Shown here: positions 1-60,138 of the stretch, piece by piece
How positions within the stretch are numbered: the stretch's first letter is position 1
How the letters are laid out: each line of letters opens with the position of its first letter
Source of the DNA: Patescibacteria group bacterium
GTDB lineage: Bacteria > Patescibacteriota > Minisyncoccia > Moranbacterales > UBA2206
Assembly: GCA_030837625.1 (NCBI GenBank)
Contig: JAUPKF010000005.1
Location: 1 to 60,138, forward strand
Reading direction: 5' to 3'
Length of the DNA: 60,138 nucleotides
Notes under the pieces: generated by a model
What the model saw: the letters and a program-made list of their open reading frames with translations, nothing else
The model's database searches: none
Told to the model about the DNA's origin: nothing
Program-made: the position numbers and the translations under genes

Positions 1-95
1 AATAATTTTGTAATTTGGCATTAGAAATTTTATTTGACCTTTGATTATTTTAATTTTTATTAGGTGAATTAGGTAATTAGACAATTAGGTGAATT

Positions 96-218
96 CTATT
101 CGCTAACCCTAATTTCTCCTTCTTCCGTCTTTTCCACTTTGTATCCTAAATCTTTTATCGCTTTTTTCAAATCATCCACCTTCTCTTCAGGAGTTTTTTC
201 TTTTTCGCAGTCGCTCAT
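96..218 (-). CDS. 40-aa small protein translationally coupled to cysS (below ORF-track cutoff)
   Basis: ATG (218-216) overlaps the cysS TGA (ATGA); translates MSDCEKEKTPEEKVDDLKKAIKDLGYKVEKTEEGEIRVSE*. Confidence 0.6.
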   Translation of the reverse strand: MSDCEKEKTPEEKVDDLKKAIKDLGYKVEKTEEGEIRVSE

Positions 219-1654
219 TTCTTTTTTATGGAATAATTATTATCTTTCAGATCCTCGACCAAATATCCCGCTTTTTCAATTTCTTCCCGGATAAGGTCGG
301 CTTCTTTGAAATTTTGTTTGATTCTTTCGGCCAGCCTCTTTCTTCCCAGTTCCTTAATGTCCAGAGGAATGCCGTCTCTTTTGCTTTTTATTTTCAATCC
401 GAAAACTTTATTCATTTTTTCCCAGGCTTGGGAAATTTTTTTCGCTTCGGCTGAGTCCATTTTTCCTTCGGCAATCGTGGCGTTGGTTTTGGAAATCATT
501 TCATAAAGGACGCTCAAGGCTTTCGGAGTGTTGAGGTCGTCGTCCATAGTTTTTTCAAAGCGTTCGATATAGGAATTGATGTCGGCGCACCTATCGTCGA
601 TATCTTTGAAAGGTTCGGCCTGGAAGCGCTTGAGGTTTTCCGCGAAGTTTTCTATTTTTTCCAAATTGCTTTCTGCCTGACTCATAGCGCGCCAGGTGAA
701 ATTCAAATTTGAACGATAATGCGAGCTCAAGACCAGAAGGCGAAAAGCCATAAGGTCATAGCCGCGGTCGGCGATGTCTTTCAAAATATAATAGTTCCCT
801 TTGGATTTGGACATTTTCTGTCCGTCCACTAGGAGAAAGCGGTTGTGAAGCCAGCAGACGGCAAGAGGCTTTCCGGTTGCTCCTTCCGATTGGGCAAGTT
901 CGTTTTCGTGGTGCGGGAAGATATGGTCTTCTCCTCCGGTGTGGATATCGAGCGTTTCTCCTAGGTATTCCATACTCATCGCCGAACATTCGATGTGCCA
1001 GCCTGGATATCCTACCGACCAGGGAGATTCCCATTTAAGCAGGTGCTTTTGAGGAGCGCGCAGCCAAAGCGCGAAATCCCACTGGTTTTTTTTATCGGGG
1101 TGTTCTTCCAGGCGCGCTCCGACTTTCAGCTCGTCAATTTTCTTTTTGGATAGCTTACCGTAACCTTCGAACTTTTCCACGTCAAAAAAAACGTTGCCAT
1201 TGGCTTCGTACGCCAAGCCGTTCTGAATGAGTTTTTCGATGATTTTTATCATCTGTCCAATGTGCGCGGTGGCGCGGGGATAGTAGGCGGCTCTTTTTAT
1301 GTTGAGCTTGTCAATGTCGTAGAAAAAGACCTGGGTGTAGTATTCGGCTATTTCGGCCGGGGTTTTTTTCTCGCGAAGGGCGGCTTTAAGCATTTTGTCT
1401 TCGCCGGTGTCGGCTTGGTTGATGTCATCAGCCGTCAGATGGCCGACGTCGGTGATGTTCATGATCTGGCGGACCTCATAGCCTTTGTATTCCAAATAGC
1501 GGCGCAAGATATCGGCGACCAAAAAAGCGTTCATATTGCCGATGTGGGCGTAATCATAAACCGTCGGTCCGCAGTTGTACATTTTTATCTTGCCTTTTTC
1601 CTGCGAATGGAATTCCTCTTTTTGATTGGTGAGAGTGTTGTAAAGTTTAATCAT
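215..1654 (-). CDS. cysS: cysteinyl-tRNA synthetase
   Basis: YNCGPTVY, HIGN (HIGH motif), GWHIECSAM, HIFPHHENE, KMSKS. Confidence 0.98.
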   Translation of the reverse strand: MIKLYNTLTNQKEEFHSQEKGKIKMYNCGPTVYDYAHIGNMNAFLVADILRRYLEYKGYEVRQIMNITDVGHLTADDINQADTGEDKMLKAALREKKTPAEIAEYYTQVFFYDIDKLNIKRAAYYPRATAHIGQMIKIIEKLIQNGLAYEANGNVFFDVEKFEGYGKLSKKKIDELKVGARLEEHPDKKNQWDFALWLRAPQKHLLKWESPWSVGYPGWHIECSAMSMEYLGETLDIHTGGEDHIFPHHENELAQSEGATGKPLAVCWLHNRFLLVDGQKMSKSKGNYYILKDIADRGYDLMAFRLLVLSSHYRSNLNFTWRAMSQAESNLEKIENFAENLKRFQAEPFKDIDDRCADINSYIERFEKTMDDDLNTPKALSVLYEMISKTNATIAEGKMDSAEAKKISQAWEKMNKVFGLKIKSKRDGIPLDIKELGRKRLAERIKQNFKEADLIREEIEKAGYLVEDLKDNNYSIKKK

Positions 1655-1736
1655 GAATCATGAAACATATAACATGTAACATGAAGCATGAGATATCTTA
1701 GTTTCTTGTTTCATGTTCTATGTTTTATGTTGTGTG
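1652..1736. repeat. CATGAAA-type heptamer hairpin element
   Basis: catgaat/catgaaa/catataa/catgtaa/catgaag arm followed by the complementary tttcatg/tctatg/tttatg arm. Confidence 0.75.
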
Positions 1737-1738
1737 AG

Positions 1739-2647
1739 CTATAGCCATTTTTTGATCCGGAAAGTCGTGATAGTTACCAAGGCGACCAGGAGCATTATGG
1801 AGAAATGGATCCAAAAGGCGTGGGGATTTTTGCTGAAAGGAATCTCGGCGCTCATCGCCAGGATATTGGAATAAACCGTCATCGGGAGAAGCACGGCCGA
1901 GAAAATCGTCAAAATTTTCATGGTCATATCCAGTTTATTGGAAAGGAGGGAATTGTTAGTGTCTTCCAATGATTCCACCGTTTCTTTGGCGGATTCCAAG
2001 TTGTTCCAAAGCCGGATGTTGGTGCCGATGAGATCCTGATAGTAGGGTTTCAGTTGGCGTTCAATGAGTTTATAATCCTTTTGCGCCAGAGATTCAAAAA
2101 TGGAGCGTTGCGGTTTCATAGTGCGGCGGAAATTCAAAATGTCGCGCTTCACGACGGAAATTTCGAGAACCATTTCCTTTTCGTTGCCGGCGAAAATCTG
2201 TTCTTCGACGTAATCGAGTTTCCTGGAGATGTGGTCGAGTTTCGGAAAACACGATTCCATCAACATCTCGACAATGTAATGCAGCAGCGCCCCCGGTGAT
2301 TTACCGGAAAAAACATCCCGCTTTTTTTTATTCTTTTTCAATTCTTCAAAAAAATCAGTCAGCTGGTAGATATCTTTGTCGTGGGATGTGATGAGAACAT
2401 TTTCACAGATAACGACATCAATTTCGCCTGGGTAGGTGGTTTTATTTTCGGTGTCGAAAAGAGGGACATGGATGGTCAGATACAAACAATTGTCGTACTC
2501 GGCAGCTTTGGGACGGAGCGTCGGGGTGGAAAACTCTTCAATCACGAGCGGGTGGAGGTTGAATTTCTTTCCGATCGCCAAAACGTCGTCGGCGTCCGGT
2601 TCTTTGAAATGGATCCAGGTTGTTTGTCCTAATTTCACTTGTCGCAT
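1739..2647 (-). CDS. corA: CorA-family divalent cation transporter (start reassigned to ATG 2647)
   Basis: WIHFKEP, FNLHPLVIEE, LRPKAAEY, two C-terminal TM helices, KKWL end; the GMN motif reads AMS. Confidence 0.88.
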   Translation of the reverse strand: MRQVKLGQTTWIHFKEPDADDVLAIGKKFNLHPLVIEEFSTPTLRPKAAEYDNCLYLTIHVPLFDTENKTTYPGEIDVVICENVLITSHDKDIYQLTDFFEELKKNKKKRDVFSGKSPGALLHYIVEMLMESCFPKLDHISRKLDYVEEQIFAGNEKEMVLEISVVKRDILNFRRTMKPQRSIFESLAQKDYKLIERQLKPYYQDLIGTNIRLWNNLESAKETVESLEDTNNSLLSNKLDMTMKILTIFSAVLLPMTVYSNILAMSAEIPFSKNPHAFWIHFSIMLLVALVTITTFRIKKWL

Positions 2648-2733
2648 ATTTTTTGTTTTTAGTTTGCTTCGCGTCAAGTATAACAGGTATTTTTTTATTT
2701 GACAAAGGCGATTGAGTGTAGTTAAATAACCTG

Positions 2734-2994
2734 GTGAAAAGAGTATTGTTATTTTTGATAAAATTGTACCAAAAGACGCTGTCTCTCGACCACGGACCGC
2801 TGTCCTATGTCGTTTCCGAACGTCTTTGCCGTTTTCATCCCAGTTGTTCGCAATATTCATACGAAGCGATTGACCGGTTTGGAGCTTTGAAAGGAAGCTG
2901 GTTGGGTTTCAGGCGAATTATCAGATGTCATCCATGGAATGATGGGGGATACGACCCGCCTCCGGCGGAGGCGGAAGGAGTAAAAAGAAAATAA
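2734..2994 (+). CDS. yidD: membrane protein insertion efficiency factor YidD
   Basis: [10 protein letters not shown]...[12 protein letters not shown] signature; GTG start. Confidence 0.93.
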
Positions 2995-3000
2995 AAAAAG

Positions 3001-3139
3001 TGTCATCCCGGGTGAAGTCCGTACTCGGACGCAGTCGAGGGATCTGCTAGCGATTGGCGTTGAATTTTCTATAAATCGTAAAGTTATTAACTGTCGATGT
3101 CAGATCCCTCGGCTCCGCTCCGCTCCGCTCGGGATGACA
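3001..3139. mobile_element. palindromic MITE-like element, TGTCAT...ATGACA family (A1)
   Basis: terminal IR TGTCATCCCG/CGGGATGACA, inner GAGGGATCT/AGATCCCTC; homologous copies at 20103, 31993, 58681. Confidence 0.8.
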
Positions 3140-3247
3140 ATTTTTAGTGTTAGTTGTTTTAATTTAAATAGTGTGCGGGCGCTTCCGCGAGATTTGTGGG
3201 AGCAAAATGTTTTCCGAAGTTTTTATAAGTACAGAAGGAGGGTTGAT

Positions 3248-3487
3248 TTGGAAAAACATAAGATAGTCTCTCTTGCCGGCATTGGATTTGATGGGTACGT
3301 AACCTGTCAAAAAACGAACCGCGGTCCTAACTCTTTTTTGTTTGAGACCACTGACGATGGCGTAATAAGCCCTTCGACTTGTCGTTGTTGTGGAGATAAA
3401 CTGGTTCTCCAGCAAAACAACGAACTGGGCGATTTCCAAAAGGTCGTGCCCATTGAAAGCGAATGGCCTTGCCCTCGTGGATTTTAA
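3248..3487 (+). CDS. small Cys-containing hypothetical protein (79 aa)
   Basis: SD GAAGGAGG precedes TTG 3248; the ORF-track start at 3134 lies inside the MITE; followed by a terminator. Confidence 0.55.
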   Translation: MEKHKIVSLAGIGFDGYVTCQKTNRGPNSFLFETTDDGVISPSTCRCCGDKLVLQQNNELGDFQKVVPIESEWPCPRGF

Positions 3488-3505
3488 CTCGTGATTGCAC
3501 TTTTT

Positions 3506-3566
3506 CGTCCGGAGCTTTCGTGTCCTAACGCCCCTGCGCCATGTTCGCTCCGGGCGTCTTTTTTTT
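3506..3566 (+). terminator. putative intrinsic terminator
   Basis: CGTCCGGAGC/GCTCCGGGCG stem followed by a T8 tract. Confidence 0.5.
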
Positions 3567-3574
3567 GCTTTCCT

Positions 3575-3611
3575 TTACTAATTACGAATTAAATACTAAT
3601 ATACGAATACT
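3575..3611. repeat. TACGAAT-type heptamer arm
   Basis: shares CCTTTACTAATTACGAAT with the element at ~44068. Confidence 0.6.
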
Positions 3612-3619
3612 GCACACTT

Positions 3620-4675
3620 ATGATAAAACGCCGAAAAACCAAGAAAATTAAAGTTGGAAATCTGTATATCGGCGGGAATGCGCCGGTTTTGGTGCAGTCG
3701 ATGACTAACACGGACACGCGAGATGTCAGGAAAACGGTGGCGCAGATCAGGGCTTTGGAAAAAGCCGGCTGTGAAATGGCGCGGGTGGCGGTGCCGGATA
3801 TGGCGGCCGCCAAGGCCTTGGGAAAAATAAAAAAGCAAATCAAGATTCCGTTGGTGGCGGATATTCATTTTTCCGCCGATCTGGCGCTGGAAGCCTTGAA
3901 TCAGGGAGTGGACAAGCTTCGCATCAACCCGGGCAACATCGGTTCGGAGGAAAAAATACAAATGGTTGTCGCGGCGGCTAAAAAGAAAAAAATTCCCATT
4001 CGGATCGGCATTAACGGCGGATCATTGGAAAAAGATCTCCTTAAAAAGTATAAAAACAAAGTAACCGCCGGGGCGATGGTGGAGTCGGCGATGCGGCATA
4101 TCCGGATTTTGGAGAAATATAATTTCAAAGATATTTTGGTTTCGCTCAAAGCTTCCGACATTGAACGCACCGTGGAAGCCTATCGGTTGCTTTCCCAAAA
4201 AGTAAATTATCCTTTGCACATCGGAGTGACGGAAGCCGGCACGGCTTTTCGCGGAACAGTTATGTCGTCTATCGGATTGGGAATTTTGCTGTATGAAGGA
4301 ATCGGCGACACTTTGCGCGTTTCTCTGACCGCCGATCCGGTGGCCGAGATTCCCGTCGCTTGGGAAATTTTGAAGTCCCTCGGATTAAGAAAGAGAGGCA
4401 TAACCGTTATCAGCTGTCCGACTTGCGGACGGACGGAAATAGATTTGGAGGGCTTGGCGAAAAAAGTGGAGCAAGCGGTGGCGGGAATAGACAAGGATAT
4501 GCATATCGCGGTGATGGGATGCGTGGTCAATGGTCCGGGAGAAGCCCGCGAGGCCGATCTGGCCATCATCGGCGGAAAAGGCGTCGGACTGATTACCAGA
4601 AAAGGGGAGATAATAAAAAAAGTTAGTGAGAGAAAGTTGTTAAGAGAGTTTATAGAAGAAGTGAAAAAATACTAG
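3620..4675 (+). CDS. ispG: HMBPP synthase IspG (flavodoxin type)
   Basis: VQSMTNT, PLVADIHF, RINPGNIG, HIGVTEAG, SCPTCGR, MGCVVNGPGEA. Confidence 0.97.
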   Translation: MIKRRKTKKIKVGNLYIGGNAPVLVQSMTNTDTRDVRKTVAQIRALEKAGCEMARVAVPDMAAAKALGKIKKQIKIPLVADIHFSADLALEALNQGVDKLRINPGNIGSEEKIQMVVAAAKKKKIPIRIGINGGSLEKDLLKKYKNKVTAGAMVESAMRHIRILEKYNFKDILVSLKASDIERTVEAYRLLSQKVNYPLHIGVTEAGTAFRGTVMSSIGLGILLYEGIGDTLRVSLTADPVAEIPVAWEILKSLGLRKRGITVISCPTCGRTEIDLEGLAKKVEQAVAGIDKDMHIAVMGCVVNGPGEAREADLAIIGGKGVGLITRKGEIIKKVSERKLLREFIEEVKKY

Positions 4676-4676
4676 T

Positions 4677-5633
4677 ATGCTTACTGATGAAGTAAAAATA
4701 AAGGTGGCTGCCGGGCGCGGCGGGGACGGGGTAGTAGCTTTCGATAAAGTCAAGATGAGCCTCGGACCTACCGGCGGACGGGGAGGAAAAGGCGGATCCG
4801 TCTATTTTGAAGGCGTGCCGGATATTTTTGCTTTGCGCAAGTTTCTGCACAAAAAAGAATATTATGCCGACGATGGCAAAAAAGGCCGCGGCAACCGTTC
4901 CGACGGCCCGAACGGAAAAGATTTGATTTTGCCTGTCCCCACCGGAACAGTCGTCCATAATTTGGATACAGGAAAAGACATTGAAATTACCAAGGCTGGC
5001 GAAAGAGTTTTGGTTGCCAAAGGAGGAATCGGCGGGCAGGGAAACTTCTATTTCCGTTCCAGTACCAATACCAGTCCTGAGGAATATGAGGAAGGAGAGA
5101 CGGGAGAGGAACATAATTTTATTTTAGAACTGCGCCTTATCGCCGACGCCGGGCTGATCGGGCTGCCCAGCGCCGGAAAGTCCAGCTTGCTCAATGAACT
5201 CACCAGCGCCAACGCCAAGGTGGCGGCCTATCATTTTACCACGCTGGAGCCGAACTTGGGCGCGATGGGCGACGTCATAATCGCCGATATTCCCGGACTT
5301 ATCGAAGGCGCATCCCAAGGCAGGGGATTGGGGATAAAGTTTTTACGCCATATTCAGAGGACGAAGATACTTCTTCACTGCGTATCGGGAGAATCGGAGG
5401 ATCCAGGGAAAGACTACAAGATTATCCGAAATGAATTGAAAGCTTATAACAAGGATCTACTCAAAAGACCGGAAATAATTCTTTTGACTAAGACCGATCT
5501 TTTGGGCGAAAAAGAAATTGAAAAAATTGAAAAGAAGTTGAAGAAAATAAATCCGCAAGTTTTGGGGGTTTCAATCCATGATTGGGACAGCATCCAGAGA
5601 TTGGCGAAAAAAATCCTTGCCATTGCTGGATAA
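4677..5633 (+). CDS. obgE: Obg/CgtA GTPase (short form without C-terminal extension)
   Basis: Gly-rich Obg fold, GLPSAGKS, YHFTTLEPNLG, DIPG, TKTD. Confidence 0.95.
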   Translation: MLTDEVKIKVAAGRGGDGVVAFDKVKMSLGPTGGRGGKGGSVYFEGVPDIFALRKFLHKKEYYADDGKKGRGNRSDGPNGKDLILPVPTGTVVHNLDTGKDIEITKAGERVLVAKGGIGGQGNFYFRSSTNTSPEEYEEGETGEEHNFILELRLIADAGLIGLPSAGKSSLLNELTSANAKVAAYHFTTLEPNLGAMGDVIIADIPGLIEGASQGRGLGIKFLRHIQRTKILLHCVSGESEDPGKDYKIIRNELKAYNKDLLKRPEIILLTKTDLLGEKEIEKIEKKLKKINPQVLGVSIHDWDSIQRLAKKILAIAG

Positions 5634-5676
5634 AAAGCGTAGAATAAAATTAGAAGTTCAAAAATAAAAATAACAT

Positions 5677-6054
5677 ATGCGAAACAAAGCGACTATTGGG
5701 CAAACGGCTGCTGACAGGATTACCGCGATTGTGGGCAGCTGGCGTTTCATAATCATTCAGAGCATCCTTCTGGTTGTCTGGCTTATCCTGAATGCGACTG
5801 CTTGGGTGATGCACTGGGATCCATATCCTTTTATCTTGCTTAATTTAGTCTTGAGTTTCCAGGCGGCTTATACCGCCCCGGTCATTCTGATGAGTCAGAA
5901 TCGCGCCGCAGAGAGGGATAGAAGCAAGGCCGCGATGGACTTAGCGACTGATCGCAAGGCGGAAAGAGAGATAGAAGATTTGCAAGCGGAATTGAAAAAC
6001 TTGGAGAACAGAAAAATCGACCGGATTTTGGAAATTTTGGAGAAAAGAAATTAA
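5677..6054 (+). CDS. DUF1003-like membrane protein
   Basis: GSWRFII...WDPYPFILLNLVLSFQAAYTAPVILMSQNR. Confidence 0.85.
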   Translation: MRNKATIGQTAADRITAIVGSWRFIIIQSILLVVWLILNATAWVMHWDPYPFILLNLVLSFQAAYTAPVILMSQNRAAERDRSKAAMDLATDRKAEREIEDLQAELKNLENRKIDRILEILEKRN

Positions 6055-6064
6055 ATAAAAAAAT

Positions 6065-6280
6065 ATGAATTTTGCCGACAACCAAACGTACTACATAATA
6101 ATTCTCTTAGTAGCGCTCTGGTCTGTTCCCTGGAAAGGCGTGGCCTTGTGGAAGGCGGCGCGGCGCGGCGACAAGATTTGGTTTGTCGTTTTGCTTGTCA
6201 TCAACACGCTGGCGATTTTGGAAATTGCCTATATCTTTATTTTCTCCAAAAAGAGAAAACCGCAACTGGATAATCTGTAA
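6065..6280 (+). CDS. DUF5652-like small membrane protein
   Basis: WSVPWKGVALWKAARRGDKIWFVVLLVINTLAILEIAY. Confidence 0.8.
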   Translation: MNFADNQTYYIIILLVALWSVPWKGVALWKAARRGDKIWFVVLLVINTLAILEIAYIFIFSKKRKPQLDNL

Positions 6281-6295
6281 GATTTTTTCTGCTTT

Positions 6296-6994
6296 ATGTA
6301 CTGGATATTTCTGATTCTTTTTGTTGTAGCGGTTTTGGTTCCCGACTTGGTCAGGAATGATTTTCATTTTCTTTCCGAACAGCGCCTCGAGGAGGTTCTT
6401 ATTTTTTTAATAGGAGCCGCTGCTTTTTTTGTTTTTATCTATTATGAACGGTTAATTTCGTTCCATAAAAGAGAGAAAGAAAAAGATCGGAAGAAAATAG
6501 ACCAGACAGTCAAGGATTTGGTGGAATCGTACAGTTACATCGGAGAAGTCAACCGTAAGATGGATATCTTGATGAATATCGCTCTGGGGCTTTCCGACCG
6601 CTCGATGCTCAGCAAAGACCGCGAAACGGAAATATATGAATCCATTATCAGTGCCGCCAATTTTCTGATGAAAGCCGAAAAGACGTCTTTGCGATTTGTC
6701 AACTTTGAAACGGGACGCACCGAGAAAGAAATAAAAACTGATGACACTATTTTTTCCGTGAAAAACAGCCAGTTGACTGTTCTGGAAGAAAATATTAATG
6801 TAAAAAAGTTGTCGGATGAACTGGTGGTTTTGTCCTCCCAAAAAATCAATGGCATAAAAAGCTGTTTGATAATCGCCGATTACGACAAAGAGGAAGAAAC
6901 CAGTCCGAAAAATATTGAGATTCTCAAGGTATTCGCTTCGCAGGCCATTTTCCTTTATTCTTATACCCACAGCAAGACGGGCGAAAGGAATTAA
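6296..6994 (+). CDS. hypothetical membrane protein (2 N-terminal TM, coiled coil, possible GAF-like C-terminus)
   Basis: two hydrophobic helices then a charged helix; operonic spacing. Confidence 0.7.
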   Translation: MYWIFLILFVVAVLVPDLVRNDFHFLSEQRLEEVLIFLIGAAAFFVFIYYERLISFHKREKEKDRKKIDQTVKDLVESYSYIGEVNRKMDILMNIALGLSDRSMLSKDRETEIYESIISAANFLMKAEKTSLRFVNFETGRTEKEIKTDDTIFSVKNSQLTVLEENINVKKLSDELVVLSSQKINGIKSCLIIADYDKEEETSPKNIEILKVFASQAIFLYSYTHSKTGERN

Positions 6995-7057
6995 TAATAA
7001 TAAGCCGGCGGAATGACGCGAATCTGTGATTTCGCGTTGTTTACGCTCAATAAAAAT

Positions 7058-7333
7058 ATGCCTCAAGAAAAAATCACTCCCCTGGGAGAAAACGTGCTGG
7101 TCAAGGTTGTGAAAGTCGAAACTAAAACCAAATCTGGTTTGGTTTTGCCCGATACCGCCTCTGAAGAAAAACCGCAGGAAGGCAAAGTCATTGCGATTGG
7201 GGACAGCGCCAAGATCAAAGTCAAGAAAAACCAGAAGGTCATCTTTGCCAAATATTCCGGCACGGAAATCAATCTGGATAAGGAAGAATATTTGATCGTT
7301 AAGAATGAAGATATATTGGCGGTAGTCAAATAG
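7058..7333 (+). CDS. groES: co-chaperonin GroES
   Basis: PLGENVLV, TKSGLVLPD, KPQEGKVIAIG, FAKYSGTEI, EDILAVV; start at ATG 7058. Confidence 0.95.
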   Translation: MPQEKITPLGENVLVKVVKVETKTKSGLVLPDTASEEKPQEGKVIAIGDSAKIKVKKNQKVIFAKYSGTEINLDKEEYLIVKNEDILAVVK

Positions 7334-7357
7334 AATCTTATTTAAAGCTTGGATAAT

Positions 7358-7385
7358 AAAAACCGACTGTTTTTAGCCGGTTTTT
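7358..7385. terminator. bidirectional intrinsic terminator
   Basis: AAAAACCG...CGGTTTTT between convergent genes. Confidence 0.65.
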
Positions 7386-7393
7386 ATTTGTTC

Positions 7394-7534
7394 AAAAATC
7401 CAAAATCCAAAGCATCAAATTCCAAATAAATTACAATTTTCAAAATTCTAAATCCAAAAATGTTTTAAATTTTGGTCATTTGAGTTTTGAATTTATTTGT
7501 TATTTGTGATTTGTAATTTTGAATTTGTAATTTT
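7394..7534. repeat. ~140-bp AT-rich heptamer hairpin element
   Basis: AAATCCA/AAATTAC arm and complementary TTTGTAA/TTTGTGA arm; homologues at 9957, 22842, 42419. Confidence 0.8.
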
Positions 7535-8360
7535 ATTTTACCACCTCAAACCCCTTCCCTTTCCATCCATCCAGCCCGTCGGATAAGGCTAGCACGTTGA
7601 AAATTCCCATATCAAACAGTCTGACCGCGCCTTGGAAAGCCCAGAGGCCGTCGTTGTCGACCAGGACTATTTTTTTCCCGGGCTGAATTTCGGCGCGTTT
7701 TTTTTCCAAATCGTCCAAAAAAATATTCACAGCTCCTTGGATATGTCCGTCCTGGAAAGTAGCGCTTTTCCGAAGATCGATTATAAGCAGGCCGGTTTCT
7801 TTTTCCAAGAGAGTCTTGAGGTCTTCGCTTTTAATGTAGCTGACTTTGGATTGGTCGGTGAAAGAATTTGGGTTGCCTTCATTGACAGTCGGATTGAGTT
7901 TTTGTTTCCACTCGAAAAAACCGCCGGCAAGATAACTGATGTTGGAATAGCTATCTTCGGAAAACAGTTGTTTTATTATCGCGAGCGCGTCTTGTCCGTC
8001 GTTTCCGATGAGAATGTATTTTTTGTTTCGATCAAAAGACTCCAAAAAGGATTCCAAATCAGGCGGAAGCATATTCCGGGAGTCTGTCAAGTGTTCTTTT
8101 TTGAAAGAAGCTTCTTCGCGGATGTCGATTATGAAAACCGATTCCTGGCTGTTGATTTTTGAAAGTAACTCTTCGGCGCTAAGCTGGCGGTTTTCGAAAG
8201 CGTCTTTTTCTTCCGGCTGTTCGGCCGCAGTGTTTTGCATGCTATTCTTTTCTTTTTTTCCGAAAAATACCGGGCGCAAAAAAGTAATTGCTAAAACGAG
8301 AATTATAAAAAATAATCCGATGCCCAAGGCGCCAAGGTGGTTATTTTGCTGATTTTCCAT
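7533..8360 (-). CDS. membrane-anchored tandem rhodanese-like protein
   Basis: N-terminal TM; two repeats IID(I/L)R...F...H(L/I)...N and L.GG(F/L)..W; no active-loop Cys. Confidence 0.8.
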   Translation of the reverse strand: MENQQNNHLGALGIGLFFIILVLAITFLRPVFFGKKEKNSMQNTAAEQPEEKDAFENRQLSAEELLSKINSQESVFIIDIREEASFKKEHLTDSRNMLPPDLESFLESFDRNKKYILIGNDGQDALAIIKQLFSEDSYSNISYLAGGFFEWKQKLNPTVNEGNPNSFTDQSKVSYIKSEDLKTLLEKETGLLIIDLRKSATFQDGHIQGAVNIFLDDLEKKRAEIQPGKKIVLVDNDGLWAFQGAVRLFDMGIFNVLALSDGLDGWKGKGFEVVK

Positions 8361-9322
8361 TATTTCAAAATGCTTCCGATAAATTCGGGGCAGCCGTTTA
8401 TGAAATCGGCGATATTCATATTGGATTTTCCTTCCAGCTGAACCTCCTCCAGGATTATTACTCCTTCCTCTGCCTGTATGCCGATTTTTTCTCCGATCTG
8501 GACCACTTCTCCCAGATGGTGTTTTTCTTCAGGGATATCCTTTGCGAAGCTTATTTTATTCAATTTCAGGCGCAGATTCAGCTTGCCACTTTCGAAATAA
8601 GTGAAGACTCCCGGCCAGGATGAAAACGCCCGGTAACGGTTATAGATATCCTTGGCGCTATCCGTCCAGATTATTTTTCCGTCATTTTTTTCAATTAGCT
8701 CACATAAAGTCGCTTCCGCGTCGTTTTGCGTTTCCGGCGTAATTTTTCTTTCCACCCAAAGGGGGATGGTCTCCAAGAGCAGAGAAGCGGAAAGCTCGGA
8801 AAGTCTGCGCGACAAGTCCGCGCATGTTTCATCAGGATCAATGGCGGTTTTCCTTTGACTCAGGATGCTTCCGGTGTCGACCCCTTCGTCCATCAACATA
8901 ATTGTGGAGCCGGTTTCAACTTCTCCGCGGAGGATGGCGTTTTGGATGGGGGAGGGACCTCGATATTTGGGTAGAAGGGAAGTGTGGACGTTGATACATC
9001 CGAATCCGGGTATGGTTAATATTTCTTTAGGCAAAATTTTTCCGTAAGCCGCCACGATGATGATGTCCGGCTTTTGCGCTCGAATTTCCGCGATAACGCT
9101 TTCATCCAATTTTTCCGGTTCATACACCGGGATATTTTTTTCTTCCGCCGCTTTCTTCACGTCGGTTTTTTGGATTTCTTGTTTTCGTCCGGCTTTTTTG
9201 TCCGGACGAGTATAGGCCGAAATGACGTTATAGTTGGCGGAAAGCAAAGCTTCAAAAATCTTCGCGGCAAAGCCGGAAGTTCCCATAAAAATAGTTCGAA
9301 GTTTGATTGGTTCTTTTGCCAT
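8360..9322 (-). CDS. fmt: methionyl-tRNA formyltransferase
   Basis: IFMGTSGFA, VAAYGKIL, INVHTSLLPKYRGPSP, MDEGVDTG; start at ATG 9322. Confidence 0.96.
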   Translation of the reverse strand: MAKEPIKLRTIFMGTSGFAAKIFEALLSANYNVISAYTRPDKKAGRKQEIQKTDVKKAAEEKNIPVYEPEKLDESVIAEIRAQKPDIIIVAAYGKILPKEILTIPGFGCINVHTSLLPKYRGPSPIQNAILRGEVETGSTIMLMDEGVDTGSILSQRKTAIDPDETCADLSRRLSELSASLLLETIPLWVERKITPETQNDAEATLCELIEKNDGKIIWTDSAKDIYNRYRAFSSWPGVFTYFESGKLNLRLKLNKISFAKDIPEEKHHLGEVVQIGEKIGIQAEEGVIILEEVQLEGKSNMNIADFINGCPEFIGSILK

Positions 9323-9478
9323 TTTTGTCTTTGAGCAAAGCGAGAAGCTACAAAAATGAGCATCCCGCAACAATTCTAAAATTAAATTTTCAACTATCTT
9401 TAAAACTAAGCCGCAGGCGATTCCAAGAAGTGTGCTATATTTAGCGTATATATTCTTCGGAATTGTTGCAGGACAACT

Positions 9479-9928
9479 TCAGCTTGTTTGTTTTCTATCT
9501 ATAAACAAAATTCCGTCGAGGTGGTCGATTTCGTGCTGGAGGGCGCGGGAAAACATCCCGTCCGCTTTGATGACTATTTCATTTCCCTCCCGGTCTTGCG
9601 CTTTGACTTTCACTTTTCTATGCCGCTTGATCGGAATGAATTTTCCTGGAAAGGAAAGACAGCCCTCTTCGGAAGTTTCTTTTTTCCAGGATTTGGATTT
9701 TATCTTTGGGTTAATGAAAATGTGGGTTTTGCCGTCGAGCTTGATGATGCAAAGTCGGACGGATTTTCCCACTTGCGGGGCGGCCAGACCCAAAGCGTTT
9801 CCCGCTTTTTCCATCGTTTCCAACATATCCAAAATAAGCGCGCGTGTTCCCGAGCTTTTCGGGTCTTTTATCTCCTCCGCTTTTTTTTGGAGGAGAGGGT
9901 TGGGGTAGGTTAAAATAGGTAAAATCAT
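9479..9928 (-). CDS. def: peptide deformylase
   Basis: GLAAPQVG, EGCLS, QHEIDHL. Confidence 0.97.
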   Translation of the reverse strand: MILPILTYPNPLLQKKAEEIKDPKSSGTRALILDMLETMEKAGNALGLAAPQVGKSVRLCIIKLDGKTHIFINPKIKSKSWKKETSEEGCLSFPGKFIPIKRHRKVKVKAQDREGNEIVIKADGMFSRALQHEIDHLDGILFIDRKQTS

Positions 9929-9940
9929 ATGAAAATTTCT

Positions 9941-10110
9941 AATTCACCTAGCTTTGAAAATCACAAATTACAAGCACCAAATTCCAAATAATTTCAAAAT
10001 TCCAATTTTCAAAATCCAAAACCGGTTTTTGAACATTTGAATTTTGGTCATTGTAATTTATTTGGAATTTGTAATTTGAGATTTGTAATTTTTCTTTTGT
10101 TAGGTGAATT
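9941..10110. repeat. heptamer hairpin element (9957-10092) nested in an AATTCACCTA/TAGGTGAATT inverted repeat
   Basis: near-identical to 22842-22976; the flanking 10-bp IR motif also recurs as TAGGTGAATT at ~61-95. Confidence 0.8.
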
Positions 10111-10122
10111 TTAAGCGTAGTC

Positions 10123-12162
10123 TCAGATTATTGATATTGGATCTACATCAATGATCCATCCTTGTCCTAGTTTTTTTAGTTCTGCCGCCAATTTTTCCGG
10201 AATTTTTTCCGTAAATTTAATGATAATTTGTTTCCGGTGGCGTCCGCGAATATTGGGAATGAAAGAATCTTGCGGTTCGCTGGCTCTGGCGTTTTTTATT
10301 TTTTCCAATAGTTCGTAAACACGCCGGGTTTCGGCGGAAACTTTTTTCGGGGAATAGTCTTGAAAAACCAGCTTGACTATCCGGCCGAAAGGAGGATAGG
10401 CAAAAGCTTTCCTTTCTGCGATTTCGTTTTCAAAAAAAGCCTCGAAATTCCTGTCGGACAGCCATTGAAAAAATTTCAGTTCCGGCTGATATGTTTGCAA
10501 AACCGCCATTCCTGGAAACTTTGCTCCCGGACGGCCCGTTCTGCCCGCGGCTTGGACTACCATTTGAAAAGCCTTTTCGCGGGTTTGAAAATCAGGAAAG
10601 GAAAGCAGGTTGTCCGTGTCTATTATACCAACCAAAGCCAGGCGGGGCAAATCCCAGCCCTTGGTGGCTATTTGCGTGCCAACGAGGATGTCGGTTTCTC
10701 CGCGCGTCATACTGTCATATGTTTTTGTATGTTGGCTTTTGGTTTTTATCGTTTGGCTATCGATTCTGGCCACGCGCGCGGCGGGAAAAAGATCGCGGAT
10801 TTCCCTTTCCACTTTTTGCGTTCCCAGTCCCACGTTTTTGAAAATTATCCCCTTGCATTTCGCGCATTCCGGAGTGATGGAAGTTTGGTAGGCGCAATGG
10901 ACGCATCGGTAACTTCCGCCGCTATCATAGACCAACGCCCGCTCGCATTTTGGACACTTCAAAACCGTTTTGCAGGATTCGCAGACGGAAAAACTGCTCA
11001 TGCCCTGGCGATTAATAAATAGGAGAATTTGTTGTTTATACTTCAAAGCGTATTCTATTTCGGATTTGAGTCTCTTGGATATGCAACTGTAATTTTTTTG
11101 CCAGCGTTCTTTTCGCATGTCAACCAGAGTAGTAGTAGGTAGAAAGTAGGAAGTATTAAGCGTTTTCTCTGGGTTGCTTTCTACTTTATACCTACTACTT
11201 GCTACTTCTAAATTCAACGGCGGCAGTCTGACTAACTGCATTTTTTTATTTAAAGCCTTGAAATAGCTCTCGATACTCGGTGTCGCTGTTCCTCTTACAA
11301 CCGGACAATTATGCAGTTCTCCCAGTTTTTCCGCCACGGTTCTGGCATCGTAGCGCGGATTCATATCCCATTGCTTGTAGGACATATCCTGCTCTTCGTC
11401 TATCACAATCAAGCCCAGTTTTCTAAAAGGCGCGAATACCGCCATCCGAGTCCCGATCACTATCTTAGCCTCACCTGAGCGAATTTTGAGCCAGTCGGAA
11501 TAATATCGTCCCTTGGAAACGTTGCTGGAAAGCACCGCTATCTCGCCAGAGCCAAAATACGCCCCATAGCGCTCTATGGCTTGAGGAGTCAAAGTTTGCT
11601 CTGGAACCAATATCAAAAACTGCAAATCTTTGTCTTTTTCGCGTAATTTCAGAATAGAATGAATATACACTTCGGTTTTCCCTGAACCGCTTGGGCCATG
11701 TAGAAGAAATTTTGAATTTTGAATTTTGAATTTTGAAATACTCCCCACGGCTTCTTTTTGTTCTTTTGTGAGAACAATACCCTTGTAGTTAATGTTATGT
11801 GCTATATGCTCTATGCTGCGTGATTTTACTCTTTTTGGCACGAAATTCTTCATCACTACTCCCAGCGGAGAAATGTAATATTCGGAAATAAACTTCGCCA
11901 GTTTAATTTGTTTGTCAGTCAAGAAGCTTTCTTCTAGCACTTTATCAATATTTTTTAGCTCAATGTTGCCCAATCTGGGGAAATCTTTCTTGCTTTCCAA
12001 AACTACGCCTTCGACTTTCCGGCGAAAAAGCGGTGCGCTCACCAAAGTTCCGGCCGGAATCTCCGTTTCCGACAAATACGAAAACGACTGATTGCGGGTC
12101 AGGGGGATTTTAGTCAATGGTACGATGTCGAGGATGTGTTTGCTTTTCTTCTTGGATTTCAT
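10123..12162 (-). CDS. priA: primosomal protein N' (helicase)
   Basis: GPSGSGKTEVY, IVIDEE, SYKQ, RYDAR, four CxxC pairs, GLGTQK, VGTQIATKG. Confidence 0.96.
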   Translation of the reverse strand: MKSKKKSKHILDIVPLTKIPLTRNQSFSYLSETEIPAGTLVSAPLFRRKVEGVVLESKKDFPRLGNIELKNIDKVLEESFLTDKQIKLAKFISEYYISPLGVVMKNFVPKRVKSRSIEHIAHNINYKGIVLTKEQKEAVGSISKFKIQNSKFLLHGPSGSGKTEVYIHSILKLREKDKDLQFLILVPEQTLTPQAIERYGAYFGSGEIAVLSSNVSKGRYYSDWLKIRSGEAKIVIGTRMAVFAPFRKLGLIVIDEEQDMSYKQWDMNPRYDARTVAEKLGELHNCPVVRGTATPSIESYFKALNKKMQLVRLPPLNLEVASSRYKVESNPEKTLNTSYFLPTTTLVDMRKERWQKNYSCISKRLKSEIEYALKYKQQILLFINRQGMSSFSVCESCKTVLKCPKCERALVYDSGGSYRCVHCAYQTSITPECAKCKGIIFKNVGLGTQKVEREIRDLFPAARVARIDSQTIKTKSQHTKTYDSMTRGETDILVGTQIATKGWDLPRLALVGIIDTDNLLSFPDFQTREKAFQMVVQAAGRTGRPGAKFPGMAVLQTYQPELKFFQWLSDRNFEAFFENEIAERKAFAYPPFGRIVKLVFQDYSPKKVSAETRRVYELLEKIKNARASEPQDSFIPNIRGRHRKQIIIKFTEKIPEKLAAELKKLGQGWIIDVDPISII

Positions 12163-12208
12163 TATCCTTATTATACCAAGATGCAAACCCAAACAAAAGG
12201 AGTTCTTT

Positions 12209-12529
12209 ATGAAAACAAAGCGAGTGAAGGCGGTTGTTGCGCATTTTCTGGCAATTGGTTGTCTTTTTGTTGGCTACTTTTTGGCCTTCGACGAGTACAA
12301 GGCAATCCTATGGTGCTCTGTTTATGCTTTTGCTGTTATCGCAGGGAACCTTTTTCAAAGATGGATTGCGAAATCGAGCCTGGAGCCAAAAGAAAATTCG
12401 AAATATTCAATCGGTCCGTGTGTCGGAGCGGATTGGCCGGTTGAGCTTATAAAGGAAATCCAGCACAACCAGGAAGAAGGGAGTCATCGAATGTGTGAGG
12501 GCACATCTTCTGGGAGATTGCAGGGATAA
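12209..12529 (+). CDS. hypothetical 2-TM protein (106 aa)
   Basis: SD AAGGAG before ATG 12209; two hydrophobic segments. Confidence 0.6.
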   Translation: MKTKRVKAVVAHFLAIGCLFVGYFLAFDEYKAILWCSVYAFAVIAGNLFQRWIAKSSLEPKENSKYSIGPCVGADWPVELIKEIQHNQEEGSHRMCEGTSSGRLQG

Positions 12530-12578
12530 TAGTGGCCGCCATAGGCTGGTCTTTATTTGAGAGGAAAGGAGTGCGATA

Positions 12579-12791
12579 ATGATTCTGGACACAGAAACAA
12601 GAAATGAGCTGATTGGAAGACTAAGGAAAAGGGGACTTTCAAAAAAAAGAGCCAGCCGAATTGTAAACTCTTTCCATAAGGCCGCAATGAAAGGCTTGCA
12701 AGAAGGAAAAGAATTGCCCTTTTTTAATCAAGATGGCTTTTTCTTCAGAAAAGTAAACAACCAGATAGAGATTTACAGAGATATAGAGTGA
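12579..12791 (+). CDS. 70-aa protein resembling the HU/IHF helical core without the DNA-binding arm
   Basis: SD GAAAGGAG; ELI..L...GLSKK.A..IV..F......L..G pattern. Confidence 0.55.
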   Translation: MILDTETRNELIGRLRKRGLSKKRASRIVNSFHKAAMKGLQEGKELPFFNQDGFFFRKVNNQIEIYRDIE

Positions 12792-12804
12792 ATATGATCT
12801 AGGG

Positions 12805-12843
12805 CGGCATTTGCTGGAAACACAGCATCTGCCGTTTTCTTTT
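12805..12843 (+). terminator. putative intrinsic terminator
   Basis: CGGCA..TGCTG/CAGCA..TGCCG stem plus T-rich tail. Confidence 0.5.
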
Positions 12844-12876
12844 GCAATTATGATTAATATAAAGTAAGATTTAAGT

Positions 12877-13419
12877 ATGAAACGTAAAATTTTCATCAGT
12901 ATTAACATTCCCGAGAGAGACAGGAAAAGACTCACGAAAGCTACCGAAAAATGGCAGAATCTTCCGGTTAAGTGGATAAAAGAGACCAATTTGCATGTCA
13001 CCTTGGCGTTTTTGGGGTTTGTGGATGAGAATATACTTGCAGAAATTTGCGAGCGGGTCGGCGAAGTTTCAAAGAATCGCGATAATTTCGACATAGCTTT
13101 TGAAGAAATCGGACTTTTTCCGGCGGAAAACGAACCGCGTATGATCGCGCTGGTCGGGGAACCAAACGAAGATTTGAAAAACTTGGTAAACGACCTAGAA
13201 AAAATTCTCGGGCTTTCCGGCGCTCCCAAGAAAATTTTCCGCCCTCACATCACCCTTGGCCGCATTCGAAAGCTGAAATGGGAAACTCTGGCAAAAAAAC
13301 CGGAAATATCAGGAAAATACCCGCTGAATATCTCCGTCGAATCCGTTGACATCATGGCAAGCGATTTCGCTGATGGCGAAAGCGAGTATGTCGTGATTGA
13401 GTCTTGCTCGCTAAAATAA
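12877..13419 (+). CDS. thpR: RNA 2',3'-cyclic phosphodiesterase (2H family)
   Basis: two HxT motifs (LHVTL, PHITLGR); KRKIFISI start. Confidence 0.9.
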   Translation: MKRKIFISINIPERDRKRLTKATEKWQNLPVKWIKETNLHVTLAFLGFVDENILAEICERVGEVSKNRDNFDIAFEEIGLFPAENEPRMIALVGEPNEDLKNLVNDLEKILGLSGAPKKIFRPHITLGRIRKLKWETLAKKPEISGKYPLNISVESVDIMASDFADGESEYVVIESCSLK

Positions 13420-13467
13420 TTTTCCTTACGTTACGTTTTTTTATTCTGTGCATATGCAAATTGAGCG

Positions 13468-13519
13468 AGTATGTCCATATGTGGTTATATGGACATACTG
13501 CGATTAAGGATGTTATAAT
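13468..13519 (+). promoter_or_regulatory. 13-bp perfect palindrome overlapping a putative sigma70 promoter
   Basis: AGTATGTCCATAT-GTGGTT-ATATGGACATACT; TGGACA 13490-95; TGnTATAAT 13511-19. Confidence 0.6.
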
Positions 13520-13552
13520 TTACCCATAAGCGATGCTTGATAAAAAAAATAA

Positions 13553-13960
13553 ATGGGCAAAGTAAAATATCACGAAATCGATTCCAATGAGCGATATAAG
13601 ATAATAGGAAATTTTCTAAATATCGTTTCCGGACTAAATTCCAAGAAAGAGGCGTTGGATTTTTTTCTCGGACTCTTGACCGCCAGCGAGTCGCTTATGC
13701 TCGCGAGAAGAATTCAAATTGCTCAAATGCTTTTAGATGGTTTGAGTTATGACGATATTCGAGGTAAAGTAAAAACCAGCAATCAGACGATAACCAAAAC
13801 AGATCGCTGGCTGCACAGTGAGGACAAGGAATATAATAAATGGCTTGAGAAGTGTTTGAATAAAAAAAGCGGCGAAAAAAAATCCCGACGCCGGTTTCAA
13901 AAGTCTTCTCGAGAAATATCCGGCGCACAGACTGTTGAAAAATCTAATCAGCTGATATAA
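13553..13960 (+). CDS. TrpR-related YerC/YecD family protein (3' end possibly frameshifted)
   Basis: LLTASESLMLARRIQIAQMLLDGLSYDDI...S.QTITK HTH. Confidence 0.82.
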   Translation: MGKVKYHEIDSNERYKIIGNFLNIVSGLNSKKEALDFFLGLLTASESLMLARRIQIAQMLLDGLSYDDIRGKVKTSNQTITKTDRWLHSEDKEYNKWLEKCLNKKSGEKKSRRRFQKSSREISGAQTVEKSNQLI

Positions 13961-13966
13961 TGCGTT

Positions 13967-13990
13967 TCCATATAACCACATATGGACATA
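13967..13990. repeat. 24-bp inverted copy of 13470-13493
   Basis: TCCATATAACCACATATGGACATA is the exact reverse complement of 13470-13493. Confidence 0.85.
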
Positions 13991-14800
13991 TCGAAAGAAT
14001 ATTGCAGAGAGAATGTAGAGAATATTTTAGGAGTACGGATTGATAATTTGAGTGAAGATGATATTTTACTTAGATTGGAAGGTTTTTTAGCTGAATCGAA
14101 ATTCCACCAAATCGCTACTGTTAATCCGGAATTTATTCTGGAAGCGCAGAAAAATCCGGAATTCAAAAAAATACTAAACAATTGTGATTTAAATGTGGCG
14201 GACGGGTTCGGGATAAAGTGCGCTTTTTGGCGGTATGGGAAAAATCTGAAATGTCGGATGACGGGAGCGGATTTGATGCTGGAGCTCTTGCGGTTGGCGG
14301 AAAAAAATAATCTGAAAGTATTTCTTGCGGCGCGTGCGGACGGCTTAAGCACTTGGCAAGAAACCAAAGAGGCGATTTTGAAAGTTTGCCCGAATTTACA
14401 GATAGATGGCGCTGATATAGAATGTCATTCCCACGCCGCGCCTGCCGGCAGGCAGGTAGGCGGGAATCCAGTCTCGGGACTTGCAGTTTCTGCACTAGAT
14501 TCCCGCCTACGCGGGAATGACAAATATATACTATTTGTCAACTTCGGCGCTCCTTCACCGGAGCTCTTTATCAATTCCGTAAAAAATGATAGTATAAGGC
14601 TAGCGATGGGAGTCGGCGGGTCTTTCGATTTTTTGACTGGAAAAGTTTGGCGCGCGCCAAACTTTATGCGGTCTTTAGGACTGGAATGGCTTTGGCGGCT
14701 GATTCAGCCGCAACCGTGGAAATTCAAAAAAGAACGCCTCAAAAGAATTTTCCGGGCGGTGGTAATTTTTCCGGTAAAAGTAATTTTAAACAGGAATTGA
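13982..14800 (+). CDS. WecB/TagA/CpsF family glycosyltransferase
   Basis: IATVNPEF, VADGFG, RMTGADL, MGVGGSFDF, RAP..M..LGLEWLWRL. Confidence 0.92.
   Translation: MDISKEYCRENVENILGVRIDNLSEDDILLRLEGFLAESKFHQIATVNPEFILEAQKNPEFKKILNNCDLNVADGFGIKCAFWRYGKNLKCRMTGADLMLELLRLAEKNNLKVFLAARADGLSTWQETKEAILKVCPNLQIDGADIECHSHAAPAGRQVGGNPVSGLAVSALDSRLRGNDKYILFVNFGAPSPELFINSVKNDSIRLAMGVGGSFDFLTGKVWRAPNFMRSLGLEWLWRLIQPQPWKFKKERLKRIFRAVVIFPVKVILNRN
14423..14522. mobile_element. palindromic element (dRS3-like subfamily) in frame inside the WecB/TagA gene
   Basis: TGTCATTCCC...GGGAATGACA; translates CHSH...DSRLRGND; homologue at 44531. Confidence 0.85.
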
Positions 14801-14801
14801 T

Positions 14802-15260
14802 ATGGGTATTGTTCTTGCGGGGATAATTTTATTAATAATTTTAATCATAACAATCGCTATGAATCCAAAAGCCAAATTAATTAAAACAATCTATCTCTAT
14901 CTGGTCGCGGTATTGAGCCTTCTTTTTGTGGCGATCGGCGCGGGAAGGATTTTAAACACCGGACTCAAATATTATATTTTTCCGGAAGCGGAAAAGAAAA
15001 GTTATTTCGAATGCAACCAACAGCCGCCGATAGCTCCGGTTATTTCCAAAGAAAACGCGACTGCGGATCAGAAAGTTCAAATCGATTCATTGCTGGCGGA
15101 TTATGAAAACTGGAAACAAAACCAATCCGGCGACAATTGTCTTGTGCCCGCCCGCCAGAATAACATCGTCGATGCCCTCACGATGGTAATAATCGCCCTT
15201 CCAATATTGTTGTTTCATTGGAAATTGATAAGAAGAGAGAAGGGAGAAAAAGATGAATAA
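14802..15260 (+). CDS. DUF5671-like membrane protein (start may be 14859)
   Basis: IKTIYLYLVAVLSLL...PILLFHWKLI. Confidence 0.7.
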   Translation: MGIVLAGIILLIILIITIAMNPKAKLIKTIYLYLVAVLSLLFVAIGAGRILNTGLKYYIFPEAEKKSYFECNQQPPIAPVISKENATADQKVQIDSLLADYENWKQNQSGDNCLVPARQNNIVDALTMVIIALPILLFHWKLIRREKGEKDE

Positions 15261-16848
15261 AGTTCGCGTCAGGTTCGCACCGTCGCCGACGGGGTTTCTC
15301 CATGTCGGAGGACTTCGTACGGCATTGTATGATTATCTTTACGCCAGAAAAACCGGCGGGGATTTTGTTTTGAAAATCGAGGATACCGACCGCAAACGTT
15401 TTGTGGAAGGGGCAGTGGAGAATTTAATAAAATCGCTGGATTTTTTGGGGCTTGAGAGAGACGAGGGAGTTTTCATGAAAGACGTAGCGTCCGAGTTTGA
15501 AAATGAGAAAATAGTTGATTCGAAAAATTATCCCGGAATTATCGAGGTGGGCGAATATGGCCCGTACATTCAGTCAGAAAAACTAGAAGTTTATAAAAAA
15601 TACGCCGAGCAATTGGTGAAAGACGGACACGCTTATTATTGTTTTTGCGAACCGGAAAGATTGGAAGAAATGAGAAAAGAACAACAAGCGCGAAAGTCGC
15701 CGCCGCTCTACGATCAATACTGTTTGCGAAATGTTACGCCGGAAGAGGTTAATAAGAAACTCAAAGAAAATTGTCTGTATACGATTCGGCTGAAAATTCC
15801 CAAGGATGAAACGATTGAGTTTGAAGATATGGTGCGGGGTAAAGTAAAATTTGATACCAATCTGGTGGACGACCAAGTTCTTTTGAAATCCGACGGTTTT
15901 CCGACATATCATTTAGCGAATGTGGTGGATGACCACGATATGAAAATCACCTATATTATTCGCGGCGAAGAGTGGCTTTCCAGCGCGCCGAAACACTTGC
16001 TTCTATACCGCTATTTCGGCTGGGAAGCGCCGCGATTCGCGCATTTGCCGTTATTATTAAATACCGATCGCAGTAAATTATCCAAGCGCCAGGGCGATGT
16101 GGCAGTGGAAGATTACATCAAGAAAGGATATTTAAAAGAAGCGATTATAAATTTTGTCGCCTTTCTCGGCTGGAATCCGGGGGGAGGGGAAACGCAAGAG
16201 ATTTTTACTTTGGAAGAATTGGCGGACAGGTTTGACTTCGCCCATGTTCACAAAGGCGGAGCGGTGTTTGATTTGAAAAAACTTGATTGGATAAATTCGC
16301 AGTGGATAAAGAGGATATCTTTAGAAGAATTATACTCACGCTCTTTGGAGTTTTGGAAAGAAAAAGAATTTTATAAAGAGTGGATCGCTAGATATGAAAC
16401 ACGAAACATGAAACATGAAGCACAAGAAGCGGAGAATTACATTAAAAAGGTTTTGGAAGTGGAACGTGAACGTTTGCAAAAATTATCCGAGGTAGGGGAG
16501 AGCAACAGATTCTTTTTCGCGGAAAAATTAAATTATGATAAAAAATTATTGAGTTGGAAAGATATGCCGGACGAGGAGCTTCGCCAGTCGCTTGCCAGAT
16601 CCGCCGAAATAATGGAAAATATACCGAAAGGGGACTGGACGCGCGAAAATCTGGAAAAGGAGCTTATGGCCGCTTGCGAAAAATATTATAAAACCCAAGA
16701 CGGAAAGATCAACCGCGGAAGTTTGCTTTGGCCGCTTCGCGCGGCGTTGACTGGCGAACAAAAATCACCCTCGCCGTTTGAAGTGGCCTGGGTGCTTGGC
16801 AAAGAAGAAAGTTTAAAGAGAATAAATAAAGCAACTGAATTGAAATAA
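15253..16848 (+). CDS. gltX: glutamyl-tRNA synthetase
   Basis: RVRFAPSPTG.LHVGG, YYCFC, PTYHLANVVDD, RGEEW, KLSKR. Confidence 0.97.
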   Translation: MNKVRVRFAPSPTGFLHVGGLRTALYDYLYARKTGGDFVLKIEDTDRKRFVEGAVENLIKSLDFLGLERDEGVFMKDVASEFENEKIVDSKNYPGIIEVGEYGPYIQSEKLEVYKKYAEQLVKDGHAYYCFCEPERLEEMRKEQQARKSPPLYDQYCLRNVTPEEVNKKLKENCLYTIRLKIPKDETIEFEDMVRGKVKFDTNLVDDQVLLKSDGFPTYHLANVVDDHDMKITYIIRGEEWLSSAPKHLLLYRYFGWEAPRFAHLPLLLNTDRSKLSKRQGDVAVEDYIKKGYLKEAIINFVAFLGWNPGGGETQEIFTLEELADRFDFAHVHKGGAVFDLKKLDWINSQWIKRISLEELYSRSLEFWKEKEFYKEWIARYETRNMKHEAQEAENYIKKVLEVERERLQKLSEVGESNRFFFAEKLNYDKKLLSWKDMPDEELRQSLARSAEIMENIPKGDWTRENLEKELMAACEKYYKTQDGKINRGSLLWPLRAALTGEQKSPSPFEVAWVLGKEESLKRINKATELK

Positions 16849-16859
16849 ATACGCTATAT

Positions 16860-18086
16860 ATGCGATATAAAAATAACCATAAAATAAAATACATCTTTCT
16901 CGCGATATTTTTGCTGTCGCTTTCTTCTTTCTTCTTTCTTCTTTCTTCTTTTTCAAAAGCCGTTGATTGCGATGATTTTGAAGGCGAATTAAAAGACCAA
17001 TGCAAAGAAAAGGAAAGAAAGGCGAAAGTGTATGAAGATCTGATTAGGCTTAAGGATAAGCAGGAAAACGCCCTGTCTCAACAGATAAAAGCAATCGATC
17101 AGGAACAGCAAAAGAACGAATCCGAACTGACTTTGACCCAAGCGCAGCTGGAAGATATAAACAAAAACATAATCCGTTTGGAAAGCGATATCGCGGAAAA
17201 GGAAGCTTCCATGAAAACCCGAAAAATAGTTTTGTCCGGATTGATGCAAGCTTATTATGAATACGACCAGCAGGGTCTATTGGAAGTGGCGCTGGTGGAA
17301 AAAGATTTTTCCGATATCGTGAACCAGGCGGATTATACCGAGCAGTCCAGTGCCCGAGTAGGAGAAGTTTTGGCAGAAATCCAAAAACTCAAGAATGACC
17401 TAGTGAGAGACAAACAAGTGCTGGATAAGAAGAAGGAAGAAAATGAAAACGCCAAAGACGAGCTGGCGAGAAAGGGACTTAATCTTCAGTACAGCGAAAA
17501 CCAGAAACAAAAACTTTTGGGACAGACTCAAGCGGAAAAAGAAAAATATGAAGAGCTTTTGAAAAGTATCGAGAGTGAAATCGATGAATTGGAAATAGCC
17601 AAGGAAAGCAGCGTCGATTATTCAAAAATTCCTCCAGCCAAGGGTGACTATTTCGATTACCCGGTTTCTTCAATACGAATCACTCAAGCGTACGGCAAAA
17701 CCAGCTTCTCTAAAAACTACGCCTCTGGCCGCCACAACGGGGTGGACTTTGCCGTAAACAAAGCGCCAATATACGCGGCAGGGAACGGCAAAGTTATTGG
17801 CTCCGGCGACAACGGAAAATACGCTTACGGCAATTGGATTGCGATAGACCACGGCGACGGATTAGTAACGCTTTACGGACATCTAAGTTCCAAATCAGTT
17901 TCGAAAGGGGATAGTGTCAAGAGAGGAGGGAAAATTGGTATCAGCGGGAACACCGGTTTCTCCACCGGTCCGCATCTTCACTTTTCCGTTTTCGTTAAAA
18001 GCAGTTACGAAGTGGTTCAGTCCAAGTACGTCAAGGGCTTGATGATCCCGACAGGCGCCAGCGTTAATCCGATGAAATATTTGTAA
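16860..18086 (+). CDS. secreted coiled-coil M23 peptidase (EnvC/murein hydrolase-like)
   Basis: signal peptide, long coiled coil, HNGVDF, YGHL, STGPHLHF. Confidence 0.9.
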   Translation: MRYKNNHKIKYIFLAIFLLSLSSFFFLLSSFSKAVDCDDFEGELKDQCKEKERKAKVYEDLIRLKDKQENALSQQIKAIDQEQQKNESELTLTQAQLEDINKNIIRLESDIAEKEASMKTRKIVLSGLMQAYYEYDQQGLLEVALVEKDFSDIVNQADYTEQSSARVGEVLAEIQKLKNDLVRDKQVLDKKKEENENAKDELARKGLNLQYSENQKQKLLGQTQAEKEKYEELLKSIESEIDELEIAKESSVDYSKIPPAKGDYFDYPVSSIRITQAYGKTSFSKNYASGRHNGVDFAVNKAPIYAAGNGKVIGSGDNGKYAYGNWIAIDHGDGLVTLYGHLSSKSVSKGDSVKRGGKIGISGNTGFSTGPHLHFSVFVKSSYEVVQSKYVKGLMIPTGASVNPMKYL

Positions 18087-18342
18087 GAATATTTTCTTGA
18101 AAAATAATTTAATTGTTCATGAATAAAAGCTGGAGATAGCACAACAAGATAGAGAGTAAGAAATAGTTGAAACAGGCGCCAGATCGGACTTTAGAGATGA
18201 TTTGTATGTGCAAGACGTACTTCTATATATGTTGAAACACTCTTATCAAAACAGCTTAAGTAATGACAGGATGAATATAAGGGTCGCGAAAGTAATAATG
18301 TGCGACGCTCTGCATTTTTCTTTCCTCTATGCCCTCATCAAT

Positions 18343-18374
18343 AAAAAAACTCCCAATCTATCGGGAGTTTTTTT
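18343..18374. terminator. bidirectional intrinsic terminator
   Basis: AAAAAAACTCCC...GGGAGTTTTTTT. Confidence 0.75.
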
Positions 18375-18383
18375 TATCAAAGC

Positions 18384-18764
18384 CTATTTCTTTTTCTCAT
18401 AATCCTCTATCGCTTCTCTGAGTCCGTCGGCTGCCAAATTGGAACAATGTATTTTTATCGGCGGCAAGCCTTCCAATGCGTCCGCTACGTTGTCGCGAGA
18501 AATTTTCTTTGCTTCCGCTAAAGTCTTCCCTTTGGCCAAGTCGGTGATCATTGACGAGGTGGCGATGGCCGAAGCGCAACCCAAAGTTTCAAACTTGATG
18601 TCCTTTATATACTCTCCCCTTTTGGCATCCTTTTTTATGCTGAGGTATATTTTCATCAAGTCTCCGCAAACCGGATTGCCGACAATGCCGACGCCGTCGG
18701 GATTTTCAATAGCGCCTTGGTTATGGGGGCGGGTGAAATGTTCGATAACTTTTTTTGAATACAT
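18384..18764 (-). CDS. iscU: Fe-S scaffold IscU/NifU-N
   Basis: GNPVCGD, GCASAIA, PPIKIHCSNLA. Confidence 0.95.
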   Translation of the reverse strand: MYSKKVIEHFTRPHNQGAIENPDGVGIVGNPVCGDLMKIYLSIKKDAKRGEYIKDIKFETLGCASAIATSSMITDLAKGKTLAEAKKISRDNVADALEGLPPIKIHCSNLAADGLREAIEDYEKKK

Positions 18765-18803
18765 AAATTTACGAACTACGAAATTAACGAAATACGAAAC
18801 GAT

Positions 18804-20090
18804 CTAATCATTTTTTTTGTAATAATCAATCAGAACGTTTCCTGAAATCTCTCTAAGTTGTTTTATTATTTTTTTCAGTTTGCTGATAGAAATATCAATC
18901 TCTTTCCTTGTCGTATATTTCCCGATTGTTACGCGGAGCGACCCGTGGGTTTTTTCCGGTTTCATTCCGAGTGAAAGGAGGACGTGAGACGGCCGGAGTG
19001 ATCCGGACGAGCAAGCCGAGCCGGTGGACGCGGCGATACCTTCCGCGTCCAACATCAAAAGCAAGCTCTCCCCTTCCACGTTTTTGAAAGAAAAGTTGGC
19101 GTTGTTTGGCGAACGTTTTACCTTCGACCCATTCAGCTTTACGTCTGGAATTTCTTTTAATATTTTTTTAATAAGATAATCGCGAAGCGATACAACTATT
19201 TTGATTTTTGATTTTTGATTTTTGATTTCCGCGACAGCCGCTCCTAATCCGACGATTCCCGGCACGTTCAAGGTTCCGGCTCTTTTTCCAAACTCCTGTC
19301 CTCCGCCGTCTTGAACACGCGCGATATTCGTTCCTTTTCTGACATATAAAGCGCCCACACCTTTTGGCCCATAAATCTTGTGCGCCGACATCGAGAGTAA
19401 GTCGACGCCTAATTTATCTACATTGCAATCAAAATAATTGATTGCTTGCGTCGCGTCGGTGTGAAGAAGAATTTTGAATTTTTCAGCCATAGGCTGATCC
19501 GCCTTTGGCGAAGAATTTTGAATTTTGAATTGACTATTGTACTCTTTAACAATCTTTCCTATTTCTTTGATCGGTTGGACCGTTCCGATTTCGTTGTTGA
19601 CGCACATCACAGAAATTAAAATAGTATTTTTCTTGATGGCTTTTTTGATGTCTGCGGCTTTTATAACTCCGTCTTTTTTGGGGTTGATATACGTTACTTC
19701 CGCCAAATTTTCTTTTTCTAGAGACTTACAAGCGTCAAGGACGCAATGATGTTCGAAAGAAGTAGTAACGATATGCGGCTTTTGAGACACTTGGCGTCCA
19801 GAGACACCAAGTGTCTGCTGTGCGGAGCGATACGCTTTTACTACGCCTTTTATGGCAAGATTGTTGGATTCGGTCGCGCCGCTGGTGAAAATTATTTCTT
19901 CAGAATCGCAACCAAAAAAATCCGCCGCTTGCTTTCGGGATTTCTCCACCGCTTGCGATGCTTCTTGCCCAAAGCTATGGAGTGATGAGGCGTTGCCAAA
20001 TCTATCGGAAAAGTACGGCAGCATCGCCTGCATTACTTTTTTATCCACTGGGGTTGTGGCCGCGTAGTCTAAATATATCTTGATAGACAT
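18804..20090 (-). CDS. iscS: cysteine desulfurase
   Basis: YLDYAATTP, HTDATQA, SAHKIYGPKG, SACSSG; start at ATG 20090 (the ORF-track start lies in the MITE). Confidence 0.96.
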   Translation of the reverse strand: MSIKIYLDYAATTPVDKKVMQAMLPYFSDRFGNASSLHSFGQEASQAVEKSRKQAADFFGCDSEEIIFTSGATESNNLAIKGVVKAYRSAQQTLGVSGRQVSQKPHIVTTSFEHHCVLDACKSLEKENLAEVTYINPKKDGVIKAADIKKAIKKNTILISVMCVNNEIGTVQPIKEIGKIVKEYNSQFKIQNSSPKADQPMAEKFKILLHTDATQAINYFDCNVDKLGVDLLSMSAHKIYGPKGVGALYVRKGTNIARVQDGGGQEFGKRAGTLNVPGIVGLGAAVAEIKNQKSKIKIVVSLRDYLIKKILKEIPDVKLNGSKVKRSPNNANFSFKNVEGESLLLMLDAEGIAASTGSACSSGSLRPSHVLLSLGMKPEKTHGSLRVTIGKYTTRKEIDISISKLKKIIKQLREISGNVLIDYYKKND

Positions 20091-20102
20091 AATTTTAATC
20101 TT

Positions 20103-20249
20103 TGTCATCCTGAGCGGAGTCTTGATGTAATCATCAAGACGAAGTCGAGGGATCTGTTAGCGGCAGTCGTTAGTCTTGTTATTTATAGAAAGTCAATCGA
20201 TAATCGGTAGCAGATTCCTCGACTTCGCTTCACTTCGCTCGGAATGACA
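20103..20249. mobile_element. 147-bp A1 palindromic MITE-like element inside the rrf2-iscS-iscU operon
   Basis: TGTCATCC...GGAATGACA termini with A1 internal motifs. Confidence 0.85.
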
Positions 20250-20261
20250 ACATAAGAATGT

Positions 20262-20648
20262 TTATTTCATTAAATCGCTCAATTTTATCCCATATAAAGT
20301 TTTCCTAATCTGTTCTCCGAGCTTTATCCAAACAAGGCTGGACGGGCATTTATGCATCATCTTACATTTCGTTCCGTAGCATTTGATCAAAATCGGCCCT
20401 TCAGTGCACTCGATAACCTGCCCTACTTTTATCTTCTTAGGATTATCCGCCAAAACGTATCCGCCGTTTTTTCCTTTTGAACTGGTTACAATTCCCCCGC
20501 GCCTCAAATCGCCGGTTATTCTTTCCAGATATTTCACCGATATTCTTTCTTCAGCGGATATTTCCTTGATTGTTTTTTTGGCCGGATAGCTTTTGGCCAA
20601 ACTGACCGCCGCCCGCAAACCATACTCCCCTCTTGTGGAAAATTTCAC
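20262..20648 (-). CDS. Rrf2/IscR-like regulator with three Cys
   Basis: YGLRA, YLERI...L...GIVTSSKGKNGGY.LA, C-x4-C-x5-C; GTG start. Confidence 0.9.
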   Translation of the reverse strand: MKFSTRGEYGLRAAVSLAKSYPAKKTIKEISAEERISVKYLERITGDLRRGGIVTSSKGKNGGYVLADNPKKIKVGQVIECTEGPILIKCYGTKCKMMHKCPSSLVWIKLGEQIRKTLYGIKLSDLMK

Positions 20649-20751
20649 CCCGTTAAATATTCCATAATAACAGCTTATGCTTTTATATATGAAATGATCT
20701 TAATTTTTAGCAATTACCCCATTAGAAAAATTATTTAACGGGGTGAAATTT
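20640..20751. repeat. element bounded by perfect 20-bp inverted repeats, overlapping the rrf2 start
   Basis: AAATTTCACCCCGTTAAATA (20640-59) / TATTTAACGGGGTGAAATTT (20732-51). Confidence 0.8.
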
Positions 20752-20757
20752 GTCTAT

Positions 20758-20811
20758 AAAGTATACTGAATTAGTATGCTTTCAGTTTATCATACGAAAA
20801 AATCTTGTCAA
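20758..20811 (-). promoter_or_regulatory. putative isc operon promoter and Rrf2 operator
   Basis: TTGACA (20811-06), 16 bp, TGn-TAAACT (20789-84); palindrome AAAGTATACTGAATTAGTATGCTTT at 20758-82. Confidence 0.6.
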
Positions 20812-20856
20812 TGGCGCATACTTGATACATAATACTTGATACTTTATACTTAATTT

Positions 20857-21981
20857 ATGCGCATTTCATACTCCGCTTTTGACACCTATCAAAACTGCCC
20901 GCTAAAGTATAAATTTCAGCAGATTGACCTCATCAGGACGCCTAAATCCAAAGAGGCGGTTTTTGGGACGACGCTGCACTCCGTTATGAAATTTATCCAT
21001 ACGCCGGGTATTCTCTCCCCCACTTTGGATCAGGCGATGGAGCATTTTTCCAATTCTTGGAATCCGGCGGTGTTTGAAAATCCGGACGAAGAGCGGGCGG
21101 CTTTTTCGCAGGGCGTGAAAATTATTCAAGATTATTACAATCGCAACAATCCGGCCGATTTTAATATTGCTAATCTGGAATCACGCTTTCAGATTGAAAT
21201 TGGAGAGAGCGATGATAAACACATAATCTCGGGAATCATAGACCGCATCGATAGAACGGAAGAGGGCTGGGAAATCATCGACTACAAAACCACCAAAAAA
21301 ATGCCGACGCAAGAAAGGGTGGAAAATGACATCCAGTTGTCCGTTTATCTCCAAGCGTTTCTTTCGCAATATCCCAAAGAAATAGAAAACCTGGATAAGA
21401 TAAAAGTCAGCCTATATTTTTTGAAACACGGCGTGAAACTTTCCGCCACCCGGACGAAAGAGCAACTGAAAAAAAGCGAAGAGTTGTTTTTGGAAACGAT
21501 AAAGTTAATCGAGGAACAAAAATTCGAGCCGCAAGTTTCTCCGCTTTGCGACTGGTGCGGATACCAAAACATCTGCCCGATGTGGAAACATAAGTTCAAG
21601 GAAACGCGAAAAATCGACACGGAAGAAATCAACAACGCCATAGATGAATATGTCAACTTGAAATCGGCGATAAGCCTAACTAAAGACCGTCTGGGAAAAC
21701 TGCAGGAGATTATCGTGAATTATATGGCGCAGGAAGGCGTGGAGCGGGTTTTCGGGGAGTCCGGGATTGTCGGACAGAGTCTTCGCCGAACGTATAAATA
21801 CGACGCGAAAAAACTCAAGGAAATTCTCGAGCCTTTGGACAAGTGGGAAGAAATCCTCAAAGTGGATGGCATTGCTCTCAAAAATATCTTAGGCGTCTTG
21901 CCTCTCGACGCCCGCCATGAAATCGAAAAAGCCAAGATTGTGGACAAGGAAACAAAAAGTTTGGTTGTGAAGAAAAAATAA
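20857..21981 (+). CDS. PD-(D/E)XK nuclease (RecB/AddB/Cas4-like) with Fe-S staple Cys and a C-terminal helical domain
   Basis: SYS.FDTY..CPLKY, GIIDRID, IIDYKT, QL..Y, CDWCGYQNIC. Confidence 0.88.
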   Translation: MRISYSAFDTYQNCPLKYKFQQIDLIRTPKSKEAVFGTTLHSVMKFIHTPGILSPTLDQAMEHFSNSWNPAVFENPDEERAAFSQGVKIIQDYYNRNNPADFNIANLESRFQIEIGESDDKHIISGIIDRIDRTEEGWEIIDYKTTKKMPTQERVENDIQLSVYLQAFLSQYPKEIENLDKIKVSLYFLKHGVKLSATRTKEQLKKSEELFLETIKLIEEQKFEPQVSPLCDWCGYQNICPMWKHKFKETRKIDTEEINNAIDEYVNLKSAISLTKDRLGKLQEIIVNYMAQEGVERVFGESGIVGQSLRRTYKYDAKKLKEILEPLDKWEEILKVDGIALKNILGVLPLDARHEIEKAKIVDKETKSLVVKKK

Positions 21982-22074
21982 AACCGACGCAAAACTACGA
22001 AAGATACACGAATCTACGAAAAATATAAAATACTGATATCTAAGTAAACGGACAGTCCGCTCACGCGTTAGGCT

Positions 22075-22800
22075 TTAGTCAGCGGACTGTCCGCTGATGA
22101 CTGTTCCCTTGAATTTTTTTCCTTCCATAATACTTTTCAAATTTTTCAAATTTTTTCCTTCGGCGATGATTACTTCCAATCCGATTTCTTGGGCGAGTTT
22201 CGAGGCGACCGGGTCGAAGGGGGCGTTGAGTCCGGGATCCCAAATATTCCCGACGATACGCCGAAAATCTTTCCAATTTATTTCCTTGATTATTTTCGCG
22301 TCTTTGAATTTGTTGGGATCTTTGTCGCAGACATATCTAATGTTGGAAAGATTGATGAGGGTTTTGGCGCCCAGGCGTTTGGCTAAAATAGTTGCCACGT
22401 AATCCGTGGACCAGCCCGGCCGCCAGCCGGCCGCCACCATAATTTTTTCGCCATGCGCGAAGTGCTCGGTTACGTCGGCTTTGGTGTTGGGGTTTTTGTT
22501 TATCCTGGGATTGGCATATTCGCGAAAAACGGTTTTTATCAAATGCGCGTTCATTCTTGTCGCGTGAATTCCCAGCCAGTCCCGGTCATCCCGGGTAAGC
22601 TTGGTAACTTTTGAAGCCGCTTTTTGGTATTCCCGCGCCGCGTATCCCCCACCGGTGATAATCACGAATTTTTTGCCTTTTTTTATCTCACTAATAATCA
22701 GCGCGCGGAATTTTTTCAAAAAACTCCAGTCGATGCGCTTGGGGACAATAAGGGAACCACCTAAAGATATAACTATAATGTTATTTTTTGTTTGCAGCAT
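22075..22800 (-). CDS. pyrH: UMP kinase, archaeal-type
   Basis: ISLGGSLI, TGGG..AR.Y, D.LGIHATR.NA, PGWSTD, D.DP.K, FDPVA. Confidence 0.9.
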   Translation of the reverse strand: MLQTKNNIIVISLGGSLIVPKRIDWSFLKKFRALIISEIKKGKKFVIITGGGYAAREYQKAASKVTKLTRDDRDWLGIHATRMNAHLIKTVFREYANPRINKNPNTKADVTEHFAHGEKIMVAAGWRPGWSTDYVATILAKRLGAKTLINLSNIRYVCDKDPNKFKDAKIIKEINWKDFRRIVGNIWDPGLNAPFDPVASKLAQEIGLEVIIAEGKNLKNLKSIMEGKKFKGTVISGQSAD

Positions 22801-22841
22801 AAGTAAGTTCAAGTCTAAATTATGAGTGGTCAATATTAAGT

Positions 22842-22976
22842 AAATTCCAAATTACAAGCACCAAATCCCAAATAATATCAAAATTTCAATTTTCAAAATT
22901 CAAAACCATGCTTTTGACATTTGAATTTTGGTCATTGTAATTTATTTGGAATTTGTGATTTTGGATTTGTAATTTT
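22842..22976. repeat. heptamer hairpin element
   Basis: near-identical to 9957-10092. Confidence 0.8.
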
Positions 22977-22987
22977 CGGACAAAAAC

Positions 22988-23410
22988 TCATTCAATGCAG
23001 TTTTTGTCCGGCTGGTATCCTCTCACTTGCGCTTCAGCCGCGTCCTTGAAACAGACCTTGTTTTCCGGCTTTATGCCTTTGGCATAACGGCAGGTCGGCA
23101 AGTGGTATTTATTGGAGTTTTTGGAGCCGACAAGCGTACAGTTTTGAGGCTGGGCATTCTTGTCATTTTGGCCATTTTTCTCTTCCTGGGGCAAATTTTG
23201 GGCTCCTGGAGGGCTTTGCGCAGTGGAGTTATCCACAGCCGCGCCAGCTACGTTTTCGGCAGGTTTTTCAATGATTATCGGTTTTTGGCGCATTTGGGCG
23301 CCTTTTAAGATTCCCGCCTCAAAAGAAATAGCGGACACCAAAATAAAGCCTGCCGCAAGAATAATCTTATATTCATATTTTTCCCAAAAAGCTTTGAATT
23401 TAGCGCGCAT
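22988..23410 (-). CDS. membrane-anchored protein with Ada metal-binding-like domain
   Basis: VGSKNSNKYHLPTC...AEA..RGY.P..NC. Confidence 0.75.
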   Translation of the reverse strand: MRAKFKAFWEKYEYKIILAAGFILVSAISFEAGILKGAQMRQKPIIIEKPAENVAGAAVDNSTAQSPPGAQNLPQEEKNGQNDKNAQPQNCTLVGSKNSNKYHLPTCRYAKGIKPENKVCFKDAAEAQVRGYQPDKNCIE

Positions 23411-23411
23411 A

Positions 23412-23440
23412 TTGACAGTATAGCATAAGTTCGATACAAT
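23412..23440 (+). promoter_or_regulatory. sigma70 promoter of rpmA
   Basis: TTGACA-17 bp-TACAAT. Confidence 0.7.
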
Positions 23441-23510
23441 ATCACTTGTAACTGAAGTTAATTTTTTCTGTATACTAGCTGCTAAATACTAGATACCAGA
23501 TACTAAAAAA

Positions 23511-23789
23511 ATGGCGCATAGAAAAGCTGGAGGCTCTACTCAACTTGGCCGCGATTCGATTTCCAAAAGGCTGGGAGTGAAAAAGTTCGGCAGTGAAAAA
23601 GTGAAAACCGGACAGATCATTATTCGTCAGCGCGGCACGAAGTTTCGCGTCGGCAAAAACGTCGGCCGCGGCGAAGACGACACGCTTTTTGCCTTGAAAG
23701 ACGGCGTAGTTAAATTTGCCGCCAAAAAAGTCCGGATGTTCACCGGGAAATTGGTGTCGAAAAGATTTGTGTCGGTCGTGGAAAAATAA
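23511..23789 (+). CDS. rpmA: 50S ribosomal protein L27
   Basis: [37 protein letters not shown]. Confidence 0.98.
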
Positions 23790-23821
23790 AACTTGCGAAA
23801 GCAGAGCAAATCGAAACTAAT

Positions 23822-23854
23822 AAAAAGCGAACTTGTTAAATAAGTTCGCTTTTT
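23822..23854. terminator. bidirectional terminator (rpmA/pyrG)
   Basis: AAAAAGCGAACTT...AAGTTCGCTTTTT. Confidence 0.8.
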
Positions 23855-23877
23855 ATATTCGCTCCCATTTGCTAACA

Positions 23878-25518
23878 TTAGCTCTGCTTTTGTGAGTAAC
23901 TCACCTTTACAAACTCCAAAAACAATGGATGCGCGTCAATTGGTGAAGATTTCAGTTCCGGATGGAATTGAGTTCCCAGAAAGAATGGATGGGCAGAACG
24001 GGGCAATTCGGTGATTTCCATCAGTTTTCTATCCGGTGAAATTCCAGAAAAGACCAAACCGCCTTTTTCCAGTTCAGCTACATATTCAGGATTAACCTCC
24101 CAACGGTGGCGGTGGCGCTCGGAAATTTTAGCTTTTTTGTAAGCGCCGTAAGCAATGGTTTCTTTCTTAAGGCTGGCCGGATAGGCGCCCAGGCGCATCG
24201 TGGCACCGTAATTGGAATCTTCCAAGTTCTTTTTTTGCTCCGGCATAATGTCGATAACAGGATATTTCGTATCTCGATTGATTTCGGTCGTATTGGCGCC
24301 TGTCATTCCAAGGACATTTCTGGCAAATTCAATGACGGCCAATTGCATTCCATAACACAACCCGAAAAACGGAATTTTATTTTCCCGCAGGAATTGGATA
24401 GCTTTTATTTTTCCTTCGATGCCTCGCGAACCGAATCCGCCCGGAACAATCACGCCGTCATATTCCCTGAGAGTTTCCAATTTATCCGGTTCTTTTTCGA
24501 AAACTTCACTGTTAATCCAACCGATTTCCGGCTTAAGCTCCAGTTTGTAAGCCGCGTGCTTGATGGCTTCGATAACGGATATATACGCGTCGGAAAGGAC
24601 AAAATCTCCCGTGCCGAAATATTTTCCCACCACGCCTATTTTGATCTTGTTTTTGGAGCGCTTAACTCTTTCGACCAAGTCGTACCATTCTTTCATATCG
24701 GTCTTCCCGTAGGGAAGATCCAGTTTCTTAAGAAGCAGACGGCTCAAGTCGTCTCTTTCGAAATTTATGGGAATTTCATAAATGCTGGCGACATCCGGGG
24801 CGCTTATCACGGAACGCTCGGGAACATTGCAAAACAGGGAGATTTTTTCCTTTCTTCTTTGGTCCAAAAACGTGGCGCTCCGGGCGATAATGAAATCCGG
24901 CTGGACGCCTGTTCCGTTCAAGGTTCTTACCGCGTGTTGGGTAGGCTTTGTTTTCATTTCTCCGATGGTGGAAGGAACCGGCAAGTAGCTCAACATAACC
25001 ACCGCCACATCCTCGGGATTCTTCAGTTTCATCATCCGCACTGCTTCCACAAAAAGGATGTTTTCATACTCGCCTACCGTTCCGCCGATTTCTATTATAG
25101 TAATGTCGGACTTGGCTTTGGCGGAAGCTTTTTCTATCCTGTTAATGACTTCCAACGGAATATGGGGAACGACTTGCACGCATTTTCCGTTGTAGCAAAG
25201 ATTTCTCTCTTTATGAATGACTGTTTCATAGACGCGGCCGGTAGTCATATAGTTGTCATTCGGAAGAGTCACACCTAAAAATCTTTCGTAGTTTCCCATA
25301 TCCTGGTCGGTCTCGTATCCGTCATCCAAAACAAAAACTTCTCCGTGTTCCGTGGGATTCATCGTGCCGGCGTCGACGTTTATGTAGGGATCAACTTTAA
25401 TGGCGGTAACCTTGTATCCGCGTCCCTTGAGAATCGCTCCGATGGAAGCGGCGGCTACGCCCTTCCCCACTCCGCTCATCACTCCCCCGACAACAAAGAT
25501 GTACTTACGGTTCCGCAT
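23878..25518 (-). CDS. pyrG: CTP synthase
   Basis: GGVMSGVGKG, DPYINVDAGTM, KTKPTQH, GLCYGMQ, ERHRHR, QFHPE. Confidence 0.98.
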   Translation of the reverse strand: MRNRKYIFVVGGVMSGVGKGVAAASIGAILKGRGYKVTAIKVDPYINVDAGTMNPTEHGEVFVLDDGYETDQDMGNYERFLGVTLPNDNYMTTGRVYETVIHKERNLCYNGKCVQVVPHIPLEVINRIEKASAKAKSDITIIEIGGTVGEYENILFVEAVRMMKLKNPEDVAVVMLSYLPVPSTIGEMKTKPTQHAVRTLNGTGVQPDFIIARSATFLDQRRKEKISLFCNVPERSVISAPDVASIYEIPINFERDDLSRLLLKKLDLPYGKTDMKEWYDLVERVKRSKNKIKIGVVGKYFGTGDFVLSDAYISVIEAIKHAAYKLELKPEIGWINSEVFEKEPDKLETLREYDGVIVPGGFGSRGIEGKIKAIQFLRENKIPFFGLCYGMQLAVIEFARNVLGMTGANTTEINRDTKYPVIDIMPEQKKNLEDSNYGATMRLGAYPASLKKETIAYGAYKKAKISERHRHRWEVNPEYVAELEKGGLVFSGISPDRKLMEITELPRSAHPFFLGTQFHPELKSSPIDAHPLFLEFVKVSYSQKQS

Positions 25519-25619
25519 ACTAGAAAGTTTGGAGTCAATGGATTATTTTTGTTTTTTTAATCCAAAAACCCAATTGTTAAATTGTTATATTGTTAAATGG
25601 TTAACAATTCTTTCCAGAC

Positions 25620-25647
25620 AAAAAGTCGCCTTCCCCTGCGACTTTTT
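25620..25647 (-). terminator. putative terminator after rplI
   Basis: AAAAAGTCGC/GCGACTTTTT. Confidence 0.6.
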
Positions 25648-25671
25648 AAAAACATTATTTTTGAAGATTCT

Positions 25672-26112
25672 TTATTCCCCCGTTACTTCCAACTTTATTT
25701 TCGCTTCGACTTCCGGCGCGAGAGTTATTCTGATTTCATATTCGCCGGTTTTCTTGATTGCTTCTTTTATTATAATACTTTTTTCCGGTACTGCCAAATT
25801 TTCTTTTTCAAGTTCCGAGGCGATGTCTTTGGCTGTTATGGAGCCAAAAAGCTTTCCTTTTTTTTCGCGTTTTTTCAAGACAATTCTTTTGTTTTTCAGT
25901 TTTTCCGCCAATTCGCGAAGCTTTTCCAACTTTGCTTTTCCAGCCGCTTTTTCTTCCTCCTTCTTTGTTTCCGCTATTTTCACCGCCTCTTCCGTCGCAA
26001 TTGCCGCCAATTTTTTAGGCAACAAAAAATTCCGGGCATAACCTTCCGATACATCTTTAATATCATTTTGTTTACCTAGGGATTTAATGTCTTGAAGTAG
26101 AATTATTTTCAT
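25672..26112 (-). CDS. rplI: 50S ribosomal protein L9
   Basis: MKIILLQDI..LG, V..GYARNFLLP, KLFGSIT. Confidence 0.97.
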   Translation of the reverse strand: MKIILLQDIKSLGKQNDIKDVSEGYARNFLLPKKLAAIATEEAVKIAETKKEEEKAAGKAKLEKLRELAEKLKNKRIVLKKREKKGKLFGSITAKDIASELEKENLAVPEKSIIIKEAIKKTGEYEIRITLAPEVEAKIKLEVTGE

Positions 26113-26127
26113 AGTATCATTTTCGGA

Positions 26128-27432
26128 CTATTTAATCTTTTCTTTCAACACTTCTACCGCTCTGTCAAATTGCGGATCCCTATTATTATTGAAATCATCA
26201 AGTGTCAAATCAACTTCAATATCGGGATTGATGCCTTTGTCCATAATGTAATCCCCGTTGGGCGTGAGCCATTTAGCGACGGTTATTTTCACGCTGGAAC
26301 CTCCCGGCAGAGTTTTCAGCTCTTGGACAGAACCCTTGCCAAATGATTTTTTGCCGATAAGGGTTATGCCCTGGTTGTCCCGCAAGGCGCCGGCCAATAT
26401 TTCTGAAGCGCTGGCGCTGCCTTCATTGATAAGGACAACTGTGGGAAGCGCGCTCAGCTTGTCTCCGCCGATGGTGCGCAAGTCCTCTTTCCTGCCCATA
26501 CTGTCTTCTTCCGTCACAACTGTTTTTCCTCGAGGAATCATCCGGCTGGCGATTTCTACTGATTGGTCGAGCAGACCGCCGGGATTATTGCGAAGATCCA
26601 AAATTATGCCCTTGGCGTTTTTGGAAATTATTTGGTTAACGGTTTGGTCGAATTCTTCGGAGGTGGTTTCTCCGAATTTGGTCAGTTTTACATAGGCGAT
26701 GTCATCTTCTTTAAATTCCAGCTTGATACTTTTAATTTCAATTTTTCCTCGAAGTATCGTTACTTCTCTCGTTTCTTCCGCGCCAACTTGCAAAATCGTC
26801 AGCTTTACTTCCGTTCCGCTTTTCCCCCGGATGATTTCCACCGCTTCGTCGATGGTCATATCGGCCACGATTCGGTCGCCGACTTTCAATATTTTATCGC
26901 CCGCCCGAAGTCCGGCGCGCTGGGCCGGGGAATCTTCCAATGGAGCAATAACCGTCAAAATATCATCCTTGATTCCCAATTCCGCTCCGATTCCTTCAAA
27001 ACTTCCCTCCAATTCTTCATTGAACGACTTGCTTTCTTTGGGATCAAAAAAAGAAGTGTAAGGATCGCCGGTAGCTTTAAGCATTCCTCTTATAGCGCCG
27101 TAAACCAATTCTTGCGCGTTCAAATTGGCTTTTTCAATGTGCTTTTCTTTGACCAAATCCCAGACTTTCCAAAAAAGCGAAAAATCGACGTCTAGATTTT
27201 CCGGAGGCAAGTTGTTTTCAATGACAGACCGGTCTAAAGGAATATTTATTTCTCCTTGATCTTCAATGATAGCGCTATTTTTTCCTATGTCTCGCCCCAA
27301 AAAGAACGCGCCGAAAACAAAAAAAATAAACGCGAAAACAATCAAAGATCGCTTGAAGATTCTTCGATTTTTTTCCAAGCTATATTCAGGAGGCTCCACG
27401 CCGCCCAAGTTCTTTAAATCATTTTCATCCAT
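26128..27432 (-). CDS. S41A C-terminal processing protease with PDZ domain
   Basis: GDPYT, FEGIGA, DLRNNPGG, SASASE, FGKGSVQ. Confidence 0.93.
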   Translation of the reverse strand: MDENDLKNLGGVEPPEYSLEKNRRIFKRSLIVFAFIFFVFGAFFLGRDIGKNSAIIEDQGEINIPLDRSVIENNLPPENLDVDFSLFWKVWDLVKEKHIEKANLNAQELVYGAIRGMLKATGDPYTSFFDPKESKSFNEELEGSFEGIGAELGIKDDILTVIAPLEDSPAQRAGLRAGDKILKVGDRIVADMTIDEAVEIIRGKSGTEVKLTILQVGAEETREVTILRGKIEIKSIKLEFKEDDIAYVKLTKFGETTSEEFDQTVNQIISKNAKGIILDLRNNPGGLLDQSVEIASRMIPRGKTVVTEEDSMGRKEDLRTIGGDKLSALPTVVLINEGSASASEILAGALRDNQGITLIGKKSFGKGSVQELKTLPGGSSVKITVAKWLTPNGDYIMDKGINPDIEVDLTLDDFNNNRDPQFDRAVEVLKEKIK

Positions 27433-27434
27433 AT

Positions 27435-28244
27435 TTAGCTATGTTTAGGCGCTGGCTTGCCCAAATATTTCCAAAAGTATTTTAGAGCGCTTAGTATATG
27501 AACCCAAGCCAGTTTTTTAGAAAGCAGGGTTTTTAAAACCCCTTGACCGGCTGAACCGCGTCCGTGATAATGGTACATCTGGGATTCAGGATTATATACA
27601 ACTTTGTAACCTTTTTCCCAGAACCTGCGGCACCAATCAGTATCTTCAAAATATAATTTATATCGTAAATCCATCAATCCTACTTTTTCAATCGCCTTTC
27701 TTCTAATCATGAGAGCTGAGCCCATCAGCCAGTCCACCTCCCTGATAGACTTGTGATCAAAATCTTTCATTAAAAAACTATCCAAGTGTTTTTGAGCAAA
27801 ACCGAGTTTTCCCAAAAAAGTCCGCCGATAAACTATTGTCATCGGCTCATAAAAGCGGTAACAGGAGAATTGGAGAGATTCATTGAAATTGAGAAGCTGG
27901 GGACCAGCCATGCCGACACTGGGGTTGTCTCTTACATATTCCAAAAGCTTTTCAATGGAGCCTTTTTTTACAATTACATCTCCATTAAGAAACAATAAAT
28001 AGTCTCCCCTACTTGTTTCGTAGGCAACCTCAACTAATCGAGCTAATCCAACATTTTCATCGAAAGGAAAGAATTTTATCTCCGGAAAATTTTCCCGCAT
28101 CAACATCTCCGTATCTTCTCCCGTTTCGCTGTCCGATACAATTATCTCACAATCCGTAATCGCTATATTCCTCTTGACCGAATCAATGCAAACTTTCAGA
28201 AGTTCGGGATTCTTGTAACTGGTGATAATAATGGATAACAACAT
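27435..28244 (-). CDS. GT2 glycosyltransferase (rhamnosyltransferase-like)
   Basis: SIIITSY, LFLNGD, WLMGSALM, YFEDTDWC; start at 28244. Confidence 0.9.
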   Translation of the reverse strand: MLLSIIITSYKNPELLKVCIDSVKRNIAITDCEIIVSDSETGEDTEMLMRENFPEIKFFPFDENVGLARLVEVAYETSRGDYLLFLNGDVIVKKGSIEKLLEYVRDNPSVGMAGPQLLNFNESLQFSCYRFYEPMTIVYRRTFLGKLGFAQKHLDSFLMKDFDHKSIREVDWLMGSALMIRRKAIEKVGLMDLRYKLYFEDTDWCRRFWEKGYKVVYNPESQMYHYHGRGSAGQGVLKTLLSKKLAWVHILSALKYFWKYLGKPAPKHS

Positions 28245-28305
28245 GAAACATGAAACATGAAACATGAAACAAGCTTTGCTGTTTCATGTTTCATGTTATG
28301 TGTTG
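28240..28305. repeat. CATGAAA heptamer hairpin element
   Basis: (CATGAAA)x4 then TTTCATG TTTCATG TTATG. Confidence 0.8.
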
Positions 28306-28312
28306 CGTGACC

Positions 28313-29530
28313 CTATTTGGGTTTTATGTCGGACTGCGCCGGCAAATCGAAAATGTTTTTTGCCATTTCATGAATCCGGTCGTAGTTATCGCCGCGGGGA
28401 AGCAGGATATATCCGGCCGCGGATTCGCCCGGGTAATACAGAAATCCCTCTTCGCTGTCTTCCAGTACTCTTTGGTAAACTTTGGGATCCGGCATATCTT
28501 TATAGAGCTTGTAAAATTCTTCCATTTCCCAAACTTGCATATCAGTCCGGACGTTGTCGCCCAAACTGTCTAATACTCCATTAATCTTGGAAAAATCAGT
28601 CAGCGTTCCGGCGCTTAGCATTTTGTCTTTGACCAACTGGATTATCATCTGCTGTCTTTTGGCTCTTTCGAAATCATTGGTGGTTACGCGGGATCTGGCG
28701 TAGCAAAGCGCTTGATCACCGTTCAAGGTTTGCTGTCCGGCCGGCAATTTGAAATCCCCGCCGCATTCGGTGTTGGGGTTGGTGCAAAGAGGATATTGGG
28801 CGACAACTTTGACTTTGCCGGTCCGGGTGGTGTGTTTCTTATATTCATATTCCCCGGTCGGAACGGTAAACACACTGCTGTCGCAAACATGGGGTTCGTT
28901 GAATTGCAAAGGTTCTTCAAATGATTTGTCTAATGTCACCTCAATCCCTCCAATGGCATTGATGAGTTGTTTGAAGCCGGAAAAGTTGATACTGGAAGCA
29001 TAATGAATCGGCATTCCCATAACCTCGGAAACGGCCGTTTTCATATCTTCCAACCCCTGCCCTTTACCCTTTTGTTCGCCGTAATAGTGCACGGCGTTGA
29101 TTTTCTGCTTGTCCTGGGTTCCCGGAACGGTCACGTATAGATCCCGGGGAATGGAAATCATGGAAACTTTATTTTCCGCCGGATTTTCCGCCAGTTTGAC
29201 GCTGGCCACGATTATAGTATCAGCCAAAAGGCCGCCCCCGGGCATATTGTCGCCTCTCATTCCTAAAATCAACATATTTACCCTGCCTTCATCTTCTCCT
29301 TTCAATTTGTCCTCCACTCCGGGAATGGCGTGGACTAAACTTTGCAAAAATCCTCCGCTGGAAATTTTTTGCAGTACGCTTCCGGTTTTCCAAGCAAAAA
29401 CTCCTCCGCTTATCGCAATAATAGCGACAAAAATCATGGCGATCTTAAACCACTTTTTTTTATAGAAACGGACACTCGCGCCGGCGCCGGCGCTTGGAGT
29501 TTTATTAAAACCCCTTTCGAAATAAGCCAT
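28313..29530 (-). CDS. LytR-CpsA-Psr (LCP) family protein
   Basis: N-terminal TM, ADTIIV, SIPRDLYV, AL.YARSR, DFERAKRQQ. Confidence 0.92.
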   Translation of the reverse strand: MAYFERGFNKTPSAGAGASVRFYKKKWFKIAMIFVAIIAISGGVFAWKTGSVLQKISSGGFLQSLVHAIPGVEDKLKGEDEGRVNMLILGMRGDNMPGGGLLADTIIVASVKLAENPAENKVSMISIPRDLYVTVPGTQDKQKINAVHYYGEQKGKGQGLEDMKTAVSEVMGMPIHYASSINFSGFKQLINAIGGIEVTLDKSFEEPLQFNEPHVCDSSVFTVPTGEYEYKKHTTRTGKVKVVAQYPLCTNPNTECGGDFKLPAGQQTLNGDQALCYARSRVTTNDFERAKRQQMIIQLVKDKMLSAGTLTDFSKINGVLDSLGDNVRTDMQVWEMEEFYKLYKDMPDPKVYQRVLEDSEEGFLYYPGESAAGYILLPRGDNYDRIHEMAKNIFDLPAQSDIKPK

Positions 29531-29608
29531 CTTTTTTGATAATTATTTTTTAAATTATAACCAACAAACACCGCCAAGCGCGAGCCTTGGCAATATTACT
29601 ATTTTACT

Positions 29609-30799
29609 TCAACTGGATTCTTTGTCAATCGCAACTTTCTCGAATATCTCCAGCATTTTTTGGGCGGTCTTTTGCCAGGAGAATTTCTTTGATTGGATCT
29701 TTCCTGTTTCGATCAGTTTTCCCCGCAATTCATTATTATTTAAAGCCTCGGAAATTTTTCGCGCCAATTCCGTCGTGTCGCGGGGTTCAAAAAGCAATGC
29801 CGCTTCCCCGGTTATCTCTCTATGCGGAGCGATGTTTGACGCGATTACCGGAGTCCCGACAGACATAGCTTCCAAAATCGGGATGCCGAAGCCTTCATAA
29901 AAGGATGGGAAACAAAAGATTTCCGCTCCGGCTATAACCGCGGCTTTGTCCTCTTCGTCGATAAATCCAGGCATAATTATTCTTTTTTCTAAATCATATT
30001 TTTCTATCGTTTCATCGATACGTGCGTCATAATTATGCCCCTTGCCGCCAGCAATGACCAGTTTGATATTCCGATCCCGTAGAGGCGGAGGCGGTTCATG
30101 CCTGCCCGCCAATGCGGCAGGAACCGCCCCTACTAGCGTAGGGATATTTTTTCTCGGCTGGAGCGTGCCAATGTATAGAATATATTTTTCCGGCAAGCTG
30201 TATTTTTCTCGCACGCTTTTTATTTTTTCTCCCGAAATGTCTTGCGCCAAAAAATCATCGGAAACCGCGTTATAAAACCAGTCAACTTTCTCCGGCGCGA
30301 TTTTATAATGTTTGATTATTTCATCGCGAGTGAATTTCGATACGCCGATAATCTTATCCGCCCGCTTGAGACTCACAGGAATCAGTTGGTTGAGAAAAAA
30401 CAAGTCGCTTTTTTTTATGAACTGTGGGAAAACCTTGAAAGAAATATCATGGATTATTGTAATGAGTTTCACGCGGCTCGGAACAAAAAACGGCAGAATG
30501 TACTGGGTTAGATAAATTTCCACGTTTGAATGCGAGCGAAGATATCGCGGCAACGTCCAAAAGTTCCAAGTGAACTTGTTTTTTGTCGGGAGCGAAATTA
30601 TTTCAAAATTGCTACTGTTCGCAATTTCCAGGTCATTTTTTATCTTCTTTAACATTTCCGGATCAGTCATGTCGGTAAGCAGCTTGTAAATATTATTTTT
30701 ATCGATAATAGCCAGGTTCTTTACCAAGTTGAAAAATACCGCTTCATCACCGGTCCTTTTTTTGCCGATTAGTCTTATGTCGATGCCGATGGTTGACAT
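29609..30799 (-). CDS. GT4 glycosyltransferase
   Basis: IGIDIR, YIGTLQPRKN, YEGFGIP.LEAM; start at 30799. Confidence 0.93.
   Translation of the reverse strand: MSTIGIDIRLIGKKRTGDEAVFFNLVKNLAIIDKNNIYKLLTDMTDPEMLKKIKNDLEIANSSNFEIISLPTKNKFTWNFWTLPRYLRSHSNVEIYLTQYILPFFVPSRVKLITIIHDISFKVFPQFIKKSDLFFLNQLIPVSLKRADKIIGVSKFTRDEIIKHYKIAPEKVDWFYNAVSDDFLAQDISGEKIKSVREKYSLPEKYILYIGTLQPRKNIPTLVGAVPAALAGRHEPPPPLRDRNIKLVIAGGKGHNYDARIDETIEKYDLEKRIIMPGFIDEEDKAAVIAGAEIFCFPSFYEGFGIPILEAMSVGTPVIASNIAPHREITGEAALLFEPRDTTELARKISEALNNNELRGKLIETGKIQSKKFSWQKTAQKMLEIFEKVAIDKESS
30079..30133. repeat. GTAG-type REP with a nested CCTGC palindrome, in frame in GT4
   Basis: GTAG..GGCGGTTC-[CCTGCCCGCCAATGCGGCAGG]-AACCGCCCCTAC. 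Confidence 0.75.
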
Positions 30800-30821
30800 A
30801 GGTTTGATTATATAGTATAGT
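30793..30821 (+). promoter_or_regulatory. sigma70 promoter for the small ORF at 30846
   Basis: TTGACA-17 bp-TATAGT, overlapping the divergent GT4 start codon. Confidence 0.6.
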
Positions 30822-30845
30822 GGAAATTCGTGCGAGGTGGTGATT

Positions 30846-31046
30846 ATGAAAGCAAAACTAGAGAAGAAGGAGGACAAAGAAATGACGCCACCAGTGGTTG
30901 CCTCCAAAGAAGAGGCATTCGGAAATCTGGATAACTGTCCGCACAAATCATTTGATGGCGGGCGGTGTTATCTCGGCAAATGCAGGGGGGTAATGCCCTG
31001 TATTTCCGACGACTCGATTAACTTTCAGCAAAAGGAGGAGGAATAA
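30846..31046 (+). CDS. 66-aa hypothetical protein with four Cys
   Basis: SD GAGGTG, promoter upstream, terminator downstream. Confidence 0.55.
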   Translation: MKAKLEKKEDKEMTPPVVASKEEAFGNLDNCPHKSFDGGRCYLGKCRGVMPCISDDSINFQQKEEE

Positions 31047-31073
31047 TGATCTTCTTCACCAAACCGCGCGATC

Positions 31074-31108
31074 CGCCCCGGGCTTCCAAGCAAGCCGGGG
31101 CGTTTTTT
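31074..31108 (+). terminator. putative intrinsic terminator
   Basis: CGCCCCG/CGGGGCG stem plus T6. Confidence 0.6.
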
Positions 31109-31161
31109 ATTTTTCGATAGCTTTTAACTTTGCACTTTTAACTTTTTCCGCCATAGGCAGA

Positions 31162-32853
31162 TCAGCCTTCGGCTGAAACTTGTGCAACTGCCAGCCAGAC
31201 CCATAAAAATCCCAAAAATATTCCGGCGTTGAATAAATTCGGAATGATTATGGCAAACCAGGAAATAATCAGAAACAAATAAAAAACCTTGTTTTCCTGG
31301 TCTTGGGCGAAAAAATAGTTTTTTATCGAATTTAAAAGTATATACGAGAACAAGACGATTATGGATGCAAAACCGATAATGCCCGCTCCCAACCAGGTTT
31401 CCAGAAAAATGTTGGATGAATTGAACGACGCGCCACGTTCGTCGGTTCCCAAAATTGATCCGATATTCCCCCATCCGATTCCCAAAATCGGATGCTTTTT
31501 TATTTCCGCCCAGGATTTTTGGTAAATTTGGCTTCTTATTTTTACGTTCGGATCCTTTCGATAAACCTCTAAAATAATTCCCCCGCTTTTTTCTATGTCC
31601 TCCAGATTAATCTGCTTGCATTCGCACTTCTCCAGCTCTTTTATATCTTCGATTACATCTGGAATTTCACAAACCCAATCATAGGGAGGACACGAAATTG
31701 TAATCTTCTGCAATCCCGTTCCTGTGCTTTGGGCGCGATTGAATAGTTGGAAATTGGTTAGATTGAAAACATAAATTACAGCGAGGCTTATTGCCAAAGA
31801 AGCCAGTATTTTCAGCTTGAGAAAGAATGTTTCTTTCCAGCGCCAGTTTCTATGATCAAACTTCAAATCCGTAAACGCAATAAATAAAAATATAAACGTC
31901 GCCGCGAAAGCGCCCAACCAGGCGGATCGGGAAACGGTGAGGATGAGTATTATGTATAAAGTAGCAAGTAGAAAGTATAAGGCAAAAAGCCGTGTCATCC
32001 CGAGCGAAGTCCTGATGTACTCATCGGGACGAAGTCGAGGGATCTGGCTATTATAATCATAAGATTCACGATTTATAGTAATGTCATCGGCGGCCGTCGG
32101 TAGATTCCTCGACTTCGCTCCGCTTCGCTCGGAATGACAAGAATATATATAAGCATAAACAACACTAATAAGCAAAACCAGATATCCTCCCAGCCAGTCT
32201 GCTTCGGTGAATGTCGCGTTCGGCCGGCCGGGCATCACTTCGAAATCGGATAAATTATGCGTGAAAGCCCAATTTTGCCAAATGCCGTAGAAAGTTACGA
32301 TCACGCTTGAGCTTAGGAAAAACGGCAAGACTTTTTTCAAATCTCCTACGCTTTGAATATAGTTTCGCGCGAGAAAGTACAGCAGCGCGAAAGACGCGAG
32401 AATTACAGACAGCCGTAGGAGCAATTCATGAATTGCTCCTACGGCAAGCGCACTGACAAATCCTGAAAAAACCAAGATAATAACCAAATAATCCGCCAAG
32501 TTCAATTTCGCCAGTTTGAAATTCAATCTTTTGGTCGCCATCCGGATTAAGAATGCCGCGATTGTCAGCGCGCCGATGAATTGGTACGGCCGGATATCGA
32601 TGCCGAGTTCTGTCGGCGCCAGATTGATATTCTCCAAAGGAATAGTTCCGATAAAAAACAAAAACGCCCATCCCGGCCGGTACATCGCCAGTGCCAGCGT
32701 CAAAATCGCAAAAAACGCAAAATCCCCCGTTCGCAAGGGTATGATTTTCAAATTATTAAGCAATATCAAAAAGAAAACCAAAAAGACGTTCGCCAGAAGC
32801 AAATAATTTTTCGGTTTGTTTAGAGAGTTGATAAATTGTTGGAGCTGATGCAT
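31162..32853 (-). CDS. O-antigen ligase/Wzy_C-like membrane protein
   Basis: multi-TM; RPNATF, LTVSRSAW, R..IY...W...HPILGIGWGN. Confidence 0.85.
   Translation of the reverse strand: MHQLQQFINSLNKPKNYLLLANVFLVFFLILLNNLKIIPLRTGDFAFFAILTLALAMYRPGWAFLFFIGTIPLENINLAPTELGIDIRPYQFIGALTIAAFLIRMATKRLNFKLAKLNLADYLVIILVFSGFVSALAVGAIHELLLRLSVILASFALLYFLARNYIQSVGDLKKVLPFFLSSSVIVTFYGIWQNWAFTHNLSDFEVMPGRPNATFTEADWLGGYLVLLISVVYAYIYSCHSERSGAKSRNLPTAADDITINRESYDYNSQIPRLRPDEYIRTSLGMTRLFALYFLLATLYIILILTVSRSAWLGAFAATFIFLFIAFTDLKFDHRNWRWKETFFLKLKILASLAISLAVIYVFNLTNFQLFNRAQSTGTGLQKITISCPPYDWVCEIPDVIEDIKELEKCECKQINLEDIEKSGGIILEVYRKDPNVKIRSQIYQKSWAEIKKHPILGIGWGNIGSILGTDERGASFNSSNIFLETWLGAGIIGFASIIVLFSYILLNSIKNYFFAQDQENKVFYLFLIISWFAIIIPNLFNAGIFLGFLWVWLAVAQVSAEG
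31993..32139. mobile_element. 147-bp A1 element inserted in frame (49 aa)
   Basis: translates CHSERSGAKSRNL...TSLGMT between two TM helices. Confidence 0.9.
32412..32445. repeat. 34-bp perfect palindrome, GTAG-type REP, in frame
   Basis: GCCGTAGGAGCAATTCATGAATTGCTCCTACGGC. Confidence 0.85.
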
Positions 32854-34028
32854 GTGTTTATAATCTTCTCTGTAAATTTCTCCCAGGAAAAATGCTTAGC
32901 TCTTTCTTTTCCGCGGCGAGTGAGGGTTTCGCGCAGATCTTTATTTAATAAGATATTTTTCATCACCATAGCGATGTCTTTCGGATCGTCGGCGCGGCAA
33001 TAGAGCGCCGCGTCGGAGCAGACTTCCGGAAGCGAGGAAATTTTCGAAACGATAACCGGCGTGCCGGCGTTCATTGCTTCGAGCGGAGGTATACCGAATC
33101 CTTCATAGAACGACGGATAAACAAACAGCGACGCGCTGGAAAACAAAGCCGGCATATCTTTTTGAGGAACTGTATCAAGAAGCTTCACGTGCTCGGTCAG
33201 GTTGAGTTCCTGTAAAAGTTTTTTTATATCCAGCGCCAAAGAAAGGGTTGACGGCAAGATTTTTCCATAAATCACGAGTTTAGGCAATTCGGAAACAAAA
33301 TGCAATGACTTATTTTTATCCAGAAGGATTTTATAAGCCCTGACCGCATTTCCCACATTTTTGCGTATTTCATATCCCCCGCCGGCCAAAATATATCCCG
33401 GTTTTAATTTATATTTTTTGAGAACCCGCGCGCTTTCTTTTGCGGAAACTGTTTTTTTATACGTTTCGTCAACGTCGATATAGTTGGGAGAAACTTTGTC
33501 CGGCGATATTCCCAAATGCTTGGCCAAATCTTTTTCGGTATGTCTCGAAACAGTGAGAATCTTATCCGCTTTCCTGATCGCCTGTTCCGTCAGCCGCCAA
33601 TATAACTCTTTTCTGGCGTTGTCCAGATAATCCGGAAAAATCTTGGGGATAATATCGTGTACCAGCGTAACATGCTGAATATTTTTCAAAATAGTCGGAC
33701 ATTGATAAAGGCTCAAAAAAACATCGCAGCCTTCTTTTTCAACTTGCCTTGGCAAAGAAAACTTTTCCCACCAAATTTTTCGAATCAAATCGTCGCGTTT
33801 GTAAATCGGCAAAAATATTTTCTTGGTAAAATTCTTCGGCAATTTAAATCCCCTCGGTAAATCTTCTTCCAAATATAAAATAAATTCCAGATTCGCTTTA
33901 TACTTTCTACTTTCTACTTTATACTCGGCTAATTTCCGCAGGAAATTAGCCGTCACTTGCCCAATGCCGGAGTTGGGTTTTCGGACGAAGGACGCATTGA
34001 TGCCGATGGTGATTGCTTTTTTCTTCAT
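32820..34028 (-). CDS. GT4 glycosyltransferase
   Basis: [25 protein letters not shown]; start at 34028. Confidence 0.92.
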
Positions 34029-34080
34029 ACCATTATTATATAACCCAAATCGTTTTGTGTCATCCACAGGCACGGGGTTT

Positions 34081-34192
34081 ACCCTCACACCAATCTTTAA
34101 TAATTTTTTCTATTCAGTAAAAACTAAGACGAAGTCGCTTCGCTCAAGTTTTTACTATTTAGAGCATTCTTAGTTGAGATTGGTGTGGGGGT
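34081..34192. repeat. element with 16-bp terminal inverted repeats
   Basis: ACCCTCACACCAATCT / AGATTGGTGTGGGGGT (one mismatch). Confidence 0.7.
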
Positions 34193-34251
34193 TTACTCAA
34201 AGCCAAAAATAGGCTATTATACGGATAGCTGGAAAAACCCGAAAAAGCGCT

Positions 34252-34482
34252 ATGTTTCATTTGGTAAAATTTCTCATTTCCGCCGTAGTCATTTTCTTTT
34301 TGGCTGTTTTTGTTTTGGATTATTTCGGCTATGAAATCAACCAAAGTTATTTTACCGAAAGCAAGAAAAAGTGCGAGGAACGCTTGAAAGAATGCGGAAA
34401 GAATCTTGTCCAAGAAGGAACCAACAACGCCGAATGTAATTTCAATTGCGTCGATCCGAAGGTGATAATTAAAAAGAAATAG
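34252..34482 (+). CDS. small membrane-anchored protein with four Cys
   Basis: N-terminal TM then C-x6-C-x13-C-x3-C. Confidence 0.65.
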   Translation: MFHLVKFLISAVVIFFLAVFVLDYFGYEINQSYFTESKKKCEERLKECGKNLVQEGTNNAECNFNCVDPKVIIKKK

Positions 34483-34483
34483 T

Positions 34484-34573
34484 ACCGATTCGAATCTACG
34501 AATGAATGCGAATCTACGAATTTTTATTTGTCGATTCGTGAATTCGGATACATTCGTAGATTCGTATCGGGTA
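34484..34573. repeat. TACGAAT heptamer hairpin
   Basis: CGAATCTACGAATG / CATTCGTAGATTCG arms. Confidence 0.8.
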
Positions 34574-34578
34574 ATCTT

Positions 34579-35565
34579 ATGAAATTAATCGTCAATATCC
34601 CCGCTTATAACGAGGAAGAAAAAATTGGAGAAACCGTCCAAAGAATCAAAAAAAGTTTCGGGCTGGATTTTTATTCGTCCGGAAAAGGTTCCGTCATCAC
34701 CGAAAAACTCATCCAGCTGGTGGATGACGGCTCGGACGACAAAACCGCCGAGATCGCCAAAAATGCCGGCGCCGATATTATCATTTCCTACAAACCCAAC
34801 CGCCGTTTGGCCTATTCTTTCAAGCAAGCAGTGGAAAGTTCTCTCGCTCGCGGCGCGGATCTGATGGTCAATATCGACGCGGACGGGCAGTTTAATCCTG
34901 ACGATATTCCCAAGCTATTGGAACCGATTCTCAATGGAAAATCGGATATGGTGATTGCCAACCGGTTTGGCGAAAAAGAAGCTAAAAATATTCCTTGGAT
35001 TCGAAAAACTCTCAACAAATTCGCGGCCAGAGTAATTGGTTTTTTTCTGAACTACCGCACCAACGATTTGACTTGCGGATTTCGGGCGCACAACCGTGAA
35101 ACCATGCTTCGCCTTAATTTGACCAATATCTTTTTCACTTATACCCAGGAAACTATTATCGACGCTATTGGAAAAAATTTGAAAATCCAGTGGGTGCCGG
35201 TGGACGTGACATATTTCGACAACCGCGAGGCTAAAATCACCAAATCCATTTTCAAGTTCGTCAATAATTCTTTCAAAATAATTTTAAAAGCCATTCGCGA
35301 CGTGCGGCCGCTGAAATTCTTCGGATGGCCGGGAATTTTTTTCGTGTCTTTGGGTATTATCGGTTTCGCCATATTTTTCTTCAACTACTTTCAAGACTTC
35401 AAAATTCGTCCATATCTCAACTATATCGTCTTTTCTTCCATAACGATGTTTTTCGGCATTCAGCTGCTAATCTTCGCCCTTATCGCCGATATGGTTAAAT
35501 CATCCCGCCAACTGACGGAGGAATTTATGTATCAATGGAAGAAGGATAAATATGACAAACGGTAA
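34579..35565 (+). CDS. GT2, DPM1/GtrB-like polyprenol-phosphate glycosyltransferase with C-terminal TMs
   Basis: IPAYNEE, VDDGSDD, NIDADGQ, DLTCGFR; start at 34579. Confidence 0.9.
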   Translation: MKLIVNIPAYNEEEKIGETVQRIKKSFGLDFYSSGKGSVITEKLIQLVDDGSDDKTAEIAKNAGADIIISYKPNRRLAYSFKQAVESSLARGADLMVNIDADGQFNPDDIPKLLEPILNGKSDMVIANRFGEKEAKNIPWIRKTLNKFAARVIGFFLNYRTNDLTCGFRAHNRETMLRLNLTNIFFTYTQETIIDAIGKNLKIQWVPVDVTYFDNREAKITKSIFKFVNNSFKIILKAIRDVRPLKFFGWPGIFFVSLGIIGFAIFFFNYFQDFKIRPYLNYIVFSSITMFFGIQLLIFALIADMVKSSRQLTEEFMYQWKKDKYDKR

Positions 35566-36637
35566 ACTGAAAATTCTTTTTATAAGTCGGGCGTATCCGC
35601 CGGTTACTGGAGGGCTGGAAAACCAAAATTATGAACTTTCCGTGTGGCTTCCTAAAATCGCCGAGGTAAAAACAATAGCCAATACTCGCGGAAAAAAATT
35701 TCTGCCTTTTTTTCTTCCCTACGCTTTTCTAAAAGCGCTGTTTTTATGTAAAAAGTACGACGCTATTCTTTTAGGTGATGCGGTTCTCGGCGCCGTTGGA
35801 TGGAAATTGAAATTATTTTCCCGGAAACCCGTTGTTTGCGTCACCCACGGGTTGGATTTGACTTATCCGATGAAAATATACCAAAAGCTCTGGGTCGGTT
35901 TTTTTGCGGGAAAAATGGACAAGCTTATCGCTGTCGGAAATGAAACAATAGAAGCCGGGGCAAGAAGAGGCATTCCGAAAGACAAATTTGTTTTCATTCC
36001 TAACGGGGTCGACACGGAAAAATTTATCGAATTTCACAAGCGCGAGGAATTGGAAAAAATTGTCGGCGAAAAGTTAGAGAATAGAAAAATCATACTATCC
36101 ACGGGACGCCTGGCTGTTCACAAAGGCATTGACTGGTTTTGCGAAAACGTTGTGCCGCTTCTCGGCGAAGATATTATTTATCTTGTGGCGGGAGACGGAG
36201 AAAAAAGAAAGGATATTGAAAAAATAATCGCTTCCAAGAAATTGGAACCTAAGGTTAAAATACTGGGAAAGGTCAGTGATGAAGATTTAAAAGTTCTATA
36301 CAACACGGCCGATTTGTATGTTAAACCCAATATAAAAGTCGAAGGGACGATGGAAGGTTTTGGATTGGTGGCTATCGAGGCGGCATCGTGCAAGCTGCCG
36401 GTTATCGCGTCGAATTTGGAAGGTTTGAAAGACGCAATCAAAGACGGGCAAAACGGATTCTTGGTTGAACCGTACGATGCCGACGGATACGTGAAAAAAA
36501 TTAACGATCTGCTGAAAGATGAAGCGTATCGCCGTGACTTCGGCGAAGAAGCCAGAAAATATGTCATTGAAAATTATTCTTGGGAAAAAATTTCCCGAAG
36601 GTATTTGGAAGAAATTCAAAAAACAGTTTCAAAATAA
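35552..36637 (+). CDS. GT4 glycosyltransferase
   Basis: YPPVTGG, PNGVD, EGFGLVAIEA. Confidence 0.93.
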   Translation: MTNGKLKILFISRAYPPVTGGLENQNYELSVWLPKIAEVKTIANTRGKKFLPFFLPYAFLKALFLCKKYDAILLGDAVLGAVGWKLKLFSRKPVVCVTHGLDLTYPMKIYQKLWVGFFAGKMDKLIAVGNETIEAGARRGIPKDKFVFIPNGVDTEKFIEFHKREELEKIVGEKLENRKIILSTGRLAVHKGIDWFCENVVPLLGEDIIYLVAGDGEKRKDIEKIIASKKLEPKVKILGKVSDEDLKVLYNTADLYVKPNIKVEGTMEGFGLVAIEAASCKLPVIASNLEGLKDAIKDGQNGFLVEPYDADGYVKKINDLLKDEAYRRDFGEEARKYVIENYSWEKISRRYLEEIQKTVSK

Positions 36638-36653
36638 AAAAACACTCGGAACA

Positions 36654-36689
36654 GACCTCCAGGGTCCGCAGTCGCAGACCCTGGAGGTC
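36654..36689. repeat. 13-bp perfect hairpin upstream of the pilin cassettes
   Basis: GACCTCCAGGGTC-10 nt-GACCCTGGAGGTC. Confidence 0.6.
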
Positions 36690-36749
36690 AAGCCAGGTCG
36701 CCTCAATCAATTGCCATTAAGTTTTAATTATGGCATACTATAATAGCCA

Positions 36750-37061
36750 ATGGACATCTACCAAAAAAATACAAACACAGAAAACGCGAATATTGAATCC
36801 ATAGATCCGAGAATCCACTTTTTCACCCAAGAAGAATTGGAAGCCAGGCGCTTCCCTCTTGGCAATTCCGCCTTTTTGAATTGGGTGGTGGAAAATTCTG
36901 AAGGGAAGGTCAAAAATAAAAAACAAGCTTTGGCAGTTATCGGATCTTTCGTTTTTCTTTTGACTGTATTATTTATTTTTACCAAATCTATGCTCGCCGG
37001 TCCGGATATCCCGCCGGAAGCCTTGAAAAATCCGGAGTACGGTTTGCCGATGGCAGATTAG
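36750..37061 (+). CDS. single-TM small protein, cassette copy 1
   Basis: 99/103 aa identical to 37786-38097. Confidence 0.8.
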   Translation: MDIYQKNTNTENANIESIDPRIHFFTQEELEARRFPLGNSAFLNWVVENSEGKVKNKKQALAVIGSFVFLLTVLFIFTKSMLAGPDIPPEALKNPEYGLPMAD

Positions 37062-37083
37062 TAAAAACAAAAAGATTTTATTT

Positions 37084-37731
37084 ATGGCATTTAATCAAAC
37101 AAAAAACAAGCTCAGTGGAGTTTCATTGATTGAAGTCTTGATTGTGATCGCGATAATCGCTATTTTGTCCAGCGTGATTTTGGTCAATCTCAAACGCTCG
37201 CTCACCCGAGCGGAGTACGCTCATGCTCAAATGCAGCTGAAGACACTGACGAACTTGATTGCTGAATTGGAAATAGATACAGGAAAAAGCCCAGCCGGTT
37301 TAGCTTTGCCTGAAACTCAATGCCACCCCACGCCACAACCGGGTTTTCCCCTTAACCATTGCGCTGCCGGCTTGTTTGATGACGTAAGTGGATCTGGTGG
37401 CTGCGTAGGGTCAGGAGTAGCAATAGAAGGAGGAGCTACTTATAGTGATCCCCGCGCTACATTTCCTAATTGGAGAGGGCCTTATGCAGAGTCTTTGCCG
37501 CTGGATCCATGGGGAACAAGTTACTATTATGATTTTGACTACTATTGCGGCAGTTCTCTCAAACAAAAGGGTTGTGAGGGCTACTATGGCAAAGTGGTCA
37601 GGGCGATTGTTTCCTTTGGACCTAACAAAGTTTGCAATTACAATTGGTCCGGCACCGTCGACAGTCCTTTTACTAGCAGCGACGATATCGTATATGTTCT
37701 GTGCGGAACAGCAAATAATATCTACCCATAA
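37084..37731 (+). CDS. type IV pilin / GspG-like pseudopilin, copy 1
   Basis: class III signal G|VSLIE plus hydrophobic helix; LPLDPWG. Confidence 0.88.
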   Translation: MAFNQTKNKLSGVSLIEVLIVIAIIAILSSVILVNLKRSLTRAEYAHAQMQLKTLTNLIAELEIDTGKSPAGLALPETQCHPTPQPGFPLNHCAAGLFDDVSGSGGCVGSGVAIEGGATYSDPRATFPNWRGPYAESLPLDPWGTSYYYDFDYYCGSSLKQKGCEGYYGKVVRAIVSFGPNKVCNYNWSGTVDSPFTSSDDIVYVLCGTANNIYP

Positions 37732-37785
37732 AAACCATTTTCATTCTCGATGCACGCCGTTTTTCATAAATAGAAAACAAGTTAA

Positions 37786-38097
37786 ATGGACATCTACCAA
37801 AAAAATACAAACACAGAAAACGCGAATATTGAATCCATAGATCCGAGAATCCACTTTTTTACCCAGGAAGAGTTGGAAGCCAGGCGTTTCCCTCTTGGTA
37901 ATTCCGCCTTTTTGAATTGGGTGGTGGAAAACTCCGAAGGAAAGGTTAAAAACAAAAAACAGGCATTGGCGGTTATCGCATCTTTCGTTTTTCTTTTAAC
38001 GATACTGTTCATTTTCACCAAGTCTATGCTCGCCGGTCCGGACATTCCGCCGGAAGCTTTGAAGAATCCAGAATATGGTTTACCTATCACAGATTGA
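37786..38097 (+). CDS. single-TM small protein, cassette copy 2
   Basis: paralog of 36750-37061. Confidence 0.8.
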   Translation: MDIYQKNTNTENANIESIDPRIHFFTQEELEARRFPLGNSAFLNWVVENSEGKVKNKKQALAVIASFVFLLTILFIFTKSMLAGPDIPPEALKNPEYGLPITD

Positions 38098-38103
38098 AAT
38101 CAG

Positions 38104-38754
38104 ATGAAAAAACAAAAAAACAAGAATTCTATCTCGAAAAACAAACTCAACGGGGTTTCCCTGATTGAGGTTTTGGTTGTGATCGCGATAATCGCCATCC
38201 TGTCCAGCGTAATTTTGGTGAGCCTGAAACGTTCGCTTACCAAAGCGGAATACGCCGAAGCCCAGATGCAGTTGAAGACACTGACAAACTTGATTGCCGA
38301 GTTGGAATTAGATACGGGGAAAAGTCTGGGGGGACATCCTTTGGCGGAAGTTGATTGCACGGAAAATAGGGAGATATATTTTAATGTTTGTGCGGCCGGT
38401 TTTCTTGATGTTGATGAATGTGACGACGACGAAAATAGATCCAAAGATGCCGGAGGAGTATATAGGGATGATCCTCGCGACGTGTTTGATAACTGGGCGG
38501 GTCCTTATTTAAATTCTTTTCCCCGGGATCCCTGGGGAACAAATTATTACTTTGATCCGGATTATATGTGCAACAGTGGGCTAAAACAGAAAGGATGTGA
38601 GGGATATTATGGCAGGCAAGTTAGAGCAATTGTTTCTTTTGGACCCAATAAAGTAAACAACTACAACTGGATGGGTAATGTCGGTGCTCCCCATGCTACC
38701 AGTGATGACATTGTTTATGTCCTGTGCGCGGGCGGGTCTCACAGCTATCCATAA
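38104..38754 (+). CDS. type IV pilin / GspG-like pseudopilin, copy 2
   Basis: G|VSLIE; FPRDPWG; C-terminus shared with copy 1. Confidence 0.88.
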   Translation: MKKQKNKNSISKNKLNGVSLIEVLVVIAIIAILSSVILVSLKRSLTKAEYAEAQMQLKTLTNLIAELELDTGKSLGGHPLAEVDCTENREIYFNVCAAGFLDVDECDDDENRSKDAGGVYRDDPRDVFDNWAGPYLNSFPRDPWGTNYYFDPDYMCNSGLKQKGCEGYYGRQVRAIVSFGPNKVNNYNWMGNVGAPHATSDDIVYVLCAGGSHSYP

Positions 38755-38851
38755 ATAAGTATTATTATGCTTTTTAGCTAGTTGTTTTTTAGTAGATGCA
38801 AAAGAGCTTGAAAAGCTTTTTTTATTTGCCTTTTTGTGCTAGGATATTGTT

Positions 38852-40939
38852 ATGCCAGATAGCATATTAAGTCAGATATTATTTTATATTTCAGCCGCTT
38901 TTGTCCTGTTTTTGCCGGGATATTTTTTGCTTGGAGTAGTTTTTAAGAAGAATAACGCTTTAGAACCGCTGGAAAAATTTATTGTTTCTTTTGGCTTGAG
39001 TATCGTCAGCGTCGATTTTATTTTTTTTCTTTATTCCCGGCTGAATATTCCCATCACGCAAACGTCGGCAATTGTTGGAATCGGAGTTTTTGTTCTGATA
39101 TGCTTTATCCTTGCCGGAGTCTCTCGAAGAGGACTCCGACAAGCCGCCGAGCCGTCGGAGTCCCTTTCAGGAGACTCCGACAAGGAAAGAAGAAGCTCTG
39201 GAACATTGATTCGTATGTCCGGCATCCGTAGCGCCGGTTCACGACGCGATAGCGGAGTGAATAACTTATTTCATTTTTCCAAAAACCAATTCATTCTCAT
39301 CTTGCTCTTGCTATTCTTGACGGTTTTCATTAAAACCGCCTACCTTTCCGGCACGATCGCGCCGACCGCCACCGATATGGGACATCATATGTATTGGGCG
39401 AAATGGCTGGCTCAGAATCATCAACTTCCGACTTATGAAGGAATGCCGGATTTTATCATCGGCGAACATATCATTTTTGGCGTCATAAGTCTGATAAGCG
39501 GCGCCGATTTTTTCTCGGCTTTTCCGGCGATTGTTTTATATCTGATAAATATTTTAAGCATCTTGACTGTCTTTATTTTGGTTTTGCGTATTTTCAAGAA
39601 TAAGACTGTCGCCATTTTATCTTTGTTCTTTTTAGGCGCGCTTTACGCCGTGTCTTCGCCGCAAGCCAAGTTTGTCAGCGGCGGCGTAATCGGAAACGTG
39701 ATGGGAAACTATTTTATGCCCCTGGCTTTTTATTTTTATTATCGAGCGCTTGAGTTCCTGAATGTAGGGGTTCAATTTATTGAACCCGAAAAACCAAAAG
39801 GGCTTGATAAATCAAACCCCTACGGTAAATCGTTATGTGACAGCAGGAAATTCTTATCCCTCGCTATTTTCACCACATTTGGTCTTTTCTACACCCACCA
39901 CTTGACTTCTTTCATCTTTCTTTTTGTTTTATTATTCTTTGTCCCCTTCTTTATTCTGATTAATTTTAAAAACATTAAGGAAATACTCAACCGCGCGCGG
40001 CCTGTCGTATTTTCACCGGCTGTCATCGGCACTTTTGTTTTAGGCTTGGTGTTTTTCTTTTTTATTTTCACGCCCACTTACGTCAATCCGGAAGCGGTGG
40101 ACACGGCGGTCGGCACGGCGGTGAAGTCCACCCGCACCGGGCTTACGCTGGAAAATATAAAGCTCACCGTCGGGGAGCCGCGTTTTGTTTTGGGGTTGAT
40201 AGGATTGCTGTTTCTAGTCTTGACTTATTTATACCCGCGCGAATTCGATAAAGATAGAAAAAATTTAGGATACGCACTGATCGTGTCCTGGTTGGTTACG
40301 CTTTTTATAATGTCGATGAAACCCAACTGGTTGTTTGTCGATATCCCCAGCGCCCGGATCGGAAATTACTTGAGCTATCCCTTGGCGATACTTTCCGCTT
40401 ATGCTTTGTACTGCACTTTTAATTCCAACTCAAAGCTTTTTGGCGAAAAAATTTCTTCCCGCGTTCCGCAAGCGCTCTTTTCCGGCGCGCTTTTGCTTTT
40501 CGTTATTTTTTCCTTCGCTCCTGGACTGGATGATTCGGCCGGCGCTTTCAAAACGCAAAACGCCGGAGAGGAAACCGTCCAGACCTTCTCCGCCTCGAAA
40601 TATCTGGCGGAAAAATCTTCTGTTTCCAATATGCTTCTCAAAGATCATAACTACATCACGGCCGACTCCTGGATAAAATTGTTTTTCATGAGAGAATATA
40701 AGTATCCCCTGTCCCGCGGATATTTCAAGCGCTACGAAGATCCGCTTAACCCTCGCGAGATGTGCACTCTCTGGATGATCGGCAGTCCGGCTTCCGCCGA
40801 TTCCCAAAAATGTTTTTCCGAAACCGGCGTCAATTTCGTGATGGTCAACCCGCGCTACGACAGCGCGCAATTTCAGAAATTGGATGAGTTTGATGAGGTT
40901 TATGTGAATGATGAAATAAATATTTTTTATAGAAAATGA
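38852..40939 (+). CDS. large multi-TM protein, probable GT-C fold, DUF1616-like N-terminus
   Basis: FLPGY.LL...LEKF..SFGLSI; TDMGHH.YW loop; more than 12 TM segments; soluble C-terminal domain. Confidence 0.65.
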   Translation: MPDSILSQILFYISAAFVLFLPGYFLLGVVFKKNNALEPLEKFIVSFGLSIVSVDFIFFLYSRLNIPITQTSAIVGIGVFVLICFILAGVSRRGLRQAAEPSESLSGDSDKERRSSGTLIRMSGIRSAGSRRDSGVNNLFHFSKNQFILILLLLFLTVFIKTAYLSGTIAPTATDMGHHMYWAKWLAQNHQLPTYEGMPDFIIGEHIIFGVISLISGADFFSAFPAIVLYLINILSILTVFILVLRIFKNKTVAILSLFFLGALYAVSSPQAKFVSGGVIGNVMGNYFMPLAFYFYYRALEFLNVGVQFIEPEKPKGLDKSNPYGKSLCDSRKFLSLAIFTTFGLFYTHHLTSFIFLFVLLFFVPFFILINFKNIKEILNRARPVVFSPAVIGTFVLGLVFFFFIFTPTYVNPEAVDTAVGTAVKSTRTGLTLENIKLTVGEPRFVLGLIGLLFLVLTYLYPREFDKDRKNLGYALIVSWLVTLFIMSMKPNWLFVDIPSARIGNYLSYPLAILSAYALYCTFNSNSKLFGEKISSRVPQALFSGALLLFVIFSFAPGLDDSAGAFKTQNAGEETVQTFSASKYLAEKSSVSNMLLKDHNYITADSWIKLFFMREYKYPLSRGYFKRYEDPLNPREMCTLWMIGSPASADSQKCFSETGVNFVMVNPRYDSAQFQKLDEFDEVYVNDEINIFYRK
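39115..39181. repeat. paired GGAGTC...GACTCC hairpins in frame
   Basis: GGAGTCTCTCGAAGAGGACTCC and GTCGGAGTCCCTTTCAGGAGACTCCGAC. Confidence 0.7.
39764..39823. repeat. 60-bp inverted GTAG-REP pair (BIME-like) in frame
   Basis: GTAGGGGTTCAATTTATTGAACCC...GGGCTTGATAAATCAAACCCCTAC. Confidence 0.8.
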
Positions 40940-41298
40940 CAACGGGAGTGCAACAAAGAAATATCATAATTTTTGTAATCGTCCTTTTCCTTGCCAGTTC
41001 CATCTGGCTTTTTTCCGTTGCCGAAAAATACACCGACCCTGACTACCAAAAAAGCTGGTGGGCGGTTTATTTTGCCGATCCAAAAGGCGGCAGTTTGGAT
41101 TTTGTCATTGAAAATCACAGCGACAAAACCGATTTTCATTATGTAATTTTATCCGGTAATCAGAAATTGAAAGAAGATAGTGTAAAAATAGAAAAAGGCT
41201 CCCAAATAGAGCTTGGCTCTACCCAAGCGGATTCGGGAAAAATTACCATCCAAGTTTCAAGTGAAGAAGAGAAAAAGGAAATATACAAGAATTTATGA
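40936..41298 (+). CDS. membrane-anchored beta-rich hypothetical protein
   Basis: N-terminal TM; 4-bp overlaps with both neighbours. Confidence 0.7.
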   Translation: MTTGVQQRNIIIFVIVLFLASSIWLFSVAEKYTDPDYQKSWWAVYFADPKGGSLDFVIENHSDKTDFHYVILSGNQKLKEDSVKIEKGSQIELGSTQADSGKITIQVSSEEEKKEIYKNL

Positions 41299-42419
41299 AA
41301 AAAATACTTTTAGTCACCCGCCCTATCGCTCCGCCTTGGGACGAGGGGTCGAAAAATTTTGCGTACTCGCTGGCTAAAAATTTGCCGGCTGGTTTGGACG
41401 TGAATTTAATGGGAACAAAAGAAAATTTGCCGGAACTGCCTCAAAATGTCCGCCGGCATCCGGTTTACACAACATCAAAAATCGCTGATTTTAATTTGGA
41501 ACAAAAATTAAGAGCGTTGTATTTTCAGTGGAAAACTCGCGGACAGTTTGACATTAATCATTATTTTTTCACTCCTACCAGATTAAATTCGTTCTTGATA
41601 AAAAATTTTTTAAGTTCAAAAAATACCAAAACAGTTCAAACCGTCGCCACGCTGCGCGAAGATTTGTGGTCGGATGAGGATATAAAGAAACTGATGTTTT
41701 CTGATTTAATCATCACCTATTCTGATTATTCCAAAAATAAATTAAACGAGCTCGGATTTCAAAATGCCGAAAGAGTCTATCCGGGAATCGATCTTTCTGA
41801 ATATGCCAACGCCGAGAAAAATGAAAAGCTTCTCAATGAATATAACCTTACGAAGTCCGACTTCGTAATAAATTCTACCGGCGAATACGTCCGCCTGGGC
41901 GCCATTGATGCGGTGATTGATAGTTTCGTTGAAGTCGCCAAAAAAATTCCCGAAGCCAGGTTGTCTTTGGCCGTACGGATCAAAAACGAAAAAGACGCTG
42001 CCAAGAAGGATGAGATAATTAAAAAATTAAAAAAACATAATTTGCTTGATCGCGTAGCGTTTCATGATGACGGAGCGTATCAAATGAAAGACATCTACAG
42101 CCTTTGCGACGTGAGCGTTTTCCCGGTGGAAAATATGCATGGGAAATTCGACGTGCCGCTGGCTGTCATTGAAGCGATGGCTTGCGAAAAACCCGTGATT
42201 CTGTCCGACATTCCAATTCTGCGCGAGTTCGCAAACGAGAAAAATTCTGTTACAATAGAAAAAGGCAATGCAGCGGCTCTGGCGCAAGCAATTCTGGATC
42301 TATACGCCCACCCCGAAAAACGCGCGGAGATCGGCCGCGAAGCCAGAAAGTACGCGAAAGAGAATTTTGATATCAAAAAAGTCGCGGGGATTTACAATGA
42401 TATTTACGAAACACTGTAA
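41295..42419 (+). CDS. GT4 glycosyltransferase
   Basis: PPWDEG, YPGID, VPLAVIEAMACEKPVI. Confidence 0.88.
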   Translation: MKKILLVTRPIAPPWDEGSKNFAYSLAKNLPAGLDVNLMGTKENLPELPQNVRRHPVYTTSKIADFNLEQKLRALYFQWKTRGQFDINHYFFTPTRLNSFLIKNFLSSKNTKTVQTVATLREDLWSDEDIKKLMFSDLIITYSDYSKNKLNELGFQNAERVYPGIDLSEYANAEKNEKLLNEYNLTKSDFVINSTGEYVRLGAIDAVIDSFVEVAKKIPEARLSLAVRIKNEKDAAKKDEIIKKLKKHNLLDRVAFHDDGAYQMKDIYSLCDVSVFPVENMHGKFDVPLAVIEAMACEKPVILSDIPILREFANEKNSVTIEKGNAAALAQAILDLYAHPEKRAEIGREARKYAKENFDIKKVAGIYNDIYETL

Positions 42420-42553
42420 AAAAATTACAAATCACAAATTACAAATCACAAATAAATTCAAAATTCAAATATCGAATTTCCAAATTGGTTTTGAGTTTTG
42501 GAAATTGTAATTTTGGATTTATTTGGAATTTGGTGCTTATAATTTGAGATTTT
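42419..42553. repeat. heptamer hairpin element (opposite orientation to 9957/22842)
   Basis: contains TTATTTGGAATTTGGTGCTT, the reverse complement of AAGCACCAAATTCCAAATAA. Confidence 0.8.
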
Positions 42554-42562
42554 GGACTGTTT

Positions 42563-44065
42563 ATGTCTCAATACAACCTAACAACTTTATCCGATCATAA
42601 GAAAGAACTAAAAACGGACAAAATGAAAGTTCCGGCGGTTTTTTTTATGAGCGATGAGCTACTCCCACAAGACGACACTTTTGCCAAAATGGAAGACGTC
42701 GCTTCCAATGAAAATACCCTCTTTCGCAGTTTGGTCGCTATGCCGGATGTTTGCTCGAAACCCGGCCGGAAAAACGCCTCCGGCACCACGGTTGTTTCGG
42801 AAAACTATATTTTACCCCAAGTTAACGATTCGGATCCGAACTGCGGAATGCGCTTAGTTAGAACTAACTTAACGGAAAAAGATTTGTCTTCGGAAAAAGT
42901 TGACAAATTATTTCAAGAGCTGGTAAAAGTTGTTCCTACTAAAAAATTTGTCGGCACCAGGATTCCTTTTGACGTCGTGGTCGATATTTGCCGCAAAGGA
43001 ACTTCCGCCATAATCGAACATCTCGGAATCAAAACTAAAAAAGAACTTGAGAATACTCAGAATGGCGGAAATTTCTTCTCCAAAGAAATGACACGGCAAG
43101 ATATTTTTGATGTTATCCCCAAACTTTATTTGTTTTTCGCCAAATATCGCCTGGGAATTCTGGGAGCGGCGGGGAATCACTTTTTGGATCTTATGAAAGT
43201 AGGTGAAATTATTGATCCTCAACTGGCTGAAAAATTCGGAGTAAAAAAGGGTCAGTATCTTTTTATGATCCACACCGGATCGGGAATTCTCGGTCAATAC
43301 ACGATGTACACCCATACCGCGAAAAAACGAGAACATTTATCGCAAGCTCTTATGGTAACTCTTGGAAAAATGACCTTCAACTCCCAAAAGAAAGATACCT
43401 ATAAAAAAATGCAAAAAATTATAAAAAGTCATATGTGTGGTGATAATTCTCTTTTAAAATATGCCGCCAAAGGAGCTGACGGAGAATTGTATATGAACGC
43501 CCGGGCGGCCGCTTCGAACTTTGGTACGGCTAATCGCGCCGTCATTACTCATAATATTTCAGAAGCAACAAAAAAGATTATCGGCAAAGACCCGGAAATG
43601 GATTTGATCTACGATATGCCCCATATCTCAATAACTGAGGAAGAGCATTTTGGCAAAAATGTGTTTGTTCATCGAAGTAATACCTCGAGAGCGTATGGTC
43701 CGGGCAAAATGTCCCATCATCCTGTTTACGAAGAAACCGGCGAACCCGTTTTTATTCCATCTTCTATGAGCACCCCGGCCTATCTTTGCGTCGGCACGGA
43801 CAAAAATGAAGAAAGTTTCTACTCCGCCCCGCACGGCACCGGCAAAGGAACCAATCAAAAGGAGAAATACATTTCCACTAAGGAAGAATTGTTCGCCAAA
43901 ATGGAGACCAAGGGCGTACGGCTCTACAATGCCCGATCATCCATCGTGGTCAACCAGGACAGTGCCCGCTACAAAAATATCGATAAAGTTATGGAAGGAG
44001 TCGAAGCCAACGGCATCGCGCATGTCGTGGCGAAAATGGAACCGGTGGCGGTTTTGATGTACTGA
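42563..44065 (+). CDS. rtcB: divergent RtcB-family protein
   Basis: MPD, D-P-NCGMRL.RTNL, GNHF, HTGS, YD.PH, HR...RA, P.SM, HGTG, YKNID.V. Confidence 0.85.
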   Translation: MSQYNLTTLSDHKKELKTDKMKVPAVFFMSDELLPQDDTFAKMEDVASNENTLFRSLVAMPDVCSKPGRKNASGTTVVSENYILPQVNDSDPNCGMRLVRTNLTEKDLSSEKVDKLFQELVKVVPTKKFVGTRIPFDVVVDICRKGTSAIIEHLGIKTKKELENTQNGGNFFSKEMTRQDIFDVIPKLYLFFAKYRLGILGAAGNHFLDLMKVGEIIDPQLAEKFGVKKGQYLFMIHTGSGILGQYTMYTHTAKKREHLSQALMVTLGKMTFNSQKKDTYKKMQKIIKSHMCGDNSLLKYAAKGADGELYMNARAAASNFGTANRAVITHNISEATKKIIGKDPEMDLIYDMPHISITEEEHFGKNVFVHRSNTSRAYGPGKMSHHPVYEETGEPVFIPSSMSTPAYLCVGTDKNEESFYSAPHGTGKGTNQKEKYISTKEELFAKMETKGVRLYNARSSIVVNQDSARYKNIDKVMEGVEANGIAHVVAKMEPVAVLMY

Positions 44066-44069
44066 ATCC

Positions 44070-44151
44070 TTTACTAATTACGAATCAAGTACGAATATAC
44101 TAATCGGAATTCGTACATTCGTATATTAGTAAGAGATTAGTAATTCGTAAA
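44070..44151. repeat. TACGAAT heptamer hairpin between rtcB-like and tmk-like genes
   Basis: TTACTAATTACGAAT...ATTAGTAATTCGTAA arms. Confidence 0.8.
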
Positions 44152-44158
44152 GAATATC

Positions 44159-44833
44159 ATGAAGCTTATCACAATTTCAGGATTAGACGGAAGCGGAAAG
44201 TCGACACAAATAAAGTTATTGCAAGATTATTTGGAGCAAAAAGGTTCCAGAGTTTTTTATTTTCACGCGATCCAATTTGGTTTGGCGAAAAAAATCACTG
44301 ATTTCAGGAATAAATATTGTTTGATATGCAAGCTTTTGGGAAAGTGCAAAGTCTATCAAGAAAAAAGCGTGACACGTGCCAACGCCTGGCAAATATTTTT
44401 GCGGAAATTATTCTTACGGATTGACATTTGGCGGTTTAAGTTGTTACGTAACCAGTTGCGTAACAAAAATTATGATTATATTTTGAGCGATAGATATTTT
44501 CATGACAGCGTGGTGAATATCGAGTATTTATGTCATCCCCGTGAAAACGGGGATCCAGTCTCGGGACTTAAATTTTTTACACTAGATTCCCGCCTGCGCG
44601 GGAATGACATAGAGAAACCCGGTCTGGCCATTTACATCCAAACTTCCCCGGAAACCATTATGCGGCGCGAGCGCGTGCCAGATCAGGGATTGGAATATCT
44701 CAAAAAGAAAAAAGAATTATACGACGCTAAAATTGACGAATGGGGATTGAAAGTTGTGGATGGGAGTAGAGATAAAAATGTTATTTTTGAAGATATTAAA
44801 AATTTGATAAAAAAAGTCGGTTCAGGTCTCTGA
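44159..44833 (+). CDS. thymidylate-kinase-like P-loop kinase
   Basis: ISGLDGSGKSTQ, ILSDRY, VVDG. Confidence 0.8.
   Translation: MKLITISGLDGSGKSTQIKLLQDYLEQKGSRVFYFHAIQFGLAKKITDFRNKYCLICKLLGKCKVYQEKSVTRANAWQIFLRKLFLRIDIWRFKLLRNQLRNKNYDYILSDRYFHDSVVNIEYLCHPRENGDPVSGLKFFTLDSRLRGNDIEKPGLAIYIQTSPETIMRRERVPDQGLEYLKKKKELYDAKIDEWGLKVVDGSRDKNVIFEDIKNLIKKVGSGL
44531..44609. mobile_element. 79-bp dRS3-like palindromic element in frame
   Basis: TGTCATCCCC...GGGAATGACA; translates CHPRENGDP...DSRLRGND. Confidence 0.85.
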
Positions 44834-44907
44834 CCTGAACCGAAAAGGTTCTGAAAGCGGCTTGTTTTTAAGAACTGCGCGGTTCAAGTCTGGAGACTTG
44901 AACCGAC
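44816..44907. repeat. inverted pair of GTCGGTTCA hairpins (BIME-like)
   Basis: GTCGGTTCAGGTCTCTGACCTGAACCGA ... CGGTTCAAGTCTGGAGACTTGAACCGAC. Confidence 0.75.
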
Positions 44908-44912
44908 GCTAG

Positions 44913-45155
44913 TTATTTAAGACCGATTACTAAAGTCCAAGACGGCTTGAATAGCCGTTTCCCGTCTCTTTCCCTTACGATTTCAAATTCTCGTTCGTTC
45001 TCCGTAGTTGAACGTCCAGTTTTTCTCCACACATCGACGCTATGATGGCCACTTATTTTCAGGTCATCGACAAGTATCATCTTATAAAGCCCTGGTTTAT
45101 CAAGGCACGTCCCTGTGTATATCAATTCTTTTACTTCAGTATGAATATGATCCAT
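44913..45155 (-). CDS. 80-aa hypothetical protein antisense to the operon
   Basis: perfect SD AGGAGGTA upstream (+ strand TACCTCCT at 45163-70); fills the intergenic gap. Confidence 0.65.
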   Translation of the reverse strand: MDHIHTEVKELIYTGTCLDKPGLYKMILVDDLKISGHHSVDVWRKTGRSTTENEREFEIVRERDGKRLFKPSWTLVIGLK

Positions 45156-45238
45156 TGTTGCTTACCTCCTTGGAATAAAAAGAACATCAAAAGTTTCGCC
45201 ATTAATATAACATAGTAGTCTAAAATATAGTTCAAATT

Positions 45239-46759
45239 ATGTCAAGTACTCTCGCCAAATCAGCCATACTAGTAACAATTTCCGAAATTGTTTTTAATGT
45301 TACCAGTTTTTTGGTCCACGTGGTCGTGGGGCGGATTTTGGGTCCGGCGGATTACGGCCGTTTTGGATTGGTAGTGACGCTGACCACGATGGTCATTATC
45401 CTTATCGGAAACGGCATTCCGACGGCGATGAGTAAATATCTCAGCGAGATTTTTGAAACCCAGCCGGCGCTGATAAAGGTAATCAAACGCCAGGCTATTA
45501 TTTTGCAAAGCATTCTTATTGGTGCCATAACTCTAATATTTTTCTTTTCCGCGCCGCTTATCGCCAAGATTTTGGGCGATCCGACGCTCACTCCCCTTTT
45601 CCGGCTGTCTACGCTTATCATCCCCGCTTTCGCCGCCGCTTCTTTCTATTTTTCCTACTACACCGGGCTGCACAAATTCGGCGTCCAATCTTTCCTGAAA
45701 ATTTCCCGCTCCCTTTTTCGGGTGATTTTCATAATTTCCTTGGCTTTCTTTTTTCGATTGGAAGGCTCGGTTATGGGCTACATCGCCGCGCCGCTGGCTG
45801 TGTTCTTGCTGGCGGCGGGAATTGATAGGTTTAAAATATCAAAAGAATTACAACCCGCCCCTGTAGGGGCGATTCATGAATCGCCCCTACAGGATGTCGC
45901 GCAATCCTCTTTCGATTGGAAAAAACTAATCTCCTACGCCTGGCAGATAATTGTTTTCTTTTTGGCGTACGAACTTTTGATCAGTATTGATCTATATCTG
46001 GTCAAGGGCATAATTCAAAATGATTATTTGACCGGGGTATATAACGCTTCTTTGACGCTGGGACGCTTTCCCTACTATCTCTTTTACGCCTTAACGGTTA
46101 TTCTTTTGCCGGTCGTTTCCAAAACTACTTCGGAGAATAATCACAAAGATACTCATAAAGTCATTTCCCAGTCGCTCCGCCTGATGCTGGTTTTGCTTTC
46201 CCCCATCGTTGTTTTGATGTCGGTTTATAGCTTGCCGCTTATAAAATTATTTTACGGCCAAAACTTCCTGGAAGCGGCTGTCCCGATGTCAATTTTGGTT
46301 TTCGGTGTCGGATTCCTCACAATTTTCTACGTGATGAGCTTTGTGATGAATGGTGCGGGACACACCAAGATTCCGATGTGGATAGCCACGTTCGGCCTCG
46401 TCGCTAATACTGTTTTGAATTACATTCTTATAAAGCAATACGGCATTGTCGGTTCGGCCATTGCCACCACCGCCGTTTCGTTTCTCATAATGCTCGTTAT
46501 GCTTTATTACATCGGCAAATATTTTGGCGTGTTGGTGGGTTTCAAAAGCCTTACTAAGATCATCTTCGCTTCCGGCGCGATATACGCCGCGTCTCTTTTT
46601 TCCCCGGCTGACAATTACATTTTTATTCTTTGGTCGCTTATCTTTACTCTCGCCTATTTTTCCATCCTCTTTGCTGCGGGAGAAATAAAAAAAGAGGATC
46701 TGATGTTCCTCAAAAAATCCATCTTATCTAAAAGTAAATCAAAGAAGAAAAACCCATAG
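45239..46759 (+). CDS. Wzx-like polysaccharide flippase (MOP superfamily)
   Basis: about 14 TM; RILGPADYG.F, G.YNA...L, N..LI..YGIVGSAIAT. Confidence 0.9.
   Translation: MSSTLAKSAILVTISEIVFNVTSFLVHVVVGRILGPADYGRFGLVVTLTTMVIILIGNGIPTAMSKYLSEIFETQPALIKVIKRQAIILQSILIGAITLIFFFSAPLIAKILGDPTLTPLFRLSTLIIPAFAAASFYFSYYTGLHKFGVQSFLKISRSLFRVIFIISLAFFFRLEGSVMGYIAAPLAVFLLAAGIDRFKISKELQPAPVGAIHESPLQDVAQSSFDWKKLISYAWQIIVFFLAYELLISIDLYLVKGIIQNDYLTGVYNASLTLGRFPYYLFYALTVILLPVVSKTTSENNHKDTHKVISQSLRLMLVLLSPIVVLMSVYSLPLIKLFYGQNFLEAAVPMSILVFGVGFLTIFYVMSFVMNGAGHTKIPMWIATFGLVANTVLNYILIKQYGIVGSAIATTAVSFLIMLVMLYYIGKYFGVLVGFKSLTKIIFASGAIYAASLFSPADNYIFILWSLIFTLAYFSILFAAGEIKKEDLMFLKKSILSKSKSKKKNP
45860..45893. repeat. 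34-bp perfect palindrome, GTAG-type REP, in frame
   Basis: CCTGTAGGGGCGATTCATGAATCGCCCCTACAGG. Confidence 0.85.
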
Positions 46760-48139
46760 AAAAGCCAGCTTTCTTACCAGGGCGGTTCTGGATATTTCCT
46801 TGCCCAAAATATTTTCATAATACTTGATTTTATTCTCTATCTCCTGAGAAAGCGCCGTGAGTGATTGTCTTTGTTCCTCCAATTCCGATTGCGATAAAAG
46901 ATCTTTTACTTCTTTCAACCAGACGCTGTCTTTCTCAATTTCCTTTTTCATAATGCCAGTCGGATACTCCCCGACTCCAAACAAGAACAGTGCTAGCTTG
47001 TTTCTCTTTGTCAAATTTTCCAAATCTGCCGTTGCTCTCCGAGAAGACTCTTTAAATAAAAATTCTATCTCGTCGGCTCTTTCCGCCAAAGCTTTCTCTT
47101 TATCGGCTTTTTCTTGGGTAATATCAACTTCAATCGGTCTGTTTTCTTCTCCCAGCATCAGGAGGTGCGCGTCTTCTTGCCGGTTTTCAACCGGCTGGTC
47201 GGTTATCGCGTTGTCGGTATTCTCGTTATCATCCACTGCCTCGGCAATATGGCAAAACGCGTTTATCGGATCCGTGCCGTTTGCTTCGATGGTATTGTTT
47301 TCCAAATTTATAGAGTCTTTCCAATACCAAAAAGTTGGCTCTCCTCCGCTGGGTAAAGCGCAGGTAAATCCATAATTATTGTTTCCGCTAATCTGGTTTT
47401 CCGCTATTCTTATTTTTCCGGCGCGATTAGACTCCTGATAAAACTGGGCGGCAATTCCGCTAGCGCGGTTGTTTCTTATCGTGTTGCCTGATATTTCCAA
47501 TTCCGAGCTACCGACGATGAATTCAATCCCACTCTCTTTGTTGCCGTAAATCTTATTTCCCCTGACGCTGCCGATGACTCCCGCCCGAATATCAATTCCC
47601 TCTTCTCCGTTGTCAAATATGTTGCTGTCCTCTATCTCCACTTCATTGCCCGCCTGGATATACATAGCCTTGCGTTCATTATCATACAAGTCAGTTTTTT
47701 TAACAGTAATTTTTCCCTTGCCGGCAGCCACATTTATTCCAATACTTCTTGATTTTTTAACAATGCAGTTTTCCACCGCCGCTTTGGCGCCTTTGGCCAC
47801 GTCAATGGCGATATTGCCTCCTTCCACGGTAATGTCTTTGACTAAATTCTTTCCCTCCATCGTCAAGGCGCCGTTTAGGGCAACTTCCTTGCGGCTTTCT
47901 CCAAATAGTTCCGCTGAATCCTTAAGAATAACGCTTTCTTCATAAAGCCCGGCGTAAATAAATATTTTTCCGGAAGGCGAAAATTCCAAAGCTTTGGCAA
48001 TGCTTCGGAAAGGACGCTCGCGGCTCCCATCCTCTTCTCCTATATAATTTTTATTTACATAAACATCATAAGACTCTCCGCGAATTTTGAAGGGAAGCAA
48101 TAAAAAAACCCCTATAATGACCAAGCAATATGTTTTCAT
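46739..48139 (-). CDS. secreted right-handed parallel beta-helix protein with a helical C-terminus
   Basis: signal peptide, YV...DGS...PF.SI..AL, repeated I..N.I..N...GI units. Confidence 0.8.
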   Translation of the reverse strand: MKTYCLVIIGVFLLLPFKIRGESYDVYVNKNYIGEEDGSRERPFRSIAKALEFSPSGKIFIYAGLYEESVILKDSAELFGESRKEVALNGALTMEGKNLVKDITVEGGNIAIDVAKGAKAAVENCIVKKSRSIGINVAAGKGKITVKKTDLYDNERKAMYIQAGNEVEIEDSNIFDNGEEGIDIRAGVIGSVRGNKIYGNKESGIEFIVGSSELEISGNTIRNNRASGIAAQFYQESNRAGKIRIAENQISGNNNYGFTCALPSGGEPTFWYWKDSINLENNTIEANGTDPINAFCHIAEAVDDNENTDNAITDQPVENRQEDAHLLMLGEENRPIEVDITQEKADKEKALAERADEIEFLFKESSRRATADLENLTKRNKLALFLFGVGEYPTGIMKKEIEKDSVWLKEVKDLLSQSELEEQRQSLTALSQEIENKIKYYENILGKEISRTALVRKLAFLWVFLL

Positions 48140-49899
48140 TATTCGGCCGCGTCAATCTCAATGGCGCCGGAATCATTTTTTGTGTTGAAGACGTCCTTCC
48201 AAAAAACCCTGTCAGTCGCGCCCTTATCTTCATTGAAGCGAAAATCTTCTTTTTTGGAACTTTCCAAAAATTCTACTTCCTGTACTTTTATCTGCCCAAG
48301 CTCTTTCGAATCGATTACTTTCAATTTTCCCTTGAATTTATCTTCCAAAAATTTGAGGTTTTTTTCCGCGGGGAAAACAGCGAAATATTGTCCGTTCGGA
48401 TCGTTTTGGTCTTTCAATGGGAAATATTTCAAATCCGGATCGTTTTTTTGAAAAAGCAGGTATCTTATCGGCTGGACATGCTCCGGTTTGACGTAGAAAT
48501 GAATGTTTGCCCCGGTTATTTTCTTTTCATAAATAAAATCCGCCGCCTTTTCCAGTTGCCCGAGCGTTACGCCGTCCTGGTTTTTCAAAATTAACGTTCG
48601 GTCAATGGAAATGTTTTTGTTTTGCGAATCGGCCTGCTCCTTAAACCAGGCGGCCGTTCCTTTGATATTCAAACCGATAATGGCCGCCGTAATGATCAAC
48701 GCCGCGTATTTTCCTTTGGAAGAAAATTTTTCGTCTAGAAACTGGAATACCAGTCCTAAAAATATGAAAGGAATCGGAAAGACGGAAATAAAAAAGCGTG
48801 GTCGCAATGAAGAATAAAGCGGAATCGCCAGCAGAAAAAAAATCCCGAACCAAGCCGCTAAAAGCCGCAAGAAATCCTTTCTGGCGCCGTCTTTTTCATT
48901 TTTCAACTGTCTGGCGGTTAACAGCAAGCCGGAAAGCATTATCAGCGCGGTGAGCAGGCCGAATTCGGCATTATCCTTTGTTTTCCCCTTATAGCACTCA
49001 GCGGTAGTGATCAGGCAATAATGCTTAATTTGCTTATCAAAAGACCGGGAAATTTTCGTGGACAGGGATTTTTTATTGGGTTTGGTTGAAAAAGCTTGAA
49101 TAAAATTTTTCGTATTTTCCCCTTTTCGCATCACGTCGCTAATAATAACCGGTGAATAAATCAAAAGGAAAACAGCCAGAAAAGCGCCGGAAAGCCAAAG
49201 CGTTTTTTTAAAAGAGAATGTTTCCATTGCCCGCCTTATCCCTTTTGGATGCCAAAGCTGAAAATGTGTAAACAAAACCAGCCCGGAAATAATCAAGAGA
49301 CAAAAAAGCCCCAAAAAGTGCAGTTGGCTGCCAATAGCCGTCCCCAGCGCCCAAACAACCGCCCAAGCAGCCTGTTGCTTGAAACTATCAGCTTTTAACA
49401 TTTTCAAAAGTCCGTAGAAGCTTAGCAGCGTAAAAAATAGCAAAGAATTGGGATTCCAAGCAAAACGAGAATATTGAATAACCAGGAAGGAAAAGGCGTA
49501 CATCGATGTTACCAAAAAAGAGTTTCTTTTTTCAAAATACAGCCGCAAAAATAGATAGAGCAGCGGTATGGTCAGGATTGAAAAAAACAAGTCCGGATAA
49601 GCGAAAACTTCCGGTTCGGTTGAATTGAAAATTGCCCCGGCGGCGTATTGGAAATAGTAAAAAATCGGGCCCAGGCGCAAAAATCCGGCGGAAACATCCG
49701 TGGCTCCGGCTCGCGGCCCCAAAAGCGGCAAATGTTCCGGCCCGTTCTTAACGGCGTTTCCTACCATAAAAGTATCGCGCGCCTGGTCCATCTTGAAATA
49801 CAGCCAATCGTTATGTTGATATGTCCTGACCCAAATCGCCGCAATCATCAAAACCGAAAAAGAAACCGCCAAAAGTTTGTTGTTTTTGAGATAGTTCAT
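48139..49899 (-). CDS. GT-C (ArnT/PMT-like) glycosyltransferase
   Basis: DQARD, LLGPRAG, LGP.FYY, SRFAWNPN, SQLHF. Confidence 0.8.
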   Translation of the reverse strand: MNYLKNNKLLAVSFSVLMIAAIWVRTYQHNDWLYFKMDQARDTFMVGNAVKNGPEHLPLLGPRAGATDVSAGFLRLGPIFYYFQYAAGAIFNSTEPEVFAYPDLFFSILTIPLLYLFLRLYFEKRNSFLVTSMYAFSFLVIQYSRFAWNPNSLLFFTLLSFYGLLKMLKADSFKQQAAWAVVWALGTAIGSQLHFLGLFCLLIISGLVLFTHFQLWHPKGIRRAMETFSFKKTLWLSGAFLAVFLLIYSPVIISDVMRKGENTKNFIQAFSTKPNKKSLSTKISRSFDKQIKHYCLITTAECYKGKTKDNAEFGLLTALIMLSGLLLTARQLKNEKDGARKDFLRLLAAWFGIFFLLAIPLYSSLRPRFFISVFPIPFIFLGLVFQFLDEKFSSKGKYAALIITAAIIGLNIKGTAAWFKEQADSQNKNISIDRTLILKNQDGVTLGQLEKAADFIYEKKITGANIHFYVKPEHVQPIRYLLFQKNDPDLKYFPLKDQNDPNGQYFAVFPAEKNLKFLEDKFKGKLKVIDSKELGQIKVQEVEFLESSKKEDFRFNEDKGATDRVFWKDVFNTKNDSGAIEIDAAE

Positions 49900-49931
49900 A
49901 GTTTATATAATACCTAAAAAAATAAATTTTA

Positions 49932-51656
49932 TCAATCAAAAATTTCTTCCCATAGATATCTTTTTGGCGCGCCGCTGCGGTGTTTCTTCGGGGGCTGTTC
50001 CAGATTTGGCGTTTCATCGGTTATTTCACCTTCTTTCGGAAGCAATGTTAAGACGGAAAGCGTTCCAAAATTTTTGACGCCGGCTATATCATAGAGCGGC
50101 GTTTCTTTTTTCCCCAAAGAATATGATCCATCACTGCGCGTAAAATCCACCCAAAAATAATTGGCCTGCCGGTAGATATGGTCGCGCGGAATCTTATCGT
50201 CAAAAACCGCTTCGTCTTCTTTCAGCAGAAACTCCAGCGCCGGCACGTAACGCGCGTCTCCCGAAAAGAAAATCGCCTGACCGTTTTCTGTTTGCGATTG
50301 GAGCATATATTTTTCGATCATTTTTTCCTGCCGGTACGTTACCCGCGTTTTTTCCTTAAGCAGCAGATCTAAATCGGTTTCCAAGTTTATTTTATGTGCC
50401 ATCGCCAATTCGCCAAAGCGTTTTTTGACTTCCAAGCCGTTGGAAACCGCCAAAATAAAAACAACGGCCGATATCACCCAAATCGGTTTCATTTTTCGGG
50501 GAATTGTTTCAAGAATCAATCCCAAAAACACAAACGGCAAAAAAGCCGATATAAGAAAATAGCGCGGAGAAAGCTCCATCGCTAGCGGGATAAAAAGCAA
50601 GAAAATGGCAGAAAACCAAAGCCCGTTAAGAAGCAAGAAATCTTTTCGGCGCGGATCGGTTTCTTTTTTGAAATTCAAAACCAAAATCAAAAAACCAAAA
50701 AACACAAAAGCCGCGCTAAAAAATCCCAAATAATAATCCTGGGGGCAATTCTCGCCGCAGTCGCGATATCGGGCAGCCAGTCCGTTAAGGTTCAATCCCA
50801 AGAGACTATTGCCGTCCCGCCCCGAAAGAATCAAAAAATATCCGGCGGAGTGTTCTTTTATGTTAAAAAATATTTTATTCACAAGACTTACGGAACTATC
50901 CTCCGATTTTCCGCTGATGGTTTTTAGAAATTCTTCGGTATTATCTCCGCCGGTTTGATATTCATTCAGGAAAACCGGAATATAAAAGAGCAACGCTATC
51001 GAAATTGCCAACATCCAAAATTTAAGGCTGATTTTTGGACGCTTGAAAATAAAAAATATCAAAAAAACAAGAGGCAGGGCGATGAACGCCAAAAAATGCA
51101 ACTGGGTGGAAATGGAAAGCGACGTCAGAGCCGCCGCCAGCCAAATTCCCCGCCGGGATTCTTTTTCGTCCACCGCTCGCAATGTGGAATACAGAGCCAA
51201 GGGAACAAAAAATACCAAAGGATTAGGATTCCAGGCAAAGCGGGAATACATAATGAGAAAAATGGAAAAGTTCGAAATGGCGAAAAGCGCCAAGGAGATT
51301 TTTTTGTCGAAATACCGGCGGAAAAAAAGATACATAAGCGGAAGGGAAAAAATTGCCAAAAGCAAAACCCCGACCGCCATTCCGGGCGGAGTGTTGCCGA
51401 AAATTTTGGCGCTGGCGTATTCCAAATAGTAGTAAGCCGGGCCGAGCCGGAGGAAAGTTCCGCGGGCGCGCGGACCGAGAAGCGGCAATTCGGAAATACT
51501 CCCCTCCGCCGCTGAAAAAACCACATCAGCGTCTCGCGCCTGGTCAAGCTCGAAATGAAGCCAGTCGGAAAAATTGTAAGTTCTCAAGAAACATCCTAAG
51601 GCTAATATGCCTAAAAATGCCGCTAGAAAAGCTTTTTTTTGAAAAATAAAACGCAT
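49932..51656 (-). CDS. GT-C (ArnT/PMT-like) glycosyltransferase
   Basis: DQARD, LLGPRARG, LGPAYYY, SRFAWNPN; start at 51656 (TAATG coupling). Confidence 0.8.
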   Translation of the reverse strand: MRFIFQKKAFLAAFLGILALGCFLRTYNFSDWLHFELDQARDADVVFSAAEGSISELPLLGPRARGTFLRLGPAYYYLEYASAKIFGNTPPGMAVGVLLLAIFSLPLMYLFFRRYFDKKISLALFAISNFSIFLIMYSRFAWNPNPLVFFVPLALYSTLRAVDEKESRRGIWLAAALTSLSISTQLHFLAFIALPLVFLIFFIFKRPKISLKFWMLAISIALLFYIPVFLNEYQTGGDNTEEFLKTISGKSEDSSVSLVNKIFFNIKEHSAGYFLILSGRDGNSLLGLNLNGLAARYRDCGENCPQDYYLGFFSAAFVFFGFLILVLNFKKETDPRRKDFLLLNGLWFSAIFLLFIPLAMELSPRYFLISAFLPFVFLGLILETIPRKMKPIWVISAVVFILAVSNGLEVKKRFGELAMAHKINLETDLDLLLKEKTRVTYRQEKMIEKYMLQSQTENGQAIFFSGDARYVPALEFLLKEDEAVFDDKIPRDHIYRQANYFWVDFTRSDGSYSLGKKETPLYDIAGVKNFGTLSVLTLLPKEGEITDETPNLEQPPKKHRSGAPKRYLWEEIFD

Positions 51657-53293
51657 TATTTCGTTCTTAAAGCGAATATGGAAAATTGGCGGTAGACGTC
51701 GCAATTATCAATAGTATATTTTTCCAGAAATTTATCCGAAATTTCACAGCCGCGGTCGGCGCTCTTTATGTAGAGCACTTGCGTGCCGGGCTCCAATCGC
51801 GTTTCTTTTTCCAGGGAGATTATTTCCAAGCCGGATCCTCGCGCCAAAAATCGCAACGGACGAAAAAATTTGAAAAGATAGCCAGCTTGGGCATCTGCGT
51901 AAACGGAGTTACTCTCAAAGTTTTCTCGCGTAAAATTTACGATATACTTTCCTTCTCCCAAAGTCAGATAGTCAAAGTCCCCGTTAATTTCACTTCCGCC
52001 TCGAGCCATATTTCTGTAAGTATGGCCTACTTTTTGCAGATTGAAAAGCGAAATCGCGGCGACAATAACCGCCGTGATTAAAAAACCTTTTTTGAATTTT
52101 CCTGAAAAAAATTCCAGCCAAAATCCCAAAAGCAGAAATGGCAGAAAAGACAACGGCAAGAAGAATCGAATAGAAAGTTCTGTCGCCCAAGCGAGATAAA
52201 ACAAAAAAGACAACGCGGCGTAACCGGACAAAACCGCCAAGAATATTTTTTTTCGCTCTTCTTTTTCTTTTTTGAAGTTTTTTGCCAGCAAATAATATCC
52301 GCCCAAAGAAAACATTGCGGCGACGGCGGCAAAAATAATAAAAAACGCTTTTTGCGGCAAGGGCATTTTCTTGCCGTCCAGTTTTTGCGCGGTTTTCAAA
52401 TCGGATTTGTAATCGCATTCGTCTTCGTTTCCCAAGGAAGTCAAAATATGGGCGTTGGATTTGATATGGCAGGAAAAATTTAGCGCCAAATTTCTTGAAA
52501 AATTCGCGTTCCTTTCGTTTTTGTTCGTGGCGCCCCGAAGCAACTGGCTCGTGTTGGCTCCGCCGGTTTTAATTTCGCTGATAATTTGCGGGGTGTTGAC
52601 GAACAACGCCGCAAGTACAAGAATGGCGGCGGAAACAAAAGTTGTTTTTTTGTTTTTAATAAAATAAATCAGGGCAAAGACAGCGAAAACTGGCATTATT
52701 ATCAAAAGCGAGGTGTGCAACTGGACGCTTATCCCCAGCGCCGCGCCCGCCAAAGCCGCCCAGATGTATTTTCCTTTTCCAATAGCGAAAGCCGATCTGT
52801 AAATCGAATAGATAAAAAGCATCACAAAAAAAGGCGTGGAGTTGGGGTTCCAGGCGAAACGGGAAAACTTGACGGCAAAATACGAAATAGCGTAAAGCCA
52901 CGTTAGGGACAACGCGATCGGCGTTTGAAAATAAGCTTTAGCCAGAAAATAAAATAAGATCATCGCCAGCATGGAGAAAAGCAAGTCCGGATAAGCCAAT
53001 TTTTCCGGCTCGGCGCCGAAAATTTTAGCCGAAGCGTATTGAAAATAATAGAAAGCCGGCCCCAGCCTGAATTCCGTTCCCCCAGCTTTCGGTCCGAATG
53101 CGGGAAGTTCATTTTTATCGCTCAAGTCTTTTATAAAAATGGCATCGCGCGACTGGTCCATGTTAAACCGCAACCAATCGGAAAAATGATACGAGCGCAA
53201 AAAAGCGCCGATGAAGATTATAAAAAACAAAAAAAACATAGCTGATTTACGGCTACCTCTTATTTTTGCAAATAAGCTTCTGACAAAAGCCAT
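51656..53293 (-). CDS. GT-C (ArnT/PMT-like) glycosyltransferase
   Basis: DQSRD, FGPKAGG, LGPAFYY, SRFAWNPN, VQLH. Confidence 0.8.
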   Translation of the reverse strand: MAFVRSLFAKIRGSRKSAMFFLFFIIFIGAFLRSYHFSDWLRFNMDQSRDAIFIKDLSDKNELPAFGPKAGGTEFRLGPAFYYFQYASAKIFGAEPEKLAYPDLLFSMLAMILFYFLAKAYFQTPIALSLTWLYAISYFAVKFSRFAWNPNSTPFFVMLFIYSIYRSAFAIGKGKYIWAALAGAALGISVQLHTSLLIIMPVFAVFALIYFIKNKKTTFVSAAILVLAALFVNTPQIISEIKTGGANTSQLLRGATNKNERNANFSRNLALNFSCHIKSNAHILTSLGNEDECDYKSDLKTAQKLDGKKMPLPQKAFFIIFAAVAAMFSLGGYYLLAKNFKKEKEERKKIFLAVLSGYAALSFLFYLAWATELSIRFFLPLSFLPFLLLGFWLEFFSGKFKKGFLITAVIVAAISLFNLQKVGHTYRNMARGGSEINGDFDYLTLGEGKYIVNFTRENFESNSVYADAQAGYLFKFFRPLRFLARGSGLEIISLEKETRLEPGTQVLYIKSADRGCEISDKFLEKYTIDNCDVYRQFSIFALRTK

Positions 53294-53327
53294 GTTTGAT
53301 TTTTTAAATTTTTTTATGGCGCGAAAG

Positions 53328-54212
53328 CTATTCGTTTCCTATTCTATATTCCACGGAAAAATCGGCTAAATTGATTATGGCATAAGTGCCTTTGCGCGTT
53401 TTTTGGGTCAACGGATATAAGCTTTTGTATCTGATCCCGTTATATTCGCGCTCCCAATAAGCATGGTCGTGGCCGGAAATAACCAGCTTCACTTTCCCGC
53501 TTTCCCTGATAATTTTTTCAAACTCCGCGTATCTGGGCAAGAATTGCCCGCCAACGTCCTCTGCGGTGAATACGGGAATATGCATGGCAACTATTACTTT
53601 CTTATCAGTTTTCAGGGTTTCTTTCAGCCACTCCAGCTGCGCCTGATTTATGAACCCCTGGTATTCATCATAATTCGCGTATTCGCTTTCCCAATAGTTT
53701 TCCATTTTTTCGCTTTCAAAAGTATCATCCAATACAATTATTCTCACATCGCCCAGATCGTAATAATAGTAATATTGCGTAAGGCCGAGCGCTGCCGATG
53801 TTTGCGGTCCGTCATGGTTCCCTTTGACAATTATCATATTTATGCCCATCGCTTTAGTCAGTTCGATAACTTTCCCCGCTATCTTTTGGTCGCTGCGGTT
53901 AGTGGTGTCGCCGGTGTTTATGACCGTGTTAATTTCTTCATTTTTCATTTCGGAAAAAACTTTTTCCAAGTATTTCTTGTATTCCTTAGGAAACGAAGGG
54001 AAACCCCTGTCTTTGTCAGGTTTTTCTTTGCCGGCATGAACATCGGATATCCAGCCTATTTTTACATCTTTCTTAACTTCTTCTTTTTGGGTTGTTTCCG
54101 TTTTTCGTCCGTCGGCAGTTTTGAATTTATAAACCAAAAAGACCGAGCCTGCCAACAGACAAGCTCCTGAAATAAAAGCGGTGAATATGAGAATCTTTCT
54201 ACGCGCCCGCAC
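53328..54212 (-). CDS. membrane-anchored calcineurin-like metallophosphoesterase
   Basis: SDVH, GD, GNHD, MH, GHDH; N-terminal TM. Confidence 0.88.
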   Translation of the reverse strand: MRARRKILIFTAFISGACLLAGSVFLVYKFKTADGRKTETTQKEEVKKDVKIGWISDVHAGKEKPDKDRGFPSFPKEYKKYLEKVFSEMKNEEINTVINTGDTTNRSDQKIAGKVIELTKAMGINMIIVKGNHDGPQTSAALGLTQYYYYYDLGDVRIIVLDDTFESEKMENYWESEYANYDEYQGFINQAQLEWLKETLKTDKKVIVAMHIPVFTAEDVGGQFLPRYAEFEKIIRESGKVKLVISGHDHAYWEREYNGIRYKSLYPLTQKTRKGTYAIINLADFSVEYRIGNE

Positions 54213-54391
54213 CTTGATTTAAAAACGCTTAACAATTATAATTTTATTATAACACCAATCGGTTTAGAAATTCAATTCTCTAGAGACTTACGCGTTTTGC
54301 CCGGCAGCCTGATTTTTGAAAAAATCGCTGTTTAAGAACGACGCTTTTTCTCCAAAATTTTCCATTGGTAGCCGTCGATTGAGGGGAAATT

Positions 54392-56302
54392 TTGGAAAGA
54401 AAAAGCGTCGTTCGAGTTATTTTTTCAAAAATCAGACTGCCGTGGGCTGGACGCGTAGCTCCCATTCGAATGAAAAAAAGAGCGGCTTTTATTATAGTTC
54501 TCTTGGCGGTCGTTTCCGCCAATCTTTATTTCGGTTTGCCCCGTTTGAAAACATTCGCCGGCATCGACGAGCCGCTTTGGTCGTATGGCCGGGTGCCGCA
54601 ACTATGGAAAGCGGTCAAGGAAGGCAAATGGAAAAAAACCGACCTTTGCGACAAACCCGGCGTGACATTGGCGGCAGTTTCCGGCATCGGGCTGATTTTT
54701 TCCGACAATCCCAAGGAGTTGGAAAAATTGCATTACCAACAAAAAACTCCTGAGCAAATCCAAAAAATAACCGATTTGTATTATTATTTGCGTTTGCCGG
54801 TTTTTTTCTTTACTCTGCTAACTCTCCCGATTTTTTATTTTTTGATCAAGAAATTGGCCGGCCGAAAAACCGCCTTGCTTTCTTTGATTTTCATCGGGCT
54901 GTCTCCAGTGCTTCTGGGAATTTCCCTGATGGTCAATACGGATGCAATTTTGCGCGTCCTTTTGCCTTTGAATATATTGAGTTTTTTGGTTTACCAAAAA
55001 GAAAACAACAAAAAATATCTCTACCTAAGCGGCGTTCTTCTGGGGCTGGGCATTATCACTAAATACGTGGTCAATGTTCTCTTCCCTTTCTTTTTACTCC
55101 TGATCTATCTGAAGTATGTTTTTGATGGCAAAACCGAAAAAGATCCGCGGACTTATTTCAAAAAAGCCTTGGCCGATTATGGGATAATGGTTCTGATTTC
55201 CCTAGCGGTCGTGGCCGCGCTGTTTCCCGCCGTTTGGGTCAAGCCCAAAATGCTCCTTAACGCCACCATATTTAGCAAAGCTTTTCACCGGGTTTGGCGG
55301 GAATTTTTCGCGGTAATTCTGGTTTTAGCCGCGGAAACATATCTTTTGAGAAATTGGCTAAGCGCTCCGATTTGCAATTTTCTAAACCGCTACCGCCGTT
55401 TCTTTTCCGGATTTGTTTACGCCGCCGCTTTTTATTTGATCGGTTACGCCCTTTATAACACTTATTCCGGAATGGAACTTTTTGATTTTCAGCCTCTTTT
55501 CAACTTTCCGGGAAATTCCGATTTTGAGAAATCAATGCTTTCATCATTCTATCCCCTGCTTTTCGGTTTGACTCCTTTGGCGGCTTTGTTTTTTATCTTG
55601 ACTTTGCTAGGAAATTTTTGGCAGAAAAAATCCTGGGAAACTTACTGCATTTTCACCCTTTTGTTTTTTATGCTAATTTATTACGCCGGATCTGCTCTAA
55701 ACGGAGTCGGCCCGACTGTCCGCTACCAGATCGTCCTTTATCCGCTAGCCTGCATAATCGCCGCCATCGGCATCGTCCAGGCAATAAATTCAAAATTTCT
55801 CAAAAAATATCTGACGGAATTTAACTTTTATCTCTTGCTAGCTGCGCTTTTTGTCTTTTCGATTTTTTCACTAAAATCCATCCAACCGTTTTACCTTTCT
55901 TACGCGTCTGATTTACTGCCCAAAAAATACGTGCTAAACTTCCGGGACATGGGCGATGGCAGTTGGGAAGCCGCCCAATATCTCAACAACTTGCCTGACG
56001 CCAAAAATTTGTCGATTTGGGCCGATAAGGGAGCCGTTTGCGAATATTTTGTCGGAAAGTGCAATGATAGCCTGAAAGAAAAGGGAGTGAAAAACACCCA
56101 AGTTGATTATTTTATGATTTCGGCTGGCCGCCAAAACAAGTCGCTGGCTTGGGGCGCGGAGAGAAAGGCTGTTTTTTCAGGGGGAATAAAGCCGAAAGAA
56201 ATTTATTTTCCCGACAATCCCGCTGAGTTTCGCCTGAACATCGACAACCGTCCGACTAATTTCATAAAAATTATCAAAGCCTTGTCAGTGATTCCGCAAT
56301 AA
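54392..56302 (+). CDS. GT-C glycosyltransferase, second subfamily (start may be 54470)
   Basis: DEP.W..GRVP, CDKPG, NTD, TKY; multi-TM. Confidence 0.75.
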   Translation: MERKSVVRVIFSKIRLPWAGRVAPIRMKKRAAFIIVLLAVVSANLYFGLPRLKTFAGIDEPLWSYGRVPQLWKAVKEGKWKKTDLCDKPGVTLAAVSGIGLIFSDNPKELEKLHYQQKTPEQIQKITDLYYYLRLPVFFFTLLTLPIFYFLIKKLAGRKTALLSLIFIGLSPVLLGISLMVNTDAILRVLLPLNILSFLVYQKENNKKYLYLSGVLLGLGIITKYVVNVLFPFFLLLIYLKYVFDGKTEKDPRTYFKKALADYGIMVLISLAVVAALFPAVWVKPKMLLNATIFSKAFHRVWREFFAVILVLAAETYLLRNWLSAPICNFLNRYRRFFSGFVYAAAFYLIGYALYNTYSGMELFDFQPLFNFPGNSDFEKSMLSSFYPLLFGLTPLAALFFILTLLGNFWQKKSWETYCIFTLLFFMLIYYAGSALNGVGPTVRYQIVLYPLACIIAAIGIVQAINSKFLKKYLTEFNFYLLLAALFVFSIFSLKSIQPFYLSYASDLLPKKYVLNFRDMGDGSWEAAQYLNNLPDAKNLSIWADKGAVCEYFVGKCNDSLKEKGVKNTQVDYFMISAGRQNKSLAWGAERKAVFSGGIKPKEIYFPDNPAEFRLNIDNRPTNFIKIIKALSVIPQ

Positions 56303-56320
56303 TTTCCTGAATTTTACGCT

Positions 56321-58201
56321 ATGTCCAAAGAAAAAATAGTAACCGTATCAATTTTCGCCATCATAATCGCCTCCAGCTTCTTTTTCGGCTTTTCCCGGCT
56401 CAAAGATTTTTCCGGCGTGGACGAGCCGTATTGGTTTTATGACCGGGTGCCGAAATTTTGGAACGCCGTGGCTGACGGTAAATGGAAAAGCACCCATCTT
56501 TGCGACAAGCCCGGCATAGGGACGGCGATTGTCAGCGGCGCCGGCTTGCCGTTCATCAAGGATGATCCGCGGGATTTCGAAAAATTGCGCTATCGGGAAA
56601 AAACGCCGGAGCAAGTGGAACAAATCCGCCAAATGTATTTTTTCTTGCGTTTGCCGATGTTTCTTTTCACCCTTCTTTCCTTGCCTTTTTTTTACTTTTT
56701 GATTAAAAAGCTTTCCGGAGAAAGCGCGGCGCGTTTTTCCGCCATTTTTATGGGACTTTCTCCCGTGCTTTTGGGCATCTCGTTGATCATCAACACCGAT
56801 TCCGTGCTTTGGATCCTGACCGCCCTTTCCACTCTGAATCTTTTTGTGTTCTTCAAGACTGGTGAAAAAAAATACTTGATTCTTTCCGGCGTCCTCTTGG
56901 GTTTTTCCGTAATTTCCAAATTCGTGGCCAATGTACTGTTCGTCTATTTTTTCCTGCTTTTTCTCTTGGAATATATTTTCTATGCCCATAACTCGACTGA
57001 TATCAAAAAATACCTGAAACAGGCGTCTGTGAATTATCTCACGCTTTTCTCTGTCGCCTTGCTGACAGCCTTCATCTTTTTCCCGGCCGCTTGGGTAAAG
57101 TTTTCTCTTTTGATGAAATACACCTTGGCGCATGAAGTTTTTTCTTCCACCTGGCCGCTTTACGCCGCGGTAGTTGCGATTCTTGGATTGGACGTTTTGG
57201 CTCTCAAGGGATACTTCTCCCAAAAAACATTTGGATTTTTCGTGAAATACAAAAACAGCCTGGCAAAAATCATCGGGGCAATTTTCGTCCTGCTGACATT
57301 GCTGGTTTTTCTTCATGTTTATGCCGGCGCCAATATTTTTGATATCCAGGGACTTATCGCTTCTCCCAAGGGCATCGGCGAGGGAAATATCCTGGTAAAA
57401 TATTCCGGCGCCGTCACTGCCGACCTTTACAGTTTCCTTTTCAGCATTTCCCCGCTGGTTCTTCTCTCCCTTCTATTATCGGTATTTTATGTCCTAAAAA
57501 ACAAAGACTTGAACCGCGACCTGATAACGGTTGTCTACATTATAATCTTCGCCTTAATGTTTTATCTGGGCTCGGCCATAAACGAAGTCACCACAACAGT
57601 CCGCTACCAGATTATGGTTTATCCTCTAGCTTTCATGGCGGCAGCAATCGGACTCAAGCATTTTTTTGAAAGCGAAAAAGTTGCAAAAATCCTGCCCCTT
57701 TGGAGCGGCTATGTTTTTTCCATCATTGTTTTGATTTCGAGTCTTTATTTCATAAAACCCCATTTCCTGGCGTACGCTTCGGAAATTTTGCCCAAAGACA
57801 ATGTCGTCAATTTGAAAGGAATGGGCGAAGGAAGTTTGGAAGCCGCCTACTATCTCAACAGCCTGCCTGGCGCGGGCGAAATGACGATCTGGTCCGACAA
57901 AGGAGCGGTTTGCGAAGCGTTTGTCGGGCGATGTTTCATTGATTTCAAAAGAAAAACTTTCTCGGAAAACGATATCAAATATTTCGTGGTTTCCACCGAC
58001 CGAAAATCCCGCACAGTGAAACTTTCCCAAGGGATAAAAATTGTTGACGAAGAAAAAAAACGGGCCAAAGAGAGTATCGAGGATTTTGTCAATTTCGAAA
58101 ATCTTTACGCCGAAGAAAACCCCAAGTTTGAAGTGATCATCGGCGGAAGAGAGGTTAATTTCGTAAAGGTAATTAAAAAAGAAGATATGTTTAGTAAATA
58201 A
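56321..58201 (+). CDS. GT-C glycosyltransferase, second subfamily
   Basis: DEP.W..DRVP, CDKPG, NTDS, SKF; paralog of the upstream gene. Confidence 0.75.
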   Translation: MSKEKIVTVSIFAIIIASSFFFGFSRLKDFSGVDEPYWFYDRVPKFWNAVADGKWKSTHLCDKPGIGTAIVSGAGLPFIKDDPRDFEKLRYREKTPEQVEQIRQMYFFLRLPMFLFTLLSLPFFYFLIKKLSGESAARFSAIFMGLSPVLLGISLIINTDSVLWILTALSTLNLFVFFKTGEKKYLILSGVLLGFSVISKFVANVLFVYFFLLFLLEYIFYAHNSTDIKKYLKQASVNYLTLFSVALLTAFIFFPAAWVKFSLLMKYTLAHEVFSSTWPLYAAVVAILGLDVLALKGYFSQKTFGFFVKYKNSLAKIIGAIFVLLTLLVFLHVYAGANIFDIQGLIASPKGIGEGNILVKYSGAVTADLYSFLFSISPLVLLSLLLSVFYVLKNKDLNRDLITVVYIIIFALMFYLGSAINEVTTTVRYQIMVYPLAFMAAAIGLKHFFESEKVAKILPLWSGYVFSIIVLISSLYFIKPHFLAYASEILPKDNVVNLKGMGEGSLEAAYYLNSLPGAGEMTIWSDKGAVCEAFVGRCFIDFKRKTFSENDIKYFVVSTDRKSRTVKLSQGIKIVDEEKKRAKESIEDFVNFENLYAEENPKFEVIIGGREVNFVKVIKKEDMFSK

Positions 58202-58205
58202 ATTT

Positions 58206-58655
58206 ATGATGCCGGCGCGCGAATTGGCGATCAAACATTTCAAAAAACTCGTTTCGGAAAAAACCGACAAAGCTTCTTTGCAGTTTTTCCGCTACCTCAT
58301 CGCCGGTGGAACGGCCACTTTGGTCGACTTGGCGGTTCTTTTTGTTTTGTATCACCTGTTGCACATTAATTACTTGGCCGCGGCCGCGCTGGGATTTTTG
58401 TTCGGCGTCATAACCAACTTTACCATAAACATCGCCATCGTTTTTGAGAGCCAGGGAAAAATGAAAAAGGAGTTTCTCCTTTTTGCGGCCGTGGGTTTGG
58501 GCGGGCTTCTTTGGACAGAGCTGATTCTTTGGGTTTTGTCCGGCAAGTTTCACCTGCCTGTTATGGCGGCAAAACTTGTCGCCGTTGTCCTGGTTCTGAA
58601 CTGGAACTTTTTTATGCGCAAAAAATTCGTGTTCGGGAAGCGTTCTTTAAATTAA
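58206..58655 (+). CDS. GtrA family protein
   Basis: QFFRYLIAGG.ATLVD, N..NF..N, four TM, WNF..RK.FVF. Confidence 0.9.
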   Translation: MMPARELAIKHFKKLVSEKTDKASLQFFRYLIAGGTATLVDLAVLFVLYHLLHINYLAAAALGFLFGVITNFTINIAIVFESQGKMKKEFLLFAAVGLGGLLWTELILWVLSGKFHLPVMAAKLVAVVLVLNWNFFMRKKFVFGKRSLN

Positions 58656-58680
58656 AACGAAGAGCTAGTTTTTACTGCCG

Positions 58681-58827
58681 TGTCATTCCGAGCGGAGCGT
58701 AGCGAAGTCGAGGAATCTACTGACAATTATCGCTTAATTTTCTATAAACAGTAAGTTTAACGACTGTCACTATCAGATCCCTCGACTGCGTTCCAATGAT
58801 TACATTGGAACTTCGCTCGGGATGACA
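58681..58827. mobile_element. 147-bp A1 palindromic element
   Basis: TGTCATTCCGAGCGGAGCG...CTTCGCTCGGGATGACA. Confidence 0.85.
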
Positions 58828-58857
58828 CTCTTTGAATATATCGCACAACCAAGTTTC

Positions 58858-59454
58858 TCATTTCATCCAATCTTTAAACCTTCTTCGCAGTTTGGCGATT
58901 TTAGGGGAGATTACGGTTTGGCAGTAGGCGGCTTGGGAATTTTTCTCGAAATATTTTTTGTGATAGCTTTCCGCTTCGTAAAATTTTTCCAGCAGTTTTA
59001 TTTCCGTGACAATCGTATTTTCAAAAATACGCTCCGCTTCCAAGTTGCGGACAAACTTTTCCGCCGCTTCTTTTTGCCAATCATCCTCGAAAAAAATCAC
59101 TGATCGATATTGCGTTCCGACATCCATTCCCTGTCTGTTTGGCGTCGTCGGGTTATGCGTGGCGAAAAAAATATTCAAAATGGTTTCATAAGAAATAAGC
59201 GCCGGATCATACTCAACCTTCACCACTTCCGCGTGCCCGGTCGCGCCACCGGAAACTTCTTCGTAAGTCGGATTTTCTCTCACGCCGCCGGCATAACCCG
59301 GCGTGACGGAAACAATTCCTTTAATTCTTGCAAAAACCGCCTCCGTACACCAAAAACACCCTCCGCCCAAATAGGCGGTTTCTTTAGTGCCAAGCGACTT
59401 TTTTGAATTTTGATGAATAGTTTCCATTGAACCAAACATACTACAATCCTTCAA
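58858..59454 (-). CDS. msrA: peptide methionine sulfoxide reductase A
   Basis: GGGCFWC, GYAGG, GHAEVV, RQG.DVG.QYRS, AE.YH..Y. Confidence 0.96.
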   Translation of the reverse strand: MKDCSMFGSMETIHQNSKKSLGTKETAYLGGGCFWCTEAVFARIKGIVSVTPGYAGGVRENPTYEEVSGGATGHAEVVKVEYDPALISYETILNIFFATHNPTTPNRQGMDVGTQYRSVIFFEDDWQKEAAEKFVRNLEAERIFENTIVTEIKLLEKFYEAESYHKKYFEKNSQAAYCQTVISPKIAKLRRRFKDWMK

Positions 59455-59480
59455 TAAAAAAACTTCCCGTGTTCTATAAA

Positions 59481-59506
59481 ATAGAGGCTTCTATAGAAGC
59501 CTCTAT
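59481..59506. repeat. 26-bp perfect palindrome
   Basis: ATAGAGGCTTCTATAGAAGCCTCTAT. Confidence 0.7.
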
Positions 59507-59537
59507 GGTACGTACCAAAATATGCGACACTGCAAAA

Positions 59538-59756
59538 CTACTTCCGTCGAAAATCATTCTCGGTCAAGTTGGATTGGCGTAAAATAGATCTGAAAGTTCC
59601 GAAAGGAATTTCTCTTTTGCCGGCTGGAACAATTACGGTCAGAGTCGGGCTGCCGGTTTTTCTGTATTTCGTGTGACTGCCTTTCTGGGAAACAAAAACA
59701 AAGCCCTGTTTTTCAAGGACTTTGATGATATTTGAAGAGGAATAGAGTTTAGGCAT
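59538..59756 (-). CDS. hicA: HicA-family toxin
   Basis: L...GF..VSQKGSH.KY, V.VP, GT.RSIL.Q. Confidence 0.9.
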   Translation of the reverse strand: MPKLYSSSNIIKVLEKQGFVFVSQKGSHTKYRKTGSPTLTVIVPAGKREIPFGTFRSILRQSNLTENDFRRK

Positions 59757-59967
59757 GACAGATCGACATTCTGATAAGTTCCGGCCGCTCGATTTTCGTC
59801 ACTTTCGGAACCTTGATGTCTTCGAAATACAACTCCAGGGCTTCATCTAGCGCCGCCAACGCTTCTTTTCTGTTCTTTCCGAAACTGGAAACATCCACAT
59901 TCAAACACTGGGCAACATAGTATTTACCCTCTTTCCAGACCACGTTTTTTAGATCGATTTTACGCAT
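59749..59967 (-). CDS. hicB: short HicB-family antitoxin
   Basis: EG.YYVA.C..VDV.SFG....EAL..L.EAL.LY. Confidence 0.88.
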   Translation of the reverse strand: MRKIDLKNVVWKEGKYYVAQCLNVDVSSFGKNRKEALAALDEALELYFEDIKVPKVTKIERPELIRMSICHA

Positions 59968-60095
59968 AAGTTGTTACTTTTCTGTACTGTAATACTGTCA
60001 CAAGAAGCTAAATATGTCAAATCGAACGTAATAGCCCAATAGCTTGGAAACGTTTTCCGGTGTAGAATAACCGGTTAAAACTAACGTTTCCAAAT

Positions 60096-60138
60096 ATGTA
60101 TACAACCAACCCTCAAATGCCAAGACTGCGAGCCAAAG
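60096..60138 (+). CDS. 5' fragment of a possible IS-type transposase gene (runs off the window)
   Basis: MYTTNPQMPRLRAK resembles N-termini I recall for HTH/integrase-core transposases; only 14 codons visible. Confidence 0.3.
   Translation, partial: MYTTNPQMPRLRAK

Follow-up and report, generated by a model that had tools for sequence, protein, structure and literature searches.

Rickettsia palindromic elements (RPE-1 to RPE-10, reportedly described by Ogata et al. in 2000 and 2002) are palindromic families that lie in frame in many unrelated or essential genes of a small-genome host and add extra peptides at permissive surface positions, other copies being intergenic. Mazel (1990) is said to have described cyanobacterial heptamer repeats (STRR) in tandem arrays scattered in the genome, and Elhai (2008) reportedly described very small dispersed palindromic units (21-27 nt), nested in repeats and sometimes in genes. 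The window analysed here, a whole contig of 60,138 nt from a small freshwater CPR bacterium (Moranbacteria), shares with the RPEs in-frame palindromic families in unrelated and essential genes, intergenic copies and a small-genome host, and the parallel drawn in a preliminary description of this DNA holds. It differs in that the host belongs to the CPR rather than the Alphaproteobacteria, that the sequence families appear to differ, that many elements are far shorter (21-34 nt), that heptamer-built palindromes are present, and that relatives possess a plausible enzyme (RAYT) for some of the families. The scattered tandem heptamers, and a 21-nt unit nested in the family E element of WecG, recall the STRR type, although phylum and sequences are different, the arrays here form long inverted arms and one tract, in priA, is position-conserved.

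The closer known frame is that of REP/REPIN elements with RAYT transposases (Bertels and Rainey 2011, PMC3116915). Di Nocera et al. (2013, PMC3733652) describe intragenic, in-frame GTAG/CGTC REPs in several phyla, state that REPs inside genes often hit replication/repair genes, report that one recB site is occupied by different REPs in two Xanthomonas species, and mention RPE-1, -4 and -6. The phenomenon is therefore not new in kind. For the CPR, a group that the consulted sections of that paper do not name, our literature search, in line with the preliminary description, found no account of in-frame palindromic repeats. Elements F, I and J are, like GTAG REPs and REPINs, short GTAG-tagged palindromes, element I is an inverted doublet as in REPINs, and relatives carry single RAYT genes with matching GTAG REPs at their flanks; by contrast, only 2-3 GTAG elements occur in the 60 kb, RAYT genes are absent from the window, and the GTAG of F lies within a fully symmetric stem.

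MITE-like elements bounded by terminal inverted repeats, such as Correia, ERIC and Nezha (see also PMC3184786), resemble families B (147 nt) and E (79 nt) in their long terminal inverted repeats, non-coding core, multiple copies and sharp ends. However, no target-site duplication, a feature suggested for inspection in the preliminary description, and no parent insertion sequence was found for B or E, and each half of E is a small hairpin, nearer to a REP doublet than to a classical MITE. Nematomorpha mitochondrial genes (PMC6649704) contain coding palindromes, i.e. long inverted repeats of which both arms are translated; the likeness lies in inverted repeats embedded in protein-coding genes, whereas the Nematomorpha palindromes, found in organelles, are perfect, far exceed the present ones in length and do not form dispersed multi-copy families.

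Hairpin-forming segments within genes

Gene identities were checked by Pfam search and confirmed. DNA folding energy was compared with that of 200 dinucleotide shuffles (given as z), and net length was scored against the orthologue median; 11 intragenic segments in eight genes folded far better than the shuffles (z -2.5 to -9.0). They are listed here together with a smaller palindrome nested in one of them.

11131-11199, minus strand: priA, hairpin of the family D type, arms of AGTAGAA-like heptamers (z -3.7; +10 aa)
14423-14522, plus strand: WecG/TagA, family E element (z -9.0; +19 aa)
14434-14454, plus strand: 21-nt mini-palindrome in the left loop of the WecG element, from the nine-copy E alignment
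19470-19530, minus strand: iscS insert b, small GC hairpin (z -2.5; +15 aa)
19785-19816, minus strand: iscS insert a, 32-nt GC-rich hairpin (z -5.8; TLGVSGRQVS; +8 aa)
30079-30133, minus strand: GT4 gene (29609-30946), element J, GTAG...CTAC palindrome with an inner hairpin (z -3.3)
31993-32139, minus strand: Wzy/O-antigen ligase, family B element of 147 nt = 49 codons (z -6.6)
32412-32445, minus strand: Wzy, family F, 34-nt perfect palindrome (z -8.4; net +1 aa)
39108-39186, plus strand: 695-aa DUF1616/DUF6541 membrane protein, element G, 79-nt palindrome (z -7.0)
39764-39823, plus strand: 695-aa protein, element I, two inverted GTAG-tagged hairpins, REPIN-like (z -3.3)
44531-44609, plus strand: tmk-like kinase, family E element of 79 nt (z -5.1; +14 aa)
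45860-45893, plus strand: wzx, family F, 34-nt perfect palindrome (z -7.9; PVGAIHESPLQ; +9 aa)

That ordinary genes, at least eight of them, hold several hairpin-forming repeat families in frame is largely real. Perfect stems of at least 10 nt form 17 clusters in the coding sequence of the window, about four times the 4.4 +/- 2.2 expected from codon shuffling (maximum of 13 in 200 rounds). The preliminary description had placed repeat-derived peptides in about nine genes, essential ones included; this is borne out for the eight genes above, with priA and iscS among them, whereas its candidates in gltX, a second GT4 gene and two further parts of priA proved to be heptamer runs.

11698-11734, minus strand: priA, four AAATTCA heptamers (KFKIQNSKF) directly before Walker A
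11788-11823, minus strand: priA, repeat-like tract in a variable linker (z +0.2; net 0 aa)
16394-16427, plus strand: gltX, CATGAAA-like heptamers, one family C arm (z +0.1; +10 aa)
33892-33925, minus strand: second GT4 gene (32820-34088), AGTAGAA/AGTATAA heptamer tract (z +0.8; YKVESRKYK; +6 aa)

The gltX and second GT4 tracts were rejected as palindromes on their z values, the first priA tract as a palindromic insert (no hairpin, no net length) and the second both as palindrome and as insertion. The site of the first priA tract holds 3-4 tandem heptamers in every orthologue, the unit being lineage-specific. The gltX tract lies in the linker that joins the catalytic domain to the anticodon-binding domain (two Pfam domains), where L018 has a different element, and the GT4 tract is common to L032 and L045. 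A D-like match in Wzy (31954-31986) encodes a conserved transmembrane helix and was likewise rejected as an insert.

Hairpin inserts gain +8 to +33 aa; the lone exception is the 34-nt palindrome of Wzy, whose net +1 aa means that a loop of equal length was replaced. Addition of sequence, as proposed earlier, does not apply to at least this element, nor to the two priA tracts. All inserts are at length-variable positions, where orthologues are shorter or carry other families, and the claim that frames always stay open was corroborated, conserved domains flanking each insert on both sides. Across the clade, the folding z lies below -2 for 33% of 150 variable segments when these are compared with same-gene controls.

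The priA hairpin encodes SSRYKVESNPEKTLNTSYFLPTT, flanked by further residues; the insert is 16 aa extra relative to E. coli PriA (6DCR), and a related copy occupies the same site in L002, L004 and L013. The WecG element (TGTCAT...ATGACA) consists of two inverted halves of ~29 nt with a small hairpin in each, and its peptide, CHSHAAPAGRQVGGNPVSGLAVSALDSRLRGND, sits where TagA (7MPK) has a helix; the nested mini-palindrome (core CCTGCCGGCAGG) is a gain of exactly 7 codons, and the 7-aa peptides LPAGEAG, LPTGQAG and LPHRQAG of orthologues resemble the peptide that it encodes. The tmk-like element encodes CHPRENGDPVSGLKFFTLDSRLRGND, and L030 is empty at this site. In iscS insert b, the weakest of the 11 segments, direct repeats of AAAATTCAAAATTC flank the hairpin and the peptide is FKIQNSSPKADQPMAEKFKI; its 61-nt element is also present in gltX of L018 and iscS of L004. 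Structure mapping, suggested in the preliminary description, located both IscS inserts in low-confidence loops of an AF2 model (mean pLDDT 90.4), i.e. loops 94-105 for a and 192-207 for b, the 10-residue blocks over which (pLDDT 68 and 60, respectively) are among the lowest. At the first of these sites, 33 of 120 IscS orthologues have inserts of at least 10 aa, of many different peptide types.

Element J (VGAVPAALAGRHEPPPPL) spans 21 aa for a net +9; it takes the place of some host residues and is not a pure addition. The family B copy in Wzy encodes TGTCATCC...GGAATGACA (about +29 aa) and is stop-free only in the frame used, and the family F copy in the same gene has a GTAG...CTAC core and encodes AVGAIHELLLRL. 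The wzx site is shorter in L029, L033, L035 and L036. In the 695-aa protein, element G is part of a variable segment (+33 aa) and element I encodes VGVQFIEPEKPKGLDKSNPY (+26 aa).

Families, dispersed copies and RAYT genes

At least five sequence-unrelated element types are present, as had been claimed, and three kinds of family can be distinguished: F, I and J are REP/REPIN-type hairpins (GTAG...CTAC), E (79 nt) and B (147 nt) are inverted doublets that end in TGTCAT...ATGACA, and A, C, D and H are AT-rich palindromes composed of heptamers in tandem; small GC-rich mini-hairpins also occur. The intergenic copies noted earlier were likewise recovered in the window for B (three), A, C, D and H, including the following, given without strand.

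3001-3139: family B, intergenic, with an 8-nt deletion
9956-10100: family A, AT-rich heptamer palindromes of ~140 nt, representative copy; further copies at 7387-7534, 22842-22984 and 42420-42557, all intergenic
20103-20249: family B, intergenic, 147 nt, upstream of iscS, stops in six frames
28238-28310: family C, CATGAAA heptamer palindrome, intergenic; other copy at 1658-1737
44069-44152: family H, ATTCGTA-type heptamer palindrome, intergenic; others at 34485-34570 and 3566-3608
58681-58827: family B, intergenic, 147 nt

The four B copies align end to end with a mean column identity of 76% and sharp TGTCAT/ATGACA ends, and the intergenic B, A and C copies have stops in five or six frames. 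The C copy at 28238-28310 overlaps genes only via a doubtful N-terminal extension of a GT2 gene. Nine copies of E from six genomes share 46 invariant alignment columns, its intergenic copies being found only in related genomes; E, C, D, H and the element of iscS insert b occur at other Moranbacteria loci, some copies being intergenic and others in frame within different genes. Elements G, J and K had no second copy in the sequences compared, and their family membership is unproven because they are single in these data.

The search for a mobiliser proposed in the preliminary description revealed no RAYT or other transposase in the window, but was productive in close relatives: the syntenic relative L037 has a RAYT-like gene (Y1_Tnp; REP_Tyr_transpos, 61 bits), and four of six related RAYT genes have matching GTAG REPs at their flanks. 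Shorter or empty orthologous sites, also sought, do exist, but a simple comparison of empty with filled sites is the exception because orthologues often carry other repeats there. Four samples, compared at >=90% identity, yielded no strain-level allele in which the site of an intragenic element was empty. At a given site, sister lineages carry different families and distant lineages share a family, a pattern that is not predicted by simple random insertion.

Origin of the intragenic hairpins

The hairpins might be selected signals at fixed gene places, rather than tolerated passengers, with possible roles in RNA stability or processing, in translational pausing at domain boundaries or as protein-bound DNA sites. 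Many orthologues do have a hairpin at the same positions despite a different sequence family, family E is 80-89% identical across genomes in which housekeeping proteins are only 55-70% identical, and all orthologues keep the priA heptamer tract at the same position and at the same length. We nevertheless consider such signals unlikely, given that each site is short or empty in many orthologues, that the sites are loops and linkers, where insertions are most easily tolerated, that covariation in E is nearly absent (1 of 26 pairs), that the scanned 1-20 kb show no T tails of the terminator kind behind the intragenic elements, and that no Rfam family matches.

Slightly less credible still is an origin in place through replication errors, such as template switching that copies an arm into its inverted partner and slippage that expands heptamers, of palindromes and heptamer tracts that do not move. 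In its favour, the gltX, second GT4 and priA tracts are plain tandem heptamers, G, J and K lack a second copy, and the Wzy copy of F and the GT4 element J coincide with host residues and lengthen the protein little. Against it, the 147-nt element at four places with 76-80% identity makes independent origin impossible for that family, several copies each of B, E, F, D and the iscS-b element, all with defined ends, are spread over unrelated genes and genomes, and the clade has REP-flanked RAYT genes.

Artefact, be it repeat misassembly, wrong gene calls or decaying pseudogenes, is very improbable: several repeats break Logan contigs, palindrome-centred strand-flip joints are present and some N-terminal 'overlaps' probably stem from wrongly called starts (GT2 at 28265; GT2 at 34528), but Logan contigs assembled independently from freshwater metagenomes (four runs over 29000-47000 and two over 13900-20300, stretches outside priA) span the WecG, gltX, iscS-a, GT4-J, Wzy-B and 695aa-I elements with 0-1 differences, frames are open between conserved domains, and inserts of like kind occur in relatives from other studies. 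Assembly artefact, the refutation foreseen in the preliminary description, is excluded for the inserts that these contigs cover. Logan depth in the bin 44025-44625, which holds the tmk-like E element and a family H copy, is 37-152x versus ~5-8x nearby.

The reading that we consider probable is that mobile palindromes land everywhere and that the survivors in needed genes are those that are in frame, stop-free and in permissive loops; the RPEs and the intragenic REPs of 2013 fit the same picture. The elements would spread within and between related genomes, those of the GTAG type most probably as single-stranded hairpins processed by a RAYT (HUH/Y1) transposase whose gene would lie in another part of the genome, and the majority of copies would be intergenic. 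Persistence in a needed gene would require a net length that is a multiple of three, a stop-free used frame and a permissive loop or linker; the surviving copies, presumably selectively neutral, would then be translated as additional surface peptides.

Intragenic palindromes and their length gain

The window is AT-leaning (GC 0.40-0.48) and 86% coding, and across its whole length there is no tRNA match and no Rfam match at gathering score; self-comparison and a palindrome scan reveal that it holds many repeats and hairpins. Pfam analyses identify the host genes as encoding PriA, WecG/TagA, GltX, a class-V aminotransferase (IscS/NifS) and two GT4 enzymes, together with Wzy_C, a DUF1616/DUF6541 membrane protein, a thymidylate-kinase-like protein and a Wzx-type flippase. 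The host proteins were aligned to syntenic orthologues from 57 related loci, the net gain being the length relative to the orthologue median, and folding of the single-stranded DNA was expressed as a z-score against 200 dinucleotide shuffles.

Intragenic elements and tracts, with folding z-score and net length gain
11131-11199, priA hairpin: z -3.7, net +10 aa
14423-14522, WecG element (family E): z -9.0, net +19 aa
19470-19530, iscS-b: z -2.5, net +15 aa
19785-19816, iscS-a: z -5.8, net +8 aa
30079-30133, GT4 element (J): z -3.3, net +9 aa
31993-32139, Wzy copy of family B: z -6.6, net +29 aa
32412-32445, Wzy 34-nt palindrome (F): z -8.4, net +1 aa
39108-39186, 695-aa protein, element a (G): z -7.0, net +33 aa
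39764-39823, 695-aa protein, element b (I): z -3.3, net +26 aa
44531-44609, tmk-like gene (family E): z -5.1, net +14 aa
45860-45893, wzx (F): z -7.9, net +9 aa
gltX tract: z about 0, no folding, net +10 aa
second-GT4 tract: z about 0, no folding, net +6 aa
two priA tracts: net 0 aa; one tested by folding, z about 0

Our results are consistent with the preliminary description in that hairpin repeats lie in open frames of protein genes, as observed for 11 intragenic segments (z -2.5 to -9.0), but the palindromic character proposed for the gltX tract, the second-GT4 tract and one priA tract is not borne out. Every element is at a length-variable site in the orthologue alignments, and the proposed insertion accords with net gains of +8 to +33 aa, the exception being the Wzy 34-nt palindrome, which overlies a loop of 10 aa in 6/6 orthologues. 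Perfect stems of at least 10 nt form 17 clusters in coding sequence, compared with 4.4 +/- 2.2 expected when codons are shuffled within genes; the remaining 24 clusters are in the non-coding 14% of the window.

Several candidate inserts were rejected. A D-like match in Wzy (31954-31986) encodes a conserved transmembrane helix, and iscS 19198-19228 encodes a K-rich helix of normal length. Ten coding stems (14642-14665, which encodes a motif aligning with TagA, 17746-17794, 20909-20996, 22266-22353, 29970-30039, 33926-33952, 41848-41868, 48197-48259, 50375-50449 and 54761-54844) were set aside because their number is near the chance expectation and inspection gave no insert signs. Inteins and introns were rejected on size and the absence of any motif. 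The longest ORFs of two GT2 genes (27435-28265 and 34528-35565) begin within palindromic elements (MFHVSCFML... and MSIREFGYIRRFVSGNL...); their true starts are probably downstream, and the overlaps are thus likely non-coding.

Other features of the window were also observed. Cumulative GC skew peaks near 16-18 kb and then falls, which could mark a replication landmark or be a mere effect of gene orientation. A 196-aa minus-strand ORF (12639-13229) looks spurious, the Logan contig annotation having a plus-strand LigT-like 2'-5' RNA ligase gene (12877-13419). A two-gene cassette, encoding a 103-aa membrane protein and a prepilin-like protein of ~215 aa, is duplicated in tandem (36749-37705 and 37785-38728), the copies being 90% identical at the start, dropping to 77%. 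Five large paralogous membrane proteins, in groups of three (48139-53293, minus strand) and two (54392-58201, plus strand), resemble PMT_2/GT-C glycosyltransferases; they are encoded beside the polysaccharide cluster, and the DNA similarity among them is scattered. Upstream of the second GT4, a 100-nt intergenic palindrome (34086-34186, z -7.3) may be a presence/absence variant; one low-depth contig (run X1) skips 34100-34177, with weak support (depth 2, 20-nt anchor).

Repeat families, known systems and candidate mobilisers

Family B is 147 nt long (49 codons), with long inverted termini and the ends TGTCATCC...GGAATGACA, and occurs in three intergenic copies and one in Wzy. Intergenic copies of B, A and C have stops in five or six frames and the Wzy copy of B is open solely in the frame used, a pattern that selection on insertions would leave. 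Family E (79 nt) is an inverted doublet in which each half, of ~29 nt, forms a small hairpin by itself, and 46 columns are invariant over nine copies from six genomes. The WecG copy contains, within its left loop, an additional 21-nt mini-palindrome of exactly seven codons, and orthologues carry similar 7-aa peptides (LPAGEAG, LPTGQAG and LPHRQAG). The AT-rich palindromes of families A, C, D and H, which fill many intergenic spacers, have arms of tandem heptamers. For the 79-nt palindrome G and the 32-nt GC-rich hairpin iscS-a, no second copy was found in the window and related loci.

The preliminary description drew a parallel with Rickettsia RPEs that can be retained at the functional level: as in the RPE definition, dispersed palindromic repeats have in-frame gene copies. 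The likeness is in behaviour rather than in family membership, Rickettsia being of another phylum, and the window elements are unlikely to belong to RPE families. The REP/REPIN signature is described by Bertels and Rainey (PMC3116915) and by Di Nocera et al. (PMC3733652), who report intragenic GTAG/CGTC REPs, a functional match to the window elements, in Opitutus, Rickettsia, Thauera and Xanthomonas, and note a recB site that holds a different REP in each of two species. Elements F, I and J are GTAG...CTAC palindromes that conform to the REP pattern (a short imperfect palindrome of ~20-40 nt with a conserved 5' GTAG), a cognate RAYT being seen in relatives but not in the window; B, E, G, K and the heptamer families do not conform. 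The GTAG in the WecG copy of E was rejected as a REP tag, being absent from other E copies and incidental. Element I has the REPIN architecture, with opposite-strand GTAG hairpins (39764-39787 and 39800-39823), and E shares the inverted doublet but without the GTAG tag. GTAG-hairpin matches number 10 in 60 kb, representing about 7 distinct sites because palindromes score on both strands, compared with 3.5 in shuffles; related loci have a mean of 7.3 matches per 60 kb. Families B and E resemble MITEs in having terminal inverted repeats, but differ in that the flanks of the four B and nine E copies share no target-site duplication, and in that no parent insertion sequence was found, with no transposase within the window.

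With respect to distribution, a query of a 5.8-billion-protein set with the E-element peptide gave four weak matches, all spurious small ORFs. When the 30-aa E peptide was searched exhaustively, 23 matches were obtained, mostly ORFs that read through REP arrays of unrelated bacteria, along with one FAD-binding protein with C-terminal REP copies and one false positive; this shows that the REP unit is widespread, but provides no catalogue of in-frame hosts. Proteins with E-type unit peptides (CHPRENGDP...DSRLRGND; P0121-P0124 and P0245-P0267) are spurious ORFs and read-through arrays from unrelated bacteria, a Rickettsiaceae MAG being among the sources. The E-type repeat unit, occurring as it does in unrelated bacteria, is therefore a member of a superfamily spread across phyla.

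The preliminary description suggested looking for mobilisers, of which the window, i.e. the entire contig of 60138 bases, contains none (neither transposase nor RAYT), whereas relatives do have RAYT genes. A phmmer search with E. coli RayT of all ORFs of the window and related loci gave one 184-aa ORF, in the syntenic locus L037 between the Wzy and GT4 orthologues, which matches Y1_Tnp and scores 61 bits for REP_Tyr_transpos, under the curated cut-off of 80; its relatives number 425 and include several named Moranbacteria.

RAYT-like genes of Moranbacteria/Parcubacteria relatives with an internal GTAG hairpin
L037, 5435-5986, minus strand
L060, L062, L063, L066 and L067, each 10001-~10570, plus strand

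At the DNA level, four of the six RAYT-like genes (L062, L063, L066 and L067) are flanked by GTAGAGACG...CGTCTCTAC hairpins, and in four loci the flanking REP is of the same type as that internal to the RAYT gene; RAYT genes flanked by their REPs are a known arrangement (PMC3733652). In all six, an in-frame GTAG hairpin lies within the ORF just downstream of the catalytic HUH strand, a feature that we did not find in two surveys of RAYTs, and a REP-like peptide follows the HUH strand in 58/58 aligned RAYT-like proteins. The model of protein P0010 predicts that this peptide is in a loop (pLDDT below 50). RAYT-REP systems are thus present in the clade, since related RAYT genes carry matching flanking GTAG REPs, and we infer one in the window's own genome. 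In L062, from a Moranbacteria relative, genes for bAvd and a reverse transcriptase (19379-20579) lie ~9 kb from the RAYT gene, a pairing that suggests a diversity-generating retroelement.

Host sites and turnover among relatives

An AlphaFold2 model of IscS (120 sequences, mean pLDDT 90.4) places insert a in a loop (residues 94-105) with a helix on one side and a strand on the other, and insert b in a loop at residues 192-207; the 10-residue pLDDT blocks over them (68 and 60) are among the lowest in the model, in agreement with the earlier proposal that inserts form surface loops. The gltX tract is between the catalytic and anticodon-binding Pfam domains, and, compared with E. coli PriA (6DCR), the priA hairpin adds 16 residues where the alignment is poorly conserved. 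Thus, the inserted peptides are predicted to be on the surface, away from the core, for the IscS loops and the gltX linker. WecG is the exception: its E peptide occupies the position of a helix in TagA (7MPK), a segment replaced clade-wide by assorted repeat peptides.

The window population originates from freshwater metagenomes, and metatranscriptomes of the same study contained no reads from the window organism. Every relative identified via GltX and a GT4 is a metagenome genome of Candidatus Moranbacteria or Parcubacteria; RIFOXYA12_FULL_44_15 (GltX identity 79%) is the closest. Other Moranbacteria loci also contain families E, C, D and H and the iscS-b element (78-97% identity), both in intergenic regions and in frame within other genes; for example, gltX of L018 contains iscS-b, and L002, L004 and L013 have family C peptides in PriA, WecG and GltX. 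Among 150 variable segments from ten gene families, 33% fold with z < -2 and 25% with z < -3, relative to same-gene controls.

The orthologue alignments that support length variability also reveal different repeats at one WecG site: E in the window, L010, L014 and L016; the family C peptide VSCFMFHVS in L002, L004 and L013; CHAELVSASHKILNQVQDD in L012; and an AT-rich heptamer peptide in L001, the sister of the window. On a neighbour-joining tree (1706 ungapped columns) this distribution is patchy, which identifies the sites as hot spots whose repeats turn over through recurrent insertion, replacement or loss. For IscS, 120 orthologues were compared: the baseline length at site 1 is 2-5 residues, but 33 proteins carry 10-20 extra residues of many unrelated kinds, and site 2 is empty in 81.

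In PriA, just before Walker A (window 11698-11734), every orthologue of L001-L019 contains a run of 3-4 tandem heptamers, which varies little in total length but has a lineage-specific unit (AAATTCA, CTCCACG, AAATTGG, CAATTAC or AAAGCTA); intergenic palindromes of these genomes are likewise built of tandem heptamers.

Origin and significance of the intragenic repeats

The overall results are probably best explained by mobile palindromic repeats that would insert widely, with purifying selection clearing copies from needed genes unless they are in frame, stop-free and in permissive loops, the surviving in-frame copies then being translated. Among rival accounts, template switching and slippage could plausibly have produced the heptamer tracts and single-copy palindromes in place, but for B and E such an origin is impossible. 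It is rather unlikely that loops of conserved Moranbacteria proteins are long-lived landing pads, actively targeted by hairpin repeats (e.g. by RAYT-type recognition of an existing hairpin), at which families replace each other at the same codon and the transposase gene is part of the cycle; if so, intragenic repeats would not be random survivors but would provide CPR with a layer of protein variation that is structured and renews itself. That the intragenic hairpins are selected signals appears quite improbable: although the conserved positions and the strong conservation of family E favour this account, many orthologues are empty at the sites, there is almost no covariation and terminator tails are lacking, no intragenic element in 1-20 kb appearing in the terminator-like list (GC-rich stem plus T run). 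An assembly artefact is largely excluded, because the elements of WecG, gltX, iscS-a, GT4, Wzy-B and 695-aa protein b are spanned, with 0-1 differences, by Logan contigs from independent runs, of which four cover 29000-47000 and two 13900-20300. Contig depth jumps at several repeats (e.g. 37-152x in the 44025-44625 bin versus about 5-8x).

CPR genomes are tiny and usually described as streamlined; to our knowledge, the group is known from metagenomes alone. Literature searches gave no description of such elements in CPR bacteria, in keeping with the earlier remark that none was known. What goes beyond the known picture is the multiplicity of families in such a small genome, the nested 21-nt units, the heptamer-built palindromes, the position-conserved priA heptamer tract, the same-site family turnover across the clade and the GTAG hairpin within RAYT genes. 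The last is a testable feature, and the RAYT-REP system, studied mostly in Proteobacteria, is extended to CPR. The inserts inflate protein lengths, generate many spurious 'hypothetical' peptides and can mislead homology and structure prediction, and the repeats break short-read assemblies. The data also serve as a naturally occurring list of loops that tolerate insertions, in PriA, IscS, TagA-like, Wzy, Wzx and other proteins. Dense palindromic repeats in essential CPR genes mean that selfish or semi-domesticated DNA still shapes the proteins of these bacteria.

What the first reader, a model, noticed from the sequence alone, without database searches (positions are those of the whole stretch)
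36750..38754. Tandemly duplicated 'small TM protein + pilin' cassette with a hypervariable pilin core
Seen: two units 1036 bp apart. The 103-aa proteins differ at only 4 residues despite many synonymous changes, and their first ~74 nt are identical. The pilins share the N-terminal helix and the C-terminus (KQKGCEGYYG..VRAIVSFGPNKV.NYNW...SDDIVYVLC), but the Cys-containing middle third is almost unrelated. Both have Val rather than Phe at +1 (G|VSLIE) and the GspG-like DPWG motif. Inference: a diversifying pilin array (host attachment or phage-receptor variation), each pilin with its own conserved partner; the identical 5' stretch suggests recent gene conversion or a recombination hotspot.
Basis: partly seen in the sequence, partly recalled or inferred. 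Interest (0 to 1): 0.7.

Follow-up and report, generated by a model that had tools for sequence, protein, structure and literature searches.

The report
Duplicated pilin-plus-small-partner gene module
Two tandem copies of a two-gene unit, an undescribed small membrane protein followed by a type IV pilin, sit in an ultrasmall (CPR/Patescibacteria) bacterium, and comparison with other genomes shows the unit is a conserved, swappable module in which the small protein's outer tail matches the type of pilin beside it.

Summary
Two units lie 1036 bp apart, each a 103-aa single-pass membrane protein followed by a 215/216-aa prepilin. The small genes differ at 35 of 312 nt but only 4 residues (dN/dS about 0.025), and their first 74 nt are identical (p about 1e-4 to 3e-3). 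The pilins share the N-terminal helix and the C-terminal third. They diverge most in a lineage-specific loop insertion of about 25-28 aa.

The small protein belongs to an unannotated Patescibacteria family of about 100 clusters, with no Pfam, NCBIfam or PDB relative. In 15 of 16 distinct loci examined, a pilin follows it directly. Its extracytoplasmic tail tracks the pilin type: ALxxPxYGLP tail with DPWGT pilin in 8 of 8 pairs, other tails with other pilins in 7 of 7. The one relative that lacks the pilin has kept the protein's core but lost the tail motif. In another organism, a ~1.3 kb replacement that includes "small-gene 3' part + pilin" separates otherwise near-identical strains, with one breakpoint inside the small gene.

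So the partner idea and the recombination idea are supported. Positive selection on the pilin core could not be shown because dS is saturated. The small protein's biochemical role, probably a pilin-specific assembly or stabilisation factor, is inferred and not shown.

The parts
36711..36742 (+). Promoter-like site (TTGCCA-17-CATACT, overlapping a perfect TATAAT at 36737-36742) 7 nt upstream of the small1 ATG, with no Shine-Dalgarno sequence; suggests a leaderless or near-leaderless transcript
   Evidence: The CATACTATAA box is conserved upstream of the ortholog in L001. This is a consensus match only, not evidence of function.
36750..37061 (+). small1: 103-aa bitopic membrane protein of a new pilin-linked family. 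Disordered N-terminus, juxtamembrane helix FLNWVVENS, K-rich loop, TM helix at residues 57-82, extracytoplasmic tail GPDIPPEALKNPEYGLPMAD
   Evidence: No Pfam, NCBIfam or PDB relative.
37084..37731 (+). pilin1: 215-aa prepilin (G|VSLIE) with a GspG-like fold and a Gly/Ser-rich loop insertion
   Evidence: Pfam N_methyl 26.3 bits and T2SSG 28.9 bits. AF2 pLDDT 79.6. Nearest PDB folds are EpsG, GspG and PulG.
37282..37473 (+). pilin1 divergent core (residues ~67-130), including the lineage-specific insertion of ~25-28 aa; low model confidence at residues 101-120
   Evidence: pN 0.43, pS 0.73.
37786..38097 (+). small2: paralog of small1 with 4 aa differences and the same tail motif (…EALKNPEYGLPITD)
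38104..38754 (+). pilin2: 216-aa prepilin (G|VSLIE), 65% identical to pilin1, with an acidic loop insertion (DVDECDDDENRSKD)
38317..38496 (+). pilin2 divergent core (residues ~72-131)
36749..36823 (+). 5' arm, copy 1: 75 nt identical to 37785-37859
37785..37859 (+). 5' arm, copy 2: 75 nt identical to 36749-36823
35552..36637 (+). Upstream flank: GT4 glycosyltransferase, syntenic with L001
   Evidence: 61.8% aa identity.
38852..40939 (+). Downstream flank: 695-aa polytopic membrane protein (DUF1616/DUF6541), syntenic with L001, where it directly follows the single small gene
   Evidence: 74.9% aa identity.

Best explanation
The region is a tandem duplication of a two-gene pilin module that is widespread in Patescibacteria (CPR). 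Gene 1 encodes a bitopic membrane protein of about 60-115 aa. It has a lineage-specific cytoplasmic N-terminus, a family-wide juxtamembrane motif ((T)PKIIxWVIKYSGGLIKNEKQA), one TM helix and a short extracytoplasmic tail. Gene 2, which starts between 4 nt before and 24 nt after the stop of gene 1, encodes a type IV pilin.

Shown: the two genes are almost always adjacent; the tail type co-varies with the pilin type; both small paralogs here are under strong purifying selection; and the tail motif has decayed in the one lineage that lost the pilin.

Inferred: the tail contacts a conserved face of the cognate pilin's globular domain at the outer membrane surface. That face would be the DPWGT...SFGPNK part, not the variable loop, because the two window tails are nearly identical while the loops differ. 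The conserved cytoplasmic/TM part anchors the protein or docks it to the shared pilus machinery. On this reading the small protein is a pilin-specific stabilising, priming or loading factor.

After the duplication, the two pilins kept the assembly-relevant helix and the C-terminal sheet. They diverged in a surface loop insertion, Gly/Ser-rich in one and acidic in the other, giving two surface variants of one pilin type.

The identical first 74 nt of the small genes are a recent gene-conversion tract. More generally, the 5' part of the small gene acts as the resident homology arm when the 'small-3'-part + pilin' cassette is copied or exchanged.
For: Adjacency: a pilin directly follows the small gene in L009/L010, L011 (two modules), L014/L015, L016, L017, L019, L020, L021, L022, L023, L026, L027 and in the window (twice). 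The surrounding genes are otherwise unrelated.
Tail and pilin type co-vary: 8/8 and 7/7, Fisher p = 1.6e-4.
Family: about 100 clusters, all Patescibacteria, all unnamed.
Purifying selection: omega = 0.025 between the paralogs at dS 0.67.
Natural experiment: in L001 (no pilin), core+TM has dN 0.033 but the tail has dN 0.51. Elsewhere the tail motif is the best-conserved segment of the family.
Topology: a K-rich segment precedes the predicted TM helix at 57-82, and the tail is short.
Pilin: N_methyl plus a GspG-like fold. The insertion is specific to the window pair and is their most divergent part.
5' arm; recurrence in L011.
Allelic replacement: about 1.3 kb differs between L015 and L026, with the left breakpoint at small-gene nt ~120 and both flanks 97-100% identical.
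Tandem layout: supported by independent contigs.
Against: No physical interaction has been tested and no co-fold could be run.
The closest relative keeps a highly constrained small protein without any adjacent pilin, so the core must have a function that does not need a neighbouring pilin.
Two pilins of the same subfamily (L024, L025) have no small gene upstream.
The window contains no pilus machinery, so a link to assembly is an assumption.
The co-variation counts are not corrected for phylogeny.
No evidence of expression: the RNA runs of the same study hold none of the sequence.
Positive selection on the loop is not demonstrable because dS is saturated.
Confidence: 0.62

Rival explanations
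1. The small protein is a regulator or sensor and not an assembly factor. On this view it is a bitopic membrane protein that senses the membrane pool of its cognate pilin through its tail or TM helix and signals through its cytoplasmic N-terminal part, so that it controls pilin expression or the choice between pilin paralogs.
For: This fits the adjacency and the tail/pilin-type match equally well. The cytoplasmic part is conserved within a lineage and under strong purifying selection, as expected if it has a cytoplasmic partner. The protein persists with a conserved core in L001 without a pilin.
Against: No DNA-binding, anti-sigma or kinase-like domain is detectable. The N-terminus is predicted to be disordered. 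Tight coupling to the pilin gene (from a 4-nt overlap to a 24-nt gap) suggests stoichiometric co-production rather than regulation.
Confidence: 0.15
2. The pilin core divergence is neutral or relaxed drift after an old duplication (subfunctionalisation or a redundant copy), not adaptive diversification. The two-copy array then has no role in host or phage interaction.
For: In the core, pN (0.43-0.48) is below pS (0.73-0.8), and no window has dN > dS. The divergent segment has low model confidence, so it is probably a flexible loop that tolerates change. No variants were seen in four runs.
Against: Both pilins keep intact signal peptides, all conserved family anchors and a constrained C-terminal domain. 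The loops have changed character (Gly/Ser-rich against strongly acidic) rather than simply decaying. In a related module the whole pilin type is replaced between near-identical strains, which is typical of loci under diversifying selection. dS is saturated, so the test has no power.
Confidence: 0.3
3. The small protein belongs to the surface-glycan locus, for example as a subunit working with the DUF1616-like membrane protein, and its position next to pilins here is incidental.
For: In the closest relative (L001-L008) the single small gene lies between the GT4 gene and the DUF1616 gene with no pilin, and its core is highly conserved. The window cassettes sit inside a ~30-kb glycosylation island.
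Against: In 13 other distinct loci (L009-L027) the family member is next to a pilin and never next to DUF1616 or glycosyltransferases. The tail co-varies with pilin type.
Confidence: 0.05
4. The identical 74-nt 5' stretch is an assembly artefact, or it reflects selection on the mRNA 5' end rather than gene conversion.
For: De Bruijn assemblers can mix near-identical repeats. Two Logan contigs switch between the copies exactly at a shared 32-nt run. The stretch is A-rich and lies at a probably leaderless start.
Against: Independent contigs from four runs reproduce both junctions with no differences. The L001 ortholog differs from the window at synonymous sites within the first 40 nt, so there is no strict nucleotide constraint. 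The same pattern occurs in L011 and in L015/L026.
Confidence: 0.08

Closest known systems
Pilin-accessory gene cassettes of Pseudomonas aeruginosa and other Pseudomonadota (TfpX/TfpY/TfpZ, also called FimB-like; PMC11841053)
   Same: A dedicated membrane accessory gene is linked to a particular pilin type, so pilin and accessory form an exchangeable cassette. The accessory's conserved transmembrane part and variable extracytoplasmic part were proposed to give pilin specificity. [quoted passage not shown]
   Different: TfpY-like proteins are 235-245 aa with three TM helices and a periplasmic globular beta-domain, are encoded downstream of the pilin behind an attenuating terminator, and occur in Pseudomonadota. 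The protein here is 103 aa with one TM helix and a ~20-aa tail and no globular domain, is encoded upstream, and is restricted to Patescibacteria. No sequence similarity was detected.
GspG/PulG/EpsG major pseudopilins of type II secretion systems
   Same: Prepilin signal with E5, a long N-terminal helix, the DPWG motif and a small C-terminal beta-sheet. These are the nearest solved folds (4lw9, 3g20, 5o2y, 5wda), and the T2SSG Pfam match is above its threshold.
   Different: The TIGR01710 GspG equivalog scores 46.7 and 43.8 bits against a cut-off of 88.85. The proteins are about 80 aa longer, with a loop insertion and a Cys-containing C-terminal extension. They have Val at +1. CPR bacteria are monoderm-like and no T2SS genes are present in the window.
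Tandemly duplicated major pilins, e.g. Streptococcus sanguinis PilE1/PilE2 or PilA1-A3 (PMC11121087)
   Same: Adjacent full-length pilin paralogs with conserved N-termini and divergent globular parts.
   Different: Those arrays lie inside the pil machinery locus and each pilin does not have its own duplicated partner gene. Here the duplicated unit is the partner-plus-pilin pair, and it lies far from any machinery.
Neisseria pilE/pilS antigenic variation
   Same: Pilin variation arises through recombination that uses conserved 5' sequence as homology.
   Different: pilS copies are silent, promoterless and 5'-truncated. Both copies here are complete genes with start codons and signal peptides, so this mechanism does not apply.

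Membership tests
Type IV pilin / prepilin (class III signal peptide) | N-terminal cleavage/methylation motif G|(F/x)xxxE followed by a ~20-aa hydrophobic helix | tested here: met
   Pfam PF07963 scores 26.3 and 27.5 bits (cut-off 21.2) and TIGR02532 scores 22.1 and 24.4 bits (cut-off 16.3). The sequence is G|VSLIEVLIVIAIIAILSSV with Glu at +5. Position +1 is Val instead of Phe.
Type IV pilin / prepilin | Lollipop fold: a long alpha1 helix packed on a C-terminal antiparallel beta-sheet | tested here: met
   The AF2 model has pLDDT 79.6 and pTM 0.74, with a helix at 15-66 and strands at 148-155, 170-177 and 202-208.
Type IV pilin / prepilin | Processing by a prepilin peptidase and assembly by a PilB/PilC-type machine | not testable with these tools
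   No PilB, PilC, PilD or PilM-O genes lie in the 60-kb window. The rest of the genome is not available.
GspG (T2SS major pseudopilin, TIGR01710 equivalog) | Full-length match above the curated equivalog cut-off | tested here: not met
   46.7 and 43.8 bits against a cut-off of 88.85. The Pfam T2SSG match covers only 28 residues around DPWG. Foldseek to EpsG/GspG/PulG gives E 0.09-0.4 and TM 0.5-0.63 on the target. The protein is GspG-like in fold but is not a GspG ortholog.
TfpY/TfpX/TfpZ (FimB-like) pilin accessory proteins | Three N-terminal TM helices plus a periplasmic beta-sheet domain, ~235-245 aa, encoded downstream of the pilin (PMC11841053) | tested here: not met
   The protein is 103 aa with a single predicted TM helix (57-82) and no globular domain. 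It is encoded upstream. There is no family or PDB sequence match.
PilN/PilO/GspM-type bitopic alignment or assembly proteins | A single TM helix followed by a periplasmic coiled-coil and ferredoxin-like domain; detectable sequence relationship | tested here: not met
   Only about 20 extracytoplasmic residues are present. A profile search of all PDB sequences gives nothing better than E = 0.73, to an unrelated transporter subunit.
New CPR 'pilin-upstream small membrane protein' family (defined here) | Juxtamembrane motif WV(I/V)xxSxGx(I/V)KxxKQA plus one TM helix plus a short tail, encoded immediately upstream of a prepilin gene | tested here: met
   Both window copies align with the family. 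The profile search recovers P0001 at E = 1.6e-28 among 100 clusters. A pilin follows after 22 nt and after 6 nt.
pilE/pilS-type silent-cassette antigenic variation | Promoterless, 5'-truncated silent copies that donate sequence to one expressed locus | tested here: not met
   Both pilin copies are complete ORFs with start codons and signal peptides. No further pilin fragments were found in the window.

The most novel reading that the evidence does not exclude
The small protein is a previously unrecognised, minimal pilin-specific adaptor in CPR bacteria. Its exchangeable extracytoplasmic tail recognises one pilin type, and its lineage-specific cytoplasmic part docks to the organism's single pilus machine. 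On this reading 'tail + pilin' cassettes can be swapped or duplicated by recombination within the small gene, which would give episymbiotic ultrasmall bacteria a modular way to change or multiply the surface pili they use to attach to hosts or evade phages.
Probability: 0.3. Interest if true: 0.8.

Novelty: new variant of a known kind. Interest (0 to 1): 0.62.

Why it matters
Type IV pili are the main candidate organelles for host attachment in CPR/Patescibacteria. These bacteria are a large and mostly uncultured part of bacterial diversity and live as episymbionts (PMC11623550, PMC11665869). Their many orphan pilins are unexplained.

This work identifies an unannotated small-protein family that travels with pilins, matches them by tail type and is exchanged together with them. 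That gives a concrete, testable handle on three questions: how these organisms assemble pilins, how they choose among them and how they diversify them.

It also offers a compact analogue of the TfpY-type accessory proteins, whose mechanism is still unclear. A tail motif of about 20 residues should be much easier to dissect than a globular domain.

Tried and rejected
1. The search for related loci with the full 19-sequence alignment failed because no stretch was conserved enough. A narrower alignment gave only 1 genome locus and 5 metagenome loci, so most context came from the look-up of encoding contigs.

2. Copy-switching contigs in runs X2 and X4 looked like recombinants or a single-unit variant. 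They switch exactly at a 32-nt identical run (small-gene nt 115-146), which is what a k=31 assembly graph would produce, so I rejected them as evidence.

3. Sliding dN/dS on the pilins: dS is saturated (pS 0.7-1.0), so there is no usable omega for the core.

4. A 5'-to-3' gradient of synonymous divergence along the unit is only suggestive. The 5' block against the C-terminal part gives p = 0.075.

5. RNA runs of the same study hold none of the sequence, so there are no expression data.

6. Pfam scan of 50 family members found only scattered weak TM-type hits: YldA in 5/50 with best E = 1.3e-3, and nothing consistent.

7. PDB profile search with the small family found no relative.

8. Co-folding the small protein with the pilin was not possible.

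9. The idea that the neighbouring glycosylation genes are dedicated to the pilins: the same island exists without pilins in L001, so I did not pursue it.
Full report
**1. Observation**

The window carries two head-to-tail units 1036 bp apart.
- small1 is at 36750-37061 and pilin1 at 37084-37731.
- small2 is at 37786-38097 and pilin2 at 38104-38754.
- Homology begins at 36749, one base before the ATG. The sequences upstream of the two small genes are unrelated.

The small genes differ at 35 of 312 nt. Twenty-nine changed codons are synonymous and four are not, and the first difference is at nt 75. By Nei-Gojobori, dS = 0.67, dN = 0.017 and omega = 0.025. In the first 74 nt, 0 of 24 third positions changed, against 29 of 79 in the rest (Fisher p = 1.5e-4; longest-run permutation p = 0.003).

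The pilins are 65% identical. dN is about 0.05 in the signal and helix, up to 0.76 in the core, and 0.14-0.2 in the C-terminal part. dS is saturated throughout.

Logan contigs from four freshwater metagenome runs reproduce the layout. One 1066-nt contig covers 36749-37814 with no differences, and both units have similar depth.

**2. What the genes are**

*The pilins.* Both long proteins pass Pfam N_methyl and have a short T2SSG match around DPWG. They fail the GspG equivalog model (46.7 and 43.8 bits against a cut-off of 88.85). The AF2 model of pilin1 (pLDDT 79.6) has a helix at 15-66 and a three-stranded sheet. Its nearest solved folds are EpsG, EHEC GspG and PulG, with weak scores. Aligned with 21 homologs, all from CPR-type contigs, 155-224 aa long and at most 45% identical, the window pair shows three differences:
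- a private insertion of about 25-28 aa between CAAG(L/F) and FPNW;
- a C-terminal extension;
- Val instead of Phe at +1.

The insertion is the most divergent part between the paralogs. It is Gly/Ser-rich in pilin1 and strongly acidic in pilin2. It is also the least confident part of the model.

*The small protein.* It has no Pfam or NCBIfam match and no PDB sequence relative. AF2 predicts a disordered N-terminus, a short helix at 41-49, a K-rich loop, a TM helix at 57-82 and a short tail. By the positive-inside rule the topology is N-in/C-out; this is an inference.

**3. Context in the window**

There is no pilus machinery in the 60 kb. The region from about 27 to 58 kb is a surface-glycan island. 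It holds GT2 and GT4 glycosyltransferases, an LCP protein, Wzy_C, Wzx, a DUF1616/DUF6541 membrane protein, a beta-helix protein, five PMT_2 (GT-C) paralogs and GtrA. No other pilin or small-family gene is present.

**4. The closest relative lacks the pilin**

The only close homolog of the small protein is P0002 (78% identity), from Candidatus Moranbacteria RIFOXYA12_FULL_44_15. Its locus (L001-L008) has the same gene order as the window: GT4, a 76-aa ORF, GT2, GT4, the small gene, DUF1616, a 119-aa ORF, GT1, RtcB. The difference is that it has one small gene and no pilin.
- Flanking proteins are 55-91% identical to the window's.
- Between the window and L001, the small protein's core and TM (residues 21-85) have dN = 0.033, tighter than any flanking gene.
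- The tail has dN = 0.51 and has lost the motif (EVLVDLGYAIPAPPID against EALKNPEYGLPMAD).

**5. The small protein is a pilin-linked family across CPR**

An exhaustive HMMER search found 15 remote members (one of them spurious). A profile search of the 5.8-billion-protein collection found 100 clusters, all unnamed Patescibacteria proteins such as Paceibacterota, Sungiibacteriota and Moranbacteria.

The family shares the motif (T)PKIIxWVIKYSGGLIKNEKQA followed by a TM helix. The N-termini vary.

In every locus with readable downstream sequence, a prepilin gene starts between 4 nt before and 24 nt after the small gene's stop codon. These loci are L009/L010, L011 (two modules), L014/L015, L016, L017, L019, L020, L021, L022, L023, L026 and L027. 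The neighbouring genes are otherwise unrelated, for example ribosomal genes, ParAB or enolase. Counting the window's two, that is 15 of 16 distinct loci. The exception is the L001 type.

The reverse does not always hold. Two pilins of the same subfamily (L024, L025) have no small ORF upstream.

**6. The tail tracks the pilin type**

Small proteins that end in ...ALxxPxYGLPxxD are always followed by the DPWGT...SFGPNK pilin subfamility (8 of 8 distinct pairs). Small proteins with other tails are followed by other pilin types (7 of 7). L019 and L020 share both a second tail type and a second pilin type. Fisher p = 1.6e-4, not corrected for phylogeny.

Taken with the tail decay in the pilin-less L001 lineage, this is the main evidence that the extracytoplasmic tail works with the pilin. 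The two window tails are nearly identical while the pilin loops differ. The tail therefore most likely recognises the conserved part of the pilin.

**7. Recombination**

The L001 ortholog differs from the window at synonymous sites within the first 40 nt. The 74-nt identity between the paralogs is therefore not a nucleotide-level constraint, and recent gene conversion is the simplest explanation. The same pattern appears twice more.
- In L011, two modules on opposite strands about 3.5 kb apart have small genes that are near-identical from about -25 to about +95. They then diverge, have unrelated tails and sit upstream of different pilin types.
- L015 and L026, from sister samples, are the same chromosomal locus (RelA/SpoT-ParB-ParA | small-pilin | PAP2-Sua5).
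  - There are only 2 mismatches in 2619 nt, up to small-gene nt 119.
  - Identity then falls to about 78% across the core and TM.
  - The tail and the pilin globular domain are unrelated, and the pilins are of different types.
  - The PAP2 gene is about 80% identical.
  - Identity returns to 97-100% about 1.3 kb further on.

The L015/L026 case is an allelic replacement that carries 'small-gene 3' part + pilin' with one breakpoint inside the small gene.

Along the window unit, pS rises from 0.08 to 0.53, 0.59, 0.73 and 0.77. Only the first step is significant.

**8. What could not be shown**

- Positive selection on the pilin core: dS is saturated and pN stays below pS.
- Population variants in the window organism: only contigs from one study were available. 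Two copy-switching contigs coincide with a 32-nt shared run, as a k=31 graph would produce, and were discarded.
- Expression: the RNA runs hold none of the sequence.
- Any physical interaction between the small protein and the pilin.

**9. Comparison with known systems**

The nearest concept is the pilin-accessory cassette of Pseudomonadota, TfpX/Y/Z. Those proteins have three TM helices and a periplasmic domain, are 235-245 aa long and are encoded downstream of the pilin. [quoted passage not shown] The present family is not homologous to them, is much smaller, is encoded upstream and is restricted to CPR.

The papers found in the held library on Patescibacteria pili do not mention such a partner. 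Tandem pilin paralogs are known elsewhere (PMC11121087), but not as duplicated partner-plus-pilin pairs. The pilE/pilS mechanism does not apply, because both copies here are complete genes.

**10. Verdict**

The feature is real. The claim of adaptive diversification remains open. The module is a new variant of a known kind, a pilin with a dedicated accessory, and the accessory family itself is undescribed. Its biochemical role is inferred.

Noticed in passing
L015:1429-5562 vs L026:1-4061: The same chromosomal locus in two related populations is about 99.9% identical on the left and 97-100% on the right. A ~1.3 kb segment between them is replaced, covering the small-gene 3' part, a pilin of a different type and a ~80%-identical PAP2 gene. 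This is a strain-level pilin-type swap with one breakpoint inside the small gene.
   Followed up: yes
L011:1449-2227 (-) and L011:5711-6519 (+): One Pacebacteria contig carries two small+pilin modules with different pilin types. Their small genes are near-identical from about -25 to about +95 and then diverge.
   Followed up: partly
window 39159-39275 (inside the DUF1616-like gene 38852-40939): Contig depth is 3-5 times higher here, and many different loose ends occur at 39209, 39239, 39249 and 39269 in all four runs. This suggests a ~40-60-nt element shared with many other contigs of the metagenome. It lies next to the inverted repeat at 39108-39186 and the direct repeats at 39115-39184.
   Followed up: no
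window 48139-58201: Five paralogous PMT_2 (GT-C) membrane glycosyltransferase genes lie in a row (48139-49899, 49932-51704, 51656-53293, 54392-56302, 56321-58201), followed by GtrA. This is an unusually dense set of GT-C enzymes for a small genome.
   Followed up: no
window 34252-34482: A 76-aa ORF with an N-terminal TM helix and a Cys-rich C-terminus is 90.8% identical to its L001 counterpart (dN 0.042). That makes it one of the best-conserved genes of the locus, second only to the small protein's core. It has no family match.
   Followed up: no
window 36737-36749: A perfect TATAAT lies 7 nt upstream of the small1 ATG with no Shine-Dalgarno sequence, and the box is conserved in L001. This suggests a leaderless transcript. 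The sequence upstream of small2 has no comparable box.
   Followed up: partly
window 36896-37059 and 37785-37899 (runs X2, X4): Logan contigs switch between copy-1 and copy-2 letters exactly at the 32-nt identical run (small-gene nt 115-146). One of them joins the small1 upstream region to the small2/pilin2 junction. This is either a k-mer graph artefact or a real single-unit recombinant, and contigs alone cannot decide.
   Followed up: partly
L025:2268-3501: A DPWGT-type pilin without a small gene sits directly downstream of a phage Mu Gam-like gene.
   Followed up: no
window 31162-32853: A Wzy_C (O-antigen ligase-like) protein lies 4 kb upstream of the pilins. From my own knowledge, pilin O-oligosaccharyltransferases such as TfpO/PilO and PglL carry this domain. 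Pilin glycosylation by the surrounding island is conceivable but untested, and the island exists without pilins in L001.
   Followed up: no

Follow-up and report, generated by a model that had tools for sequence, protein, structure and literature searches.

An RtcB-like enzyme with altered substrate contacts encoded in a cell-envelope glycan island of a Moranbacteria-type genome

The window, i.e. the entire 60,138-nucleotide stretch of DNA analysed, contains a gene for a 500-amino-acid RtcB-like enzyme at positions 42563..44065 of the plus strand. The open reading frame starts with ATG, and its boundaries are exactly those proposed in an earlier reading made from the sequence alone (below, the sequence-only reading). 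The genome is of the Moranbacteria type (CPR), and the gene lies in the middle of a ca. 30-kb island of cell-envelope glycan genes. Pfam analysis bore out the gene order described in that reading: a GT4 glycosyltransferase directly upstream (41295..42419, plus strand; Glycos_transf_1, 6e-18), the RtcB-like gene, a Tmk-fold P-loop kinase (44159..44833, plus strand; Thymidylate_kin, P-loop portion only) and a Wzx/MOP-family flippase (45239..46759, plus strand; Polysacc_synt, 2.6e-23, and MurJ). The head of this co-directional run (34528..36637, plus strand) is formed by a GT2 gene (34528-35565) and a second GT4 gene (35552-36637). A conserved upstream gene for a large polytopic DUF1616/DUF6541 membrane protein (38852..40939, plus strand) comes next, and between it and the RtcB-adjacent GT4 lies a gene for a small protein of 120 aa, hydrophobic at its N-terminus (40936..41298, plus strand), which has no Pfam match and has an orthologue in most loci. 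Junctions in the window are loose, with 143 bp between the GT4 and RtcB-like genes, 93 bp between the RtcB-like and Tmk-like genes, and 405 bp, containing an opposite-strand ORF, between the Tmk-like gene and Wzx. Promoter and terminator scans between the GT4, RtcB-like and Tmk-like genes revealed nothing over background.

Past the flippase, the minus strand encodes a right-handed beta-helix protein (46739..48139; Beta_helix, 2e-17, and NosD), which has counterparts downstream of Wzx in several loci and is probably a secreted polysaccharide-binding or polysaccharide-modifying protein. It is followed by three PMT_2/GT-C membrane glycosyltransferase paralogues (48139..53293, minus strand): the product of 48139-49899 matched Pfam PMT/PMT_2, and 49932-51704 and 51656-53293 are putative members, assigned through orthologues across the loci that match by phmmer and HMM. 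Two more PMT_2/GT-C paralogues (54392-56302 and 56321-58201, together 54392..58201) are found on the plus strand by Pfam. The left arm of the island (27435..34088, minus strand) contains, according to Pfam, genes for a GT2, a LytR-CpsA-Psr ligase, a GT4, a Wzy_C polymerase/ligase and another GT4, and the window as a whole has five GT4 genes. The absence of RNA-repair neighbours, remarked upon in the sequence-only reading, was confirmed for archease, RtcA and RtcR among the 41 scanned ORFs of the window; no PrfH was found near the RtcB-like gene in the Pfam-scanned window, and no tRNA or Rfam RNA family that would point to a nearby RNA substrate was found in it. The sole RNA-end enzyme in the window is a LigT/2H phosphoesterase (12877-13419), 29 kb from the RtcB-like gene; in L002-L004 the RtcB-like gene is preceded, at a distance of ca. 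8 kb, by a LigT/2H phosphoesterase gene.

The RtcB-like protein belongs to the RtcB family by a wide measure (PF01139, 246.9 bits against a gathering cut-off of 27, E=6.1e-73), and the match, which runs from protein residue 52 to 498 and from position 10 to 424 of the 426-position model, agrees with the full-length RtcB fold previously proposed. The nearest solved structure in a PDB sequence search is RtcB of P. horikoshii (Pho; E=1.7e-51). An AlphaFold model was obtained with a pTM of 0.82 and a mean pLDDT of 71.8, its low-confidence regions including active-site loops. Superposition of this model on Pho RtcB-GMP (4dwq), a check suggested in the sequence-only reading, gave TM scores of 0.79/0.82, and the best 16 Foldseek matches were all RtcB proteins.

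For comparison, we used a close set of 84 Moranbacteria loci and their orthologues, a distant set of eight branches at 31-45% identity, and a control set of 80 canonical RtcB loci that come from a metagenome scan, which yielded canonical RtcBs alone, and represent mixed phyla, not CPR genomes. The motifs said to be retained are all in place: MPD (residues 60-62), DSDPNCG (89-95), GNH (204-206), HTGS (237-240), YDMPH (350-354) and HGTG (424-427). Equivalents of Pho Asp95, Cys98, His203, His234, His329 and His404, i.e. of the binuclear metal ligands (PMC9745838) and of the histidine nucleophile, are present. The codon for His424 (43832..43834, plus strand), in motif HGTGK, aligns with that of Pho His404, the nucleotidyl-accepting nucleophile, and a histidine occupies this position in 84/84 orthologues and in 80/80 canonical RtcBs. 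In Pho numbering, D65, D95, C98, N202, H203, H234, H329, H404 and Y451 are invariant in all 84 orthologues. Identity among the best 120 matches to the RtcB-like protein is 76-82%, which points to strong purifying selection on the gene.

A different picture was observed at positions that contact the substrate and the nucleotide. Alignment with Pho RtcB verified each motif substitution listed in the sequence-only reading: MPDGH is replaced with MPDVC, AHN with PHI, HRKG with HRSN, HGAGRvlSR with HGTGKgtNQ, EEAP with NQDS, and the terminal AKG with LMY. The H67 to C change, while real, does not hold as a mark of the clade, for this position is listed as C in 40, H in 24, S in 9 and T in 6 of the 84 orthologues. 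Changes beyond those listed include R238 to G, R190 to F, Q194 to R, E206 to D, and a longer segment after HTGS. Arg190, Gln194 and Arg238 contact the 5'-OH polynucleotide strand, and the R189A substitution in E. coli RtcB, which corresponds to Arg238, makes sealing 200-fold slower (PMC8051266). In the orthologues all three are replaced: R190 is F in 78, I in five and M in one, and Q194 and R238 are R and G, respectively, in all 84; among the 80 canonical RtcBs, R190 is kept in 78, Q194 in 76 and R238 in 80. Guanine is contacted in Pho RtcB by Lys480 (at O6) and Glu206 (at N1/N2) (PMC9745838). Glu206 is replaced with D in 84/84 orthologues and Lys480 is M in 75, V in eight and G in one, as opposed to 79 canonical RtcBs with E206 and 79 with K480. 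The C-terminal Met499-Tyr500 (44057..44062, plus strand) stands, in the orthologue alignment, in place of Pho Lys480-Gly481, the last residue being Y in 84/84 orthologues and G in 78/80 canonical RtcBs. Asn330, which contacts the GTP gamma-phosphate in Pho RtcB (PMC9745838), is I in 81 and V in three orthologues and N in 80/80 canonical proteins. The lysine of HRKG is S or N, R408 is K in 82 orthologues and R412 is variable (K in 80, R in 80 and R in 80 canonical RtcBs, respectively); Pho Arg408 and Arg412 (E. coli Arg341 and Arg345) are counted here solely as conserved-motif differences. Overall, the canonical controls keep every replaced contact in 76-80 of 80 cases.

The longer segment (residues 247-300; 43301..43462, plus strand) begins directly after the HTGSG motif, the site of Arg238 loss, and comprises 53 residues versus 27 in canonical RtcBs, i.e. 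ca. 26 extra amino acids; helices are predicted at 257-269 and 277-291 with low-to-medium pLDDT. The protein scores far below the cut-offs of the NCBIfam RtcB equivalogs (113.4 bits against 407 for NF007153; 78 against 271.8 for TIGR03073). The loss of RNA and guanine contacts fits a non-RNA substrate, and, since the guanine contacts are changed in the subclade to which the protein belongs, the nucleotide used by this subclade is probably one other than GTP.

The sequence-only reading had placed the RtcB-like gene inside a glycan operon and had asked whether its clade is consistently found in such loci. It is: a GT4 gene lies within 3 kb in 75 of the 84 close loci versus one of the 80 canonical loci, the latter being of mixed phyla. 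CPR genomes are rich in GT4 genes. The same linkage was found in six of the eight distant branches versus one of the 80 mixed-phyla canonical loci (Fisher p=3.5e-7), or in seven of eight when a GT4 detected by Pfam in L092 is counted. Pfam analysis of 20 immediate neighbours of 12 canonical control loci revealed no glycosyltransferase, and archease was directly upstream in two of these 12 loci. No archease, RtcA, RtcR or PrfH was called next to the sampled genes of the larger clade described below. The order of second GT4, DUF1616, small ORF, GT4 and RtcB-like gene is observed in most close loci and also in L085 and L088, and the complete order, continuing with the Tmk-like gene and Wzx, is kept at 56-81% identity; the position of the second GT4 (35552-36637) upstream of DUF1616 is conserved across loci. 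In 70 of the 84 close loci a Tmk-like gene lies no more than 3 kb from the RtcB-like gene, and in 66 Wzx follows it. Linkage is still seen where identity falls to 31-45% and where the context is rearranged (L085, L088, L089, L090, L091, L092, L093), and extends outside CPR to Omnitrophica (L175) and Calditrichia (L174). In five loci (L088, L089, L091, L093, L175) the stop and start codons of the GT4 and RtcB-like genes, or of a flippase-like and the RtcB-like gene, overlap or are separated by a few bases; the flippase-like gene overlapped in L091 and L175 is of the LPG_synthase_TM type. Genes found around the cassette are those for Wzx, flippase-like, GT-C/PMT_2, Wzy and LCP proteins, UDP-sugar dehydrogenase and epimerase.

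In phylogenetic analysis, the protein falls into a superclade that we define here by an (L/M)PDxHxK motif, with a lysine two residues past the His67 position, and refer to as HxK. The corresponding sequence in the window is MPDVCSKPG, where the lysine is kept and the histidine is replaced with cysteine. The HxK clade (54 tips) received neighbor-joining bootstrap support of 99/100, and the subclade that includes the RtcB-like protein and ends in LMY/LTY received 100/100. Grouping by a motif rule (absence of Arg238 plus a long insert) was rejected, for the bipartition it implies was recovered in 0/100 replicates versus 99/100 for HxK. Gene context was sampled in the superclade outside three sub-branches (P0145-like, P0146-like, P0138-like), and the sampled members, like the gene in the window, adjoin genes for GT4, for a P-loop kinase of Tmk-like or HprK-like type, and for flippase-like and GT-C proteins. 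Some members have an altered active site. In a sister branch (P0124, P0127, P0128, P0130) GNH is changed to (E/S)SH, HGxG to HE(I/L)G, and the YK motif is lost, with synteny kept; N202 and G405 are altered in P0124, P0127 and P0131, and P0131 lacks both His203 and His404. Most of the degenerate branch retains the metal ligands and His404.

The kinase encoded next to the RtcB-like gene is unlike a standard thymidylate kinase. The 44159-44833 product scores 34.8 bits with TIGR00041 (cut-off, 83.25), residues 2-34 alone being matched. The alignment of its family contains conserved SGxDGSGKSTQ, YFHA and DRYF motifs, YFHA standing where P. falciparum Tmk has FPNRET, and the usual NMP-binding motif is absent. 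On these measures the protein falls outside the standard dTMP kinases. The Tmk fold is supported by matches of the family profile to thymidylate kinases in the PDB at 1e-13. A true tmk, located beside holB in L108, scores 32 bits with the HMM of the Tmk-like family, whose members score 95-260. In the Calditrichia locus L174, an HprK-like protein is encoded directly upstream of the RtcB-like gene; a GT4::HprK-like fusion is present in L175, and two HprK-like::RtcB fusions (P0222, P0166) match the L174 protein by blastp at 4e-31 and 4e-53, respectively. The two RtcB fusions were recognised only via BLAST, Pfam finding RtcB and intein matches alone in long RtcB representatives. The HprK-like assignment of the L174-type kinase is itself weak, with NCBIfam matches of ca. 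1e-8, under the cut-offs, and a PDB match of 1.6e-4.

The upstream GT4 has a firm family assignment (Glycos_transf_1, 65.4 bits against a cut-off of 26.4; Glyco_trans_1_4, 60.6 against 27), with no Pfam match to its N-terminal acceptor domain. It scores 136-383 bits with RtcB-linked GT4s of distant lineages versus 32-50 bits with the GT4 paralogues of its own window. By these scores, the subclade and two further branches carry orthologues of one co-inherited GT4 next to the RtcB-like gene. Weak 'GT4-conflict' Pfam matches were found for other GT4s of the island and not for this one.

The fold, the retained catalytic residues, the lost RNA and guanine contacts, the gene linkage, the co-inheritance of GT4 and the fusions are what the analysis shows, and we lean towards a model in which the RtcB-like protein is a catalytically competent enzyme that no longer acts on polynucleotides and would serve phosphate activation in a cassette running from the kinase through the RtcB-like enzyme to GT4. 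The sequence-only reading, in which RtcB chemistry is applied to a non-RNA acceptor, possibly with another NTP, is supported by the sequence comparisons. We infer each chemical step, substrate and nucleotide of the model as follows. The Tmk-like kinase, or the HprK-like one elsewhere, would phosphorylate a hydroxyl of a sugar or of a lipid-linked intermediate, yielding a phosphomonoester. The RtcB-like enzyme would nucleotidylate itself on His424, with the two-metal site made up of Asp91, Cys94, His206, His237 and His354. The NMP would then be moved onto the phosphomonoester to give X-O-P-P-nucleoside, by chemistry such as that which produces RNA3'pp5'G. In the variant that we favour, the resulting NDP-activated compound would be passed as a donor to the co-inherited GT4, following the kinase, nucleotidylyltransferase and glycosyltransferase logic of sugar salvage. 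The cassette would be cytoplasmic and would feed a flippase (Wzx or the LPG_synthase_TM type) and GT-C enzymes to form a cell-envelope glycoconjugate. Ordinary sugar-1-phosphate nucleotidylyltransferases exist, the gene for one being present in L175, and this makes it hard to see why an RtcB-type activator would be required.

The same linkage evidence could accommodate an enzyme that completes the ligase reaction, joining the NMP-activated phosphomonoester to a second hydroxyl of a sugar, lipid, polyol or protein, so that NMP is released and a phosphodiester of the teichoic-acid or phosphoglycan type is formed; GT4 would then either make the substrate or elongate the product. Asn202, which in Pho RtcB touches the attacking 5'-OH (PMC8051266), is one of the residues invariant in 84/84 orthologues, which counts in favour of a full ligase, and the overlaps with LPG_synthase_TM genes in L091 and L175 suggest a membrane-lipid substrate. 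By Pfam, the island has genes for LCP ligase and WecG/TagA proteins, with no TagF/TagD-type genes seen in the window, and a neighbour with the NMP-kinase fold could recycle the freed NMP. Full ligation, however, leaves the co-inherited GT4 with no specific job, no candidate acceptor was found for it, and no usual NMP-binding motif is present in the Tmk-like protein; we regard full ligation as a possible, though unlikely, alternative. A scaffold that organises a GT4-kinase complex around a vestigial active site would account for the motifs degraded in unchanged synteny in the sister branch and for the loss of His203 and His404 in P0131. But the metal ligands, the His nucleophile and Tyr451 would not be expected to be invariant in the protein and its 84 orthologues if the site were vestigial, and most of the degenerate branch also keeps the metal ligands and His404, which makes the scaffold role very improbable.

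Two further explanations keep the enzyme on nucleic acids. The RtcB-like protein is full-length, has all catalytic residues intact and is under apparently strong purifying selection, as would be a true, if diverged, RNA (or DNA) 3'-phosphate/5'-OH ligase of repair or splicing whose gene order is incidental. CPR gene clusters are often of mixed function, and LigT/2H phosphoesterase genes occur in the window and upstream in L002-L004. The protein may also be the sole RtcB of Moranbacteria: when a canonical CPR RtcB (P0316) served as the query, the best 120 matches included names of Portnoybacteria, Nealsonbacteria and Parcubacteria and no Moranbacteria name. Kinase and ligase pairs are also typical of RNA repair, and kinase coupling alone is compatible with RNA; the argument for a non-RNA substrate is carried by the surrounding GT4, flippase and GT-C genes. 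This context speaks against an RNA ligase: an orthologous GT4 and glycan genes still accompany the RtcB-like gene where identity has dropped to 31-45%, where the surroundings are rearranged and in unrelated phyla, while canonical loci show GT4 once in 80 and archease instead (two of the 12 checked). All three 5'-OH strand residues, including the one whose loss in E. coli R189A slows sealing 200-fold (PMC8051266), are replaced, none of archease, RtcA, RtcR and PrfH is nearby, and some syntenic orthologues have been retained despite the loss of nucleotide contacts or of the His nucleophile. We consider an RNA ligase improbable. P-loop kinases and GT-B glycosyltransferases take part in nucleic-acid hypermodification, and RtcB is otherwise a nucleic-acid enzyme; by this general precedent, and given the weak 'GT4-conflict' matches of other island GT4s, the kinase, RtcB-like enzyme and GT4 might modify DNA, RNA or tRNA, e.g. 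by phosphorylation-dependent glycosylation. The glycan-gene surroundings, translational coupling in some loci, the loss of polynucleotide contacts and the lack of a 'GT4-conflict' match for the RtcB-adjacent GT4 leave this explanation with hardly any likelihood.

The preferred model, NMP activation of a phosphorylated sugar or lipid-linked intermediate, can be compared with known systems. The RtcB-like enzyme shares with canonical RtcBs (P. horikoshii, E. coli, human RTCB) the Pfam family, the fold, the two-metal site, the His404-type nucleophile and, presumably, the His-NMP and phosphate-pp-nucleoside chemistry. It differs from them by the lack of Arg190, Gln194, Arg238, Glu206, Lys480, Asn330, HRKG and the SR that follows HGAGR, by the extra amino acids after HTGS, by HxK replacing HxGY, and by linkage to GT4, kinase and flippase genes. 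Like the rtcBA-rtcR, RtcB-archease and RtcB2-PrfH operons, the cassette is a conserved RtcB-family operon with dedicated partners; there the partners are RNA- or ribosome-related, whereas the present cassette pairs the enzyme with a glycosyltransferase, a P-loop kinase and membrane proteins of glycan export or transfer. In salvage cassettes such as HldE, FKP (fucokinase-GDP-fucose pyrophosphorylase) and AmgK-MurU, a kinase acts first, followed by NTP-dependent NDP activation and then by a glycosyltransferase, and kinase::nucleotidylyltransferase fusions are known, which the HprK-like::RtcB fusions parallel. Salvage nucleotidylyltransferases, built on the Rossmann-like NTP_transferase fold, form no covalent enzyme-NMP intermediate, and we know of no description of an RtcB fold with a His-NMP intermediate in such a role. 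Envelope sugar- and polyol-phosphate diesters are formed, with release of NMP, by TagF/TarL (CDP-glycerol glycerophosphotransferases), LicD and Stealth hexose-1-phosphoryltransferases. These enzymes have an unrelated fold and use a separately made NDP- or CDP-donor, whereas an RtcB-type enzyme would activate and transfer in one site. RtcB caps DNA 3'-phosphate to yield DNA3'pp5'G as an end product, i.e. it transfers NMP without sealing. Such capping is a precedent for halting after NMP transfer, but the substrate there is a polynucleotide and the nucleotide is GTP. No link between RtcB and glycan loci was found in the literature searched, though a mention in the principal survey of RtcB gene contexts (Burroughs & Aravind, NAR 2016) is possible.

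We conclude that a large monophyletic branch of RtcB has kept its catalytic machinery and shed polynucleotide contacts and, in one subclade, guanine contacts. A broader and more doubtful proposal is that, with the HxK enzymes, an RtcB fold is found for the first time to act on something other than nucleic acid. Together with a P-loop kinase these enzymes would phosphorylate and then ligate, forming phosphodiester or pyrophosphate linkages in glycans of the envelope, in glycolipids or in phosphoglycosylated proteins, with the Moranbacteria subclade using a nucleotide other than GTP. If substrates other than RNA are indeed used, cell-envelope biosynthesis would have taken over His-NMP/pyrophosphate activation chemistry, a new enzyme class in glycobiology, and the label 'tRNA-splicing ligase RtcB' would be a systematic mis-annotation to be corrected in many genomes within and outside CPR. 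It would also provide a handle on how reduced Patescibacteria construct their surface polymers. The broader proposal would, in addition, mean a so far unknown surface-polymer enzymology across CPR, Omnitrophica, Calditrichia and other lineages.

Several individual loci depart from the common arrangement. P0123, a distant member from a contig of 2.9 kb, is flanked by a CofD/YvcK-family gene in place of GT4, and in Calditrichia a two-component system is located between the GT4s and the RtcB-like gene. A tandem RtcB duplication in L047 was considered as a paralogue pair and rejected; the two copies are 100% identical and are probably an assembly artefact.

The RtcB-like gene (42563-44065, + strand) is a real open reading frame of 500 aa, whose product matches Pfam RtcB (PF01139) across the whole domain (E=6.1e-73) and whose closest solved relative is the RtcB of Pyrococcus horikoshii (Pho; E=1.7e-51). 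An AlphaFold model of the query (pTM 0.82, mean pLDDT 71.8, with several active-site loops at low confidence) matched only RtcBs among solved structures, with TM-scores of 0.79/0.82 to Pho RtcB-GMP (4dwq); together with the Pfam match, this bears out the full-length RtcB fold proposed in the sequence-only reading. The best 120 homologues listed are 76-82% identical to the query, and the named ones are labelled Moranbacteria, Parcubacteria or Patescibacteria, which places the window in a CPR bacterium. Public annotation calls these proteins 'tRNA-splicing ligase RtcB' or 'RtcB family protein'.

Positions of known role in Pho structures were compared by aligning 84 orthologues at the Moranbacteria level with 80 canonical RtcBs. 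Both sets share, without exception, the metal ligands (Asp95, Cys98, His203, His234, and His329), the nucleophile His404 (His424 of the query), Asp65, Asn202, and Tyr451. Residues that contact the first phosphodiesters of the 5'-OH strand (Banerjee et al., PMC8051266) are replaced: Arg238 by Gly in 84/84 orthologues (R in 80/80 canonical RtcBs), Arg190 by Phe in 78/84 (canonical R, 78/80), and Gln194 by Arg in 84/84 (canonical Q, 76/80). The base-specific guanine contacts Glu206 and Lys480 are changed to Asp in 84/84 and to Met or Val in 83/84, respectively, and Asn330, which hydrogen-bonds the GTP gamma-phosphate, is Ile in 81/84 (roles from PMC9745838). HRKG becomes HR(S/N)(N/G), HGAGRxxSR becomes HG(T/A)GK with a variable second Arg position, and the segment following HTGS is 53 residues long versus 27 in canonical RtcBs. 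All motifs and substitutions listed in the sequence-only reading were recovered in a HMMER alignment of the query to Pho RtcB; one of them, H67->C, is present in the query but is lineage-variable (C40/H24/S9/T6 among the 84 orthologues). Thus, in this RtcB-fold protein, the catalytic centre is invariant, while residues for the 5'-OH strand, guanine, and gamma-phosphate are systematically replaced. The comparison predicts an enzyme that keeps an intact catalytic centre and has systematically exchanged its contacts to polynucleotide and guanine.

According to Pfam annotation, ~27-58 kb of the window is one cell-envelope glycan island. Its genes run in the order GT2, LCP ligase, GT4, Wzy, GT4, GT2, GT4; then a pair of genes for a small membrane protein and a pilin-like protein (present twice), a DUF1616 membrane protein, a 120-aa protein, and GT4; then RtcB-like, Tmk-like, Wzx, a beta-helix protein, and three PMT_2/GT-C; and finally a metallophosphoesterase and two more PMT_2. 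The upstream neighbour of the RtcB-like gene is a GT4 glycosyltransferase (41295-42419, +), the downstream neighbour is a Tmk-like P-loop protein (44159-44833, +), and a Wzx-type flippase (45239-46759, +) lies beyond it. The order GT4 > RtcB-like > Tmk-like > Wzx, read earlier from the sequence, is therefore confirmed at 41295-46759, as is the claimed lack of RNA-repair neighbours: a Pfam scan of 41 ORFs of the window revealed no archease, RtcA or RtcR. A search of the window for tRNA and Rfam RNA families gave no match.

A scan of species-representative genomes yielded 271 relatives, the best 80 loci of which (56-81% identical, most labelled Moranbacteria/Moraniibacteriota MAGs) were combined with four from exact-protein look-ups. 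Nearly all of these 84 loci with enough flank have the order GT4b > DUF1616 > small ORF > GT4 > RtcB-like > Tmk-like > Wzx. The Tmk-like gene is within 3 kb of the RtcB-like gene in 70/84 loci, and loci without a nearby GT4 or Tmk-like gene are mostly truncated contigs. A metagenome scan yielded 80 loci, used as a control, all with canonical RtcBs (HTGSRG, HRKGATRA, HGAGRxxSR, KG end). A GT4 lies within 3 kb in 75/84 close, 6/8 distant non-canonical, and 1/80 canonical loci (same HMM; Fisher p=3.5e-7 for distant versus canonical; 7/8 when the L092 GT4 detected by Pfam is counted), so the placement in glycan loci is consistent; the controls are of mixed phyla, not CPR genomes, and CPR genomes are GT4-rich. 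Among 20 immediate neighbours at 12 control loci, an unbiased Pfam scan detected no glycosyltransferase; two of the neighbours, both directly upstream, are genes for archease, the classical RtcB partner.

The association extends well past this synteny block. P0122 (45% identical to the query; L085) has DUF1616-like > small ORF > GT4 > RtcB-like, and P0124 (41%; L088) has UDP-sugar dehydrogenase > GT2 > GT4 > DUF1616 > small ORF > GT4 > RtcB-like > Tmk-like > Wzx. P0127 (35%; L089) lies in GT4 > RtcB-like > Tmk-like, close to a sulfotransferase, LPG_synthase_TM, and an epimerase; P0126 (34%; L090) in LPG_synthase_TM > RtcB-like, with two GT4s, a radical-SAM and a Tmk-like gene on the other strand; P0129 (33%; L091) in GT4 > LPG_synthase_TM > RtcB-like > PMT_2; P0135 (31%; L092) in RtcB-like > GT4; and P0136 (33%; L093) in GT4 > RtcB-like, with Wzx and UDP-sugar dehydrogenase on the other strand. 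The sole distant exception without a GT4 is P0123 (41%), on the 2.9-kb contig L087, which has a CofD/YvcK-family gene upstream. The association also occurs outside CPR. An Omnitrophica MAG (L175) encodes NTP_transferase, CDP-alcohol phosphatidyltransferase, methyltransferases, and GT2, then GT4::HprK-like fusion > flippase-like LPG_synthase_TM > RtcB-like > GT-C-like > GT2 > formyltransferase/deacetylase > epimerases, and a Calditrichia MAG (L174) has two APH-type kinases > two GT4s > two-component system > HprK-like > RtcB-like. Stop and start codons overlap or are a few bases apart at several junctions (L088, L089, L091, L093, and L175).

The query-adjacent GT4 aligns over its full length with RtcB-linked GT4s (L088, 383; L085, 355; L089, 238; L093, 171; L090, 136 bits) versus just 32-50 bits with its three paralogues in the window, so this partner is a specific orthologue, having diverged together with the RtcB-like gene. 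This co-inheritance covers the query's subclade and the P0126 and P0136 branches; the L174 and L175 GT4s belong to another subfamily. The kinase partner varies in family, being Tmk-fold in Moranbacteria, L088, L089, and L090 and HprK-like in L174 and L175. The Tmk-like neighbour scores 34.8 bits against the dTMP kinase equivalog, under the 83.25 cut-off, and its family has a conserved YFHA at the position of Tmk's nucleoside-monophosphate motif. The label HprK-like has weak support (NCBIfam HprK-related kinase A/B ~1e-8, below cut-offs; PDB profile matches to HPr kinase and PEPCK, 1.6e-4). Natural fusions were found in P0222 (885 aa) and P0166 (755 aa), in which an N-terminal HprK-like domain precedes a C-terminal RtcB of the non-canonical HxK type. 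Their N-terminal domains match, over the full length and with an intact P-loop, the standalone HprK-like protein directly upstream of the L174 RtcB-like gene (8758-9858; blastp 3.7e-31 and 3.6e-53, respectively), and the same domain forms part of the GT4::HprK-like fusion in L175 (6806-9049).

An exhaustive search of 50%-identity representatives gave 1843 relatives, and neighbour-joining analysis of the query's 98 nearest full-length representatives supported three nested groups. A 54-tip clade, the HxK superclade, shares the (L/M)PDxHxK motif (bootstrap 99/100); in most of it the insert is long, and Arg238, Asn330, and HRKG are missing. Inside this clade, P0126, P0129, and P0133 cluster with the query (91/100). 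In the query's 10-tip subclade (100/100), HGAGR is replaced by HGxGK or HExGK, and here alone within the superclade are Glu206 and the C-terminal Lys-Gly changed; the remainder keeps the guanine contacts. Four subclade members (P0124, P0127, P0128, and P0130) show GNH->(E/S)SH, HGxG->HE(I/L)G, and loss of YK, and P0131 has lost both His203 and the nucleophile His404. These five are same-synteny orthologues just ~30-41% identical, P0124 (L088, 10001-11470) being named Moranbacteria; their residues suggest changed function or lost catalysis in this branch.

The RtcB-like gene is thus tied to a GT4 and a P-loop kinase through conserved linkage, co-inheritance, and, in some cases, fusion, within loci for glycan export and extracytoplasmic transfer. 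We propose that the kinase would make a phosphomonoester on a sugar or lipid-linked intermediate, that the RtcB-like enzyme would activate it via His424-NMP to X-O-PP-nucleoside, and that this NDP-activated compound would be the donor for the GT4. The scheme follows kinase/nucleotidylyltransferase/glycosyltransferase logic, and kinase-nucleotidylyltransferase fusions are known. We narrowly favour this ending because it gives each of the three conserved partners a precedented role. Nearly equal to it is the leading idea of the sequence-only reading, that the enzyme also performs RtcB's third step, using a non-RNA hydroxyl, to give a phosphodiester. RtcB-like genes that overlap flippase-like membrane genes, and the island's resemblance to teichoic-acid loci (WecG/TagA, LCP), would suit this ending.

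An ordinary RNA ligase is disfavoured because the canonical control loci differ (GT4 in 1/80), the partners are co-inherited across phyla, and the strand contacts are lost. A pure scaffold role is unlikely for the query, since its catalytic residues are invariant; catalysis may have been lost in a few diverged orthologues. Our literature search found no paper tying RtcB to glycan or glycolipid loci; the main comparative survey of RtcB contexts was outside its coverage. In the donor scheme as in the phosphodiester one, a known fold and chemistry apparently serve a different metabolic area.

Several further observations concern the sampled loci. In L087, the CofD/YvcK-family gene (298-1302; Pfam 4e-80) stops 25 bp before the RtcB-like gene. 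CofD enzymes move a phospho-group from a guanosine-diphospho donor and release GMP, which makes the pairing chemically suggestive. Two tandem RtcB-like ORFs in L047 (2-1657 and 2092-3786), which flank a GT4 fragment, show 100% identity across 551 residues and were rejected as a real duplication, being most likely an assembly artefact. Moranbacteria-type loci at 57-78% identity in MAGs labelled Bathyarchaeia, Bdellovibrionales, Pseudobdellovibrionaceae or Micavibrio (L017, L022, L030, L034, L039, L047, L048, L052, L072, L073, L077, and L080) suggest mis-binned contigs or wrong taxonomy in public records. Canonical RtcBs (P0316, P0347, P0418, P0430, and relatives, with HTGSRGLGH and HGxGRTMSRH) occur widely in other Parcubacteria lineages (Portnoybacteria, Nealsonbacteria), where they are 80-91% conserved; the standard RNA ligase is therefore kept by some CPR bacteria. 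The window's only RNA-end-processing gene encodes a LigT/2',5'-RNA-ligase-superfamily 2H phosphoesterase (12877-13419, +; Pfam 1e-21), 29 kb from the RtcB-like gene; in L002-L004, a counterpart at about 1709-2287 lies ~8 kb upstream of that gene.

Within the island, a two-gene unit immediately upstream of the DUF1616 gene is duplicated in tandem (36749-38754; copies 90% and 77% identical in DNA, spacing 1036 nt). It encodes a 103-aa membrane protein and a ~215-aa protein with a type IV pilin-like N-terminus, GVSLIEVL(I/V)VIAIIAILSSVILV; their location in the island makes them possible targets of glycosylation. Five paralogous PMT_2/GT-C-type membrane glycosyltransferases in 10 kb (48139-53293, -; 54392-58201, +), an unusually large set for a small genome, imply several lipid-linked sugar donors or acceptors. 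The stop codon of the Tmk-like gene is directly followed by two perfect, GC-rich hairpins that resemble each other, CGGTTCAGGTCTCTGACCTGAACCG and CGGTTCAAGTCTGGAGACTTGAACCG (44817-44905), and whose motif occurs nowhere else in the window; next comes an opposite-strand 80-aa ORF with no Pfam match (44913-45155, -). Since Tmk-like and Wzx genes abut or overlap in many related loci, hairpins and ORF look like a small insertion. Upstream of the RtcB-like gene, an AT-rich stretch (42420-42562) contains short direct repeats, AAATCACAAATTACAAATCACAAAT, and inverted repeats, and the 93-bp spacer 3' of the gene contains TACGAAT/ATTCGTA inverted repeats; a regulatory or terminator function is possible for them.
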